Source: Haplodiscus bocki | Lineage: Eukaryota | Direction of reading: 5' to 3' | Assembly: GCA_965655095.1 (NCBI GenBank) | Contig: OZ296649.1 | Coordinates: 51,832,001-51,896,000, forward strand | DNA length: 64,000 nucleotides | Shown: positions 1 through 64,000 of the stretch, piece by piece | Layout: every line of letters begins with the position of its first letter | How positions within the stretch are numbered: the first letter of the stretch is position 1 | Translations under genes and position numbers: made by a program | The notes under the pieces: generated by a model | The model's database searches: none | What the model saw: the letters and a program-made list of their open reading frames with translations, nothing else | Told to the model about the DNA's origin: nothing

Positions 1-611
1 GTCATGCAAAATTAGAGAAATGTTAACTATGTTAGCTTCACATGAAACACAGAAAAATCACAGGACAGGAACGTCGTGATTTTCCCATCTGTTTTAAAAG
101 ACATGGAAGTACGTTAACGAAATACTTACAGTGTTATTCGGTTTTTTTTACGCTTTTTCGTAGATTTGCGGCTTCGTCCGACATGAGAATTTTCGACCAA
201 CCTTTTGATTTTGTTTTTCAAAACACACCAAGGCTGCGTGTGTGTATATATAGAATTTTTTCCATAAGCTCCTCTCGGGTGTTCAACAGCAATCTGTAAA
301 TTGTCTTCGTTTGCGACATATCGGTATTTTTCCTACCTTCTGATTCGAGGGTATTTGAAGAAGTTAGTTTGTATTTTTTTGATTGCTTGATTTAACAAAC
401 GATAATGACTTTCTTTGCTCTGAGGAGCAAGCATCCTATTTTCCAAATCAAGAGGGTTTTCTTGTAGTCGACTGATCAGCTCTGGTAATCAAAAATCACT
501 ATTTAAGCTGGCAAACGCCAGCTTATTACGGTGGACCCGTGTTTTCTTTTGTGTCAATCCCAACTCGCACGAGATGATAGTTGGATGAATCTAGTCAAGG
601 TCAGGGATTAT

Positions 612-690
612 TTGGGCTAGTGGTTAATGACGATAACCAATGCGCATGGTTATTGCGCTCGGCCGAGTTCGAATCCCGTCTCTACCAATT
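612..690 (+). repeat. tRNA-derived SINE-like head / pseudo-tRNA
   Basis: A-box-like TAGTGGTTA and B-box GTTCGAATCCC. No complete cloverleaf. Confidence 0.35.
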
Positions 691-3219
691 TCTTTTGTGC
701 TCGCTGTTTCCATTTTTCTTATTTGCCATTTTTAGAAAAAAAACGCTTAATTTACCTATTGGAAGTCATCTGTTTGCTTTCCAATTTTTTTTTTGAAAGG
801 TTATTGGGCATTGAAATTTTATTTTTGGTTCTTTCTGAGTTTCTTTGTTGGTTCTATCAATTTTCAATGTTATGTATCATTTTCGAAAATGATCTATTTT
901 TGCCTGATTTTTAATCATTATCCCTATCACGTCAATTGTTGCGAGCGGAAATTGAGAAAGTTTTTACGAACAAAAAGTTCTTGAAAGTCTTGTCGAAAAT
1001 CACGAAAAATATTGTAAGTTTAATGTATAAAAATGGCCTGTATGCTATATTTTTCGCAACTTCCCTTTTTTGGGTTGCATCTAATCTTTTCATTTGCGCA
1101 TGCAGCCTAAATTAAAGCAAATCGTTGAGTTTCGGGAAATTGTTCCAACTTTTAGCTGTTTCTCTCAAAAAATAGTGTTTGACTTTTGAAGTAGGCCAAA
1201 ACTTAGCTAATATCAAGATTTTCTCAATTTTTTTTGCAATTCTGACCCCGGTATCAACCTTTAGGAACGTGTCCAACTAATACAACAGGAAGCACAGCTA
1301 CAGTCAAACAGTAGGTTCTCTGTATTTTAAGGGGCTTTTTGATAGGCTTTTGATTGAGTGACGTATAAAGTTGGTCAGAATACGCAATTTCACACTTTCC
1401 GCCAAATTTCCCCACTTCTGCCTGCCTTATGTAAACTAATATAATACAGAAGTGCAAATATGGCTAAATACAGACTGACGTTTCATTGTTGTTCTCCAGG
1501 GACTTTTTCGTTGTTCTGAAGTAAACAAGAAGTAGCTAATTCTTCGACTTTATCCGAATTTTCAATCGGTTGCCCTTTTATATGACTTTTCATCTACTAG
1601 TGCATTGAGAACCAACATCTGAGGACGTCTTTCAGATATGCATTGGATATCATTTTTTGCCGGATAATGGTCGGTGTTATCGTTTTCAATCCGGAGAATT
1701 ATATAAGTTGACGATTTTTGTATATTTTGTTTGTTTGTTTTCCAAATCATTTTTGTGACTACGAATCCTGCTAAACTAATTGGTAAACGTTGAAATCTGG
1801 GAATTGTCTTTCGAAGTTTCAATTGAGGAAGGTACTTTTTGTGCCAGAAAGTCCCTTTTCGTTTTTGCTCCCCAAATGAGCTTCCTGGTTACAAATGCAT
1901 CAGATAGGTGGTGTTCATAAGCGCAGTGCTACTGCTGCAAGTTTTTCTGCTCAATTACTTTAAGACAGTCTACTGATTGGGCCAGGAGGGAGCCTCCTTC
2001 TGCCACAGGGCGTCTATGTTTAGTACGATTCTCGAATGACTATCTCAAATTGGGGAAATTTCTTCTTTCATGGTTTTTCTCTGGCGTTTTTGCTGTCATG
2101 AAAACTTTGCAGCCTGTAGCTGAGATCCCAGAACTGGGAAATTCTGATTTTCTTAGGTGGAATCAGGCTTTGATAAGCGCAGGCAGAAGTTGTTATGTTG
2201 TTCCCGTCAACTCCCCCCGATTTTCATGGTTAGTGCTGTTCCAAATTTTCGGAAAACTGACGGAATTTATTTTGCCAGCTTTGCGAAACTCTGCTTCGCA
2301 TCTGAGTAACACTTGCGCTAACCTGTGTTATTGTGTGCATCGGCGGACATTTTTCCGATCCATTCATAATTCGCATTTGTTCCTTGATTTTGTTCATGCA
2401 CTCTCGCTTTCTTGCAAAAGTATGTTCATACAATTTCGCGGAGTTGAAAAGTTTTGTTCACGTGGCCTATTCTCCATCGTGCGTGCTTGCTTTAGTTGTA
2501 AAGCGAATTAACTACTGTAGCCGTTCGTACTGGTTACAGTTGTATGTTACTTTTTGAGAAATAACTAACTTGTTAAATTTGTGCTCAATCAGTAGTTTGC
2601 ATAGTACAGTAGCCCTTTTAAAAGTTAGTTGTATTTGGTCGATTTGTTCACTAATATTCCGTTAGCGCAAGTGTGGCGAAGCCCAACTTCGCCTCTGTAA
2701 ATGATATTTGATGATGGTTGGAATTTTAATCAACGAATCATTTCAATAACCGAATCCTTATTGGTAAACGCAGTATCATGGCTTTCTGCCTATGACTGGT
2801 CATCTGTATGCCATTACACCGAGTGGTCACGTTATCATGGAGATCTTTTTATGCCGTGAAGAACTTTTTGATGATTTTCCATCGTCAGATGTTTCGGGAT
2901 TTGAAATAATTGATTACTAAAAAATGTTTTGGACAGACGCTTGGTAGGAAATGGCTGAATTTAAAGATTGGATTGAAGAGACAACATCGGCAACCGAGTG
3001 TAAAGTTTGCAATAATAATTTATTTATTGGTAATATGAAAATTTCGGTGAAAGCAGAGCTTTGTTTTGTTGGTGGCGATGGTGGATTGGCTCAGCACGGG
3101 TCGAAGTAACAGATTGTAAAAAAACGCTTGTATGCTCATCAATGATGTCATAAGAAAAGCTGAAAGTCTGGTTATTTTCCCGATTAGGATGGGTATGATG
3201 TATTTGTGTCCAAGTTTGT

Positions 3220-4580
3220 AAAAATTAGCTGCTGCTCTCGGATAAGTCCACAGTGAAACTTTGTCAGGGTTCCTGGCATTTTTTATAGTTGAAGAGGTAT
3301 TCTGTGTCATGCTCTGCTCTGGATCGCTGTACCCCAGGCTATATCGTTGCCGGTCCGATGAAATCAGGCGTTCAGGATTGATTAGAAACACTCTATGAAT
3401 TGAGCTAGTCTCGATATTGTCTTTCGAGATGAAGAAAAACTTCAGGTGCAATTGAACCCAATGACTCAATTTGGACGCCTTTTGCTCCTTGCTTTTGTGA
3501 CAACGCTTGTTTGAAGCAGCAACATGCTTCTCTGCCATTTCAGATGCGTCCAATACGTGGCCTCCGTGTCGTCCACGTCGAAACTCTCCTCAAAGTATCT
3601 TGTATTTCTTTCTGCCGGTTCCGGACGAAATCCATGACTTAAGTGATCTGGCTTCTGACACATCAGGAGATGCTGTCCGACGAGACGCTGGCTGTGTTCA
3701 ATGTCGGGTAGAAGTTAGCACTCTTTATCATCTTAAGGGGATATTCGAACGCAGCCTGTGATTCTTCTCGAGGCAGAATTCTGTCAACTCTGTAATTTTA
3801 CGGGCTTGACTCTGTAGAATTAGGACTTGGACTGGAGCAGCATAGTTGAATAGTCGCCTCCGGGTGCTTTAAATGATAGCAGAATCTCCCTCCACCACCG
3901 AGAGCTCTACGTGCCACGTCGTTTCTCTTCTTGAGCTTGTTGACTTAAGCGGTTGTGTGTGCTTTGAAGCAATGAAGTTCGTCAAAGACGAACCCTAAAA
4001 TTTTCCTTTACCAACGGAACTTGGTTACCAGCAGTTCCAAAATACATGGACGCTGAATTTTTTTGACGCCGTGACAGATGAACAGATCTGCTTTTCACGC
4101 AATCGTCTCGATAGCCCTTACGCAATTGATTTCCCAGTAGCGCAAATTTTGCTAAACCATAGTTGCAACCAATTCGTCTCGCAGTGGTGTACCAGCGGCA
4201 GCAGCATCCGTGACTTGTCAAAATTTCGCAATAGTCAAACTTCCTGACATTTTCTCCGCCAATGCATTTTGTGACATAAGAACTACTTTTAAGTTGGGGA
4301 CAAAGGACTTTCTAAAGTTCCAACGGTAATAAATTGAAAGAGGATCGGACCTGCAATCGCTCCCCGGCAAGTTCAATTCTCTAATATGCCATTGGTCCCC
4401 TTTCGTACTCTTTTCGAGTCATAGCTGAAAGTGGCAGGAGCTGCAGCGCATTCGCCCCAAAACATTCACGAAACTTGTCTAGGTATATTATTCAGCTGCT
4501 CTTTCAGCTCTGGAATAAAAGGGCCGGTAGCCAGAACGGTGTAGTCATCTGCGTAAGTCACTATCCGAGGGTGTTTCAGT
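3220..4580 (-). mobile_element. Decayed 5'-truncated non-LTR retrotransposon (RT 3' half and C-terminal zinc-knuckle region), interrupted at about 4050-4420
   Basis: Minus-strand fragments IVTYADDYTVLATGP (YADD), KILGFVFD, FNYAAPV, QNSASRRITGC, HDTEYLFN and SLWTYPRAAANF occur in the expected order, with frameshifts. Confidence 0.75.
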
Positions 4581-6187
4581 CATATACACAACTACAAGCT
4601 TAGAGCGAGTCGGCGCAGCCCGTGTGGTTCAAAATACCCATGACGGAATTGATTTTGAAAACATTTTATTTTGAATATTTCTTGGTATAAAATGTATGAA
4701 AACATAGCTTATGCTGGGACTCGAGCCCGCTACATGTCGGTTTAGCAGATTTTAAAAGGGATTTATCTCGAAAATAGGTAGATTTTTGATATAATTTCCG
4801 GTGTGAACGTTGAAAAGTAAAGCGTATACCGGGGCTCGAAACGCCAACCTGTGGCTTTGGAACGCACTAGGCCACGGAGATACCACATGAGCTCCAGACA
4901 AACTCTATAATTGGATCGATACGCAGTGAGGTATGTTCTCTTACGATAAAAGGAAACTGTTATGGTCGGCATGTTTATTTCATAAAGCGCTGACTAAAAA
5001 AGAAGGGAGAGAGTATTCATCCTCGGGGCTCTCCCATGCAGACCTTTCAAAAGGACGAACGTGTATTGGGAATCCCGTTGTGTCAGAGTGGAGAAGCTAT
5101 TGCTGGGTTAGAGCCATTCAAAACCACTCATTCCTTCTCTCCTTTCAAATGGTAGGTCGGAAGGCATTGGTCCCATCGCAGGGAGTAGATCTGCGGAGAA
5201 GGTCAGTTCGCGTGGAGCTTCTCAGTTCTCTTCCTTTTTCTCTTGGACTGCAACTTTTCGTTAAACAATACAGATGATACCAGCTAGCTGTTCCAGGTGT
5301 TTTCTAATATTGCCATTGATCGTGGTTTTTTTTGCAGCAAAAACTATTACATTGAAGTATGTCGAGTATATCACGCGAGTTTGAATTTTTTCTTTTTCTA
5401 AATGCCTCGAAAGATATCTGTTCAAGTTGTCCGGAATGAACCAAATGTCATTTGGGCATTCTGTACTATATTTGAAGCATTGTTAGAATTCTATTCATTG
5501 AACAAACTGAATTGCTGTTGTTGAAAAGCTGCTTTGGCTTTCGAATGAAACAGTCATCGTGGAAAGCCGTTTCTCAATTAACAGATTGGCACCCTTGTGG
5601 CACTTCGTTAATGTAAGTGTGGTTTGAAGCACTGTCAAATTATTCTGAATTTCGAGGAGACGAGACGCGTCCTCCTATCTATGAAAATCTCCATGACAAA
5701 GTGCAAAGTGGGAAATTGATTCGGAAGCAAGTGAACAAATTTCAAAGATGCACGGAAACGAAAACAGCATTAGTTGTCTGTTTTGTTTGCTAACATCTAG
5801 AGACTGACAGATGAATCAGTTCATCTCATTGAGCTTGTAAGCAAGAAAGCTGTCGATAGCTTGCCCAATTGGCGAATCAAACACCTTGCGTGATGCTACG
5901 ATTCTACAAGAAAAATCTCCGCAAACTCGAATAGATTTGGAATTTTGGAAAAAGGATTGCATTCGAATTGGTTTTTCTGTTGAGTGGAGATACTCGTTGA
6001 ATGATTGATGAATTGACTTTTTGTTACTGTTTTTTGCAGACATTCATAAAGAGTAGCTGCGGATTGTCATGGAGGTCATCTGTGTGTATTTTCACAATCG
6101 AGCATTGCCAGCCCGCTGTATTTTGATATAATTTATGTTTCTATGTTTATTATGACTTGGGAAAGTTTTAATTTACTCGGTTGTTTT

Positions 6188-6345
6188 CACGATTTTTCGT
6201 ACAACATTTCGACCCTGGTCCAAAATAAGAATTTTCGCGGGACATTTGGAAAATTTGATTTTTTTTCAAAACGTAGCAATGCAGACTGGGATTACAGGAG
6301 AAACTATCACAGTGGCGGTCATAGTGCGCAAATCGAAAGATATTC
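6188..6345 (+). repeat. Dispersed repeat family A (other copies about 140-225, 9050-9225, 45118-45302)
   Basis: Shared TTTTTCGTAC.ACATTT...CCAAAATAAG...ACATTTG.AAATTTGATTTTTTT...CATAGTAGC core. The copies at 9050 and 45118 end in CTTGGGTGGCT. Confidence 0.7.
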
Positions 6346-9049
6346 AAAATTTTTTGCCTGCTCTCCAGGTTAATACTCAGATCCAAAATGAAAAGTCTCC
6401 AAATCCTCTGAATATATTCATTCTATGGAACACTAGTAACGGGATTGACCGGGTAAGTTGATGTGCATTGAATTTTTCAGTTCTAACCCGAAATAGTATC
6501 TAGTAACTGGTGCAGATTCTCCTAGGATGTGGGAATTGAGCAAATGAAACCAAATCTGGAGAAATTAGACATTTTTTTTTTCAACTTGCTTTCATGGAAG
6601 GTGAGAGAATGGTAAATGGTGGGAGTGGCTGGCGAAGTTTTCTTTGGAAATAACTTTTAATGTCCATGCGGGTACATGCCCGGCAGCGATGTGGCCATTC
6701 TCAGGTGGCGAGAATGCATTGTAATTAAAAATATGATCAAATGATTTCACCTTTTGACTGCCGTTGCCGGGGACGCGCCTGGTAAGAGGAGGAGTGAATG
6801 GCAAAGTTGATTTGGGAAAAACATTCATTTTTTACGAGCTAATTTCCTGACAAATGCGTGTCCATACCTAGGCAGTGGCAATGACAGAAATGACAAAATT
6901 TTCAAAATATTTAACCTTTCCCTCTTTGGGTCTGGGGCTTAGGGAGGAAGATTAGGGAAAGTAGTGGGAACAACCAGGGAAGTTGAATTTGTTAAAAGTT
7001 TGCGATCCCTATTCCTGTTGTTATCCCGCCTTGGGCGTTCCTTTTGCCAAGCTTTGAAAATGTGGGAATGGAAAAATAGTGGAAAGCTGTACATTTATTC
7101 AAAATTTAGGACATCGAACAGGGAGGGTATGGTAACTAGTTGGAATGGTCGATATATTTAAAAAGGCAAACAATTTTCCTCTTCACTGCGGGATATCCGG
7201 GAAAAACTGAGGCCATGCGAAGCATCGAATTATCCAGAGGATCTAAAAATATTTTACTTTGAGATTTTTCTAATTTCAGAGTTGCTTTGAGAGTTGGGGC
7301 CAATTAATGGGAGGGGCGGATTGTTACGAATATTTACCGTTTTTGATGAGCAAAAATGGCTCTCAGTTTAGAAAACACAGTGCGTGCTAATCATTTGATA
7401 TTGTTGCTGTTTTGATTGCTGTTTCTGCTAACTGAGTTCTAGAATCGAATTATCAAGCTGTAGCTACACCATTGCATGTCTAAGGGGGATTTTTGGAGTC
7501 AATTTTTTGTGCTTCAATAGGAGCGTCTAAGTCGTCTTCACTCGTGAGCTTTGATGGCTTGAACTTTGACCACTTCTGAAAGTTTTCCCTTTGATCTCTC
7601 ACGAAATGGCCTGTGAAAACAAAATTGAAACTTCTAAAACGCACTGCATCAGCCACCAAGCTGTGGTGTAGCTTAGTCACTGAGTCAATCACAAGGAAAG
7701 CGCATTTTTAGAAAATGTTCCCGAAAGTCAGTGTCGTTATAGTTTTGTCACAAGCTGTTAGAGTCTTCTCGTGAAAGGTTTTTCGTTAGAGTCCTCGCGA
7801 AAAAGCATCCAACAATGAGATAGTGAACTAATGAATTGGTTAATGTTGACAGGCTTGGCCATTCATGCAGGCTGCTTCTACCTTCCGTTACCTTTCTTTA
7901 GCAGCACTGCTTGTCTCATAATATAAATAATCTCCCTGACTTGCCATGCTCTCTTGATTTGAGTCTACTATAAATAGTGTTCCGTTTCCATTTGAGTCTC
8001 TTGCAAATTTTTGGTTATAAAAATGAAAGGTCGTTCTCAGTAATTGACACTTCCTCATTTCATTATCCGCTAACGTTTTCAAGTTCCTAGCACTATCATT
8101 GACTTGTATTTCAAACAAAACCGAGTGTTGTTCTTTTTTTTGCACCTAGTTGTTTTTTAGTGTGGACGTCTTGCCACGTTTGAAGCACACATTCTTTAAT
8201 TTGTCGCCCGAATGTTTTCAATACTGATAGACTCCTGGAAATAGCTTGGTAATACGGGATAATTCATTCCTTCCGCTAAGTTGAAGAATTGTTTCAAGAA
8301 TCTCGTGTACATTGTTTTCGTTTTTAAACATGTATTTTTTCTCCCGCGTTTTTTCTGAGGAGTTGCCAAATCTTTTAGTTGACAATCGGCTTCGGTCGAG
8401 TCTCGCGTCGCTTGTGTTTCAACTGTCCTTTACGTCTTTTTCAATCTGTCAGGTTTCTGTGATCCTGCGGAATGCTGGCCAATCTTTTCATTCTGGTGAA
8501 TCGTCATCTCTGCTGACTGTTTCTCCTCATGGGTTCCGCGCTTCTACCACTACCAGTATTTTTCGAGTTTCAAATCTAAAATAATGGGTAATTAACGATT
8601 ATTGCCCGAATTTCGCAATTTTCACCAATATTCTCGTCATCTTACCTACCATTTGAGTCTTTGACCTGAATTTCCTAAATTATGGCAACCCTACCGTTTT
8701 TGAAAATAATTTTTTGCTGGAAAAAAAAGCTAATTTCGTGTTTTGAATTAACGAAATTTCCAGAATGTTTTTCTCTTCTGCCAAACATAGTTCGATAGAG
8801 TTTGTTGATTTTCAAAGTTTTTCAAATTTGTGAAATTTTCACGGAGAAACGGTATCTCACAGGGCTAAAAGTAGTTAGTTTCCCGATTTTTAATGAGTTC
8901 TCAATTCTTTGGATATCAGCCATGTTTTCACTAGTTACAACAAAAACGATTTAGAAAAGCAAATATAGCATTATACACCGGGATTTTTAGAATGTATAAG
9001 GACTTCGGAAAATTTTAATTCTACGAAGTTCTTATAGTGTTTTTCGGTT

Positions 9050-9225
9050 TTCGTCTTTTTGTTTGGCATTTTACGGCCTCATCCGAAATCGAGAATTTCG
9101 TGCGACATTTCATTTTTTTTTCGAAACTGCGTAGGAGTACAGACTGGACCATACGGAGCATCATAGTAGCGGTCAGAAGGATTAAATCAAAAAAATCCGA
9201 AGTTCTATCTGACTTGGGTGGCTCA
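9050..9225 (+). repeat. Dispersed repeat family A copy
   Basis: Similar to 6188-6345 and 45118-45302. Confidence 0.65.
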
Positions 9226-9940
9226 CCTTTTTATATATTTAATATTTCGAATCGTATATAACCCTCTATTTCTGTGCTATTGCGATAGTTTTGCTACGGA
9301 GAAGAATTTTTTAACGCCGTGTTGACTGTGTTCACTTTGCGCCGCGCTACTGATAGCTCACAGCTTTCAATTCTAAGTATTTGGAATTTGATCGAGTGCG
9401 TTAGCGGCATCAATTTATTTACTCAAATATATATTTCGGAAAATCTGTGATTATTTGATTCGCAAGTATTTGCGACCCGCAGCTTCGCCTCTGTATAAAA
9501 TCTGTATTATAAAATGCTCAGTTTATCGGATATCTATTTTTACAAGCAGTGATTGCTAGCCAGGGTTAGGATTAATATGTTTCTACTATCCATTTTAGTT
9601 GGCCTAGATGCTTTTTATTCACTTACAGTTTATGAATTTCGTATAGTTTTGCGGAATTTAAAATTAGTTGCGCTTGTTCAGTTTCATTCAGTTACTGTAT
9701 TCTCAACTTTGAGAAGGACCATCTGACCTAGTTTGCTTTATCTTTTCCTTAAAAGATTTAGATAAATTGTATCATTTTGTTTGATACAACTTATAGTTAA
9801 CGAGAAATAGAATGTACATTAAACTCGGAAATGCGGATGAACCAAATTATCATAGCTTTGTTAATCTTTTTCCCGGTTTCCTCCGAAACCTTGTTTACTT
9901 GAAATCTATCTTGCGTGGTCTTTCAAATAAGTGTGTTTAG

Positions 9941-10075
9941 TCAGGAATTGATCTCGTGGACTTCATGCAAAGTTTTACAGAATCAATTTCAAAAGAAAAA
10001 GACGTAGGTCGACGAGGAATTTTGGTTGACCGTTTGGTCAAGCAGTTTCAAGATGACTTCACTGCAATTGAACAG
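9941..10075 (+). CDS. ECH1: ECH1-like delta(3,5)-delta(2,4)-dienoyl-CoA isomerase, internal exon (5' exons not found in window)
   Basis: Translates (S)GIDLVDFMQSFTESISKEKDVGRRGILVDRLVKQFQDDFTAIEQ, matching the crotonase-family AGIDL...FNVIER segment. AG acceptor (exon start 9941 or 9945) and GT donor at 10076. Confidence 0.88.
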
Positions 10076-10328
10076 GTTTGCTGAGTTCTTTGAGATGTGG
10101 GATATTGTCTTCCAAACCTACTTAATTTTTTACATAGACGAATATTCAATCAATTTTGAAGGTCTTTGATTGATCTAATCAAAATGTATGTATGTGTTTT
10201 TCATGTGACCGTATTTTGGAACGCATACTGGCATGATTGTATCGTTTAGGATAGTGCTACTTTGTTGCAAGAATATATGCCAGTACTTGAAAAAAACCGT
10301 TGAAAAAAAGTTGATTGATCACTACCGT

Positions 10329-10330
<2 letters not shown>

Positions 10331-10396
<66 letters not shown>
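10331..10396. repeat. (AT)n microsatellite, about 33 units, intronic
   Basis: Directly visible. Confidence 0.98.
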
Positions 10397-10399
<3 letters not shown>

Positions 10400-10534
10400 T
10401 ACTTCTTTTTGCTCAGCCAGCCAGGTTAAATTAAGTCTGCTGTCCTCTGGGACACCTTTATTGTAATTTGCTACAATGGTGCCTTTGCTTTGGTTCTTAA
10501 TAATTCACTTCTCATTTTGCGTTTCTTTTTTTAG

Positions 10535-10583
10535 TGTGATAAACCTGTCATAGCTGCTGTGCACAATGGGTGCATCGGAGGAG
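10535..10583 (+). CDS. ECH1: ECH1-like exon
   Basis: CDKPVIAAVHNGCIGGG, a crotonase signature. ttttag acceptor, gtgaga donor, phase fits the neighbouring exons. Confidence 0.93.
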
Positions 10584-11272
10584 GTGAGAAAATTCTGATT
10601 GTTACTGCTGCTAAATACGGCACACTGCATCACAAATTTATTGAACTAATTCTCCAAAAAAAAACACATTAAAGATGTGCTGCGGTCGTCACCCTTGCTG
10701 TTTCATGTCAATTGCATTGAAATTTGTCAAGTGGGGAGGCAACCGAATGCGGTTCTTTCATTTTCCACGTCCTTATCTTGACAACTAGTCTCATCGAAGA
10801 TGTTTCAGTGTATAAATAGAGAATGACTTGTCTCTACAATGTTTTCAGATAAATCTAGATTTTGACTGGATAACAATCCCAAATGATGTTCTCCAAATTC
10901 AATGAAAATTGATCATGTTTTCTGCATCTACTTGAAATGTGTTAGTGGCGATGTGAAAAATAGGGGCTCGTTGAAATGTGATCAAGTCTGTCACTTGGTT
11001 GAGAGTATTCAGGAATTTGAAGTAACGAACGCATTCAAACGATCAGAAATTGAATATATTATGCACAAGATAAGATTTTCATGCTGAAATGAGGTTACTT
11101 TGCTTTTCGTGTAATTTGCTGAACATCGTGTGTCTTTAATGGTTATGGGTTTATTGAGAACTCTCTGTTTAAACTGACGCGTTCTTACTGAAACCTTTTC
11201 TCTGAGAAATTCTTGAAATGTTTTCAAAAGTAGTGGAATTCAAATGATCTTTTTATTCACAACCATTTACAG

Positions 11273-11408
11273 GATTGAATTTGATTGCCGCGTGTGATAT
11301 TAGACACTGCAGTCAAGACGCCTGGTTTCAATTAAAAGAAGTAGAAATTGGGATTGCAGCTGATGTAGGAGCTTTGCAAAGACTTCCCAAAATTTTAGCA
11401 AATGATAG
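11273..11408 (+). CDS. ECH1: ECH1-like exon
   Basis: GLNLIAACDIRHCSQDAWFQLKEVEIGIAADVGALQRLPKILAND, with the ECH1 catalytic KEV..G.AADVG motif. Canonical splice sites. Confidence 0.95.
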
Positions 11409-11489
11409 GTAGGCTAGATTTGTTGGTCAAAATCCTTAAATTGTCCTTATTCAGCTGTTTGTCGATTTAAGTGAGTGTCGTTCTTACAG

Positions 11490-11712
11490 TATTCTTCGCG
11501 AACTCTCATATACGGCCAACAAAGTTACTTCAGATGAAGCTCTCTCACTTGGTTTGGTATCCAAAGTTCACGAGGACAAAACTAAGATGATAGAGGAAGC
11601 GATCAAACTGGCCGAAGAAATAGCCTCAAAAAGTCCGCTGGCAGTGCAAGGAACTAAGAGAGCTTTAGTCTATGCCAGAGATCATTCAGTCCAAGAGGGA
11701 TTAGATCAAGTG
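11490..11712 (+). CDS. ECH1: ECH1-like exon
   Basis: SILRELSYTANKVTSDEALSLGLVSKV...AEEIASKSPLAVQGTKRALVYARDHSVQEGLDQV, then a gtaagt donor. Confidence 0.95.
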
Positions 11713-11840
11713 GTAAGTAATTTTTTGTCACAACGAAGACAGCAATAACTCTTCGCATAACTATTTTTAGCCAAGCCTTAATATTACAATGGGTTTTTTA
11801 ATGTCGGAAGCAAAAATTATTACAGGGACGATGCTGAATT

Positions 11841-11906
11841 ATAAGTATAGGGATTCGAATGGTTTGCAACGGGTCCCAGGATTCATGCAATCATTCAACG
11901 GGTGAA
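11841..11906 (+). repeat. Left TIR of Polinton 1
   Basis: ATAAGTATAGGGATTCGAATGGTTTGCAACGGGTCCCAGGATTCATGCAATCATTCAACGGGTGAA; 58/66 identical to the reverse complement of 32837-32902. Confidence 0.95.
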
Positions 11907-11955
11907 TCCTAATCCTATTTTTCTCGAAAGGTTCCAATGAATTTTTTCATTTATA

Positions 11956-12267
11956 ATGGTCGGAATGAATAGCAAGCAGTTCTATGTTTTACTCGTTTTT
12001 TTCCCGTGTTTTTGTGGTCATCTCTCGTCATAGTTTTTTTAATTTGTGAGTTCTACGAAACTCAAAATACATCCAATTACGGTTTAAAATCAACAACAAT
12101 ATCACCTGTTTGGCCAACGAGTTCTTTTACACCTCGTAGTCAATATTACGACGAGTATTGCTTGAATGAAGGTGAATGTTTTTCTCTCCAGATGTGAATG
12201 TTGCGACCTGTAACTGCATTGAGTTTTGCGGTGGAGAGAGATAGAAGAAGTACATGTGGTACAATAG
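11956..12267 (+). pseudogene. Polinton 1 EGF-like growth factor gene (hydrophobic N-terminus, S/T linker, EGF domain), frameshifted
   Basis: (R<C)SQYYDEYCLNEGECFSL/DVNVATCNCIEFCGGER*KKYMWY. Cys1 reads CGT (one change from TGT) and Cys6 is a stop. Approximate spacing CX7CX5CX10CXCX8C. Confidence 0.85.
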
Positions 12268-15200
12268 AATTTTGGATTCTACGTTGACGTTTCAAGTTTT
12301 CTTCAGATATGACTGCAAAGAAAGATCGTTTGTTTTGTTCTATCGCTGATTTGCGAGATTTAGAGAACGAAACTTCAACTGTGTTTGACGTCTATTCAAG
12401 AGAAATGATAATTCAGTTTAGGAATTATGTTTTTGCCTTTGTTATCTGATTGCTCCAGAATACAGTCGAAGGCTTCTAATGAACAAACTTTCGTACCAAA
12501 ATTTTGGTTTATTTTACAAGTGTTCAAAATCTTACAGGCTTACAACTATTCTCCTTGAGTCCTCAAGGTTATTGGCAGATTTTTATTTTCTGATTAGTTC
12601 AACTGATGAAGATACATGTTTTCATCAACCCGCTAGAATGAATGCGGTGGAAGCGTTTATTTTGGTTTTACGGTTCAAGAGTGTTTATCATAAGGAATGC
12701 ACTGCGCTCAATTGTTGGTTCATTTTTCTACAGTTTTCTTTTCTCAGCAGTTGAAATGTCTCTCCTAATACTTGATAGGTTTTGGAACTCTTCTTCAATA
12801 CAAACCAGTTTGATAAACTGTCGGAATTGCATTTCAGACCATCGGCAAAGGAATCCTTATGTTTATAGGACGGTTACAGTTTGATTCAAATAGCTGTCGC
12901 CTGATTCTGTCTGAAATTTGTCTTCTCGGCCTTCTTCCACATCGGAAGTTATTCGGGGTTGGGTGATGAACATATGTCTTGAAAAGCAAAAATCAAGGTT
13001 CGCCAAACGGTCCTGCTAGGCACCAGTCATTTTGATTTGCATTTATGATCCAGCAGTGCACTCAAGTCATTCCTTTCGTAGACCACAGCTTGTTTTGTCT
13101 CAAAAAGTTTCCAAAAATTCTGATTGGTTGGGCAAACGATGCAGCGCTTAATCCTTTTGTGTATTCTGAAAGCTGCTTGCGAATTGTTGACCAATAACGA
13201 TTAAATTTTGGAAATCGAAAGTTGTCAACCCAACACAATCACTCTTTGATGAATCACTCGAGAACTCAGAACTGTATATCCCGCTTGTTTTGTTAGGTTG
13301 CAATGCTAACTCACCAATCGGTAGCTATGGAACTGGAAGGCTTTTATTGGTAAACATCTTTTTATTGTTCAAAAAATATCTGTTCGTCACAAAGAACTTG
13401 CATGGTTTGAGTTGCGACTCGGGTTTTTACGACTAAAATTTTCTACTCTGTTATCTCACCAGTCTCGAGTTACGTTTCCTAAATAAAGTCGTGCGCTCCA
13501 AAGGATTGGATAAGTGTAACTTTCTACGAAATTTCTCTCCTCACATTTTTGATCCAAACCAATACAACTGTCCTGAAGCTTCAGAGTTCTCGCAAACCCC
13601 ATTTGTGTGTCAGAGTCACCTAGGGTCAGGACCGCGTGGGCTTTAGGTTATTTGCGATATTGTCGACGAAAGGCGCGCAGCCCTGCCTGTCTACTGTCGG
13701 TGAGCGTGGTCCAACTCCTTTGCGGCCCGTTCGTCCTCGCACTCGCTCCGCTGTGCTCCACTCCGACTGAGTGCGATGACTTATGGAGGCCCACTAGTCA
13801 GTCGGCTGTACTTATAGGTTGCTGCAACTTTTATTTTTGTTGAAATGTTACGATGTAGCCCAATCCAAGCGCTCTGTCTCTTTTCGTTCAGGCTGAACGT
13901 CAGTGTTCTAAATTCACCAAAGCAATCACAAATCACCACACGACAAATTGATTTGAAGTTATGAGTAAAGGTACCGAGCAACAACAAAATTCCAAGTCCA
14001 GTGTTTTCTTTCAATTAGGCAACTTTGTTGTCATTCTTAGGATCCCGTGGGGATGTCTAAACGGTAACAAGAGCGTCATCTTTAATGGTTTGTCGACCCA
14101 ATGCATGGCAGATGCGTTCCGCTTTCGTTCGCTTACACGCGGGTGAGAAACGTTGTCGGATTGCGTTCATAAACTGGAGCCCTTTTACCCATTTATGTTG
14201 ATACGCTTTCCTTACAACAGCGGAACCGAATTCAAAGGATGACATTGATTTTTTGAGTCTGGAACTTTGCAACCGTTCGTCGTCTCCTTTGCCCTAGGGT
14301 CAATTGGAACGGGCTCACCGACTTATCGGAGTGTCTATATAAAACAACAAATAACAGTTCTGTAACTTCACTGAAGCGTACAAGTTCCCCACGAAACGTA
14401 ACATAACAAGTAGTCATGTTTGAGCACAAGATTTAGAATTGAAGGAAGATTCTAAAAACCATGTATTCAACTGCCTTAACCACGTTTTGTTAAGGTTGCA
14501 TAACGCCCTCTTGGTCAGAAGTCACATGAAAGTGGTCATCGTTAACTTGTTTCATTGGCCTCGTTCAAAAAAAACATCGCATAGGTTTGGGACTAATTCG
14601 TTTTCCTATAAAAATGAATGTAGGACAATTTACCTCAAACAAGAAAATGAATTATCTAAACCACGTGTAATGGTTGGCTGGGCCCAACTTCTACGTATTA
14701 CGTGTCCGTAGTAGATAAAATAGTTTGAATGAGCAGATTTTTTGCGGCATATCTTTGAAATTCATGCCCTCATTACTGAAAATTGAAATGGCAACATTTA
14801 CCCAAATGATGAAACTTTTGGTCCGACTGAAGATTTTGTGACAACTAGTACGAAAGAAAAATCTGATGACGCATCTCCGCAACCTGCAGCTAGCGATGTT
14901 ACTGTGTATGCAAATATTTTAACTTAGAGACATTCACGTTTTGAGTCGCCAATTATTTGATCCACTGGTGAAAAAAGTTTTGACTTTCGGACAAAATGTG
15001 AGCTAAAAGTTGTATTTCTCCATGAAAGGCCCCGCCTGATCGATACATGAAGCACAAATACGCATGGCAGAAATAACACCTGATTCGATAGCATGTTTTA
15101 GAGGAGCGTCAAAGTGTTGACAGTTTCCATCTAAAGAGTTGAAGACTCTCAATAAAGGCCTTCAAAACCGGTGTGAAATTTTTTTTCGAGAAAAACACAG

Positions 15201-16675
15201 ATCGAGTCTTGGTGGGAAACAGTGAGTCATTACTTTGGAAGCACACGAAACGCACTTGATTAAAAAATGGGATTAGAAGATTAAGCTTGACGTTCAAACC
15301 ACAAAATTTGTTTTCCAAGCACAGAGCTGATGTAGCGGGAAGTAAACAGCATTGCGCCACTGGTTTACTTGTGAACGTTTGTCGCAGTTCAATGTAGAAT
15401 TGCAGAAATGTGGCTGCAGTAAGTAGAATCAGCAATAAATTTTGAGTTGATCTCTAGAGTTTTAAAAAGAAATCAAGTTAATATGTCACACGAAAATCTA
15501 CACGACTGACTGAGGAGATATAGATATAAACGAAGTACCTATGTCCAAACATAAATTCACAAATTTGTCTGTCGGGGACCAATTTTTGGACAATGAAAAC
15601 TGTTATCATGATTCTGCGATTTTTTAAACATCATTGTTTCCAACAAAAGCAAGCTTACTGGGGAAAAGATTGACTGATTTTCACGATTGTCACGACAAAA
15701 TAAAGTGCAACGTAAAATTCATCACGAAGCGAGACTCTCAATGTCGGTTGGCACCTTTAAGGTTTCGTTTATTGACATACAATCATGTCATCTATGGACG
15801 CATACAAACGGAACCTAAATCTTTTTTGCGTTGATTCAAAACCGAAGAAGAATGCAAATTAAATGTATCGCATACTCCAGAATTAGAGTGAAAAATTGAG
15901 AAAGAGCACGAAAAAATACGAAAAATTAACATATGGCTTTAATTGAGCTGAAGAGCAAGTGGGACCTACTTCTTTAGGCTTTTGCCGGACACGATTTCAG
16001 AAAAATCAAAAGCTGAAAAATGAATTCCCGAAAACAACTTGTGTTGCCTTCAAAAAAACTTTTTTGAACAAGTTAATTGCCCCAATATTTTGGCAAAAGT
16101 GATCAAACTTCTTACTGAAGAAAAATCGTCAAAAAGTTTTTTGACAAAAAGCAGCTACAGAGACCATGTGCTTCACTTGCTAGCGCTCAATTAAACTTTG
16201 GACGGAAAATTCAAGAGATAGCTCAGCTTTTGTAAACTTTTTGCCGAAACTTCTGTGAAAATTGTCGAAAAGCCCGAAATGCGAAAAGTTGAAAAGTATT
16301 GACGCAATCAAATATCTTGCCACGGAACGCAGGTGTTTAGCTCACTTCATGACTAACCGTCAAAAACAATTTATTCAAGAGATCTTTGACCGTAACGGAA
16401 AATATTTTCGAAAAAGTGACAGAATCAGGTCCAAAAATTCAAAATTCTCAATGAAAAACAACTTTGTAGCCAAAATACCAGCAGGAACGGTTGCTTGTAT
16501 CATGGATTCAGGGCCGCATGCTAAAATTAGCCAAATGTAATGTTAGTTTTCGAGATCATGCTTGTGACACAATGTATGTGTTACTAAAGGTCTCGGCACG
16601 GGGCCCCTACCCCGGCCTCGTAATGTAAATTGGGCGAAACCCCGAACCAACAAGGTCCTTGTCTTCGAGACCACT

Positions 16676-17199
16676 GTGCTGGGGAAAAAGCGAATTTGTT
16701 TTCCAATTGGCTTTGTTAATCTCAACAGTTTTGTCATGTGTGCGGCAGTGAAAGACAAAGATAACCTCGATCTCACTTTGTCCCAGACTTTAATCAAAAC
16801 AGTTTCAGCGAACAGCCTCGAGCGGCAGAAGAGTGACTGCGACACATTTTCTATTGATTTACTGAAACAAGAATATAAAATAGTGGGAGGACATAAATTG
16901 CTGCGGAAGACTCTGATTAATTCATCAGTTGGCAAGTACTATTCTTTGCAAGTAAGTGCCACTTCGATCAACGTTTTTCACAACTTTTTTTGTAAATCAA
17001 AGTGGCAAACCAACGCTTGAAACAACTTCTCAGAAGTATCAAACCGTTGACTTTTCACCTACAACGCGAACCCATCATCTTCCCGAACAAAGAGGCTCCT
17101 CGTATTTCCAAGCAGATAGCTGAGGAGTTCAGTGTACGTGACGATTTTATCGAAGTTGCCTTTTTTTCCAACTGGGGGCCGCAGAAAATCTCAGTTTAG
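16676..17199 (+). pseudogene. Polinton 1 conserved hypothetical (EYKxxGG motif)
   Basis: FSIDLLKQEYKIVGG matches FLSID...LIKEEYKLLGG at the same position in element 2. Confidence 0.65.
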
Positions 17200-17309
17200 A
17201 CTAACTTTGAAACATATTGATACTTTTTATGCATGTATATTTTTATCCAAAGTGTGTGATTGTTCTTATATGTCCAATCGAATTTTTTCTCTTTGCGTTT
17301 TTTTACAAA

Positions 17310-17612
17310 ATGGACGAGCGAACAGTTCTTTCTGATAATGCTTCTCAAGATTGAAATATTGATGTTGAAGACGGCGCAGGCATTGACCATCTAGTTCTCG
17401 ACAATGTTGAAAGTGAATGGTCGTCATGGAAGTTTTGTAACTCTACAACAGTACCTCGATCTGAAGTAGTCTTCTTTCAAGCATTAACCGTTGTATGCTT
17501 ATCCTCACTCGTTTTAAACTCGTTTGTTTCGATGTCTCTTGCGAGGATATGCCATTTTGGGTGTGACTAATCAGGTGCAGTTGGATACCTACATCCTAAT
17601 TCCCGCCTATGA
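17310..17612 (+). pseudogene. Polinton 1 small predicted membrane protein
   Basis: MDERT...WSSWKFCNSTTVPRSEVVFF followed by hydrophobic segments and FWV...VGYL. Stop overlaps the ATPase ATG (ATGA). Homolog at 52233-52510. Confidence 0.7.
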
Positions 17613-18307
17613 ACAAAGTAATTCTCCAAGCGATCTCCTCTTCATGTCTCTTGTTGGACCTGGTGGGTCTGGTAAACTGCAGTTATTTTTTTAATGCTCT
17701 CATCGGAGACGACGTTTCATCCTGAATTTGGTGAAAACTTTTATTTTTATAAGGAGTGTCAACCCCTATTTGATGAGATGTCTATAAAGTTGGACGTTGA
17801 CTTTGTGCCATGTCTCGAATTTGATATGATCAAGAAACTTGCTAATTGTTTTTTGGTTTTTGACGCTGCTTGCGAGGAAATACACCTGGAGAAAGATTTT
17901 GTCAAAATTGCAGATGCTGGCCGACATAAGAAAATAGGTTACATCTTTGTTAAACATAACTTGTTCCATCAAAGCAAGTGGTCACGCACTATAGATCTAA
18001 ATACAACGCACATTGTTTTGTTCAAATCACCACGCGACAAGCAATAGGTTGGACATTTTGGGAGACAGTTGAAGAAAGACAGTTAATTCATTGGATTTTC
18101 ATATCAAAAGGGATTACTGAGCCCTACAGTCATTTTGTGAGCGACTTAAATCAGGAAACTATTGACTCGCTTCGTTTCTGTTCTGATACTGTTGGGCCTG
18201 GTCCAACTACTTTTTTTATACCGTCTAATTTTGCAAAAGAAACGCCGCTGACAAATGAACGAGAAAAACGCGCATGCACTGAGGTGCTGGCAACGCAGAA
18301 AAACTAA
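17609..18307 (+). pseudogene. Polinton 1 A32/FtsK-like packaging ATPase
   Basis: Walker A SLVGPGGSGK, Walker B CFLVFDAACEE, AGRHKKIGYIFVKHNLFHQSKWSRTIDLNTTHIVLFKSPRD. Frameshifts and stops present. Confidence 0.93.
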
Positions 18308-18560
18308 GAAGTCATACCATAAGTTCCTCAGCGAGTGTGATCCCACTGATCTGAAATCCCTGTGCGAATCCGCCCTTAATATAATCAACGGCAATGTGCT
18401 GTGTGATGTTTGTCTTTTGTTACCTTTCGTTCGAGAACTCAAATTTTTAGGTGACTCAAATACTTCCACTGAGAAACGGCGAAAAACGTTTTGCACCACC
18501 AAAGGAATCAATTTGCTCCGACAAATCGGTGGACCTATCAATTCCTGTTTGACGCAATGA
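18255..18560 (+). CDS. Polinton conserved small basic protein (LCEsALNiiNGNV motif)
   Basis: Motif typical of the ORF that follows the ATPase in Mavericks. Homolog SECVVNILNGNV in element 2. Confidence 0.7.
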   Translation: MNEKNAHALRCWQRRKTKKSYHKFLSECDPTDLKSLCESALNIINGNVLCDVCLLLPFVRELKFLGDSNTSTEKRRKTFCTTKGINLLRQIGGPINSCLTQ

Positions 18561-19140
18561 CTTCTCGGGAATTTGTTTTTGTACGTATAGAGAATTATGT
18601 CAAGGAACAACCCAAAGCGTCAGAAGTTCTTCAAGATCCAACTTTTACGGTGAAATCCAAACTTATGATTCTCTTACAACGAAGCCATCCGCCTCAAGTA
18701 ATTGGAAAAGTCGAAGTGAAGGATGAGAGAATGTCGGAAATAGAAAAAAAAGTAAATAGTTGTGAATTGAGTTCTCGAATCCCTCTCGATGCTTGAACCG
18801 TGACAACTTGCGAAGTTGAAGCCGATTCTCAAAAAAATTTATAACTCCTCCGATGTTCCGGTAAGCGAAGATGGCTTTCTTACTCTCGGCGACAGCACCA
18901 CGTCCATCGTAGCTTCCATTTTCCTATTTAACCTACAGCAAGCAATGAAAGGGTTGCATGATCCCGACTATCGGAATATTCTACAGAAAATTGATGTTTC
19001 TCCTCAGTTGGTTGCAAACTCAGGCTAAGCAAATACTATTATCAGCGCGGAAAATTGTACCCATTAGACCTAAAAATAAAACTCTGTAAAACTACCGAAA
19101 GAGAAGAAACGTCTGGAAGATCAGCAATCTCACGAAGATA
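18557..19140 (+). pseudogene. Polinton conserved hypothetical between ATPase and integrase
   Basis: EFVFVRIENY...DVSPQLVANS matches EVVLIPEENY...DIPPQLVANS in element 2. Confidence 0.65.
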
Positions 19141-19168
19141 CTGAAAACGAAACGAGCCCGGCTAAACC

Positions 19169-20045
19169 TTGGAAAACTTTCCGATCAACGTTTTTTCCGA
19201 TCAACGTAATCTCAAGAGCGTTTATTGGAAAGGACCAGCTGCATTTGGCAGCGTGAGAAATCTCCAAAAAGGAACTGAACTCACACGAAAAAACTACGTG
19301 AATTTCCTATCGAGGAAAGATGCGCATACAAATTATAGACAATATCGTCGCAGATTCCCTCGGCTAAAAGTTTTTGCTTTTGATATTGATGAAATATGGT
19401 CCGTCGATGTTGCTGAAGTTGAGAAGCTCGTGAGATACAAGAACGATGTTAAGTACTTCCTCGTTACCGTGGATGTTTCCTTCCGCAAGTCGAGAGTTCT
19501 CCCAATGTGAACCAAAACTGCAGAAGAAACTGCCAAAACTTTTGGAAAGATGATTGTGAAAATTAAACCACAAAAGATTAGGCCTGACAAAGAAACCGAA
19601 TGTAAAGGCGCTTTCCTTCTCCTTTGCCAGAACAATAACATTGACACTTACTCTACTCACAGTGAAACCAAGTCAGCGTTTGCAGAGAGGATTACTCGCT
19701 CTCTCAAAACTTATATGAACACCTCGAAAACAAGTGGTCGTATCATGACATTAACGAGCTGCTGTCCTTTGTACAAACAATGAACTCAAGGGTAAACAGA
19801 ATGACAGGGTTAGCGCCTAACAAGTTTCAAAAAACACGTCTTCAAGTTAGTTTCATTAACTGCTGAAGAGTCGAGTCAACTGGTCAGGAAATTCAGGAAA
19901 GCCAAGTTTAAAATTGGTAGTACAGTCCGAATTGCTAATGAAGATCTCCCTTTCAGAAAAGGTTACAAACAGAGTTTCCCTGACGAAGTGTTTACAATTG
20001 TGAAGATTCCAACCTTCAACCCACCCACTCATTCTGTGGTTAACG
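19169..20045 (+). pseudogene. Polinton 1 retroviral-like (rve) integrase
   Basis: PAAFGSV, IDEIWSVDV, YFLVTVDVS, DKETEC, KSAFAERITRSLK, FRKGYKQSF.DEVFTI. Confidence 0.93.
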
Positions 20046-20049
20046 CTAA

Positions 20050-20890
20050 AGTAAATTTGTTGTTTACTTTGAGTCAACAGGTTCAATCGACTTTCACAAA
20101 ATTAACAAAAGTGTCTTTTTGCAATCTACTTCCAGAACATTTGACTCTGGAAGGTGATTGGCGGGTAGCCCTTGCTGAGATCATTTTCCATTGAGGAATT
20201 GAAAATGTCACAAAAGATCTCCTTATATCCACACCGAAAACTCCCTACGATAACTCATTGATTTTGAATTCATAATCTGCAATACAACGCGAAGACTGGT
20301 CGAATAATGGTGTATTCAATGATGTCGATTACGAAAGCGTTACGGAAGTTTTGAGTCATTTGCATTCTGCAAGGAATGACAAGGGGCTTTTTCTGACGTC
20401 AACTGTTGAAAATAATTTTGTAGAGATCAAGTTTCGAGAGGGCTATGGTCTTAGCCTACTTGACCGCTCCCTTTTTGATGTGCTAGGATTCAAGGGAGTG
20501 CCAGACACCAACTGGGGTGGGTTTTTTATTGGATGCAACGAAAAAGTGGTGAAGCAACATCAGCCTGTCATTAGTAATTACCCACCAGATAAGACCGCTG
20601 GAACAGATATTTTTCTCGTAAGCTCGGACATTATCGAACATCAGCATATAGCTGGAATCAAGGCGCCATTTCTTCGACTTGTTGACACAGAAGGAAAGTT
20701 ATCAGACGGTGAGTTAGCAATTACTTCTAGTACAATCCACAAAGTTTTTACAGAACTACAATTCAGGAAACTAGTGCGCGAGACAGTTCGCGAAATTTTC
20801 ATTGAGTTAGTAGATATAACCGGTCATTACGTTTTTTTCGTCGGCACAAGCAGAGTGCTCGTAACTCTAAAATTTGAAAAAATATCAAAT
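20050..20890 (+). pseudogene. Polinton 1 minor capsid protein (penton, PX)
   Basis: FCNLLPEHLTLEGDWRVALAEI at the N-terminus, then FLVSSDIIEHQHIAGIKAPFLR...IFIEL.D.TG..V.F...VTLKF. Confidence 0.85.
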
Positions 20891-21230
20891 GCAAGGCTTG
20901 TAGTCGTGTCAAGGGGTGCTGCCACATTCTTCCGGGCACACCCGTCAAAGAGGCAGTGGATTTTGATCGTTAGCAGCAGGAGTTGGCCGCGTGGCTTTGC
21001 CCTTCGGAAGAAAGTTATTCTTCCTGCGGTTAAATCTATCGGTAGAAAATTGTTCATGCAAAGTTTGCCTGACATTATAGATGTTGCTACGAAGAAAAAG
21101 TCGCCCATACGAGCTTTGAAGTGGGCTGTAAAAAAACTGTTAAGAAACAACTCGGGTCTGGCATAAACTGGAAGAATAGAAGATAACGAAAGAGAAACAG
21201 CCGAAAGAAAGCAAGGCTACAGAGAATTAG
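20889..21230 (+). pseudogene. Polinton 1 basic core/pVII-like protein (RQRGSG motif, amphipathic helix)
   Basis: HTRQRGSGF*SLAAGVGRVALP/RKVILPAVKSIGRKL. Lies between the minor and major capsid genes. Confidence 0.7.
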
Positions 21231-21256
21231 ATCAGTTTCTTTCTCCAGAGTCAACA

Positions 21257-22548
21257 ATGTTGCCTAATATCTTACCTAATGAAGCTTCACATTGCTCTCG
21301 GGGTATTTTTGAACGTCCTCCTTTGATTTTTACGTTTGACACTTCATTCGAACAAAAAGTTGGTCCTGCCTACGCGCAAAATGGTCCCATCGTGGAGTTT
21401 GAGGTGGTTGGGGATCGCACCAACTTCATCGATTGGCAAAACATTAACCTTGAAGTCAAATGTGAAATTCTGAAATCCAGTGGTAATAAAATTAATTACG
21501 ATGAAGCGAATACTGATTCACCATGTTTTGTTAACAACACTCTTCATTCTTTGTTCTCTGAAAATGCTTTTACTGCAAATGGTATCAAAATTTCTTCTGG
21601 TAATGGTCTTTAGGCTCTGAAAGTTTTCGTTGAAACCGAAATTCGCACAACAAGGAAGCTAAAGAAACTTTGGAGATGCCAGGGTTTTTCTTACGAAAAG
21701 GAACCTACCGATTGTACTACTACTATTTTTACGGAGCGAACTGTGGAAACAAAGGACTCAAACCGTGTATCCTTTTTGGGAAAAGTTGCATTGAATTTTT
21801 TTCATGTGATAAGCATCTCATCAGTGGTGTCAATCTTTGCATCTCCTTTCTCAGGAATCGTCCCGATTACTGTCTGATTCAGGATGTTGAAGCTAAAGAG
21901 TACAAGGTTGATATTACCCCAGCGAATTTGTTTGTTCGCAAAATGATTGTCAGTGACCCCGTATATTCTACCATTGAGACCACACTCACCAAAAACTTCG
22001 GCTCTTTTTTGATATACCGAAATTATACCAAAAACATTCCTTATGTCCACCGGAAGTAAAAAATGGGATCACGAAGACATTTTCAACCGTGAAACTATCC
22101 GAAGGTTGGCTGTTGCAATGACTACCAATAAAGCTTTCCTTGGTAGCAAACGAGAAAATCCATACCACTTCCAGAAGTTGGGCTGATAGTGTCACAGTAT
22201 ACCGAAATGGTTACATATGTGCTGGAACTCCTTTACAGACAGACGATGACAAACAGCTTTGTTTTAATTCCCTTGAAGCTTTAGCTTTTAAACAGCACGG
22301 ACACGGTTGCTTTTGACAACTTTCCCAATCACTACGTTTTGGTTTTCGATTTGACAAGTACCCAGGACGCCTGTCATGACTACCTTTATCCTGAACTCCC
22401 AAACGGCTCTATTTCCTTTATTCTGCGTTTCTCAACTCAGCTCACGGACACTATAGAGCTGGCCTTTCTCGGTGAGAACACATCAACAATAAACATTGAA
22501 TCATATCGGAAGGTTTCAAAGAAAATTCATCCATGCAGTAAAGTTTAG
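21257..22548 (+). pseudogene. Polinton 1 double jelly-roll major capsid protein (PY/hexon-like)
   Basis: IFERPP, GPIVEFEVVGDRTNFIDWQNINLEVK, FVNNTLHSLFS, ANLFVRKM, NPYHFQK, VFDLTSTQD. Confidence 0.9.
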
Positions 22549-22556
22549 TCGAAAAA

Positions 22557-22984
22557 ATGATTGGTGAATTGGAATTGTGGCGACTTATCATTAAATGTAA
22601 TCATTTAAAGTTTAGTTTCATTGGTGTCTGTGCTGCGGTCAATTTTCCCCTTTCGCTTGACGAGAACACTTTCGTGATAGTGAATTCAGACAATTCAAGC
22701 AAAGAGGGGACAAATTGACTACTTTTCTGAAATAGAGATGGAGATGTTTCCTTTAGCAATCCTTTGGGGTTAAAGCTTTACACTTACACAAAGTGTGTTC
22801 CCGCCTAGTTTATGTCGACTATGGCATTCTTGAAGTTATGAATCATCAGCTCCTAAAACCTACTTCAAACTTATGCGGACTCTACTCTATTTTTATTGCT
22901 CTTCACGTTTTCAGTGCATAATATCCTGTGATACCGACAGTTGATGAAAATCAGTTACTTTGCATTATGAAGCATTTGATTTGA
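22557..22984 (+). pseudogene. Polinton 1 adenain-like cysteine maturation protease
   Basis: FIGVCAAVNFP, VIVNSDNSSKEGT(N*) at the HW position, HQLLKPTSNLCGLYSI. Confidence 0.88.
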
Positions 22985-23089
22985 AGTCTGGTCAACACTT
23001 TCTCATGAATGAATTGATTTCAAATGAGATGATTTCAAAAATACCTTCCTAATTTTTTTCCGAAAGTCCTAGTTGACCCTATTTTTTCT

Positions 23090-23790
23090 TTAAACAATGT
23101 TTCTATCCTGTTGTAGATATTTTGATGTAAGAAATCTCTTAATCCATCGTGTTTTTTGCCAAACTTTAGATTTATCGTATAATTTGCCAAACACGAAAAT
23201 TATAGCATCACACTTTATTATACCGTAACCGTCGGCGAAAATGTCTATGACGTTACACAGATTCGCGGCTTCAGGGCTTTCTAGGATGTTACATGAGCGA
23301 CTCATCGAAACTGTTGAAAGTTCAGTTTTTTGGAGGGCAACATCATTTGTAGATCTCACTCTTGGGATTTTGTTTCGATTCTTCTGACCCATTTTGCGGT
23401 TATATTCCACTGGTTATCTGAGCCTCTGCATTGTTCGACCGTTGAGCGTCACGTTGCTTGAGTTATGCAATAGTTGAAAGTGTGTTGAATGGAAACACGC
23501 CACGTCATATCCTTTTTCCTTAGAACTTTTCTTCGAACCAACTTCTAGTAGCAATTGATAATGCGTTTCTCTAACACTGCAGCAGTTATCGTTTTTTCTT
23601 GAATGTTTTGCAAAGGCATAATTCAGTGTACTGGCAAAATCCGCGCCTAGTTGTGGTTGTCGATTATAAATGAAGTACTGGAAATTTGTGCAAAATTTCG
23701 TGAAATTTCCGGAGTTTGTTCTTACATTGCTTCAACCATTCTGGCACTGAAATAAAAAGGGAGTAAGACGGCCGGCTGGAAGTGGCATAA
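23090..23790 (-). pseudogene. Polinton 1 unidentified minus-strand ORF remnant
   Basis: ORF fragment 23090-23410 plus upstream fragments. No motif recognised. Confidence 0.3.
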
Positions 23791-23919
23791 TTTTCGCCCA
23801 ATTACAAACAGTTTGTTAATTTTTTGTGAACGGATGAAAAAACTATTGTTTCGAATTTAGTTTTCAAAGAGATATTACAATTATCAATTCCACCACTGAT
23901 TTTTGTACTTTATGCAAAA

Positions 23920-24600
23920 GGGAATCACGATTTTCCGTTGGAGGATTTTTTCTCAGTGCCGATAAACTTCGTATAGGAACCCTTCTATGTTTCAGAAAAT
24001 TTCTGGTGTCGAAAAATGTTAGGGATAAGTGAGGTGGCGGGTATCACGATTTTCCGTCAAAATTGTTTATCATAGTACCGAATCATTTTGTAGAGGAACC
24101 CTTCTGTGTTTCAGAAAATTCCAGGTTTAGGAAAATTTTATGCCCAAGAGGGGAGTATCACTATTTTCTATGGGAAATTTGTTGTCTCACAGTACCGAAA
24201 AACTTTGTAGCTCGTAGGGGAACTCTTCTGTGTTTCAGAAACTTTCTGGTTTCAAAAAATTTCATGAATGAAAGGGGGGAGGGAGGGAGGGAGGGATGGA
24301 GTATCAAAGTTTTCCGTCGAATATTTTTTTGTCTCACGGGGCCGAAAATTTCGTAGAGGAACCCTTTAGTGTTTCACTAGTTTCGGGTATCGAAAAATGT
24401 TCGCGATAAGTCATGAAAATCTTTGGCGGGACAGACTCGAACCCCCAACCTGCTTCAGAGCCCTGTTGTCTTAACCCTACTGCTGTCATTTATTTTTCAA
24501 TGAAAAGAAATGGCAATTTTGGTCTGAAGAAAGAAAAAACGACCCCTCTGAATGAATAATTTCTTCTTGCTTATTACATATGCGATGAAAAATAAAACAA
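23920..24600. repeat. Probable host repeat nested in Polinton 1: about four ~120-bp degenerate units plus a tRNA-like segment
   Basis: Recurrent ATCACGATTTTCC...GTAGAGGAACCCTTCTGTGTTTCAGAAAA. Minus-strand B-box GGTTCGAGTC near 24435. Not seen in element 2. Confidence 0.75.
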
Positions 24601-24699
24601 TGTTAGTCCGATCGCAGTGCGGAAACTCGGTTTTGCTTTTTGAAAAAACTCGGGATTGAAGTTGAATTCAAACAATAGAATGAATTTTCAAACCACTTT

Positions 24700-25080
24700 A
24701 TTCACATGAGAGTTTGTTTGACCTTGATGTTCGTTTTTTGGTCATGGGCCTCTCTGTTCGTTTCGAGAAATTCTGTATCTTTCCGTCGTTGCTTGGTCCC
24801 ATGATATTGTTTTCACCATTGTTTTTAAGTTCGTGGAATTCTGCTTTTGTTAATGAAACACGCTGATTGATATATTATTCTTCGTCGGCTCCTTTTTTTG
24901 AAAAGTTTGATGAATAAATATGTTCCTGTGTTGGAGTACGTTTTCGTAGTATTTCTTCTGAGCTGTCGTTCAGTCTGGGAATTATCGAGCAAAATATCCC
25001 CGAATTGTTTATCGATAGTCGATGTAGAATGGCGACTGATTTCTCAAAATTTTTTCTGAGATCGATTTGAAGTTCTCAAC
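24700..25080 (-). pseudogene. Polinton 1 PC4-like ssDNA-binding protein
   Basis: TYSNTGTYLFIKLFKK/GADEEYNINQRVSLTKAEFHEL. Homolog at 57740-58121. Confidence 0.55.
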
Positions 25081-25775
25081 TGTGTAATGGATCAAATAAA
25101 ACAATGAATGAGTCAAGTATAATGGATAGAATGAAATTTATTGGCGCGCTTTTATCGATTTAGTTGTCGTGAACCCTCATGACGTTTAGTCATACGTTAG
25201 TTCGTCGCCGCGTGTTCTTTACATGTGTCTACATAATTCTTGCACAGTTGGCTCAAGTGGTAAATCTAATCCAGGGCATATGTGTACTGAGTACTTAGTG
25301 TCTTTGTCATATAATTTTGTCACGGAATGTCGTATGATCTCGTGTTTTTACATGTATTATCTCGGTGTCCGGGACATTTATCAGTTATTTCGTGAATTTC
25401 TTTTCCTTATATGGTGGTATTAATCACTTTACTATTATCGATTGTCTAGACTGAATTGAATTCGGCGTTAGCTAGAAGTGTTTTCTTTTTTGACATGTTT
25501 TCTGTCGAATTTTGTTGCTCTCTTAATACTTTCGCTCCTGATAATCCGATCTCGTTTCCTATATAAACATGTACTTTATTCCCTTGAAGTTTTTGGTTCC
25601 ATTAGCTTGAAAGTTTCTTGAACATCTTTTTTGGTCTTCAAGTGTAAAAATTGAATTGCAAAGATCAGAATTGATTTTCAGACGTTCACCGGTTCGGTTG
25701 ATTATAGTCGTTTTAATTTTTATGAAACTTGTTTCAACAGTTGTGTAGCTATTATCAAAGAAGTGAATTCTGCTG

Positions 25776-26288
25776 TTGGAGAGTGCTCTATTGAAAGTTC
25801 AATGTCTGTTCCTAACGGCGTTTTCGGGCATCTCTAAGCTAAGGGTGCTTCATATACCTTTGTGGGAAGTCTTGGAGCAGTGGCTCTGCCTGACAAATGT
25901 TTTCATGCAAAACAAGTGGCTGATCGGTTCGAATTACCTTTACTTGTACGCAATATTCTTTTCGAGCTAGATTCTGCGGAGATTTCCATAATCGAGAATA
26001 ACTGGGTTACTTCAATTATTTGGAAGCAATCGAATGGTTCTGGGAAATTGTCGGAAACGAAGAAGGCCCACACATAAGAGAATAAAGTTCACACATTGGA
26101 GAAATTACACGACGCTCTCCCTCCAGAGGACGAATTTTCCACCGATTGATTGTTTCACATGCGAAACCCCCAAAAAAGCCAAACCCTATGAAGGCGATGA
26201 CTGTTTCCCAGCGCCCAAAAAACGGAGACATCTGAGAACACCGCTCTTCGAAGTGAACTTTCGACCCCTTAATTTGTCTTATCTTTGA
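25776..26288 (+). pseudogene. Polinton 1 hypothetical upstream of pPolB
   Basis: Fragmented ORFs with weak similarity (KRIKFTH vs RRVLFDH) to 58690-59145. Confidence 0.35.
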
Positions 26289-26360
26289 AACTGACTTGTT
26301 CTTAAATTTAAACACATACATCTCATTACAGTTTGAAAAACTTAAATTCGTTCTATTTCG

Positions 26361-29300
26361 GTGAAAAAAAACAACTTGTCCGATCTCGTTATAAGATATA
26401 AACCTAACAATTCTGCTCTTAAGGCAACTGTTGAATCTTCCTTCCTAGAATATAGGGATCATTCTGATTTCCTACGATTCATGGTCGAAGTGAAGCCGCT
26501 CCTGAAAGAAATTGTTAATGGAAGCGTCAATACAGAACTTCGAAAAGTTCATCTTTCCGCTAGTTTTGTAGTCGAAAAACCCTCTGTTGATGAAACTGAC
26601 GAAAATGAGTTAACTCTTTGCGCCAACTCGAAAATGGAAACTGTTTTCTTTGGTCTTTCAGATGAATACTTCTCACGAATGCTTGATCAGATGTTGTCAA
26701 GTTTATTCACCTTCACTTCTCTTGCCAGTGGGTGGATCTTGGAGAAAATTAATGGAGTTGAAGTGCGATTAGTTTCTCATTTGCCAATCAAGGGATCGTC
26801 CTACTTAGCTCTACCCTCAGCCCTACAAAATTTGAATTATCTCCTCAACATCAGAAATCACGATGACAATAATTGCTTTTTATTGTTTCATGGCTGCTTG
26901 GCACTTCAAGTATCAACCGCGTCTCATGAGTTTTGTTTGCTGGGGTTTGCGCGCAAGCCCTGAAACATATAAACCCTGAAATCTTCTTGCTCATCAGCCG
27001 GTTGGAGAGTTTGTGATGCCCATGCGTTTCAAAGAGATACCAAGATTCGGAAAATTGAACAAATTCAGGCGAATGTTTTTCAGTTCCAAAACAGTTGCTT
27101 GATTCCTCTTCTCCTTTGAAAAAGCAAAGGTTGTCGGTTTTTAATGGATCTTATTCTCGCTGATGGACACACTCATCATTTATTTTTATTAAAGATCTCA
27201 AGTTTTATGTTAGTAATTTAGACAGCAAGTTGCCCGCTCCATCAGTCGAATCTGCCGAAATTGTTTTCACTTTTACCAAAGCCACATTGAAAGATGTTTC
27301 GAATATGAGGCGGCTGCAAATAAAATGCCGAATGATGGAAACATTTTTTTGAATTTGAACAATTATCAGTCGAAATGGTTTGCGCCTTTCGTGATTCACT
27401 TTGATTTTGAATCCTTGATAAAGCTTTCGGACTCTCGTCAAAACAAGGTCAATTATAGCTCAACAGAGGTTATAGAAGTTAACCAGCTTGTGGTTTTTGT
27501 TTGGTAGTTATTGAACTCGACAATCCAAAATTGGCGTTCGTAAAGATTGAGAGATCGAAAAACTCTATGCAAACATTTGTAGATGTTCTGGAAAAATTTG
27601 CCAAAGATTTTTATGAGAAAAAACAACAGCATAGAGACTTCAGAGGTTCTGATTCATTGGTTGATGGCTCATTTTGCTCGCGGTGAGTTTTCAATGGCAG
27701 AATTAGACAAAGTTTTGGACCACGACATTTCACCGGCAAGTTTCTGGCCTATGAGCATAGGAAATGCAACTTGAAAAGTACGACAGTTAAGTATGTCACG
27801 ATATTGGCTCGCAATTTGTCGAGCTGTGATCCTCACCATATCTGCAAAAATCTAACACTGTTTTTGAACGATTCCACATTTCAAGTCATCCCTGTGACTG
27901 TTGAGAAATATTTATCGCTATCTGTAGGAGTTAAAGTTGCGAGCTATGTCGACTCTTGAGGCGTTGAAAAAAATTTTTACGAATACCTTAAATTCATCGA
28001 CTCCTGCCGGTTCATGCCTCCGTCAATCGATAAATTAGTTCTTTATCTACTTAAAGAAAGTTTCAACATTTTGGATCAATTTTTCTTCGGACAATGAATC
28101 CGACCGAGAACTTTTTTTTATCAAAGAAGTTTCCATCCTTACAGTTACTACGATACTCATGAAAAGTTTTTGCAAACGCGATTGCCTGATCTTCAATACT
28201 GGACTAACTCTCTGCACGGGGGACTAGTGTTTATCACCTCCGACAATCTTCTCGCGCAAAAAGTTCGACACGTTTAAATGTGAGAACCTTGGAGATTATC
28301 ATAACCTTTACCTAATGACAGATGCCCTCTTGTTGGCTTGTGTTTTGGAGTCTTTCCGCAAAATGACTTATTCAACTTATGGAATGGACAGTGCACATTA
28401 TTACACGCGTTCTCAGCTCTCTGGCTATGCATTTCGTATTTTTAGTATTGCTTATATGTGGAGCTTCTGACAGATCGAGGACATCTAGAGTTTGCCGAAT
28501 ATGTAATCAGGGGTTGAGTTGCTTCTGTTTCCTCCAAACGTCTTGCCGAAGTGAATAACAATTTGCTGTCAACTTTTGACGAAATGAAAGCTAAAACGTT
28601 CGGCCTAATGGTAGACGCTAGCAACTTATATGATGGTGTCTTGGAGAAGTTTCCTTTACCATTGAGATATTTTGAAATAGCTAGAGAACTGTTGTTGGAC
28701 CTAATCTTAAACACCTCAAATGTATCCTAATGGCTTTATCCTCGAAGTCGATTTAGAGTATCCCGATTCTCTGCATGATTTACACAAAGACTCCTCTAGC
28801 GCTGACAACAGAGAAAATTGATGTTGATATGCTCTGATGTCCAGTTGTCCCTTCTGGAAGAACATGGGCAAAAGCGAGTGTCCGTCAAAAACTTTGTGCA
28901 ACCATTGAATCAAAAGAAGGAACAAACTGTACACTACATCACCAGAAAGTTGTATGTGAACCTTCGAAAGAAAGTTTCTCAAGTTCATCGTATCTTGACT
29001 TTTACTCGAGAAAAACGGATGGAACCGTACATAACTCGGAATACCGAAATGCGTTCAAAATTTTCAAATAACTTTCAAGTGTCATTCCACAAACTGATGA
29101 ATACTTTTCGCTACAGAGAAACTCGAAAGCAAACGCAACCGAGTTAATATCAAGTTACTATGAACTCTAGAAGGAGTCCTGGAAAACTCGGGAAAAAACT
29201 AAATCCGTTAAAATTTTTGATGAAAATCTCGTCGCTGTTACTTGTCGGAAGGACTACATTTTCTGGGACAGTTCAAGCGTTGTCGGTGCTTGTGTTTTGG

Positions 29301-30245
29301 ACTTGCCAGAGTATCACATGTTCTACTTTCAATATGAGGTTAGTTTTTGTAATTGTTTTCAAAAAAATTGAACATTTAATCTCTCCTGAAATCAGTGATA
29401 TGTAATGTTTTTTTCGCGATCATTCCGGATTAGTGGTGTTCTTTTTCTTTATGGTTTTTTTGTTTCGGTTGGTGATTAAAGCTACATTTGATTGCTCCTC
29501 GCTTTCTTCTGACACTGATTCTCTGCTCTATGAGATACGCGGTGATAACCTCTACGAAAAAGTCATGGGAGACCATTCTTTGAAGCAACATATCGATTTT
29601 CGAAACTACCCTTTTATTTATCTTCTTTATTCCTTCACAAATATAATTTTGGCCATGAAATTCAAGGGTAAGATGTGTGGAATCGTTACTAATGAGTTTG
29701 CTGGTTTGAAAACGAAGATGTACTCTATACTGTATGAAGATAAGCGAAAAATGTCAGCCAATGGTGTTTGCCGCTTTGCTCAAACTTCCTTAACCCATCA
29801 AGTCTACAAAAACGTTTTCAACGAAGGAGGTGCCATGCGTTCAGATATTGTCAGAATAGGCGCTGTGAAACATGATCTCAAGAAAATCCAAACCAATAAA
29901 ATCTTAACTGCGTTCGATGATAAGAGATTCATTGTAGAAGATCGAATAAGTTGTCTGCCTTTTGGACATTTTGAAGTTCGTGATATCCCTGTGTTGAGAG
30001 CCGTTGCGGAGGAACATGACTGGGGAGAATTTAGTGAGCCGGAGGAAGAAACTTTAACGAACAATTCTAATATTTCATCTTCGAGCTGCTCAAGAATCAT
30101 CAGCGTTTTCTATGTCTCACCACCAGCAAGAGTTCCATCTTTAACGCATTCCGGTGTAGCGAAAGATTCGATCGGACTTGATGAACCTATCACCTTGTCT
30201 CTTTATTCAGATGATTTTTTTTTCACCCCCAGACTCTGGATTTAA
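26361..30245 (+). pseudogene. Polinton 1 protein-primed family B DNA polymerase with endonuclease VII/HNH-type insert
   Basis: GSSYLALP..NIRNHDDNNCF, ExoI PFVIHFDFES, VLDHD.FTG..HRKCNL, KFIDSCRFM, ExoIII YHNLYLMTDALLL, motif A VDASNLY, motif B KLMN, motif C SDTDSLLY, EFAGLKTKMYS, AFDDKRFI. Confidence 0.95.
29339..29471 (+). other. 133-bp insertion in pPolB, probable spliceosomal intron
   Basis: GAG|GTTAGT...T-rich tract...TTG|GTG. Removing it restores YFQYE-VIKATFD, colinear with SFH*K-VLRNAFD in element 2. Confidence 0.65.
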
Positions 30246-30574
30246 TCAACGTAACAATTTAGAAAATGAGTTGGTGGATTCGGCGGATTTGGACGAAGAT
30301 ACGAATGACAATTCTCAACCTAGGCCCGGGAATCCTTTCATTTTTGACGAAACGGAGGAAGTCAAAAGTTCATGGGAGAGTTTTTTTCTGATGCTGGTAC
30401 TTTAAACTATGGTTCACAGAAGGAATACCCCGCTCACCTTCTCTGTTTGAGCCTGTAATTAAACGCAGACGTGTCGTGATAAGTGATAAACTCTAGCGAC
30501 AGCCATTAGTTTTTTTCTGTGATCTTGCTGGTTTTCTGAGTCAGTTTTCCAGTATGTTGTTCTTTGTCTAACAA

Positions 30575-31150
30575 ATTGCTCGTGGAAAAAGCACCGTACG
30601 AAAATGTTGCCCAAAGCACCGTTAAAACTCGCTATCGAAAAAGACAGCTATCGAAATGCTGGTGGAGGAAGTACTGTGCAAAAGTGGTGTCCAAAACTCG
30701 TGTAAAAAATCGCTTGCGATAAACGACCGTATCGAAATGCTTGTCAAAAAAAGTATCGTGCAAAAAGGATGCTCAAAACACCGTTAAAAAATCGTTATCG
30801 AAAAAGAACCTAAACGAAATGCTCGTCAAAAAAGTACCGTACAAAAATGCTGCCCAAAACACTTGAAAAATCCCTATCGAACAGGAACGGTATCGAAATG
30901 CTCCTCAAAAATATCGTGCAAAAATGCTGCTCAAAACACCGTTCATAAGTCGCTATTGAAAAAGGGCCGTTTCGAAATGCTCGTCAAAAAACTATCAAGC
31001 GATAATACTGTCCAAAACACCGTTATAAACTCGTTATCAAAAAGAACCGTATCGAAATGCTCGTCAAAAAGTATCGTACAAAAATGCTGCCCAATAACAC
31101 CGTTTAAATCGCTATCGAAAAAGACCGTATCGAAATGCTCGTCAGAACTA
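30575..31150. repeat. Tandem array, ~80-bp unit, about 7 copies
   Basis: CGAAATGCT recurs at about 30652, 30733, 30815, 30894, 30973, 31053 and 31131. Confidence 0.92.
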
Positions 31151-31368
31151 TCTACGGAAAGAAATTGAAAAGTCCTTTAATTTGGGAGTCGTATCAAATT
31201 GTATCGAAAGAAATTCAAGTCATGCACGTCACTCATTTATTCAGAGCCGGTATACGAGCTCCTGGGATGACATTTTCTGAGAGTGTGAGGTTCCGGATAC
31301 ACCCGTAAGGATGACCTTTCTAACGCCCCCCCACCCCTGTGGGGTTCAACTTGGATTTAAAAAATAAA

Positions 31369-31863
31369 TCAAATATTATTACAACACATAAGAAAAACCA
31401 AGTAATATAGTTTAAAATAAATGAGCTCACAGAGGGAATTGTTTAGCGCTTTAGCCATGTTTTCATGTTCTTGCTCATCACCTCTGATTGTGAGCAAACA
31501 GTCAGTGATGCCAATAAGATGTAGCATCTTCTTTGCCAGTGCATGACCCGGTGTGCCTGTCCTAGTGGGTGCTGGTTTGATGGTAAGTCTCAGTCCGCCG
31601 TGTCTACCTGAGACCGTTCTAGGCACTGTGGTCATATTCCGTACCGCCTGACATTTAAGAAACAATTTCATGTGAGATCAAACTTTGGATTTGGCGGCTT
31701 CCTACGCCCACTTGTGTGAGGGCTTCGTCACTCCAGCAAAGCCATACAATCCATCGCCGTCAGTCGCCCTGGCTATGGCACGATAGCGGACTCTGGGCTG
31801 ACAACCTCTATTCCTTTTGTTGTTGTACAACGGTCGCACTTTCAGCGTTTCCTCCACATTTTC
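31369..31863 (-). pseudogene. Divergent ribosomal protein uS5 (eukaryotic RPS2)-like gene inside Polinton 1
   Basis: EETLKVRPL...RVRYRAIARATDGDGLYGF and TTVPRTVSGRHGGLRLTIKPAPTRTGTPGHALAKKMLHLIGITDCLLTIRG..ENMAKA align with the RPS2 N- and C-domains. One frame, two internal stops. Confidence 0.85.
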
Positions 31864-31876
31864 CTATGACACAAGA

Positions 31877-32263
31877 TTATCTTTCAATATTTTCAAGGTA
31901 AAACTAGTTAGACGAAAAAAAAATGAATTTGAAAAGTGTGTACTAAAGTTATGATGTTAATTTTGTCAAGCTTGCGAAATGTTATGGGTTGATCGGATTT
32001 TAATAAAGTCTGTAGAATCGAAGAAAATTACTTACTGGTCTCACAATAGCATGGTCTTCTTCCTCTTTTGAGGGTGCTAATGAAGAGGAGGATGGCTCGA
32101 AATCGTCTTCTGACAGACTCGGGGCAAATGATGATCAACAGCATGGCTGGTTGTCGGTTTCATCGTGTGACTGGAGAATCATCAGTTCTGCCACCTCTCG
32201 GTCGTCCTGCTCTGAGTCTTTGATGGAGTACCGTTTACCGTTCAATCTCAACGCTACTTCCAT
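31877..32263 (-). pseudogene. Polinton 1 small acidic ORF, apparently two exons (32263-32036 and 31903-31877)
   Basis: CAAAATG start, 76 codons with one stop, then a GTAAGT donor and a 132-bp intron ending in a T-run and CTAACTAG. Confidence 0.45.
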
Positions 32264-32836
32264 TTTGTTGAATTGAGTGTTTAAAACTAGTTGAAGTTGG
32301 CTATATTGTTGGGGTTTTGCTGGAGACTGCGTGTACTGTTCGTATCGATATTTGTAGTGGAATGATTGTTTCGATTTTCGAAATTTATCTTTTTAATTCT
32401 GTTGCAAATTTCGTCATCCACTTGACGAGTTAGCAGCTTTCTTTGGTTTTTGTGGCCTATTTGCATCGTATTATCGTCTGTTTCTTTTCTATCATCTTCG
32501 AAGAATAAATGCCAAATAAAAGTCTGGCCTTGTCTAACTGAAACACATAACTTTTATTTTGAACACACGTTTTTTAACCCTACAATTATTGCAGTGTCAT
32601 AACTTTTTATCTCCCTCCTTATGTTGATAATGATGATTATGACAATAGCGGTCTTGAAATTGATAGTCTGAGCGTTGTCATGAGTTGTTTTGTAAATGCA
32701 GTTAGTGAAGTGGTGGTGGTGAACGGTTACATAACCCTAAAGTGGGTCACCTTGACTTCAATAATTGTGTTATGTAAACAAACGAACACTTGAGATCAAA
32801 GCAGTGAGACAACCTTTTCTTGTCTGGGGGGATTAT

Positions 32837-32902
32837 TTCACGCGTTGAAGGATTGTATGAATCCTGGGACCCGTTGCAAACCATACAAATCCCTATTCTA
32901 CT
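32837..32902 (-). repeat. Right TIR of Polinton 1
   Basis: Reverse complement begins AGTAGAATAGGGATTTGTATGGTTTGCAACGGGTCCCAGG, a Polinton-type 5'-AG end. Followed by the TSD TGAATT. Confidence 0.95.
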
Positions 32903-35900
32903 TGAATTTCTTTGGCAAGACCACCAAACTATCTCGCGAATACTTCTACCTCATTTCGTTTAGTTTGGATATGTGTTGTCTGGCATCATTTTTAACTGCA
33001 GCTTTGAACAATACTTAACGCTGAAGGGGTACAATGTAATGTAAAGGCAATCGATTAGGGAAGTTTTTGAAATTTCATGTATAATTTCGCGTTCATTCTC
33101 GAGGTTTTAAATGTCACATTATTGAAAATTTCAAGCAAATTTTCAAAGGTACTAAACGATTTTTGAAAGCGGGGTTATGTTCCAAAAAATATATGACTAT
33201 TCAGTTAGAGTGCATTTTTATCAGAAAAGATCCGGACTCCATTCTGTGAAAAATATTTCGGACAGCTCCGTTTTTTCGCCGATACTCAAAAAGAACCAAA
33301 AGTCATGACTAATGGTCGGAGCAGAAGTTTTCAGATTTTTCTATAGTTCATAATGTTGTTGTTTGGAAACTCTAAGTTTGTTATAACGTAGTTGAAAATT
33401 TTGATAATTGTATGTATTATGATAGAAATTTCAAATTATAAGCCATCTTTTTCTTATTTAAGTGCTCCAAACTGCATCATTGCTTGAACTTTCCTGATTT
33501 TCTCGAACTAGTGATTGCACCCCAAAACATCTAGCTGGCATATATTTGCACAGCCAGAGAAAGTCAAAAGGTTTTGAGAATCAATTTTATATCCTATTGT
33601 AATGTATGTGTCTGTATTTTTTGATTGAGTTGTCGATAAAATTTCCTGTTTCTGATTGTTTTTTTTTATCAAAACTTCTCACGGCTTTGGGTAGGCTATG
33701 GAGGGTCTGCTGAACGGAATTTGGTGATGTTCATGTTTTTCAAGATAATAATATGCAGGTTTATAATTAACCAAATCTAAATTCTGTATATACTTGGTCC
33801 TGATTTTTTTCTTTCTGAAAAGTAAAAAACTCTTGTAATCGAAATTCAATTTTTAGGGACTTTTGTTACTGCTTTTTTCTATAGTAAAGGTTGCTAGTCT
33901 AGAAGATGAAAGTTGTCAGAAACTATTTTTCCAATATAAAAGTCTGAATCTTTCCTGTCAGTGCTGTAGTCTATTGCTGTTGGTTTGCAATGACGGAGTA
34001 ACAACGACAGTGGATGTGGAGCGCTTGCATATTGTTAGTCGTTCTTGACTCTGTTTCCGGACAGTTGAGCATCGTATCCGTTGCTCGCCTGCAACAATAA
34101 TTTTTGTCGGAGCTTTACCTGAATAGCACAGCTTTACCTGAGTATCACAGCGGCGAACCGGAGGTTAGCGAGGCTGGCAAAAGAAATTTCACCAGTTCTT
34201 CGAAAACTCGGAACAGCAAGACCCATCAATACCAGAACAAGCCCGTCGAAAATCATGCGAAACTTTCCGAAATTATCGAAGCCTGTATATACCTCGCTTA
34301 AACCAAAAATTGCCGAACTTTGTCAAAAAAACGTAACTGGGATTTGTGCCAGTAACTGCAAAGTCCTTTCTTCAGAGACTGCGAAAATGATATGAAAATT
34401 AAACAAATTTGTGACTTTTACATATTAGGTCTTTAGCTGGACTTCGAAAACGACACCGAATGATGGCGCCCTAGGGCTCGCAGATGCTCCCATTTTGCTC
34501 AGAAAAAAATTGTTATACAAGGATGAAACTTGAGGATTTTGTTCAAAGCAGTTGTACGTGCGTTTTTATCCTATCTGTCACAATTGTATACAAAAGACTG
34601 CTCTGAAAGCAAAAGAAGGGGAAAAACTCTGAAAAATAGCACACTTCGGCAGTTTTTGGCTGAATCTGGAGCACCACGAGCATCATTGTGACAAAATTTT
34701 CAAAATCATGGGAAATTTCCCAATTTTTACACTTTTTGAAAATTTGAATGAATCACTCGTTGATTTGGTTGACGAAAGAGCAGAAAAAACGTAGCTATTT
34801 TTGCCGATTAAAAAGGCTAAGAATAACAATCTAAAGCAGATTTTTAAACTTTTGCAGATAAGTCTTGAATATATCCTCTCGTATTGGTCTTTAGGAACTT
34901 GTAACAAAAAAGCACTTAAACGATTGAGATCCCCAATAATGAACTCGTTGTTTCGAGCTGTTTCTGTGCTTCTGTCTCCTATTCGTTTGGTACACTTGCT
35001 AGAAAATCGGCAGAGAAAGCTCAGGGGATAAAACTGTATTCAGCCTAACGAAGCAGTTTAACACGTTGTTCTCTATTACTAGAACTAAATATTCGAACAT
35101 GTATCGTTGTTTTCCTGGATCTTTTATTGTTTGCCGTCGTAATTTAAATTTCGAAAAGAAAATTTTTCCCTCAGTAGGCTGATTTTGTTCTCCGGATTCT
35201 GCCATTTCGGAGTGAACTTGTTCACGTTTTGAAAAAAAATGCCAAAAGGTTCCTATGGACTCGCGGAATGGATTTTTGACAATCGCCGCGAAAACTTTTC
35301 CCTGAAAGTCCCGAAAGGTTTTCGATCCAAGTGCGAGAAAAATTAAATATATATTTTTTTTCAAATGCTTCTCTGGACACTTAGAATGCAGTTTTGAAAA
35401 CCCTTCCTAAAATTTTTCGCCCAAATCTGAAAATTTTTCACTCAAAGTGGAAAAGATTTGGGAATTTATAATTTAGAAAAGTTTTCTCTCAGAACTTTCC
35501 TGTGGACTAGTAAAATGCAGTTTTAACTACGCTGCGGAAAATTTCTCGTTCGAACGTCAAAAATTGTTTGCTTAATGTCAGAAAAAATTCATGAAATTAG
35601 TATTTTTTTCCGCGAAATATTTTTTGTTGCATTTTTTTTGTAGTGTTGACAACTCACCAAAAATTGTTGCCCGGAAGTCCGAATAAAATTCTAAACTTTT
35701 GATGTTTCAAAAAGAGACTGGAAATGTTCTTCCGGACTCTTAGAAATAAATTTAGCGAATACCAATTTTTGTTTAAAATTGTACTCATTGTAATAAGAGG
35801 AGGCCTCCTCGCTCCCTAGGGTGACTATGTTCTTCTTGAAATTTGCAATAATTTCATTTTAGAGCCCTTTCTTGCCCACCGTCGACGGAAAATATCGCAG

Positions 35901-36099
35901 CGCTGCTTCACCTCTTGTTATAATTACGTCCGCCATCTTGGTATCCGATAACTTTCCGGATTTCTGGTTTTTTAAAAATAGGTTTTTCAAAATTTGTGAC
36001 TTCGGATCATATGTTTTCTGGTCAGAATGTGTTGTGAAGCCTCCGATTCGCCTCTATTTAATCATTTTCTGCCCATATTTATGATAATTAAACAATCAT

Positions 36100-36520
36100 C
36101 TACTTAAAACGCCCAAATCTCACTATATAACGCTTACTTGACAATTGATACTGTCTTCCGAATGTGTGTACGAATATGACGGTTCTTACCGTAGTTTTTT
36201 TCATCGAATTGTAGTAAATTAGCCGCGGAATGCGACTGAAATAGTAAGATTTCTCAAAACGTTTGAAGTTTAGATTTTGAAAAAAAAGATAGGTTTTTTT
36301 TAAAAAAAACTTCGCGATCGGTAAAGGTTGCAAAATTGCTGTAGAATGCGTATCTAATAATATTATTTTTTGAAACTGTTTTTTCCACTTCATTGTGAAG
36401 TTTTTTGCAAAAAAATTGAAAAAAATTAAATTTAGAAAAGTATGAGGAAACAGTAATTTATGAAAAAGCGTTTTCATCCTTTGAAAAGACTTCTTCAACA
36501 AAGTTCGAAGGTGGTAGCCA
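36100..36520 (+). repeat. Dispersed repeat family C (Helitron-like non-autonomous)
   Basis: Extended similarity to 43620-44035: GCCGC.GAATGCGACTGA.ATAGTAA...ATCGGTAAAGGT.GCAA..TTGCTGTAGAATGCGTATC. Confidence 0.75.
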
Positions 36521-38574
36521 TTACTGTTCCCACAGAAATCGAATATTACGTACTAGTTGGGTAAATCTTCTTGAAACGGGTGTTATATGAGCGATGAAGT
36601 TAACTTCAGATTATCGGGTCCGAAATGATACCGATTGTATGTAGCCCGTCATCTCCACATTGTCCGCCATATCTGAAAGTAAATCTATTTCGTGACTGGG
36701 CAACTGCACGATTTCAAAAATTCCACGATTCAAATTTTGTACCATCAAGATGCGCCAGAGCTAACGTACAGTGCGTATTTAATGGTTGTTTCTAAAAAAA
36801 AAGTATGTTGAGCCAAATTTTTGGGGTATATGCGATTGAATTTACGACCGAATTTTTGCCACTCTAAGGTCCAAACGCTTTTTCCAACCGTTGAATTTCT
36901 AAATTTCCACCTGAAGTAAATAGCCGCTAAAGCTGATTATACGCCAACCTTCATAATGATTATACCTTTGACGTTTTGTTGTTGAAAATAAAGTAATCGA
37001 ACGTAAGCCCACTCTTGGTCAGGGAACAGCCTCAATTATCTGCCCAGAAATTGCTGTGCTAATACTGGAGGAAATCGAAGAGTCGTTGAACATATTGTTG
37101 GTATATTGAATTTTCTTGAAAAAAATCCAAGGGGCTATGCTTCCATTTTTTTCCGGAAGAAAACTAACGTCATGATTTTTTTTGATACGTGTCAGTTATC
37201 CTTACATTATCCGCCGCTTTTGCCGGCGTGCTTGTTGACTCCAGTAAATGAGCTCAAAACTCACTTTTCGCCGATTTGGACTGAATGATTACACTTTGGA
37301 CGTTTCATTCCAAATTCGATTATGAAATTCGGGCACATTCAATTATCCGCCCGAAAATGCTGATAGAAAATTGAGAGATTATTCAACTTTTTTTCAAAAT
37401 ACCAAGAACTACTCTCAACATTAAGGGTTACCGCTACGAGAATCTTGCGACTTGAGGGTGTTGCCGATTCTAGCCATCTTGGCTTGTTTTTTTTTGTAAA
37501 ACAGACTCACTTCGAATTGATCCAATTTTTACAGAAATTCTAAAGTTGCGCAAAATGAAATTTGTAAAGGTACAAATTGTACCATACCTTCCAATACTTT
37601 CAGAAAGCCAAAAAGTTCGCTCTACTCCCCTTTGCGTATACTGGAATAATTTTAAGAAGGCAAATGCTGAATTTTTTAGTATTGCTTTTACCGTTTTTTT
37701 CTCGAATATACAAATACCGAAAAACTTCGTGATACACTATGCATTTATATATCTGACGGGCAGAGCCCACTGTAGCCATTCTAGGCTTGTTTTTTTTTCG
37801 TAAACTTGCAAAAGGATCGATTCTGGAAAAATGCACCACTATTGGCTTAACATTTACCGTTAAAATGTACGAAATTTTCCTCAGAATTCGACTAATATTG
37901 CGTTTTGTAAAAAAAAAACGTATATTTGACCTATTTTTGTCTTTGAATACTTTTATCAATGTGAAGGAATGGAAAAATTTGACACAATGCATATTAAAGA
38001 TTAGTATTTCACAAACACGAGTTTACAAATCAAAATTTAGGTTTTTGGGCAAAAAGCTTGACTCTTCATAAGTTTTGTTCAACTGCTACTTTCCTCCAAT
38101 GCCTTTTTTAAAGCAAAGTTAGGTGGCAGAAAATATCTAGGTATTAGTCGGGTGCCTTGTTCCAAACACATTTATAAACTAAATTGGAAGCTATAAAGTA
38201 TTTGGAGACTAGCCGGTTTTTTGATAATACAGCCCCGAATAAATCACTGTTTCTATTGCACGTGCTATAGAAATGGTCGGCTGTCTTGTCAGGATGTTTT
38301 CTGTTAATATTTTTACATTAAATTGAAAAGCGTCGTGATCAGCGCGCTGAGCCTGTGTTCGTTTCTATTTTCTATCCACTCTTGAAGTTTATTTGAAGAA
38401 CTGGAAATTTGATCTAATTTTTATTTTGATGCGTTGATTAAAATAATTTATTGAATTTCTTGAAATTTTAAAAAATGGTCCAAAATTCTTGAAACTGGCA
38501 AAAGCAACTCTGATATTTTTGTGCCCGGTTAGGGACTATTTTGAACCATTTAGCGGAAAATGTTTTGTTTGCAG

Positions 38575-38670
38575 AGAACATGGAATTTGTCAATGCTACA
38601 AAGTGGAGACCTTATGAAAGCTGCACAAGCCAACATGACGAAGGTGAAGGCAAATTTTGACGACGTCTGA
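38575..38670 (+). CDS. ECH1: ECH1-like terminal exon
   Basis: tttgcag acceptor, then RTWNLSMLQSGDLMKAAQANMTKVKANFDDV*, matching the ECH1 C-terminal WNMSMLQT.DL.K segment. Phase 0 matches the donor at 11713. Confidence 0.9.
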   Translation, partial: RTWNLSMLQSGDLMKAAQANMTKVKANFDDV

Positions 38671-41600
38671 TTCAATTTGGTGCTTTACTTGAATGCTCGA
38701 AAAATCTCTTGTGGGACTTAGAATTCAGTTCCTCTTCCAGTTTATCGAAGAGAAATATAGCAGAATCATATAAAAAGACAATCTTTTGAAGTATGTTTCT
38801 TCTGGAAATGGATTAAGTGAGAATAGATTAGTGTAGCTCCATGATGAAACTGAGAACGTTAATGGGTTGATTTTTGGACAAAGTATCAAGATTTTTAAGT
38901 TTTCAGTCGGCGCGTTTTTCTTCTAGATTCCATCTATTAAACCGGATTTTTACCACCCAGAAAAATTCTGAAGTAAGTTCAGATATCGTTCAGCTTTTCT
39001 CTACCTTGAAAAAATCTCAACAGTTCTTGCTGAGAAAATAATTAACATTTTCATGTTCTCGTTTTCAACCAACGTTTTCCTTAGAGCTAGCAATATCTAG
39101 AAGAATTTAAGTTGAGCCGACTTTCGCAATTTCTGTTGATTGTCCTGTCATGATGGTCTAAAAGTGACAATGCCTAGAATGCTGATTTCCGTCCATTTTA
39201 ATTTCTTTTGTTGTTGCCAAACGCTTAATTGAAAGCCTATTATTATATGTAGTATGATTTAAGTCAAGCACTTTCTCGTGATTTTGTTTTGTTTTCCAGA
39301 AGCGATGGTTCAAACACTGCTTCAGTTGCATATGATGTCGATTTTAGTCAATATTTCAAATGATTTTGTGGAAGTAGTCTTTCAATTCCTTCCATCTAGC
39401 TCGATTGAAAGCTTATTATATGTAAGTTGTTTTAAAGGAAAAACGTACGGAATTTTTGCCATAATCCAAAAATTATCATACAAACATTGAGACGAATGCT
39501 TATGATACAGATTACTGTCAATTTTCTGAATGGTTTTTCTCTTAAACTAATGTCTGAAGTGTTTTTTGACGACTTAATCGACAGCTTTGTGAATGAGAAT
39601 TCATATAACTGGAACAAATTGAAAAGATTTTGATCCATGTATCGAAAATGATGGTCCAAACAATGCTGCTTATGATTATGATGTCAATTTCTAGAATGCT
39701 TTTTTTCCTAAACTCTACCCACTCCATTCTATTCATTTACGGCTTAGCCAACATGTTTCCATATTTAAAGTCATTTAACTGCCAATTTTTCCGGAATTCC
39801 AATTTCTGATATTTATGGTCTAAATATTGCTGCACATGCATAGGATTTCGATTATAGTTATCTTTTTCAAGTTTTTCTCTTGAATTGTCTTTTCATTTCC
39901 TTTCATTCATGGCCCAAAAGATTACTTTCTACATGAGAGTTTCTTATGGGCAGCTAGTTTTCTAGATTTCGATCTATTTTCGGAAATTCGCGGTGCAAAC
40001 ATTGCTTCGAAAGCATTCAATGTCGATTTTTTTTAAACTGGTTGTCCTAAACTACCCTTTCACTTTCTCTCATGCATGGCTTGATCGAAAGATCTTGATG
40101 TCGATTGATATAATTGGTTATACTTTCGAGGTTTTGTTTCATTTCCTCAAATTGATGTAAGCACTGCTGTGAAAGCATGGGTTGTCGATTTGAAATTGGT
40201 TATTCTCGTCAATCAGGCAGTGCATACTTTCGATATAAAGTTTAATCTAAGGCCTGCTCTATTTAGATTGATTAATACGGAGCTAATTTTGATTTTTTTT
40301 GTAGAAAAACAACTGTTTCCCAGGAATGATTCTCCTTCAGAAGCATATGCTGTAGTTTCTAGTCATTTTTCTCAATAACATATTGGAGTATTTCCATCCA
40401 CGGCTTAACGGTGAGAGTTTTCTGTTGGCTGCTTTACGTGCAGCAGTTTTTCGTTTATTGGTTACACTTACATGAAATTAAGGTCCATTTTTCTTCAGGC
40501 ACATGGTGTCGAAGTTCCTCAATATCCAAATGTTTTTGTCGTTAGCTACTATACATTCAGTTTTTTGTATTTGGGGTTTGATCAGCAATGTAATATGTGT
40601 TGATTGATTCAACCATTGCTCGTTCATGAGTTAAACTATTTTATTTCATTGTTTTGTTCAACTGAACTGTCAGGTTCAGAAAGTTCGTTCAATGCGATAT
40701 CAAACATTAGTCGAAAGTTTGCCTCCTGTCAATTGTGCAGTAAAAAGTTGACTCAATAGTTTGCAAAAGCGTTTTTGCCTATAGTGTTGGTTTAGGCTTC
40801 AGGTGAAGCTTAACTGGCTATAGATTTAGTTTTCTCTTCTTTTGGCACTTCGCAAACGCGCCTTGATTGACCGATTGATCGAGACTGAGCTGTAGTGAAC
40901 AGTTCTTGTTAATTCTTTCGACTTCAAGTACTTTTCTCAAATACCAAATAATCTAAAATTTGTATATTGAATTAGCATCTTATTTTCCGCCTTTCCAAAA
41001 ATGAAATTGCCCCAAAAAAATTGTTGAACCTCAAAGCGTCAAAAAAATTCAGAATGCTGAGAAGTTATCGACGCTTTTGATTTTGAACGTAATGAAAATT
41101 TTTCCGGGATTCTCCCAACTCAGTTTTTTCTTCGCGAATCGTTGTGCTAAATGGCTAATCCCGAATTTTAAATATTGTTTGCTCTCAGCGCTTATTGCCT
41201 GGCATCCTGATTTAATGCCAAGCATTTTTATTATTTTCAACAGTTTACATTATATAGAAACGCTAAATCTCCGTGTTTCTCCGATAATGCTTGCGGAACC
41301 AAAATTTAACCAAAACAGGTAAGGGCTCACTGAATTTACGTGCGAAAAAATTTCTGAGGCACAAAAAATTGTGCTTTTTTACAAAACCATGGTTCACCCT
41401 ACGGATTTTTGTGGCACTGCGAGACATATTTTTCAAAAAAGACGATGCTTTTCTTTGTTCACCATAATTTTCCGAAACATGTTCTCCAAAAACAATTTAC
41501 CAAAGGTGCCCCTTCGTTTTTCGCCACTGCGAGCCAAAAAAATCCAAATAAAGTTGCGATACAGTTTAAAATCGATAAAAGGTTTGTAATTTTACCCATT

Positions 41601-43619
41601 TGCATTAACCAGAAATGTTGCGGCTCGGCAAACGCAAAATTTTTTTCATACCCCCCTCCACTTTCCATTTTCCGAAAATTTTTATTCCGATAACACAAAA
41701 AATAAATGATGCTTCCTTTGCACATACCTGAAAAACAATTTCAACTGGCCGACCAAAATCTTTGAGAAACAATCCCTTTGTTTATACCAGAAAACTTGTG
41801 GAAAGACTAATACCAAAAAGTTTCGAAATACACCCTTCAAGTATACCAAAGTTTTTCAAGAAACCTAATATTTTAGAGCTGCTGAGTTTCCCAGGCACTG
41901 CGTATCGTACCGGGTACACCTACGTTTTTTGGAACAGGGAATCACATTTTTTGGCAAAAAAAGATCGTTAATTTCTGCGTTGATTCTTGGAAAAAAAATT
42001 TAGAATCCTTTTTTTACTTGTTGCATCAAAAGTTCAATAAGTTTTCAGAAACTAAAAGGTTTAGAAAAATACCATACGAACAAAGGTTCCTTTTATTCTA
42101 TAAAAAATGTTTTTTTGAATGAGGAATGTTACTGAATTTGTCAAATGGTTTTTATTTGATCAAACTTGGACCGAAATTCACAGCCATTTCATCAGGGTCT
42201 TAGATTAGTCTTTTACTTGAGGCGGACTATTCAGGAGAAAATAAATCGATTTTGTTCCCTCTGTTGGAATCCTGAGAGTGAAAAAATTTCAGAAAGTGCT
42301 GATAACTTTATTGGTGATATTAAAATCCATATTGTGCAAAACAGCTGGCTTAAATTTAATCGAAGTCTCAATCAACATCCTTTTACTTGGACAGTACTAT
42401 GAGAACAAGTAATTTTTTTTTCTGTTGGAACCCGGACGCTCGAAAACTGCCAAAAGTTGCACAAACTGAGCGAAGAGACTGTTCTTTCACATAAACTTAA
42501 GCTTCCGCTCGTCAATTTTTCGATCTCCTTTTCCTGCAAAAGAAACTTGAAAGTCGGCTTTTTTTCAACATTTCCGTCAAATTTCACTGTTTCGTACTGT
42601 AGGCAAGTCAGAGAACAACCTTTAGTTTGCCAAAGCTGATATTTTGATCTGTTACACTTTGGGTGATGACAGATTTTTTTGTTGGGCTTTTTTGCGGAAG
42701 AATCTCGGCAAACGAGCCTAATTTGGTGTTCCAAAGACACTTGTCGTTTTGAATTCTTCTGTCTTGGAACATAGGTCTTCAATATACTTGAAGTTTGTAT
42801 AGCTTCAATCAAAGATTCCCACTTGTGAAGTAACAACCATTTGTTTCTGTTTCATTGTTGATCGATAGGTATTGATTGCGAAAGTTTTGGAAATCAAGCT
42901 TTTTTTGATGTCCATTTTGTCATTTTGAAGTCCTACATACTGAAATTAATTGCAAAAAGAATATATTTTTTGCACAGTATTAAGAAAACAATATTCGATT
43001 GTCGCATACACTTTGGCTGTGGTCCCAGAATACAGTCTTCTTCGTTAGGTTTTTGAGCGGAGGAAAATGGAGATTTTTTCAGCTATTTTTATCGTTTTCG
43101 TGAGTTTTAATGCTATGTAGTCAATAATCAGCCCGAAAAAGACTCAGAATCTCCTTTGGCAAAACAAGCAGGCTCTAGTCTTTTTTCTATCAACTTGTGA
43201 TTGAGGTCAAATATTCCTGCTAGTTTTTTTGAGAGAACGTGGTAGTTAAGTTATTTTGAACTCTTGTCAATTTTCTTCATCTTGGGGCACATACGCCTGA
43301 AAACGGTCGAAATCGTCGATTAGTGTCATAGGGACGCTCAATTTTTTCGACGATTCTCTTGGGTCGCGATCAGGAAGTTGCGGCAGATTTTTAATGAAAG
43401 AAATTTCAGGATCGGGATTTTATGGCCTTTTTTGGATCTTTAGTCCTATATCCAGGCAGCAAGCAGTGAAATTGAAGCCGTTTGACATTGAAACAGTTAG
43501 AACACTCCAATGTATCACACGCTTTGTTATTTTGCGCCATGTTCTTTAGATTAGGGAAAGCAAAATCTTCCTCTCGGTTCGGCCCTTTCTCACGTTTTTT
43601 TTTGTACCCAATGTGCTAA

Positions 43620-44035
43620 TTGCGTTCACGCCAACAGCGGCAGTATGTTTTCGTTACTGAACGTGATTTTTTCACCAAATTGTAGCAAATTGGCCGCAGA
43701 ATGCGACTGAGATAGTAATATTTCTCCAAACGTTCAAAATTGGGTTATTTCGAAAGATAAGATGGGTTTTTCGAAAAACCTGAATTTTTTTCAATATCGG
43801 TAAAGGTGGCAATTTTGCTGTAGAATGCGTATCAAATGGTATTATTTCGTAGAAATTTTTCCTTCTTATTTATGAGGTTTTTTAGGCAAAAAATTTGAAA
43901 ATTTTGAAAGTTGAAAAAGTAAGATTAAGAAAGTGTTTTGTCGAGAAAAAAAACGTTTTCATCTTCTTAAAAGCCTTCTTTATGAAAAAAAGCGGAGGCG
44001 CAAAATGTGCGGGTAGTAGCAGGCTGCCTTGTTTA
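43620..44035 (+). repeat. Dispersed repeat family C copy, ending in a GC-rich segment and CTTGT
   Basis: Similar to 36100-36520. The Helitron-like 3' end is an inference. Confidence 0.7.
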
Positions 44036-45117
44036 AGTCGCAGTCTAAATTTTTTTTGATATTTCGTCTCCGAAAAAAAATCGATCTATTTGATTACTTC
44101 CGGAAGGCTTAGATTCATGTCAAATCAGTGAAACACAGATTTCATTTAGGTGTTGGCATGATTTTCCTATTTGTTGTGAAGCTCTTGCTGCTGCAAGCCT
44201 TGCACTGAGCCCTTGGTGCCTATGTTTTTTTCTTCGCTTCCGATTCATGACAAGCCGAAAATGGCAAAATTGTTATAATCCTATCTAGGTTTCGAACTCA
44301 TTTCTCCTCAACTAAGGGCTTGAAATCTTGGATCGAGGGAGGCTCAGGCGAAACCAGTGTACTTAAGAAGAACTATAAAAAAAGTACTGGATCTTGAACC
44401 TGGCGTCGGCATCTGGTATGCAGCTTTTTGTCTGTAGAAGGGTTTTTGAATTGAAATTCCTCGAATTTTACACATTGAACAGAATTTTCATGATCAGCCC
44501 AAGGTGCCCAAAACGCGACTGTCGTTATTTTGTCGAGAGTCCAACTTATAATTTTCTGAACTCGTTTGCAAGAAAACACTGCTTGCGCTAGAGCATTTAA
44601 ACTTTATTATAAACTAATTTTAATAAAAAATTACAAGTTAAAGAATCAAAGAAGACAAACGAAGCTTGAATTCTTCAGACAAGATCTCTGTGGACAACTT
44701 TCTTTTAAATCAAAAGTTTTCCGAAAACGATTTGTTGTAAGTTCGATCAATCATTTCCGCACCCATTTGACAGAAAATTTTGCCGTGCGACTGCTCCTCT
44801 TGTTTACTTAAAACTCAGTTTACTTGCGAGCGCAGACTAAGGAATTTAACTTTCGGTGGAAAAATCTCCAGAAAAGTCACGGTTTCGATATGCCAAAAAC
44901 ACGATTTACATCTTATGAGATTGGATGTAGCAATTTCATTGTTCATAATCGTGAGTTTTTAAGTTCAAAATATCAGAGATGATATTCAGGGCTACGAAGT
45001 TGACTCGGAAATTAGCTGATGAGACACTTCAAAATTGATCAAAAATTACCAAAGGGTAGTCATAACATTTCATTTAGTTACGAAGTACTTAGAGTGTTAC
45101 TCGGTTTTTGTCTTTTT

Positions 45118-45302
45118 TTGACGCTTTTTCGTACGACATTTTGCGACCTTTTCCAAAATAAGGAATGTCGTACAACATTTGAAAATTTGATTTTTTTTAG
45201 AACGCAGCATAGTACAGGAGGGGCCTTACGCATCATAGTAGCAATGAGAGCGCGCAAATAAAAAAATCAAATTGCTCCGGTCTTATTCGTCTTGGGTGGC
45301 TA
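45118..45302 (+). repeat. Dispersed repeat family A copy
   Basis: Similar to 6188-6345 and 9050-9225. Confidence 0.7.
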
Positions 45303-45565
45303 TGTTTTGACTTGATTTGAACTGCACTAACGGCTTTTTTGCTTTTCCAAGTCATTTTTCTCGGAAGACTACTGTTTGAATTCGGCCTTCTAGTGCTCAT
45401 TCCAAAACCCGCATTTTAGAGAATTTGCTGACAGTGATGAATACTTTTCAATTCAATCGCTTCGATGTTCGAGCTCGCCCCGGGGGGGGGGTGCTATTTT
45501 CAATTTGTACTTTTTAGTATGGGCAACTTGAGGCTCATTTTAATCGTAATTTTTTCCAGGAAGAT

Positions 45566-46591
45566 ATGGCAGAGGGACCGGCACCAGCATTGCCTGCTTC
45601 GTCAACATCTGATACTCCTCCCCCTGCTTACAGTGAAAGTAATTTCATCACTGCAAAGTTTAATGAAAAGAAAATCAAGTTTTCTGTCAACTTGGTTGAA
45701 GCTTCTAGAAGCAGTGTTGATTTTCTTCGTTTGGTCAGCAGGTATCCTCAACTCTATGAAAGACCATTGATCAACTTGGCCATTTATCGGTATGAGAAAT
45801 TTTGGCTCCCCCTAGCTGCCAAAGCAGGGCCTGCTGTCACCAAGTGGGTTGCTCCCCTTGACATCCAGTGGGCGTGGCATGTACACATGTTGGCACCGGT
45901 CTATTACGAAAAAGACTGCATGGCTCTTGTGGGTTGTATTGTAGATCATGAGCTGACCCCAATGAATGAGTACTTTAAAGCTTTGTCTGTCGCGAAGAAA
46001 GTATGGGAGCGAGAATACCCGAACGAGGCGTTTGAGATAGACTTGAAAACGGCTGCCACAACGGGTGCCAAAAGCGAAGAAGTGGCTTCTTTCGAGAGTA
46101 AATTTTCTTACGACATAGCTGGTGCTTCTTCCAGGCAAAAAACATTTTTTTATCAAGTTTCTCTACCCCATTACCTCGACCGAGCTTTCATTGAGAAGGC
46201 TGTCCAGAGGTATAAAAAGTTTTGCTTCCTCAAAAGTCACAACCCCAACACATTTTTAGTGCCATGCTACGATTTTGACGTGGTCTGGCATGCACATCAA
46301 GAACACCCTTTGAAATATAAAGCCGACACTGAAAAGCTGATTGGCAAACTTTTGAATCACGACGATTCCGTCAACAACCGCAATACTGGGTCTAAGTTAA
46401 TGAAGGCTGATGCACTTACCCGTGAAATGTGGTCGAAAGTATTCAACGAAAATTTCAACATTAACGGTGCCATGTTCAGGGGTGACATTCCTAGTGGCAT
46501 TAACACAATGTCAAAATTGGAACTTCTCAAAGTTGGATTTGCGGAAACGCCTTTCAGAATCACTCATCTCAAATTGACAACCAATACAGAG
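45566..46591 (+). CDS. DUF1399 / glycine-rich-domain-containing protein (GRDP-like), first coding exon
   Basis: AIYRYEKFWLPL, APLDIQWAWHVHMLAP, RQKTFFYQVSLPH, AVQRYKKF, FLVPCYDFDVVWHAHQEHP, LNHDDSVNNR, GAMFRG. Donor GAG|gttgga. Confidence 0.9.
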
Positions 46592-46658
46592 GTTGGATAT
46601 CAAACGCTTCTCTTTGTCTTTCGGTTTTGTGTGGTTACTCCCAACTGTTTTGTTTCAG

Positions 46659-46823
46659 GTATATAACACTAAAAAATTGAAAATATGTGCCAATTATGGT
46701 GGCAAAAAGATTTCTATATTGTTCGATCCTGGGCAAATAGAGTGGTCGGAAAATAAAAACCAAGTGACTTCTGGAACAAACAGCTTTGTTTTGGACAGCT
46801 CTCTGATTCACAAATTAGACATC
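46659..46823 (+). CDS. GRDP-like gene, second coding exon (further exons not found in window)
   Basis: tgtttcag acceptor, 55 open codons in phase 0, gttagt donor. Confidence 0.7.
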
Positions 46824-47188
46824 GTTAGTTCTTCAAGCTCATGATTTGTTGGGTTTCAAGTAAATGTAGATGGTGTTTCAAAAAGCTGCTAGAATTTCAG
46901 CGGAATTCGGTGTTTGGGGAACGATTCTTCTGAAAGTATACAATTTACCTGAAAATGTTCAGAAGGAAAATTTCTTAATCCGAACATTAAGAAAAACAGT
47001 CGTCGTGTTTGGCAAAAACCGGACCATTAAAGTTTAGCGGAAGTAGGGCTCGGAAGACGACGTTCAATGCAGAATGACTTGTAGTTAAGTCCGTGCATTG
47101 GTTTTTATGGCAAATTGCAAACTCAAATTATCGGTTCAATAATTTTTGCCTATATCCTGAAAATGCACTTTTCAGCACATTGTAATAC

Positions 47189-49750
47189 TATTTAAGCTGG
47201 CAAATCGTCAGCCTATTACGGTCAATGCGCGTTTTTTGTCGTCCGCCAATGTTCCAAGATTTTGTTCATGCTGAATTTAGTTACGTCGCTCGTTTTGATT
47301 GTTTCTGGTCCTGAAATTGCATGGAAAATTTGTTGCATCCGATTGTTTTTTAGCCTGTAGAATTACATAAGGAGAGCCAAATTTCGGAAAACTTCCCCTA
47401 AAGAAATCGGCTATTTTTCAATTTTATTCGTGAAATACTGTAATTTGTGTTTGAACGATCGAATAGTTTAAGGTGTTTCTTGGATACTCGGAATCACCCT
47501 GTGACCCGTAATATCACCATGTTAAGGTGTGAATGTGAAGTTTCTTTCATTGACAGCATTTTTCATGATTTTTCAGCGTAAAATCTTTTGTTGTAACTGG
47601 AAATATAACATCGCTTCCACTTGAGTTGACGTTGAACTGTTTTTTCCTCGAGTGATGCTCCCATCCCCTGTGGTTCATCCCCTGCTGAATCAACTGCTGA
47701 CAGCTGGTCGGTTGTTTGAACTGCTGGGTTAGTCGGTTCTTCAATTTTTTTGAATAATATTCTCACCTGAAAATCGAAACTTTGAAAACGTTTCTTTCGT
47801 TGTTTGGCAAAAATGTTTTTGCCATTGACTGTTGGTGGTATTCGGTGTAATGAGCGCTCATTAAACTATTCGAGATCCCGTGCTTAGGGTTTTGCAGAGT
47901 AGGTTGTACAGTTTAAGTAGTATTTTTTCTTTTGAATCTTGCCTTCCATCTGAAAAATCAAATTTTTTGTTTTACCTAAAGATCGTTTTTTTTTGGACAA
48001 CTATGGGCCTGAATGGGCCCATTTTTCACTGGCTGATTCAACTAGTTGTGGCCTGAAGGTTCCGTGGGGTGACGTTAATTGTCTGTTTTGTTTTTTTTAT
48101 TGCCAGAAATGAAATAGAAAAATCGATGTTTTTGAATTGTGTAGAAATTGTGCGCTTCTCTCACACTGACAAGCGCTCGTATTGGGTAGGCATCGATTGC
48201 CTTCAGGTGCTCGCAGAGAGCTTCGGTTGAACATAGAGAAGTTTCTTGCTTTTTCAGTTCGATAGTTTAGTTGTAAATTGAAAAATCGAAGATGTTTATG
48301 CGTCGATCGTTGAAAGTGCTTTTCTTGAGGACCGGTTGTTCAATTGCCTTTATCCGAGTTTATCTCGAGGCTTCTTGCTCAGAAAATGTGCAAGAATTAG
48401 CAGAGGTTGTCGGTCTTTTACTTTTGTCTCTAATACCTGATTTTTAATACAGGAAATCTAAGAACTCTTATCTTGCGTCGATGAGCAAAAGCTTGTTTCG
48501 CGGTGACTATTGGTCGGATTGAGGCCATGTCGCCCTCAAAGGACGACTCACTGCCTCGCAGCTTGGTGGAATATCAAGGTTTGTGTGTCTGTTTTTTCTT
48601 GCTGCTACTTGTTTCAACAGTGGTTTTTTTGTGCTGTCTAAGAGCTTTGATGCAACTCTGCCAATTTTCTTCAGTTCACGACGCCGTTATTGCACAGCTG
48701 TCGATCCATCTTTTTTTGATCGAAAATGCGGCAGAAGTATCATTTTTTCTCCAGCTGAAGCAGTTGTGCAGTGTGAAGAATGTGTGAGTATTGCCACAGA
48801 TGTTGTCCCTTCAAACCCAAGTTGGTTGTTCACTCGGTAATTTAAAATCTATCTTGTGCAAATTTTGTGTGCCAATAGCTTGCGAAGATCAATCTCGAGT
48901 CTGTGTTGCTTTTGCCATCTGAGGGAAGCAGTTGTGTTACGGTCGACGTGCACATTCCTTGCATCCTGCCATAACTCGCATTTTCTTAGAAATTCTAAGT
49001 TTTCCGAAAATTTTTGATTGTTGATGGGGCCGACTGCGAAATTGTTTGGTCTACCGATTGCGCCATCTGCTCTGGAAGGCTGACAAATATCACTGGCATT
49101 CTATACGTAAATATAGATTAGAGCTGTGTTTCTTCCTTAACTTCAAAAAAACTAATTCTTTCCAGTTCAAAAGTGGTTTTTTGGAAGCTATCGATCGAAA
49201 TCCAAGCGTTCGTCCAGAATGGGAAGTTTAACGTTTCTACTTGCCTTAATGGTTACTTCTTCCACTTGTCTAGTTTACGGATTGCGTATCTTATGAGGTT
49301 TCAAAAGAATGGATCTGGAACACATCAGCGGATGATGGGCCGAAGAGGAGGACCAGTTTTTAGAAAGCGGGCAAAGTTCATGTTGAACAAAAATATCTTT
49401 TTTTTTGAATTTCAATTAACACGAAAAAGGATATAAAATTAACAATTTTCCTCAATTTCTGCGATTAAAGTTTTCGAGATTTGCAACTTCTTCATTTTTC
49501 TAACACGTTCTTTAGAAAACTTTCATTAATTATGCCTTTTATACGTAATTGCAGAGCACAAAGCGAATGGTTTTCGAAAGCGGACCGTAACAGTCGAGGT
49601 CTTGTATTGGGCAGCGGGCGGCGGCCTGCAACGGTCCTCTGATCACGCTGTGTTTCTGATTTGATTACAGACCTAAGACCTGCCAGGAAAACATCCTAAT
49701 ATTGGAAATATACCTGTAGATGCCGCTGTAGTTTGGGATTGGCTCGCCAA
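47189..49750 (-). mobile_element. Unclassified decayed element; related copy at about 500-2900
   Basis: Shared end TATTTAAGCTGGCAAA..CAGC.TATTACGGT at 500 and 47189. Shared minus-strand remnant KCELW.D..NV near 2380 and 48980. Boundaries uncertain. Confidence 0.4.
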
Positions 49751-50243
49751 TCCTTGAGGCTAATTATTATCAGTGACCGGAAGGGGGCGGTTCACATTAT
49801 AGCAAGTCAACTTCTGCTTTTATTCACTGTCCATCCAAATTTAAAAGTTCACCAGCGAAATTTATCTATGAGCTAGTAGCATTGCCTAATTTTTTTGAGA
49901 ATCTGAAAAACGTAACCAGCCATTAAACGAACAGCTCTTGCAATATTAATTCTGTTCCATTTTCACGAAAAATATGACATTCTCTATAAAGGAGAAAGTA
50001 TCGACTTATCAGTAGTATACGGATTGAGGGTATCAGAACGGGGAGGGTCCTCGGCTAATGGGAGGCTTCCTACGGGTTTAATTCTACATCCTATGCAAAT
50101 GGAAAAAGCTCGTACTAATTAATTAGCTGAGCAACAAGTTATTCTCGAGACTGACAGTCGGCAAAATACATATAAAATCATACAGTACACATTGATTGGA
50201 ACCAAGGAATCAATTTGCAATGAAATGATCATTTTGTTATCGA

Positions 50244-50579
50244 ATGATTTTGATTCTATCAATTGTAGTAGCTTCGGAATTGCTAACACTAGATGACGAA
50301 GGAACCGAAGCAAAGCCCAGAGACATCCCAACTCCTAAATCACAGGGAGAAGAATGTTCAAAGCAATTGGAATTTTATTGTCTCAGTGGTGGCACATGCT
50401 TATACATTCCAGATGAAAGCGTAGCAGCATGTGTATGTGATAATGTGTATGCTGTTGAACCATGTGAAAAATGCACTTACAACTTAGTCGCACATCCTAA
50501 AGACCTCGAAATAAATTGGATTGGCAATTTCGAAAATCTCAAAACAGGTTTTGACAGGAAGTTCGATACACGATATTAA
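50244..50579 (+). CDS. Polinton 2 EGF-like growth factor (short hydrophobic N-terminus plus EGF domain)
   Basis: MILILSIVVAS...CSKQLEFYCLSGGTCLYIPDESVAACVCDNVYAVEPC, exactly CX7CX5CX10CXCX8C. Confidence 0.88.
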   Translation: MILILSIVVASELLTLDDEGTEAKPRDIPTPKSQGEECSKQLEFYCLSGGTCLYIPDESVAACVCDNVYAVEPCEKCTYNLVAHPKDLEINWIGNFENLKTGFDRKFDTRY

Positions 50580-51654
50580 AAGTTGATAATTGGAAATGCT
50601 TGCCTGTCCCACTGTGTTCCGTGAAAATTCAAATAATATTCCCAAATTACGTCGGTAGTCTTTGCCATCAACTGAATCCGCTTAGTCGTATCGATCAACT
50701 CCAAAATCGTATTTAACAGCCAAGAATTTCACTGTTGTCTAGCTCCTCAAATATTTATCGGCTCGCCCACATTGTTCATGGAACGACTTGTTTAAAAGCC
50801 GCACATTTCGAAGAAATAGCAACAGGAGACATTTGTAAATGTCGACATAGCTGTGGACACTTGTATCATTCATGATGCGGAGCGAGTCGTGTTCAAAATA
50901 TTGTCAACTGAATACTCACAGCTGAATTGTTGAGTGAAAAGGAGAGAAATTACTCGTGATTTTGATTGGACTGGATTTTGATGAAACATCGGAATTTCTA
51001 CTTGAAAAGTGATTGGTTAAATATGATAACATTATTGCCTCGCATATCTCAGCTATTTCATCCCGATTAACTTCGAAAAATAAGTTAACTGCATTGTCAG
51101 ACGGAATCGGCTGAGAGTAAACCTTTTGTCAGTCCAATGCGAACGTTTCCAAAACGACTGGCTTGGACGATGTTAGAGATACAACATTGTAATAGTCGTT
51201 GAAGGATTCCATCACAAAGGTCAACAATGTGTCATCGAAAAAACTATCTCTCGGGGGCGCCAATTTTCAGCAGAACATTTTACTGAAACCTCCGTCAATT
51301 AACATTTGCTTGGCGAGGACACAAGAAACGTACCTTTGGCTCACCAATAAAATTCACGGGTTGAACTGGGACGGGTGCTACTGTGATTAACAAGTTTGTG
51401 TTCAGCTTTTTTATTTCGCTAAACATTCGACTCCTCAATCGAGCTGTTTATACTAAAGGGAGCTAGAACTGTACTTTCCTCAGACACTTTGTCAACGTTA
51501 CTGATCTCGGCTTGTGGTTTGTTTGGAAGCTTCTCAGTTCCAGCAACATTTTGTTCCGATTTGTTTCATTCACCTGTTCTCAGACTTCTGCATACCATTG
51601 CGTATGGAACCAAGTCTACTCATTTTATAGCGAGCTTTTTGATCACCGAGAGCA

Positions 51655-52017
51655 AAATGCCTGCAGTTGCCCGAACAAAGGCAGAAACGGGGACTCCCTG
51701 TGCTCAATTTTACCTCTGATTTTGAATTTTTGTCTATTGACGCACAATGCGAACCCTTATTTAATCAAAGAAGAATACAAGCTATTGGGTGGGGTGAAAT
51801 GTTGTGGAAGGCTGTTATCCAGTTCAATTTACGTGAGTTCGGTTCATTGAAAACCAGCCTAGATGCCATTGATTATTCTGTTGAATTTACTTTTCCCGAA
51901 ATACTCGTGACAATGAATGATCGTATAAAACAGCTGATGGAATCAAGCAACGTCAAACCCCTGAAGCTACCCCTTAAATACTGGCAACTTATAATATGGA
52001 AGGTATCTACGAGCTGA
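51655..52017 (+). pseudogene. Polinton 2 conserved hypothetical (EYKxxGG)
   Basis: Homolog of 16676-17199. Confidence 0.6.
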
Positions 52018-52232
52018 GACTAACCCAAAAAACTCGACGAGCTGGGAGGCGATGACCTAGTTGAATTTGCCCAATATGTTTCCTCAATGATGTCACAGTC
52101 AGTTCAGTATAGAATAAAACTTCTACTATTTGATGACTTTATTACTTGTATTTTGTGAACCTATTCTGTTCAGAGATTATTCAAATATAAAACACTTCTC
52201 AGGTTTAAATCTTTCAGAATTTTTGAAAAAAT

Positions 52233-52510
52233 TGGACGAGCATGTAGTTTATACAGCAACCGCAGTGGGAGATGAACAAATGGTGTTCGACACTGACCAA
52301 AACACGTGGATTCCCTGGAAGTTTGGCAACGAAAGGACGTTAGCACGGTCGGAAGCCGACTTTTTTCACTAAACCCGCTTTTATTGGTGCTTTAGTTGCC
52401 ACATGCCTGCTTAATTTATCTCTTAACGACCTCGCTTGCTAAGATAAAACATTTTGGGTGTCACTTGTATCTGCAACGGTTGGCTACCTTGTACTAAACC
52501 CATGCCTTTC
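52233..52510 (+). pseudogene. Polinton 2 small predicted membrane protein
   Basis: WIPWKFGNERTLARSEADFF/...FWVSLVSATVGYL. Confidence 0.65.
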
Positions 52511-52525
52511 AATATTATTATCTTT

Positions 52526-53217
52526 ATGAACGATGGCTTTTTTATGTCAACAGTGAAACCAGGGGAATCCTGGAAAACTGAATGGATTTTTTCAATGCTG
52601 ACTTCGGAAACCACATCTTACCCCACAATAGGGAAAACGCACTATTTTTATGGAAAATACCAACCTGTTTTTACTAGAAATCCAACGAAAGTTAGTTATT
52701 AATATCGTCACATTTCTTGACTGCGAAATGACAATCAATTGAGAAAACATCCTTCTTGTTTATGACGACTCCTGCGATGAGATAACCAAGAAAGATACTT
52801 TTTTAAGTTAGTAGTAGCTGAACGTCATCCGAGGCTGTTGTATTTTCGTCAAGCATAACTTGTTCCTACAAAGCAATTGGTCTCGCACTACAAGTCTTAA
52901 CACGACTCATATCAATTTGTTCAAATATCCGCGTGACTTTCAACAGATTGACCCTTTTGGCAAACAGTTGAAGAATACAAATTTGCTATCCGAATGCTAC
53001 TAGAACAACATTGAAACTTTACAAGAAATTGGTGATTGAGCTCGACCCCAAACCCAATGAGTTTCGGCGCTACATGTTGAATTCTTCTGGGCCCGACCTA
53101 TCTTTTTATCTACCGCCATCACAAGCGAAAGTAACTCTTAATATATATGAGCGAGAGATCTGCGCGTTTAATAAAGCAGAGGCTAAACAAATAGAAGGGC
53201 AGACTAGCAACGTTTAA
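52526..53217 (+). pseudogene. Polinton 2 packaging ATPase
   Basis: Degenerate Walker A KPGESWKT, ILLVYDDSC, FVKHNLFLQSNWSRTTSLNTTHINLFKYPRD. Confidence 0.88.
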
Positions 53218-53224
53218 GGGATCA

Positions 53225-53470
53225 ATGAAAACATAATGACATCAATTCTCATCCGAGTGTGTAGTGAACATTTTGAACGGAAATGTTGGGAGAAAGTTAA
53301 AAAAAAAGATACCATGCGAGATGGAACTGAAAAATTTGTGTCAGCATATTAAACCCTATACGAAACGTCGTCAAGTGTTATCTTCAACAAGCGACCTAGA
53401 ACTTTCGCATGTGATCAGTCGTCCTTGCTATCCATATCTATGGGAACGAGTGCTCAAGAAGTTGTCCTAA
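53225..53470 (+). pseudogene. Polinton 2 conserved small basic protein
   Basis: SECVVNILNGNV...KRRQVLSS. Confidence 0.65.
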
Positions 53471-53990
53471 TTCCGGAAGAAAATTACATCAATAAACAGT
53501 CGATTGCTTTGAATACTTTGGATGCTCCCACTTTTCTTGAAATGCAAAACTACTCACGTTGCTTCAACGTCACGTTTGCACAGATAATTCTGACGCAGCA
53601 AAGCAGAAGGAAACAATAGTCAAGGAGAAGGAACACCAAAAACTGCGTAAACTTGACGATCGAATAATGAGAACCCCTTCTTTGTCGAGCTCATAGGAAA
53701 ACGAAAATCTCGGTCGATTTTGAAAAATTCGAAAACTCAGGTATTTCGATAAGTGAAATGAGGAATTGGAAAATTGGTAATAAAATTACCCACTCAGACG
53801 CTACCAGTTTCCTTGACAACCTTCAAGAAAGGAGGAAATCGTGCCTACTTAGACTCTCAAGTGATTTTGAGTGAGTAAGACATTCCACCTCAGTTGGTTG
53901 CAAACTCAGAAGCAAAACGCATGTTGACGGTGGTGACTCGGTCAAAGCCACCGTCAGGAAAACTAAGAATCACATGAGCAGCAACCTAGC
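53440..53990 (+). pseudogene. Polinton 2 conserved hypothetical
   Basis: EVVLIPEENY...DIPPQLVANS. Confidence 0.6.
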
Positions 53991-54030
53991 GAAGGTTTTG
54001 ATGAACCGTCAGCGAAGAAGGGATATCAGC

Positions 54031-54900
54031 ATGTCACCAACTGATCTCAAAACGATCGTCAAATATTACTGTGTCAGGCCAGCTGCTTATGGAAGTGTTC
54101 GAAACCCATCGAGTGACGAAGCTAAGCGAATCATAAATCAAAAACTTCCTACGAGCTACGAAAATGCTCTCATGAATTATAAACAAATGAGAAGAAACTT
54201 CACGCCTCCAAGTTATTCTTGCTCCATAAACGAGGTTTGGTCAATTGACATAGCTCATATGGACAAACTCTCCAAGTGCAACAATGGTGTCGATTATGTA
54301 TTGGTAGCTGTTGATGTCTTATCGCGCTACCTGCGAGTTATACTATTTTGGGCAAAAAACATCAAAGTAGGTAGCAAGAGTTTTCTTAGCAAGATTTTGA
54401 AGCGAAGACCAGATGAAAGTTTGGTCTGATGAAGGCACAGACTTCAGATGGGATTTTCGCGAACTATGCAAAGAAAAAGAATTTGACGCATATACGACAG
54501 ATAGTGAAACCAAGTCGGCTGCAGGAAGGATTATAAGGTCTTGGAAGAATATAATATACACATACTTGGGGGGTACGTGGATCTATCATTACACCGAGAA
54601 GTGTCAGTCTTCTTTTTGACATTATCCTGTTGCAGATTAAACAGACTGACGGGACTGGCACCGAAAAAAATACCCGCAAGAACGTTTCAGATTTGATCTC
54701 TCTAGTCCCTGAACAGTCAACGCGCTTCATGAGTTAACCCAAACCGAAATTTAATGACAGAGTGCTCATAGCAAAGGGAAACCTACCAATTGAAAAAGGC
54801 TACAGAATTTTTGAGACTAACCTTTTGCCATCATCAAATAACCGCATTCAATCCACCAACTTGTGAACACAATCGTAACGAACAAGAAGGAAAAATTTTC
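54031..54900 (+). pseudogene. Polinton 2 rve integrase
   Basis: PAAYGSV, INEVWSIDIAHM, YVLVAVDVLSRY, VWSDEGTDF, SETKSAAGRIIRSWK. Confidence 0.92.
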
Positions 54901-54924
54901 TGGAATTGAAGTTGTTAAGGTAAA

Positions 54925-55770
54925 TGGATGGATTTGATTTTTAGTCCGAGTCCACAGGCTCACTGAATGTTTTCAGAGAAAAGAACATAGCAACCTTTCG
55001 GAATACTTTGACAAATTGAACAACTGGCAGGTGATTGGCGACTTGGATCAGCGGAATTATTTTTACATTTTGGAATCAAAAATTTTACTACAAGATCATA
55101 CTTCATACACTCCAAAACAGCCATTCAAGTTGCTCACTGGCGGCTGTGATGGAGTAGTGGCTCGAGAAAATTAGTCTGACGATGCGGACTTCACAACGTG
55201 TGAATACGGAAGAAATGAAGATTGACTAGAGCCTTTGAAGCAAGGAACAGAAATTTTCAAGCCACTTTTTTCTGCGAGGGACCGAAGAGAGAGTTGTAGA
55301 GCTGGCATGTTTTGCGAAATACCGCGTCAGTTTCATGGATGGTAGCATTTTGAACGTTTTAGGTTCTGAAGGCATTTCATACAACAATAGTCACTGTACT
55401 TTTTTCATTGGTCATAAGAGGAAAGCAACAAAACGGATGTAACCAATTAGCAGCAACTGCCCAACTGACCGAACCTCCCAGCTGAGACAATTATGTTCCT
55501 CGTTTCCACTAATCTTATGGAATAGCAGCGTCTTGCAGGCTTCAAGACACAATTACTCAGAAACATTGAGACTGAAAAACGTTTGTTGAACGGTAACCCC
55601 GGCATTACCTCGAGAACAGCGCTTAAGATTACTTCCGAACTGCAATTCAAAAAACCTTTTGCGAACACAACCGATGAAGTCCAGATAGAACTGGTGATTG
55701 CAACATGTCCCAAATTCTCGTTTGCTGGCAACCGAAGTGGTGCATTAACACTGAAGTTCTTGAAGTTTTG
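54925..55770 (+). pseudogene. Polinton 2 minor capsid protein
   Basis: QLAGDWRLGSAEL, FLVSTNLME, SELQFKK...EVQIEL...LTLKF. Confidence 0.78.
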
Positions 55771-55967
55771 GAGACGCAAATATATTATCGACGTGAAGCT
55801 ATATTTCTGCTTCTCGTAAACGATATAAAGGATTTGGACCCTTGGAAGCTGCAGTTGGAAGGGTCGCAATAACTTTTGAGAAAAAAGTACTGCTTCTAGC
55901 AGTTAAATCTGTCGGAGATGTGCTACCTACAGAGTCTACCTGAAATAGTGGAGGTTGCAACTAGGAA
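55770..55967 (+). pseudogene. Polinton 2 basic core/pVII-like protein, truncated
   Basis: GFGPLEAAVGRVAITF/KKVLLLAVKSVG...QSLPEIVEVATRK. Confidence 0.65.
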
Positions 55968-56600
55968 AAGTTTTATCAGATATCCGTCAGAATTCCATAA
56001 ATATTGAGGATGCAGAAGATAACAAGAAAACAACACGAGATAGCTTTTCTGCGGAGAAAATTAATGTTGGAAAACGTTTATATGGCCATCGAAAACTTTC
56101 TGACGAACAAGTCCTCCTTGTACTGGCTCACAGAAATCATGCCCAAAACGTTTCTGGTTACTACTGACAGTAACAACTAGAACCATGAGGATATTTTGCA
56201 ACGAGAACCAATTCGACATTTCGCAATCGCAATGACAAGAAATGAAGCCGAGTTGCGAACCAAGCAATTAAATCCCTCTCACTTCCGGAAATTCAACTTG
56301 AGTTCTATAATCATCTACCGCAATGGTTGTCCAGTAGCAGGAACAGTTGATGATCAAAAAATCCCACCTGAACACACTTGAAGCTTTGGTTTTTGAAAAC
56401 CACGGTCACGGTGCTCCGTTTGCCTTTTTTGCTGATCGTTGTATCCTTGTATTCTACCTAACAAGTACTCAATAGTGTAATGGTTTATTGTACCCACAGC
56501 TATTACATGCAGCGGTTTCCGTCAATATGAATTTCTCGCAACAACTGATAGAAATCATTGGAATAGTTTTCCTGGCGAGAAATCTTTGTTCATATTCCAA
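55968..56600 (+). pseudogene. Polinton 2 major capsid protein, C-terminal part only
   Basis: TEIMPKTFLV, HEDILQREPIRHFAIAMT, NPSHFRKFNLSSIIIYRNG, colinear with element 1 from about 21840. Confidence 0.82.
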
Positions 56601-56850
56601 TAATAGCAATATAACATGGAATGGGTAGCCCAAGCGGGTTCGTCAAAAAAGTAATCGTTTTCTCTACGACACAAAAGCAAACAATGCTGTCCGTTTTTCT
56701 CAGCTGTTTCAGATTTAACAATCATTAATGTGTTAGGGAAAAGTGTTTGGGATAACCATCAGCAGCGTGCACACCTAAGTACCTGTGCAGTCTAGTGCAT
56801 CTACATGTCCAATTGCACTTTCAGTGCTTTCTATTCTTCCATTCGGTTCC
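56600..56850 (+). pseudogene. Polinton 2 adenain protease remnant
   Basis: NHQQRAHLSTCAV*CIY corresponds to NHQLLKPTSNLCGLYSI. Confidence 0.5.
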
Positions 56851-57739
56851 TTTTTGAACAAGAATTGTTGGGCTCCAAGGAACATCATCAGTGGAAACTA
56901 CGGAGTTTTGACCGAAAAGCGAAATAGATTGAAAACATTCAGATTGTCGACTTTCCAAACACTACATGCTTCCGCTACTACACAGGAACTTTGCTCTTCT
57001 AGTCCATCAAGCATCTGAGTTTGTAGATGAGGAAAAAGGATCGGTTGGTATGTAAGAAAACTAATCATTCTCCTCGTCGCTCGAACAGTAGTCTGTTTGT
57101 GTTAATCTCAAACTGTATTCACTTTCCTCTCGTACAGCCTTTTTTATCTAACATGTATCAAAGGAAAACGATGAAGTAATTTTTTTTTTGAAAATAATGT
57201 ATTAAAACGAACCACCAGTTTGACCTTCCAACACTACAGGAACTGTCAAGGTTAGAAGTTGGAATTCGCGACGTTCAGACATTTTTCCTCTGCTTGTATT
57301 AAAAAATTGATGCCTGTTGAACCGTTTTGATTTTCCAATGTTCATATTGGCGTTCTCCATGCTTTCTTTTTCTTCACCATTCGTTCTCAAATTATCGGTT
57401 GATGCCATCAGAAGGGAGAATGTTTTGAAGACAAAAACAGAAATTAATGAAGCTTTTCTTCATGCTTGTCCGTCCAGCCCAACCAAAGCCTGAAATCTCT
57501 ACAGAACTTCTGAAATTTTTACAGAACCGCTAGAAATAGTTAGTAGTGTGTTGATGCATTCACTCTACTATTCTAATGGAAACCAAAAGTCCAGTTTTAA
57601 TTCAGAAACAAAGAAAGAAATCTTCGGAGGAGTGAAAAGAACGAACGGATTTTAAAATTTCAATTCAAGTGCAATCAAAAGGTTCATCATCAAACTCGAA
57701 GATTTTTTTTTCATAGTCCAATGAATCGATTCCACATTC

Positions 57740-58121
57740 GTTCGGTGGGGGTTGAAGTTTACGTAGTTTGGACATAACCTTTCTGGTTGTCGTCGGCTAA
57801 TCTTTTTTTTTTTGTCGGGGATGGGTTTGTCATAGGAATCTTCTCCAAATTGTCAATGATGGCTTGGAATTCGTCTATTGTGAGACCAACTCTCCGATTG
57901 ATCATAGACTCGCCGGAATTGTCCTCTCACTTGAAGAGCTTGATAAACACGTACTTGCCAGTTTTCTTCCAGGTCGTGGCACTGACTCTGACAAGAGCTT
58001 CGCCAGTTCTTGTAACATCAAGTTTCGAGTCACCAAAGTCTTCATCAAATTTTGCAGAGGTCTTCCAGGCATTTTTAAGAACGAAGACTGTTCTTTTAGC
58101 ATGACTAAAATCGAAGTTCAT
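57740..58121 (-). pseudogene. Polinton 2 PC4-like ssDNA-binding protein
   Basis: VRVSATTWKKTGKYVFIKLFK*EDNSGESMINRRVGLTIDEFQAIIDNLEKI. Confidence 0.6.
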
Positions 58122-59369
58122 TGAGAAACGCTGTATCAGGTTTATACGACTGATTGATCGATATTTGGAAGCTGAATTAATGATAAGCTGAAATGATCAT
58201 GTTTATCAAGTTAGGGAGTTAAATCGCCATATGTCTCCTTATGCCCGAAGTAAGATAACCACCAGTATAGACAGAAACTAATGCTTTGTGTCTGGCTAAC
58301 TCGCTTTGTCAATACTGGATTGCTTGTACTTCAGTAAATCAAAGCTTTGAGACGTTGAGTATCAACATCAAAAGATGGGCTGTATAGTCAGCTGCGTTCA
58401 AAACTCTTGATGAACAAATTGTCAAAAAAAGGAATCAAGTCTGCCTCGAAGCGTGAAGGCTCTGCTGATGATCAAAGTGGAAACTACTGCCTGTATAGAC
58501 ATAATCCAATGTTGTTCTTCTGACCCTCGTGCTCTTTTTGATACCATTGCCAATTAGTTGTCATTTCACAGTTAAAAGGCTTCCCAAGTATCAAGATAAC
58601 CTGATAGCGTTCCGTTGTTTAGCTAATTTCATGTGTTTACCTTACTATATAAACTATGCAGATTAAAGAGTGGCATATGCATTCCGATGATCTTCAACAA
58701 AACAACAGTTCATTTAAGAAAACTCAGTACTTCACCAGTGTTTTTCTTCGTGGAAAATGGTAACTACTTCGTACCAAAAACTCATTCTACTCTATCAGGT
58801 CCGCAAAAATGTCTGAGATTTAAAGATTTTAACAAGGAAAAACTCGAACATGTCGCATATTACCCGAAGTTTTTTTCAATGACTTAGTGATAATGGTAAG
58901 AGTCATTTCCAATTGGTCATTAGACAATCAAGTCTACGAGTGTGCCTCCGGGAGTGTTTGAGAAATTGGAAGAATGCCTAAATTCTCTCCATAGCAAAAA
59001 TACCGACAACGAAGTAAATATTAGAACCACCCTTCTCGGAGACGGAATCGAACTATCATCGCCAGGTAGGCGAGTCTTATTCGACCATGACTGTAGGAGC
59101 ATACCATGCTGGCAGATTCAACTAGTACTGCAGGGAATTCGATAAATTCGAAGATTTCTGCAACATTGATAAACTTGAAGCCTGAAATACAAACTGAGAA
59201 GCCTGAAATGCCGTCAACACCGAAAAAAAATCCGTCACTAGTGTAATCAAATTATAGTTAATTCATTACACTTTGATCATTTTTGATATTGATATCTAAT
59301 AAAATGATGAAGTTTTGGCCTTCAAAAGTTCTGAGGTAAAATTTTTTCCAGACGATACTTTTTTCAATG

Positions 59370-61570
59370 AACAGTGTATCGTTCTTAAAATAGCAAGAGC
59401 GATCAAAATTAAATAAAGCACTATTGTCAGTAAAGCTCAAAAACGTACCGAAAATATTGGGAGGACTAGCATTAGTCGTACACTGGAAACCTTCTAAACT
59501 TCTCTTCATGGATTAATGTTTAGCTACGTTTTGAACTGGGATCTCCTTGATCGATGAGATGGCGAGTCAGACTCGAGGGCCATATGAATGTAACGATTTC
59601 AACTTGATGCATTGTAACTGTGAACGAAACCGCCGAGCCAGCTGATGTTTTAAGCTGTTGGGGAACAGTTCTGCTTGAAGTTTGTGAACAGTTATATGCG
59701 TATATCAAATGGGACCAACAAAACCTGTTAAGCATCAGGAGATATATGCTCTTACCAATTTCCATGTAGCATTTTGAAAGATGTTGTTGACCCAAATCAG
59801 TTTCCACGTCGAATCACCTTTCCGACCCAGCTGCAAGCTATCAATTCATTGTTCCAGTTGAAGCAGCCGGTGATAAGAGCCGTCAGCTACAGGTTTCTCG
59901 CGCATTCAGTGTCGTGCATACTAGTAGTTGAAGGAACGTGTAGGCTGCGTCGCATGAACTCTGAATGCATTTCTTCATTTGAAAATGGTATTTCAAAAAC
60001 ACAACTGTAATTTTTCAATCAGTTTTTATTGGTTCAGCTCATAGAACAGAAGTTGTTAGCTGAACAAATTCGGCCTTTCACTGAACAGCAATGCAAGGAT
60101 GAATACTTCATGGCGACGAAAATTAAACAGTGTAATGAAAGTTTTTCAATCATGAAGCGGTGTCATATTTGTTGCAAATTTTTGGCAAATCTTTGAATCG
60201 AATGAGGAAAATTCTTCATAGCCTGAGTGAAATCGAACCTAAACTATTCTATAGTTCATGTGAATTTATTTGTGAACCCTCAAGAGGAATCACCTTTTGA
60301 ACTGCTTCTCGATGCCAACAACTTGTGTGGCGGTGTGACAGAAAAACTACCCGGCCCTGGAAGATTTTCAAAATTTTCTGATTCGCATTGAAGACATCCT
60401 CAATACAAGCATCGATTCCAGCGTTAGATACCTCACAAGGTAGATCTGGAACACTCAGACTAGCTATAGGACTCGTGTAAAGATTTCTTCTTAGCAACAA
60501 CAAAATAGAAAAGTGTCTCAGCTACATTCAACGGAAACTTCCGGAAAAAATGCGACTGAAAGCTGAATCAGCAGAAGTTATTGCGTTTACTCAATGAGAA
60601 CTTCAAATACACAGTTCATTGTTTGAATGTTAAGCGTTATGTAGAGCTCGGCTTGATTGTTGAAAAGTACATCAAGTTTTACAATTCGCTCCATCAGTTT
60701 GGCTACGACCATATATGTCACTTGACTAAGCGATATGACACTTATCGGTTATGAAGTTCCATTAAGGATTTTTTCAATTGTTGAACAACAACAGCTGCTT
60801 CATAAACTCGAAAGTGAGCGGAATAGTTCGAATTGATCTGATACGATCAATCGAAGAAGGTCAACGCATACGGATGAATCTTTGATGAAGTCATTCACTA
60901 TATTTGGCGAGTAATTAGCTGCCGTAGCTGTCAAGCTAACAAAAATATTCTGGAACAAGCCAGCTATAGTCAGAGCATGCGTCCTTGATTTAGCGAAGTT
61001 TCACGTGTGTTCTTTTCACTAAAAAGTTTTGAGGAATGCTTTTGATTTTAACTGTTCTCGTATACCAACTCAGTGCTATACGAGTTTGTACTCCCCGATG
61101 TCCAGAAAGAGTCAGCTGAGAAGACAGCAGCGGAAAAGTATTGATTTCTTCAATCACCCTCCAAATCACTCCTTCATGACAATGGAAACATTGGTCACAA
61201 TTTTTTGCCTAAAGACGATATGGGTGGCGAAGAAGTGTTTCTCGGACGCCAGCGGAAAGCCATACTCCATAAAGTATGGAAGGAAGTAAAAACTCTCGGC
61301 CTAAGAAGTTTCTCGGCTCTTATAGATTAATCTCAAACATGCCATTTACTGTAGTGTTTATCGACAACCAACATCATTAGATTTCGTAACATGCCCATCC
61401 GATGGATTGATCATCAACTGGAAACAGTTTCAAGCAGTGTAATGTTGCTATCACCATTCGTTGATGAACGCTTCTTTTCAAATAATCGTATTGACGTTTA
61501 CGATTTGGTCTTCATATTGTGAGAGATAGCAGTGTTCCTTGAAATAATGGAAGACCCTGATTGGGGTGGA
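59370..61570 (+). pseudogene. Polinton 2 pPolB, heavily decayed and with deletions
   Basis: KYTVHCLNVKRYVELGL, WLRPYM, LNNNSC, WNKPAIVRACVLDLAKFH, KPYSI, SPFVDERF. DPDWG matches EHDWG of element 1. Confidence 0.85.
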
Positions 61571-61868
61571 GAAATGTTCTCCAGCCTTGACTGGGAATCA
61601 CTATTATTTAAGGACCCAGTCTTTTCAAAAATATACCCAACAGAACCCCTTCTCGGCCGGGAACTCTCCTTCGAAAGCCTCAAAAACAACGACACTCAGC
61701 CAAATTATGAACGATAGTGGAACTACAGCTGACCTCGGCTTCCATCTAGTTGAATTTACCAAAAACGATTCAGATGAGCAGTGGCTTCTAGATCTAGAAA
61801 CCGACATGAGAGGAACTTTCACTGAAGTCTTCGCAGCCCATGGAGGGTAACTTTCTTTTTTCTCAATA

Positions 61869-62339
61869 AATCGTTACCTTGACGGAGAAGCGACTGATGG
61901 TTGAGGTAATAACGTTTGACTCATGAACAACCGCAACGGAAGAAACGTCATGCTAATGCTTAGTTCCGATTAAGAATATCACTTTTATATCTGGTTCTTC
62001 GGAAATTTCTTTCATCTAGACATATCTTTCATAGATTTGCTTCTTTCGGACATTTTCCTCCCATAACAAACAATAATCACAAGGTGTGATTGGTGGGATA
62101 TAGGAAAGTGGGTAGACACATTCTTCTGATGAGAGTGTATGCACAGTTTCTTGAGCCAGCTTGAGCAAAGGCAGTATGTTAAAAGAGTTCCAGTTATTCG
62201 GAAAATCTGAGAGTTAAGACGCTACTGTAGGCACGCCATAGCAAAGATTGCGCGAGGGACGGTGCTTGATCAAGAAATAAGTTTATTTGGCTCGGAGAAA
62301 ACAAAACTTTCTCAATATTTGTTACACTGCACATTTTAA
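61869..62339 (+). pseudogene. Possible SOCS-like gene (degenerate SH2 plus SOCS box) in Polinton 2
   Basis: C-terminal VPVIRKI*ELRRYCRHAIAKIARG...KTKLSQYLLH fits the BC-box LxxxCRxxI and a terminal L..YL. Upstream MLMLSSD*EYHFYIWF..FHLDI is weakly SH2-like. Confidence 0.45.
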
Positions 62340-62639
62340 GTAGTCAATAGTTTAGAAACGAAGAAATTTTTATCGGCTGAGAAGCAGCTCCAATTGGTCG
62401 TGTCACAAAAGACAGTAGAAAAGGAAAAATATTAAAGAAGTGATGCGGGATAAACAATCATTTACAAAGTTACGAAGTAAACTTAGATATAAAACCACTA
62501 GTACGTGGGCAAGCTTCCCTGATAGATCTTTATAAGCGATTCGAACGGTTCCAACCCCCATTTTTTGGGGGGGGGGGACCTGTACATGCCGGAATTTGCT
62601 ATGGGAAACAGCGAAATAAATTCTAGAAACAATTTGTGG

Positions 62640-63900
62640 TAAATGAAAAATCCAAGATGGAAATTACTAGCGCTCAAGAATATGTCCCCCCTAAAAACCC
62701 ACGTCATGTCCGCTCCAATACAATCAAGCCTCGCGCTGCGGAGTTTCTTTTTGCCGACATATTTACATCAATCAAGACAGAAAACATCTTCGGAGGAATA
62801 ATTGAAGAAAATTCGTTGGAAAGCGCATGGCAAAAAAATTCGAAACGCCACATAATACAAACACCTGATGGTGCACGCACCTAAAGTCGTTACCAATAAT
62901 ACCAACTCCCACTTAGAGGTACCCAGACGTGAAGAGCTTTGAAAAAAACTACATGAAAATGCGACGAAAGTTCTATTGAAGTTCATTGAAAAAGCATTGA
63001 AGACTTTTACAAATCGGGAATACATCCCCTGATAGACCACGTCTTGGTTGTTCCAATGTTACCAATAACCGCATTTGGAGGTAACTGGGCGACGAAATAA
63101 TTGGGAACAAAGCCTTGCAGATATCTTCCCCAAAATTGTTTCAGGGTGAAATTGATGAAGAAAGCTTTGGAAATTTTATTCAGCGCTCAGGGAAACGCCT
63201 CCCTGCCAGCCCACTTCATGGCCCTTCAATCAATACGAAATCCATCGCGAAGTGGTTCTGCTCCTAAGGCTATTTGCAGAAAAATACAAAACTCAGAGAA
63301 TTTTCTGTGTGTAAAAACGAATGAAAAGTCCATCGACAAAAAATGGTTAGCGCCCGGCAATGTAACTCCCTGATAACCCACTTAATGCTTTTTCGGATAG
63401 TTGTAGCCCCCGGCACTGCAGAAAGCGGAGCTGCTGAGAAATTTTCAATTATCCAGATAAAAGTCAGTTTGAAAAAAAATTGGTTGAAGTGGCATGGAAA
63501 ATTTAAGGGCTCGGGAATACTATCCCCTCCCATGATAGCGCAGTTTATTCTGTATCGAATGGTACCAACCGGCAGTTTGGCCTAAGACTTGACAAAGAGG
63601 AAGTTGCAAAAAACACTGAAAAAACTTACCGAAAGGGACTTGTTGAACGTCAAGTTCATAAAATACGCCTGGGAAAAAGGTTTTAACGCTCAAGAATACC
63701 TCCCCCTGGAACCCACTTGATGACTTCGCATTAGTACCACCCCCAACTTTTGGCGGCTCTGCAGACAGAAATGTGACAAATTATTCAATAGAAACTGAAA
63801 AAAAATTGAAAATTTACTACCATGAAAACGGTTGATAATTACATCGATTGGATAGATAAAATACGCTAACATCGTTTACATGCTTGAAATGTCCTCCGCA
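62640..63900 (+). repeat. Degenerate ~170-bp tandem array (7-8 units) encoding a ~57-aa repeat
   Basis: CGCTCAAGAATA-like anchors at about 62671, 62846, 63011, 63184, 63351, 63508, 63687 and 63864. Peptide consensus K.IEKAW.K.F.A(Q/R)EY.P. Confidence 0.7.
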
Positions 63901-64000
63901 CAACCTTTCCCGCCTCCAGGATGTCACTTGAATATGTAAAATACAAGTTCCCGGTGGGAATGGAACTTGGGTTTTTAGATGTTTCAACCCCTCAGGAATG

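Follow-up and report, generated by a model that had tools for sequence, protein, structure and literature searches.

Dead Polintons in the Haplodiscus bocki genome and the EGF-type and uS5-like genes of their families

A 64,000-nucleotide stretch of the Haplodiscus bocki genome (assembly GCA_965655095.1, contig OZ296649.1, positions 51,832,001 to 51,896,000 of the forward strand; hereafter 'the window') bears on the question of whether the Polintons of animals function as viruses. A first-pass annotation described two Polintons there, each with a replication and virion core flanked, in poxvirus fashion, by host-derived genes at the termini: EGF at the left of both, a uS5-like gene at the right of one, and in the corresponding place of the other a SOCS-like gene together with a repeat protein. 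Together these were taken as a host-manipulation toolkit for proliferation, translation and cytokine signalling, in keeping with a real infectious cycle. Here we ask how far the window and its relatives in the same genome bear out that picture.

Two dead elements and their intact relatives

Two Polintons are indeed present. Both are bounded by terminal inverted repeats (TIRs), which in Polintons/Mavericks typically begin AGT, and element 1 is flanked by an exact target-site duplication (TSD; Table 1). The TIR of element 1 is 63 nt long, with arms 90% alike and a decayed left end; that of element 2 is 60 nt long, with arms 82% alike and a flanking target-site match at 4 of 6 bases. The colinear core was confirmed as well, with EGF, o203, ATPase, o101, integrase, putative minor capsid, PZ and major capsid, protease and presumed protein-primed DNA polymerase B (pPolB) following one another in the same order in both elements. 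The earlier description made no mention of decay, which is heavy in both, with stops in most genes. Siblings of element 1 from the same genome (∼70–87% identical) are decayed as well, and the ∼3-kb insertion in its o203 gene is missing from all six sibling copies examined. In element 2 the protease remnant is locally inverted, and alignment to relatives detected no N-terminal part of the major capsid gene. Both window elements are dead; their families have intact copies in the same genome.

Table 1. Positions of the two elements and their features in the window
Feature	Position	Strand	Basis or remark
Element 1, decayed Polinton/Maverick	11841–32902	+	TIR, TSD, gene map; 21.1 kb including insertions
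Left TSD (TGAATT), element 1	11835–11840	+	exact second copy at 32903–32908
Left TIR, element 1	11841–11906	+	arm 11844–11906
EGF-like gene remnant, element 1	12012–12259	+	frameshift and premature stop
Secondary insertion (∼3 kb) splitting o203 gene, element 1	13627–16643		sibling comparison
Packaging ATPase (A32-like), decayed, element 1	17629–18301	+	intact relative Pox_A32, E = 1.3e-4
Retrovirus-like integrase region, decayed, element 1	18557–20050	+	intact relative rve, E = 2.2e-9
Putative minor capsid, PZ/core and major capsid genes, decayed, element 1	20093–22557	+	gene order
Adenovirus-type cysteine protease, decayed, element 1	22590–22978	+	intact relative Peptidase_C5, E = 0.0086 (weak)
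pPolB (presumed), decayed, element 1	26403–30360	+	resembles relatives' 1283–1446 aa ORFs
79-bp tandem array 3' of pPolB, element 1	30577–31144		counterpart of intact relatives' 27-bp satellite
uS5 (RPS2)-like gene, element 1	31399–31857	-	both domains; two in-frame stops
Right TIR, element 1	32837–32902	-	repeat comparison
Element 2, decayed Polinton	50011–64000	+	14.3 kb; end of right TIR lies 345 bp past window (window-equivalent 64345)
EGF-like ORF, element 2	50244–50579	+	six cysteines, 7-5-10-1-8 spacing kept; G-x-R before last cysteine lost
ATPase, integrase, putative capsid genes, inverted protease remnant, element 2	52511–56800	+	alignment to relatives
pPolB (presumed) C-terminal part, element 2	60275–61975	+	includes acidic tail 61692–61898
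Right arm of element 2, decayed	61976–64000		no SOCS, no assignable protein

The gene assignments draw on the relatives. An intact relative has an rve match above the Pfam cut-off, and the integrases of the window align to it; Pox_A32 and Peptidase_C5 matches lie at the expected places and are just or well under the cut-off. The relatives' long presumed polymerase ORFs gave only zinc fingers and no PolB match in Pfam; we take them to be pPolB from PolB-like motifs that we recognized by eye, and the window gene is labelled from its similarity to these ORFs. ORFs of 450 and 267 aa, with no Pfam match, lie where the major and minor capsid genes are expected, and the names minor capsid, PZ/core and major capsid are assumed from gene order and general familiarity with such elements.

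The genome holds thousands of candidate Polinton copies, integrated with TSDs, which are exact and 5–6 bp long in most intact relatives. Of three family-Y elements, two have TIRs that are 99.0–99.7% alike, and the third has TIRs 94.9% alike. Young copies have open ORFs for the integrase, ATPase, protease, putative capsid proteins and presumed pPolB, an intactness that is overestimated because the loci were chosen through protein searches. In one family-A pair dN/dS is 0.09 for the major capsid gene and 0.21 for the ATPase. Adintoviruses, which are animal Polintons/Mavericks, likewise have an rve integrase, ATPase, protease, TIRs and a short TSD, as well as pPolB and capsid-type genes to which the putative ones here would correspond, and carry host-like accessory genes (Bcl2, IAP, gasdermin, PLA2 and 'Oncoid'; Starrett et al. 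2021, PMC8502044).

Right-arm genes and modular layout

The SOCS-like gene proposed for the right of element 2 proved to be a misreading. What had been taken as its SH2 half (61692–61898) matches, in better-preserved copies, the acidic tail at the C terminus of pPolB. A Pfam search of the 210-aa reading returned no family, nor did one of all six frames of 61899–64000 at E up to 10, where decay lowers sensitivity, and better-preserved relatives have no SOCS box; a genome-wide SOCS-box search gave two matches, both distant from the window. Compared with SOCS proteins, which combine SH2 and SOCS box, there is only a short chance likeness in one decayed frame near 62200–62320, and this motif is not retained in the two closest copies. 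A codon-position test of the region 3' of pPolB was powerless, its pPolB control being equally flat (shared changes 6/5/7); the sole signal consisted of 1-bp gaps in 10 of 10 copies, versus gaps in 2 of 10 in a control that is biased by locus choice.

The repeat protein fared no better, as no tandem repeat was found at the right of element 2. A family related to that element has a 175-bp repeat at the same place with no ORF above 169 codons. In family A the repeat is a 27-bp satellite, and because each of its six frames stays open over long distances, an open frame there does not argue for a protein. The 'repeat protein' most likely reflects a DNA repeat; a basic repeat protein might be encoded in the repeat of family A.

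Host-like genes at the termini are likewise not a rule. At 15 of 20 sampled EGF loci pPolB lies upstream of EGF, which is then internal, and in an 18.4-kb family-Y element the distances from EGF to the two ends, where pPolB and protease lie, are ∼8 and ∼10 kb; EGF is terminal only in families A, B and C and in the window copies. Since family D is intact without either cargo gene and family Y has no uS5 (a gene confined to family A), neither gene is needed for spread. The layout is modular and not poxvirus-like: EGF keeps upstream of the ATPase–integrase–capsid block, a position near the end of the element in some families but well inside it in the commonest. Of the proposed toolkit, the EGF and uS5 genes are real, and cytokine signalling and general terminal placement fall away.

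We inspected 56 gene starts from families Y, A, B, C and D by eye and saw TAAATG, the start motif of poxvirus late promoters, at none of them. The cargo, moreover, best matches EGF ligands of cells and the RPS2 of eukaryotes. We therefore think it improbable that a poxvirus-type helper, with the elements as its virophage-like satellites, was the source of the cargo or is served by it, even though poxviruses typically encode EGF mimics (PMC8785968).

A conserved EGF-type ligand

EGF near the left end of both elements, broken in element 1 and an ORF in element 2, was correctly recognized. The gene is common to four of the five families examined (Y, A, B and C), where it encodes an 82–99 aa protein of ErbB-ligand type with an N-terminal hydrophobic segment. 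All four share a 7-5-10-1-8 cysteine spacing and a C-E-K tail, and a single N-terminal hydropathy peak (2.3–2.8) with no second membrane segment; the product is predicted to be secreted. All 26 PDB matches are EGFs of ErbB-ligand type, with Pfam EGF scores under the cut-off in each of four ORFs. A search of the genome gave 4283 candidates, of which 150 were scored. The family-Y ORF is open at 20 of 24 loci, and its six cysteines are present in all 18 distinct copies. The arginine of a G-x-R motif before the last cysteine is found in 15 of these 18 (proline replaces it in the other three) and in families A and C, and is absent from family B and element 2.

For family Y, dN/dS is 0.46 (0.31–0.67) over the whole ORF and 0.26 (0.14–0.46) in the EGF domain; values not distinguishable from 1 were obtained for the N-terminal half (0.67, 0.43–1.19), for family A (0.72, 0.14–2.38; two sequences) and for family B (0.55, 0.25–1.30; three sequences). 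In this commonest family the EGF domain is under purifying selection. Cargo that is sporadic, neutral and unshared had been named as the outcome contrary to the toolkit; EGF, however, recurs across copies and families and is constrained in the family-Y domain, and uS5 is common across family A with weaker evidence of selection. It is accordingly very improbable that the cargo is neutral and was simply copied along with the elements, an account that is largely refuted for EGF: several dN/dS intervals do span 1, the window copies are broken and families without the genes spread too, but the cysteine frame of EGF is kept between families at ∼30–45% identity along with its low domain dN/dS, and two-domain uS5 frames stay open despite near-saturated synonymous sites.

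The host genome has EGFR-type genes, judging from a gene with growth-factor-receptor-IV, transmembrane and kinase exons, for which all 60 of the PDB matches listed are EGFR or ErbB4. Poxviruses also encode EGF-like ligands in a virus-type genome, and theirs (VGF, MGF, SFGF and SPGF) are thought to prime neighbouring cells by mitosis (PMC8785968). By analogy, the Polinton product likely would activate host EGFR and push host cells to divide. VGF is made as a membrane-bound precursor (PMC8785968), whereas the Polinton ORFs stop a few residues past the domain; the gene here also differs in lying in a 14–21 kb integrating element, not always terminally, and without TAAATG starts.

The reading that we favour, with rather more confidence than doubt, is that the window holds dead Polintons of families with a secreted-type, EGFR-activating EGF and, in family A, an exchangeable uS5 that acts in host conflict. 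The peptide would leave the cell by way of its N-terminal hydrophobic segment and activate host EGFR, neighbouring or stem cells would be driven into division, and the element, through a cycle that may be virion-borne, would benefit from that division. A bolder version, which we hold only tentatively, is that these are infectious animal Polinton viruses with an independently evolved, poxvirus-style secreted EGFR agonist, and that family-A uS5 consists of balanced, recombining versions setting specificity in conflict with host translation defence or co-infecting elements.

The data do not require an infectious cycle. The elements might be intragenomic transposons only, with a selfish EGF that expands stem or germ cells containing active copies, and with capsid genes that serve packaging within the animal or are recent relics. 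Their thousands of integrated candidate copies speak for this, purifying selection on EGF fits it equally well, and a selfish element in dividing stem cells could gain from EGF without virions. We nevertheless consider it rather unlikely, given the open capsid, protease and ATPase ORFs of young copies and the low dN/dS of the family-A capsid and ATPase genes, and since a secreted signal should help neighbouring cells more than the chromosome that carries it. A conserved ligand-type EGF is best understood as a gene whose product acts on cells other than its own, and, calling for one short peptide and one receptor assay, it is a cheap marker for the question of Polintons as viruses. If expressed, the many copies would add a large growth-factor gene pool to an animal genome.

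The main text on adintoviruses makes no mention of EGF or ribosomal proteins (PMC8502044), whereas here four families have an ErbB-type ligand in common and one is distinguished by a variable uS5 cassette. In nematode Mavericks the cargo comprises a fusogen besides proteases and kinases, some of which contain introns (Widen et al., bioRxiv 10.1101/2022.07.12.499685); the Haplodiscus bocki cargo is, in contrast, short and intronless, and we came across no fusogen in it. Our literature search found no report of a Polinton EGF or uS5, though either gene might figure in the annotated maps of PMC8502044 and PMC11071296.

Divergent uS5 versions in family A

The uS5-like gene of element 1 is likewise as described, with a Ribosomal_S5_C match above the Pfam cut-off (E = 4.4e-11). 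The family-A gene is a minimal core that exists in at least seven versions, 28–47% identical to one another. All 60 of the PDB matches listed for these proteins are eukaryotic RPS2, and N- and C-terminal S5 domains are both present (model pLDDT 69, with relative domain placement unreliable).

The first-pass proposal of translation control would have uS5 built into the host 40S subunit, so that ribosomes favour element mRNA. Both domains and the fold are kept, the charge stays basic (22–23 K+R versus 12 D+E), and several glycine and loop residues are invariant between the element proteins and host RPS2. The versions are, however, only ∼36–38% identical to host RPS2, against 80–88% for the nearest cellular representatives, and lack the eukaryotic N-terminal extension (∼75 residues in host RPS2); such free change would suit a tightly packed subunit poorly. 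We therefore think incorporation into the 40S unlikely, and uS5 likely takes part in a conflict with the host as a decoy or by binding RNA, and does not serve as a faithful ribosome subunit.

Several uS5 versions sit on backbones that are 94–97% identical in pPolB. Loci L085 and L090, for example, are sisters in the pPolB tree (support 99/95). Across 4.2 kb the two are 95.5% alike, but their uS5 versions are ∼37% identical. Such deep versions on near-identical backbones suggest that the cassette has probably been swapped between copies by recombination. Between versions dN/dS is 0.24 (0–0.33), with dS near saturation; within versions it is mixed, at 0.63 (0.40–1.07), 0.49 (0.29–0.84), 0.92 (0.55–1.73), 0.62 (0.37–1.12) and 0.13 (0–0.49). 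Many deep versions on one backbone suggest that translation or RNA defence is the site of a conflict that has so far gone unrecognised.

The giant virus FloV-SA2 carries eL40 (Thomy et al. 2024, PMC11499249), also a host ribosomal protein gene in a eukaryotic DNA virus-type genome. The uS5 genes differ in encoding a small-subunit core protein, trimmed and far diverged from that of the host, with many deep versions on similar backbones; they extend virus-borne ribosomal proteins beyond eL40, and our literature search found no report of such a small-subunit protein in a eukaryotic DNA virus.

In a uS5 tree of 65 distinct sequences from 68 rows (one third of host-like rows kept, rows below 120 aa dropped), a branch with support 99/98 parts the element proteins from cellular-type uS5; the tree is unrooted and its branches are long, so it cannot name the donor. 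Three divergent, multi-copy uS5-like proteins, P0118, P0129 and P0157, come from other assemblies; no relatives of P0157 were found in metagenome contigs. These proteins may mark the same uS5 strategy in other animals.

Two decayed Polintons and their relatives

Both Polintons in the window are dead: element 1 has no ATG ORF longer than 264 aa, and stops are frequent where the two are aligned to intact relatives, with 22 in the pPolB (protein-primed DNA polymerase B) of element 1 and 13 in the integrase of element 2. The gene order of their cores is identical, in agreement with the colinear core described in the first-pass annotation. In element 2 the protease remnant is inverted, and the beginning of the major capsid gene and most of the N-terminal part of pPolB were undetected in alignments to relatives. 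Pfam places the integrase above its cut-off and the ATPase and protease below it, and supports no other core gene; the genes that we take to be capsid, PZ and pPolB are named from gene order, size and characteristic motifs.

Features of the window and of related tandem arrays (window positions, or contig and Mb)
Feature	Position	Strand	Details
Element 1	11841-32902		TIR 63 nt, arms 90% alike; TSD TGAATT
Secondary insertion in element 1	13627-16643		3 kb; missing in 6/6 sibling copies
uS5 gene of element 1	31399-31857	minus	two stops
Element 2	from 50011		end 345 bp past window; TIR 82% alike; flank match 4/6 bases
Right-end/uS5 tandem array (L129)	C1:78.23-78.30 Mb		
Right-end/uS5 tandem array (L130)	C7:38.83-38.90 Mb		
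Right-end/uS5 tandem array (L131)	C2:36.54-36.58 Mb		
Right-end/uS5 tandem array	C6:2.24-2.31 Mb		

Copies of a common host repeat (119–139 bp) are inserted in element 1 (23920-24411). An intact 366-aa ORF (45566-46666, plus strand) sits between the elements and is probably a host exon; it contains two domains of GRDP-like type (PF07173, E=5.4e-45).

A pPolB search of the 1.50 Gb genome returned 2060 candidates, 150 of which were scored; some hold open frames of 1135–1335 aa. Families A (akin to element 1), B (akin to element 2), C, Y and D, labels of our own, were defined by gene order in stretches around selected hits, a non-random sample in which family C is one copy. The family Y element spans 18.4 kb, with TIRs of 651 bp (99.7% alike) and with pPolB and the protease at its ends. 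Between its pPolB and ATPase (L033:9-6467) are about 12 open ORFs without a Pfam match, two of which have zinc-ribbon-like cysteine pairs; dN/dS is 0.19–0.42 in those tested. Family D (L121/L021/L022 and L122/L025/L026) comprises complete Polintons of 15.5–16 kb in which pPolB faces the core, with a conserved left-end ORF of 282–301 aa and, in one element, a PHD-like finger upstream of the integrase. Capsid genes of better-preserved copies are open and constrained (dN/dS 0.09 in one family-A pair), which favours, but does not prove, a virion stage. An unrelated AT-rich Polinton-like family was also seen near several fetched loci (L028, L050, L082, L149).

An EGF gene shared among families

Families A, B, C and Y carry open EGF ORFs of 82–99 aa, each with a single N-terminal hydrophobic segment and none later, and all with a cysteine spacing of 7-5-10-1-8 and a C-E-K tail; these common features point to a single capture of the gene. 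The ORFs all score under the cut-off of the Pfam EGF profile. PDB returned 26 matches for the family-Y protein, each of them an EGF of the ErbB-ligand type. Across the genome, 4283 EGF candidates were obtained, of which 150 were scored, and a protein collection held 801 clusters at 90% identity, with the 120 listed all from ENA.

The family-Y ORF is open at 20 of 24 loci, which were located by an EGF query and are thus biased towards intact copies. Its six cysteines are intact in 18/18 distinct copies, and the Arg before the last cysteine is replaced by Pro in three of these. Pooled pairwise dN/dS is 0.46 (interval 0.31–0.67) for the whole ORF, 0.26 (0.14–0.46) for the EGF domain and 0.67 (0.43–1.19) for the N-terminal half; adjoining genes give 0.19–0.42. 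The values for families A (0.72) and B (0.55) come from too few copies and have intervals that span 1. A tandem array (L119, G000:C223:63001-73000) contains the family-Y ORF o191 and an EGF fragment, its EGF copies bearing stops.

The first-pass annotation had proposed a poxvirus-like layout, with host-like cargo at the Polinton ends. The EGF gene does lie at the left of both elements, starting ~160–520 bp from the left end there and in families A, B and C, but it is internal in family Y (~8 kb and ~10 kb from the two ends). The constant feature is its position upstream of the ATPase-integrase-capsid block. Twenty further EGF loci, chosen by hand for variety among the 150 scored, comprised 17 in family-Y context (15 with pPolB visible upstream), one family-Y fragment arrayed in tandem, and two terminal family-B genes. 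The poxvirus-type late-promoter motif TAAATG was found at 0/56 gene starts, read by eye, in families A, B, C, Y and D.

The SOCS-like gene and repeat protein assigned to the right of element 2 found no support. The supposed SH2 half (61692-61898) is polymerase, aligning as the acidic pPolB tail of better-preserved copies, and the supposed SOCS-box stretch is not conserved in the two closest copies, has no Pfam match and was not among the two matches of a genome-wide SOCS-box search. At the place of the repeat protein, family B has a 175-bp repeat, without a long ORF after pPolB. Family A has a 27-bp satellite after pPolB, open in all six frames, at whose place element 1 carries a 79-bp array.

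A uS5 cassette with many versions

The uS5-like gene (ribosomal protein RPS2 type) at the right of element 1 is real: its open relatives (144–166 aa) have eukaryotic RPS2 as best match and a predicted uS5-like fold (model pLDDT 69), and are without the eukaryotic N-terminal extension. Two genome searches gave 106 and 137 matches, many within tandem arrays; both uS5 and EGF are absent from the two complete family-D elements.

Seven uS5 versions (pairwise identity 28–47%) are out of step with the backbone, for which the simplest reading is that the cassette recombines between elements. Loci L067, L090 and L091 are 94–97% identical to L061 over a 743-nt pPolB stretch and carry different versions, while L096 is 86% identical to L061 there, yet has the same version. 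L085 and L090, sisters in the pPolB tree (99/95), share 95.5% of positions across 4.2 kb and 90% in the final 300 bp; their uS5 proteins are ~37% identical. The block that cannot be aligned is ~1.2 kb. Between versions dN/dS is 0.24 (0–0.33), with dS near-saturated; within versions the values lie between 0.13 and 0.92, and 1 falls inside three of the five intervals.

The host RPS2 gene has introns (L081), and its closest cellular representatives are 80–88% identical to the host protein. Because the element versions are far more variable, a role as decoy or free RNA-binding protein in conflict appears more likely than faithful ribosome service. In a search of 1.84 billion proteins, 36 of the 156 examined were nearer an element version than host RPS2, several of them 97–100% identical to loci of this genome. 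Other ENA assemblies encode divergent uS5-like proteins (P0118, P0129, P0157 and P0022), which may represent independent instances of mobile uS5; the first three are multi-copy, and P0157 is absent from the present assembly (best match 39%).

Right-end fragments of Polintons, uS5 pieces among them, also form long tandem arrays with units of 1.7–3.3 kb, whose ends in L131 fall exactly at the TIR. These arrays are possibly source loci of silencing RNA, or satellite birth from element ends.

Novelty and a possible host interaction

Host-like accessory genes of animal Polintons (Bcl2, IAP, gasdermin, PLA2, 'Oncoid') are described in passages of PMC8502044, and cargo adjoining the left TIR in nematodes in passages of bioRxiv 10.1101/2022.07.12.499685, so the concept as such has precedent. 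Literature searches and the main texts searched brought up no Polinton cargo of EGF, growth-factor, SOCS or ribosomal-protein type. In 2024 eL40 was presented as the first eukaryotic-virus ribosomal protein (PMC11499249), and a term search of a 2026 review (PMC13712778) found neither 'uS5' nor 'Polinton'. The earlier observations are confirmed in part, and there is partial support for their interpretation; what lasts is an EGFR-ligand-type gene conserved across Polinton families, together with the many-version uS5 cassette.

Beyond sequence and selection, we infer the steps of a mechanism. The EGF product, predicted to be secreted, would most likely activate host EGFR, and this activation could yield more dividing cells for use by a DNA replicon that operates in the nucleus and carries an integrase. 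Passages of PMC8785968 describe poxvirus growth factors as acting in this way. The host genome does carry EGFR-type receptor kinase genes; together with the intron-containing RPS2 gene, these suggest that the host is an animal. At least three EGFR-like loci (L141-L147) were seen, at C5:26.3 Mb, C4:6.8 Mb and C9:35.3 Mb, the kinase compared with PDB being that on C9 alone.

Follow-up and report, generated by a model that had tools for sequence, protein, structure and literature searches.

A trimmed, multi-allelic uS5 (RPS2) core carried as a terminal gene by Polintons of Haplodiscus bocki: a putative host-modulating mimic

What would a Polinton do with the gene of a core protein of the small ribosomal subunit? 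The question is raised by a minus-strand frame related to uS5 (RPS2) in the 64,000-nt stretch of the Haplodiscus bocki genome analyzed here (contig OZ296649.1, positions 51,832,001 to 51,896,000; hereafter the window), which was originally predicted to be a long-resident, exapted viral gene and not a processed pseudogene. No poly(A) stands by the gene (longest A-run of 4 within 400 nt), blastn shows no similarity to the host RPS2 coding region, and the frame, instead of occurring in this copy only, has at least 147 matches in the 1.5-Gb assembly (150 candidates scored, as in each S5 search), with a fixed place in many Polinton copies. Since the refuting signs are absent on every point and coding constraint is evident (see below), the reading as a long-resident, exapted viral gene stands. 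The main feature of the locus had gone unseen, namely that the S5 gene is a multi-allelic, exchangeable cassette. These Polintons captured a uS5 gene, trimmed it, fixed it in a terminal position, kept it under constraint and exchange its alleles.

The window element is a decayed Polinton of 21,062 bp (11841-32902; Table 1), bounded by a perfect 6-bp target-site duplication (TSD), TGAATT. Its terminal inverted repeat (TIR) arms (11844-11906/32837-32899) are 90% complementary over 63 nt, and counting reproduced the difference of 8 in 66 positions reported at first. The hallmarks of Polinton/Maverick elements are present in the window element and its intact relatives taken together: TIRs with (AGT)2 ends, a 6-bp TSD, protein-primed PolB, a retroviral-type integrase and an A32-like ATPase. 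Judged against the proteins of an intact relative, the ATPase, integrase, two putative capsid, putative protease and polymerase genes are all broken by stops or frameshifts. In that relative, the Pfam profiles DNA_pol_B_2 and rve match above cut-off and Pox_A32 just under it. The ORFs of the putative capsid, minor capsid and protease fit a Polinton in size and order in intact elements; searches of Pfam, PHROGs and PDB gave these three ORFs no support, and AlphaFold returned a pLDDT of 31. The polymerase region of intact elements consists consistently of two ORFs (L039:978-4412 and 4467-5474; L042:6835-9885 and 5787-6794), possibly reflecting a small intron or a true split, and the second, of 336 aa (PolC), presumably carries a polymerase-like motif. 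Elsewhere in the window, an imperfect repeat cluster of ~120-bp units (23920-24411) separates the protease-side from the polymerase-side modules, a 382-aa open frame with a GRDP-like domain (45518-46666, plus strand; Pfam PF07173, E 6.5e-45) lies outside both Polintons, and a second Polinton, more decayed and with the same gene order, occupies 51238-61573, its far end beyond view; no S5 was detected in the part of it within the window.

Table 1. Features of the window Polinton (positions in the window; "intact" refers to ORFs of intact elements)
Feature	Position	Strand	Basis
Left 6-bp target-site duplication	11835..11840	.	Identical hexamer flanks both element ends
Left terminal inverted repeat	11841..11912	+	Repeat and TSD analysis
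Small EGF-like accessory gene, broken remnant, end opposite S5	12100..12270	+	Cysteine pattern by eye; no Pfam match
Conserved Polinton ORF, presumably exonuclease-like, interrupted by about 3 kb	13371..16833	+	tblastn with intact copy's protein (pieces 13371-13595 and 16666-16833)
Packaging ATPase, frameshifted	17629..18301	+	48-69% to intact ORF; that ORF: Pox_A32 E 2.7e-4
Retroviral-type integrase, with stops	19196..20050	+	53% to intact ORF; that ORF: rve E 3e-9
Putative minor capsid protein	20060..20881	+	56% to intact ORF; name presumed from position
Putative major capsid protein, frameshifted	21257..22557	+	53-74% to intact 439-aa ORF; name presumed from position and a motif
Putative maturation protease, frameshifted	22590..22978	+	48-50% to intact ORF; name presumed from position
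Conserved ORF, unknown family	23189..23704	-	37% to intact 224-aa ORF
Polymerase region	26412..30360	+	42-76% to intact ORFs; main intact ORF: DNA_pol_B_2 E 3e-15
79-bp tandem repeat, 7.1 copies, inner side of S5 gene	30577..31144	+	Repeat analysis
uS5/RPS2-derived coding exon, both S5 domains, two internal stops	31369..31863	-	Pfam, PDB, alignment
Predicted 172-nt GT-AG intron, phase 0	31864..32035	-	Consensus donor and acceptor
Predicted first exon, 76 codons, acidic, Ser-rich, one internal stop	32036..32263	-	Homologous stretch in L057, L090, L093
Right terminal inverted repeat	32830..32902	-	Repeat and TSD analysis
Right 6-bp target-site duplication	32903..32908	.	Matches left hexamer

The window S5 copy is itself a dead gene, because its exon of 165 codons contains stops at codons 54 and 62; it has no start codon and opens at a splice acceptor, and its S5 homology stops near 31420. 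The frame spans both RPS2 domains as claimed, with PDB uS5 chains aligning over residues 4-147 (89 distinct PDB sequences at E ≤ 0.001, best E 1.4e-9). The identity to RPS2, put at 35-40% by eye, proved lower, 27.7% over the aligned core against the genome's own RPS2. Of the two Pfam domains expected, Ribosomal_S5_C is recognized on the window copy (E 1.4e-10), whereas the N-terminal Ribosomal_S5 domain is recognized only on intact copies. All six intact ORFs scanned match both domains, Ribosomal_S5_C in six of six and the dsRBD-like N-terminal domain above the Pfam cut-off in five and below it in one. For one intact allele AlphaFold, which may recall the uS5 fold, gave a model with pLDDT 84, and the top 50 Foldseek matches of this model are all ribosomal entries containing uS5 (best TMq 0.81, rabbit uS5, rmsd 1.8). 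A W..TVP insert in the alignment marks the protein as the cytosolic eukaryotic/archaeal type.

Only the host gene, at 265.9 bits, passes the cut-off of the RPS2 equivalog profile TIGR01020 (181.65 bits); the best Polinton copy reaches 112.7 bits, and the matches of Polinton copies begin at profile position ~45-55. The RG-rich N-terminal extension with its chaperone site and the C-terminal extension, both present in host RPS2, are absent in all alleles, which span the globular core from start to end and cross the position of the host intron without a break. By its fold the Polinton protein belongs with uS5, but it qualifies neither as a functional RPS2 nor as a processed pseudogene. Alleles a, b and d have their own ATG start. 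Alleles c, e and probably f have a predicted short exon that contains an ATG and is followed by a GTAAGT donor, some 200-240 nt upstream; its reading frame agrees with that of the acceptor in c and e. Within the window subfamily, donor and acceptor of the predicted intron are kept in L057, L091 and L093, and the predicted first exon of the window bears no relation to the N-terminus of host RPS2. Contigs of four public runs from one study, which behave as DNA and are silent on expression, show no GT-AG joint over the allele-c locus.

What is kept within the core is selective. Across 18 alleles or fragments, 63% of Gly/Pro and 68% of hydrophobic-class positions are conserved, but 21% of polar ones, and 9 of the 17 Lys/Arg residues conserved in RPS2 are basic in at most 20% of alleles. 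All 18 carry a net charge of +3 to +21 (pI 8.9-11.9). A loop glycine is invariant in 14 of 14 aligned copies, and the sole invariant basic residue is an arginine at the place of the middle R in the RTRFK motif, its neighbours being basic in only 53-59% of alleles. According to the text of PMC10377357, this motif of yeast Rps2 is needed for Pse1-dependent import; the invariant arginine may instead be retained for RNA binding or folding.

The linkage of the gene to Polintons was examined from two sides. We fetched 69 ten-kb stretches around S5-like matches, leaving out most members of tandem arrays and including four picked as possible host pseudogenes. Other copies lie inside Polintons at 62 of these places (a Polinton core gene at 58, a TIR only at 4), and not demonstrably at the remaining seven, which carry neither marker; among these, a piece in L117 shares 62% identity with host RPS2, and L115 matches over a long stretch at 29%. 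From the other side, PolC has at least 122 matches (120 of 7358 candidates scored), hand-merged into 105 loci and compared by match coordinates with 127 S5 places, so that all counts are lower bounds. An S5 match lies within 8 kb downstream on the opposite strand at no fewer than 57 of the 105 loci, and on the same strand at none. Linkage is seen at 48 of 68 loci with at least 60% PolC identity, at 9 of 20 of the rest, and at 0 of 17 in a PolC group set apart as a distinct polymerase type; the 48 loci lacking an S5 match, these 17 included, were judged from coordinates only and do not imply absence of the gene. The S5 gene is oriented head-inward near the element end. Two elements were seen end to end, with AGTAGT ends, perfect TSDs, open core genes and intact S5 ORFs ~0.6-0.8 kb from the end; in intact elements these ORFs measure 144-164 aa, and young elements of four alleles carry them.

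Shorter and amplified forms of the S5-bearing end also occur. Many of the matches fall in four tandem arrays of this end (C1:78.23-78.30 Mb, C7:38.83-38.90 Mb, C2:36.55-36.58 Mb and C6:2.24-2.31 Mb), with units of about 1.7 to 3.7 kb in tens of copies; many members share stops, which suggests amplification after insertion. A 2.4-kb deletion derivative (L066:5740-8144) has lost everything but the two ends; it has both TIRs and a 6-bp TSD of its own, and it carries an intact S5 allele whose protein is identical to that of three other copies. Over the TIR region at L045:2028-2219 the summed contig depth is several hundred times that of the flank, which suggests that very many short elements share this end. 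At the end opposite S5, an EGF-like ORF adjoins the left TIR in both backbone families (L040, L044, L100 and, as a remnant, the window); its intact counterpart at L040:441-731 (plus strand) encodes 96 aa with a hydrophobic N-terminal stretch and a six-cysteine EGF-like C-terminus (Pfam EGF E 0.004-0.006, below cut-off). It is reminiscent of poxvirus growth factors, and by its sequence would fit a picture of host-directed genes at both termini.

The S5 gene exists as at least eight alleles (a-h) with about 32-53% protein identity, and these sit on backbones that are nearly the same. Elements L047 and L059 share 99% of their PolC DNA and 55% of their S5 DNA, L039 and L042 share 97% and 48%, respectively, and the genes adjoining the swapped alleles are 93-99% identical. 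Between L039 and L042, alignments of 95-97% cover the polymerase and core regions and one of 89% covers the last 279 bp, with no blastn alignment in between (L039 ~6750/6930-8100). The cassette thus delimited measures about 1.2-1.35 kb and runs from the tandem-repeat zone to the terminal segment (~280 bp); its flanking non-coding part is exchanged along with the gene, and no partner ORF was found in it. The tandem-repeat zone, which marks the inner border, is in intact elements a Lys/Arg-rich repeat ORF, and the contigs of the four public runs end loosely at this same border of allele c. This Lys/Arg/Ala-rich ORF (L039:5654-6502) is of variable length (283-713 aa) and convergent with S5, and may encode a core protein that condenses DNA. 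The window backbone family, 57-58% identical to the first, has alleles of its own, the window and L091 sharing 80% in the adjacent ORF and 53% in S5. Because divergent alleles stand on near-identical backbones, recombination between elements is required, and we infer that one crossover within the repeats, close to an end of the linear genome, would suffice.

Such divergence raises the question whether the protein sequence matters at all to the element. By pairwise Nei-Gojobori estimates, the only method used, the window copy and its nearest copy (L057, about 80% identical in DNA) differ with dS 0.376 and dN 0.135, a ratio of 0.36 (Fisher p 4e-4), in line with what was proposed at the outset. 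Between alleles, pS is saturated at 0.64-0.85, with pN at 0.31-0.55. A built-in neutral control comes from five old allele-d copies: dN/dS is 0.76-1.06 in nine of ten pairs and 0.60 in the tenth, and the identities at codon positions 1, 2 and 3 are 83/82/83 among them versus 52/58/30 between alleles, the latter counted on a protein alignment and hence biased towards positions 1 and 2. The low ratio between nearest copies, taken with the drift in old copies, therefore indicates that the gene is constrained while elements are active and decays after insertion. The high divergence of the alleles could reflect age plus weak constraint.

As to the origin of the gene, the one locus that passes the RPS2 cut-off (C10) encodes an RG-rich N-terminus and is interrupted by an intron close to the 3' end, and its closest named relative is Convolutriloba macropyga uS5, in a cluster with a representative 90% identical, which makes an acoel host probable. 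The alleles are 27-46% identical to this host protein, and blastn aligns no fetched locus with the host coding DNA. In a 66-row tree, the 20 rows of Polinton type group together as a single, long-branched clade (100/98). The clade stands next to eukaryotic RPS2 (99/87) in this tree, whose rows include one bacterial outgroup and no MRPS5 sequence. Free trees place the clade outside all sampled RPS2s, the AU test does not reject its nesting with host RPS2 (p-AU 0.206), and long-branch attraction is likely.

Related proteins are not confined to this assembly. A profile search of 1.84 billion representatives, together with word searches, found Polinton-type alleles from ENA records only (one also in NCBI), and five odd uS5-like proteins from other records join the Polinton clade (99/96). 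Some of these alleles are missing from this genome. Protein P0303 has nine members, six of them of 151 aa, on contigs of up to 1.2 Mb, and its best match in this genome is 41-43%; that of P0026 is 39-40%. The uS5-like proteins P0089, P0127, P0031, P0121 and P0153 of other ENA records, highly divergent and partly multi-copy, group with the Polinton clade; P0089 and P0127 have no match in this genome at E ≤ 1e-12, and the nearest to P0031 and P0121 is L083 (41-42%), which lies in a Polinton. From these sequences, S5 is likely carried by Polintons of other species. No fold match was found in BFVD at E ≤ 0.001, no relative in IMG/VR scans with two single proteins, which reach close relatives only, and no match in PHROGs for three alleles; the best features matches in the ESM Atlas (0.89) are to generic S5 clusters and serve as a lead only.

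A trimmed, diverging S5 gene swapped among near-identical elements suggests that a host gene was captured and put to use against either the host or competing elements. Our preferred reading, held tentatively and at somewhat under even chances, is that the captured uS5 core is a putative host-modulating mimic under balancing selection. An ancestral Polinton captured the globular core of cytosolic uS5, most likely from an intron-less copy, both eukaryotic tails being dropped, and the gene became fixed as an accessory gene at the right end, from where it reads inward. Its protein stays under coding constraint while its surface diversifies, and whole ~1.3-kb cassettes are swapped between backbones, presumably by recombination at their two borders, the tandem-repeat zone and the ~280-bp terminal segment. 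Expressed early and imported into the nucleus, the mimic of free uS5 might occupy a host factor or a pre-40S/RNA surface that normally binds uS5, and so might blunt host control on the element, and host adaptation to whichever alleles are common would perhaps keep many of them in existence. In its most specific form, which we put forward more guardedly, a Polinton lineage of acoel-like worms would use the uS5 mimic as a variable "specificity cassette". Balancing selection would maintain a library of deeply diverged alleles, these would move from one genome end to another, and each would act on the translation or ribosome-surveillance machinery of the host.

Candidate targets for such a mimic exist among the non-ribosomal partners of uS5, for which the text of PMC10216425 names PDCD2, PDCD2L, PRMT3 and ZNF277; the fly protein Zfrp8/PDCD2 binds RpS2 and affects transposon transcripts, as described in PMC4726551. 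Since the main anchor of Tsr4/PDCD2 on uS5 is the N-terminal ~42 residues (PMC10216425, in the text available), and this anchor is missing in the Polinton proteins, a role as a Tsr4/PDCD2 decoy is weakened.

Might the protein instead be built into the 40S subunit, in place of or beside host uS5, and favour the mRNAs of the element by biasing initiation or fidelity at the mRNA entry channel? The complete two-domain fold seen in the model, the invariance of the loop glycine and of the import-motif arginine, the location of uS5 along the entry channel with its effects on fidelity and start-codon choice (PMC10216425, text in part) and the entry of phage bS21 and bL12 into ribosomes (PMC6375957, likewise) would all suit this idea. 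However, uS5 contacts eS21, uS2, uS8, uS4, uS3 and 18S rRNA according to the former source, and it is about 80% conserved across animals, quite unlike alleles so distant from each other and from the host; virus-encoded ribosomal proteins tend to be exchangeable ones, as discussed in PMC6375957, whereas uS5 is a stable component. With both RPS2 tails, the chaperone site and most conserved basic residues lost, a decoy or RNA-binding role is favoured over ribosome incorporation, which we consider unlikely, and less likely than the host-modulating mimic.

A second possibility is that the S5 fold serves as a general RNA or nucleic-acid binder, for example by shielding transcripts from small-RNA silencing or by packing the virion core together with the basic repeat protein. 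The dsRBD-like N-domain is kept, the net charge is positive throughout, and the convergent neighbour is the Lys/Arg-rich repeat ORF, with 118 K+R of 283 residues. Yet specific basic positions are unconserved, and the swapping of alleles beside nearly unchanged genes would go unexplained, which leaves us rather doubtful of this role.

Deeply diverged alleles on one backbone would also be expected under negative frequency-dependent selection between elements, if the cassette were a self/non-self module of Polinton lineages, acting in superinfection exclusion or as selfish toxin-like cargo with allele-bound specificity; the co-exchange of the non-coding flank agrees with this, and nematode Maverick cargo genes have been tied to a toxin-antidote element (10.1101/2022.07.12.499685, as far as its accessible text goes). 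Considering that the cassette holds no partner ORF that we could find, and that all alleles keep a host-like fold and have gained no enzymatic site, we regard this explanation as improbable. Lastly, a passenger fragment of host RPS2, transduplicated or retro-copied and decaying neutrally within the element, could claim the stops in the window copy and many others, the A10 runs within 400 nt downstream in alleles a and b, the absence of the host 3' intron and the compatibility of a host-lineage donor with the AU test, but it is very improbable and largely refuted by the intact ORFs in young elements of four alleles, the low dN/dS and saturated third positions against the neutral internal control, the conserved splice signals and the fixed position.

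The host-modulating mimic would have a precedent in the eIF2alpha mimics of poxviruses (K3L) and ranaviruses (vIF2alpha), whose target, PKR, is known. They share with S5 a translation protein cut to its core domain, low identity to the host, fast evolution, a terminal location and tandem amplification, and differ in that the source of S5 is a ribosomal protein and its target putative; the Polinton protein would act in a mode akin to K3L and not as a spare ribosomal part. Adenovirus E1A/E4 genes are spliced, lineage-specific and host-directed, and on a linear genome with protein-primed replication they are transcribed from the ends towards the interior; their likeness to Polinton S5 is positional only, with no relation in sequence or fold.

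Ribosomal protein genes in eukaryotic viruses are called rare in the text seen of PMC11499249 and 10.1101/2025.06.17.660233, where the cases given include eL40 and eS31/S27a in FloV-SA2 and ChrysoHV, two giant viruses described as the first and second such isolates, as well as an S30 gene that a retrovirus carries in antisense. Like Polinton S5, those of FloV-SA2 and ChrysoHV are ribosomal protein genes of eukaryotic DNA viruses, but they encode small proteins and belong to Nucleocytoviricota, whereas the Polinton gene encodes a trimmed core small-subunit protein ~28-40% identical to that of the host, is multi-allelic and resides in an integrating animal Polinton of ~19-21 kb. Phages, too, have captured ribosomal protein genes (bS21, bL12, bL9, HPF) that are under purifying selection; these are exchangeable proteins that enter ribosomes, with pN/pS of about 0.1, in contrast to the weaker constraint and far greater divergence of Polinton S5 (PMC6375957, whose main text does not contain the term uS5). 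Vertebrate (PMC8097293) and nematode (10.1101/2022.07.12.499685) Mavericks share with the S5 Polintons the accessory ORFs that flank the core, (AGT)2 ends and 6-bp TSDs. Intact vertebrate Mavericks are reported intronless in the former, whereas several S5 alleles have a predicted intron, and the accessible text of neither source describes exchangeable allele cassettes. In the available text of the Polinton papers PMC10748475, PMC8097293 and PMC11161782 "ribosom" has no match, and we found no report of uS5 in a Polinton or eukaryotic virus, although supplements or Repbase/Dfam annotations could mention one. Host-gene capture by a Polinton is real here, and it is unusual in its source and in its multi-allelic cassette.

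Most accessory genes of Polintons are unannotated. S5 has a known fold and known host partners, and the effects of Polintons on host cells therefore become directly testable through it; its alleles, moreover, are a natural mutational scan of the uS5 surfaces that matter outside the ribosome. A core protein of the small subunit belongs to the regular gene set of an animal Polinton family, and its gene, with many old alleles exchanged among young backbones, resembles an immune-conflict locus in its behaviour. If our preferred reading is true, a small animal DNA virus would have turned a core ribosomal protein into an arms-race effector, possibly across several host species.
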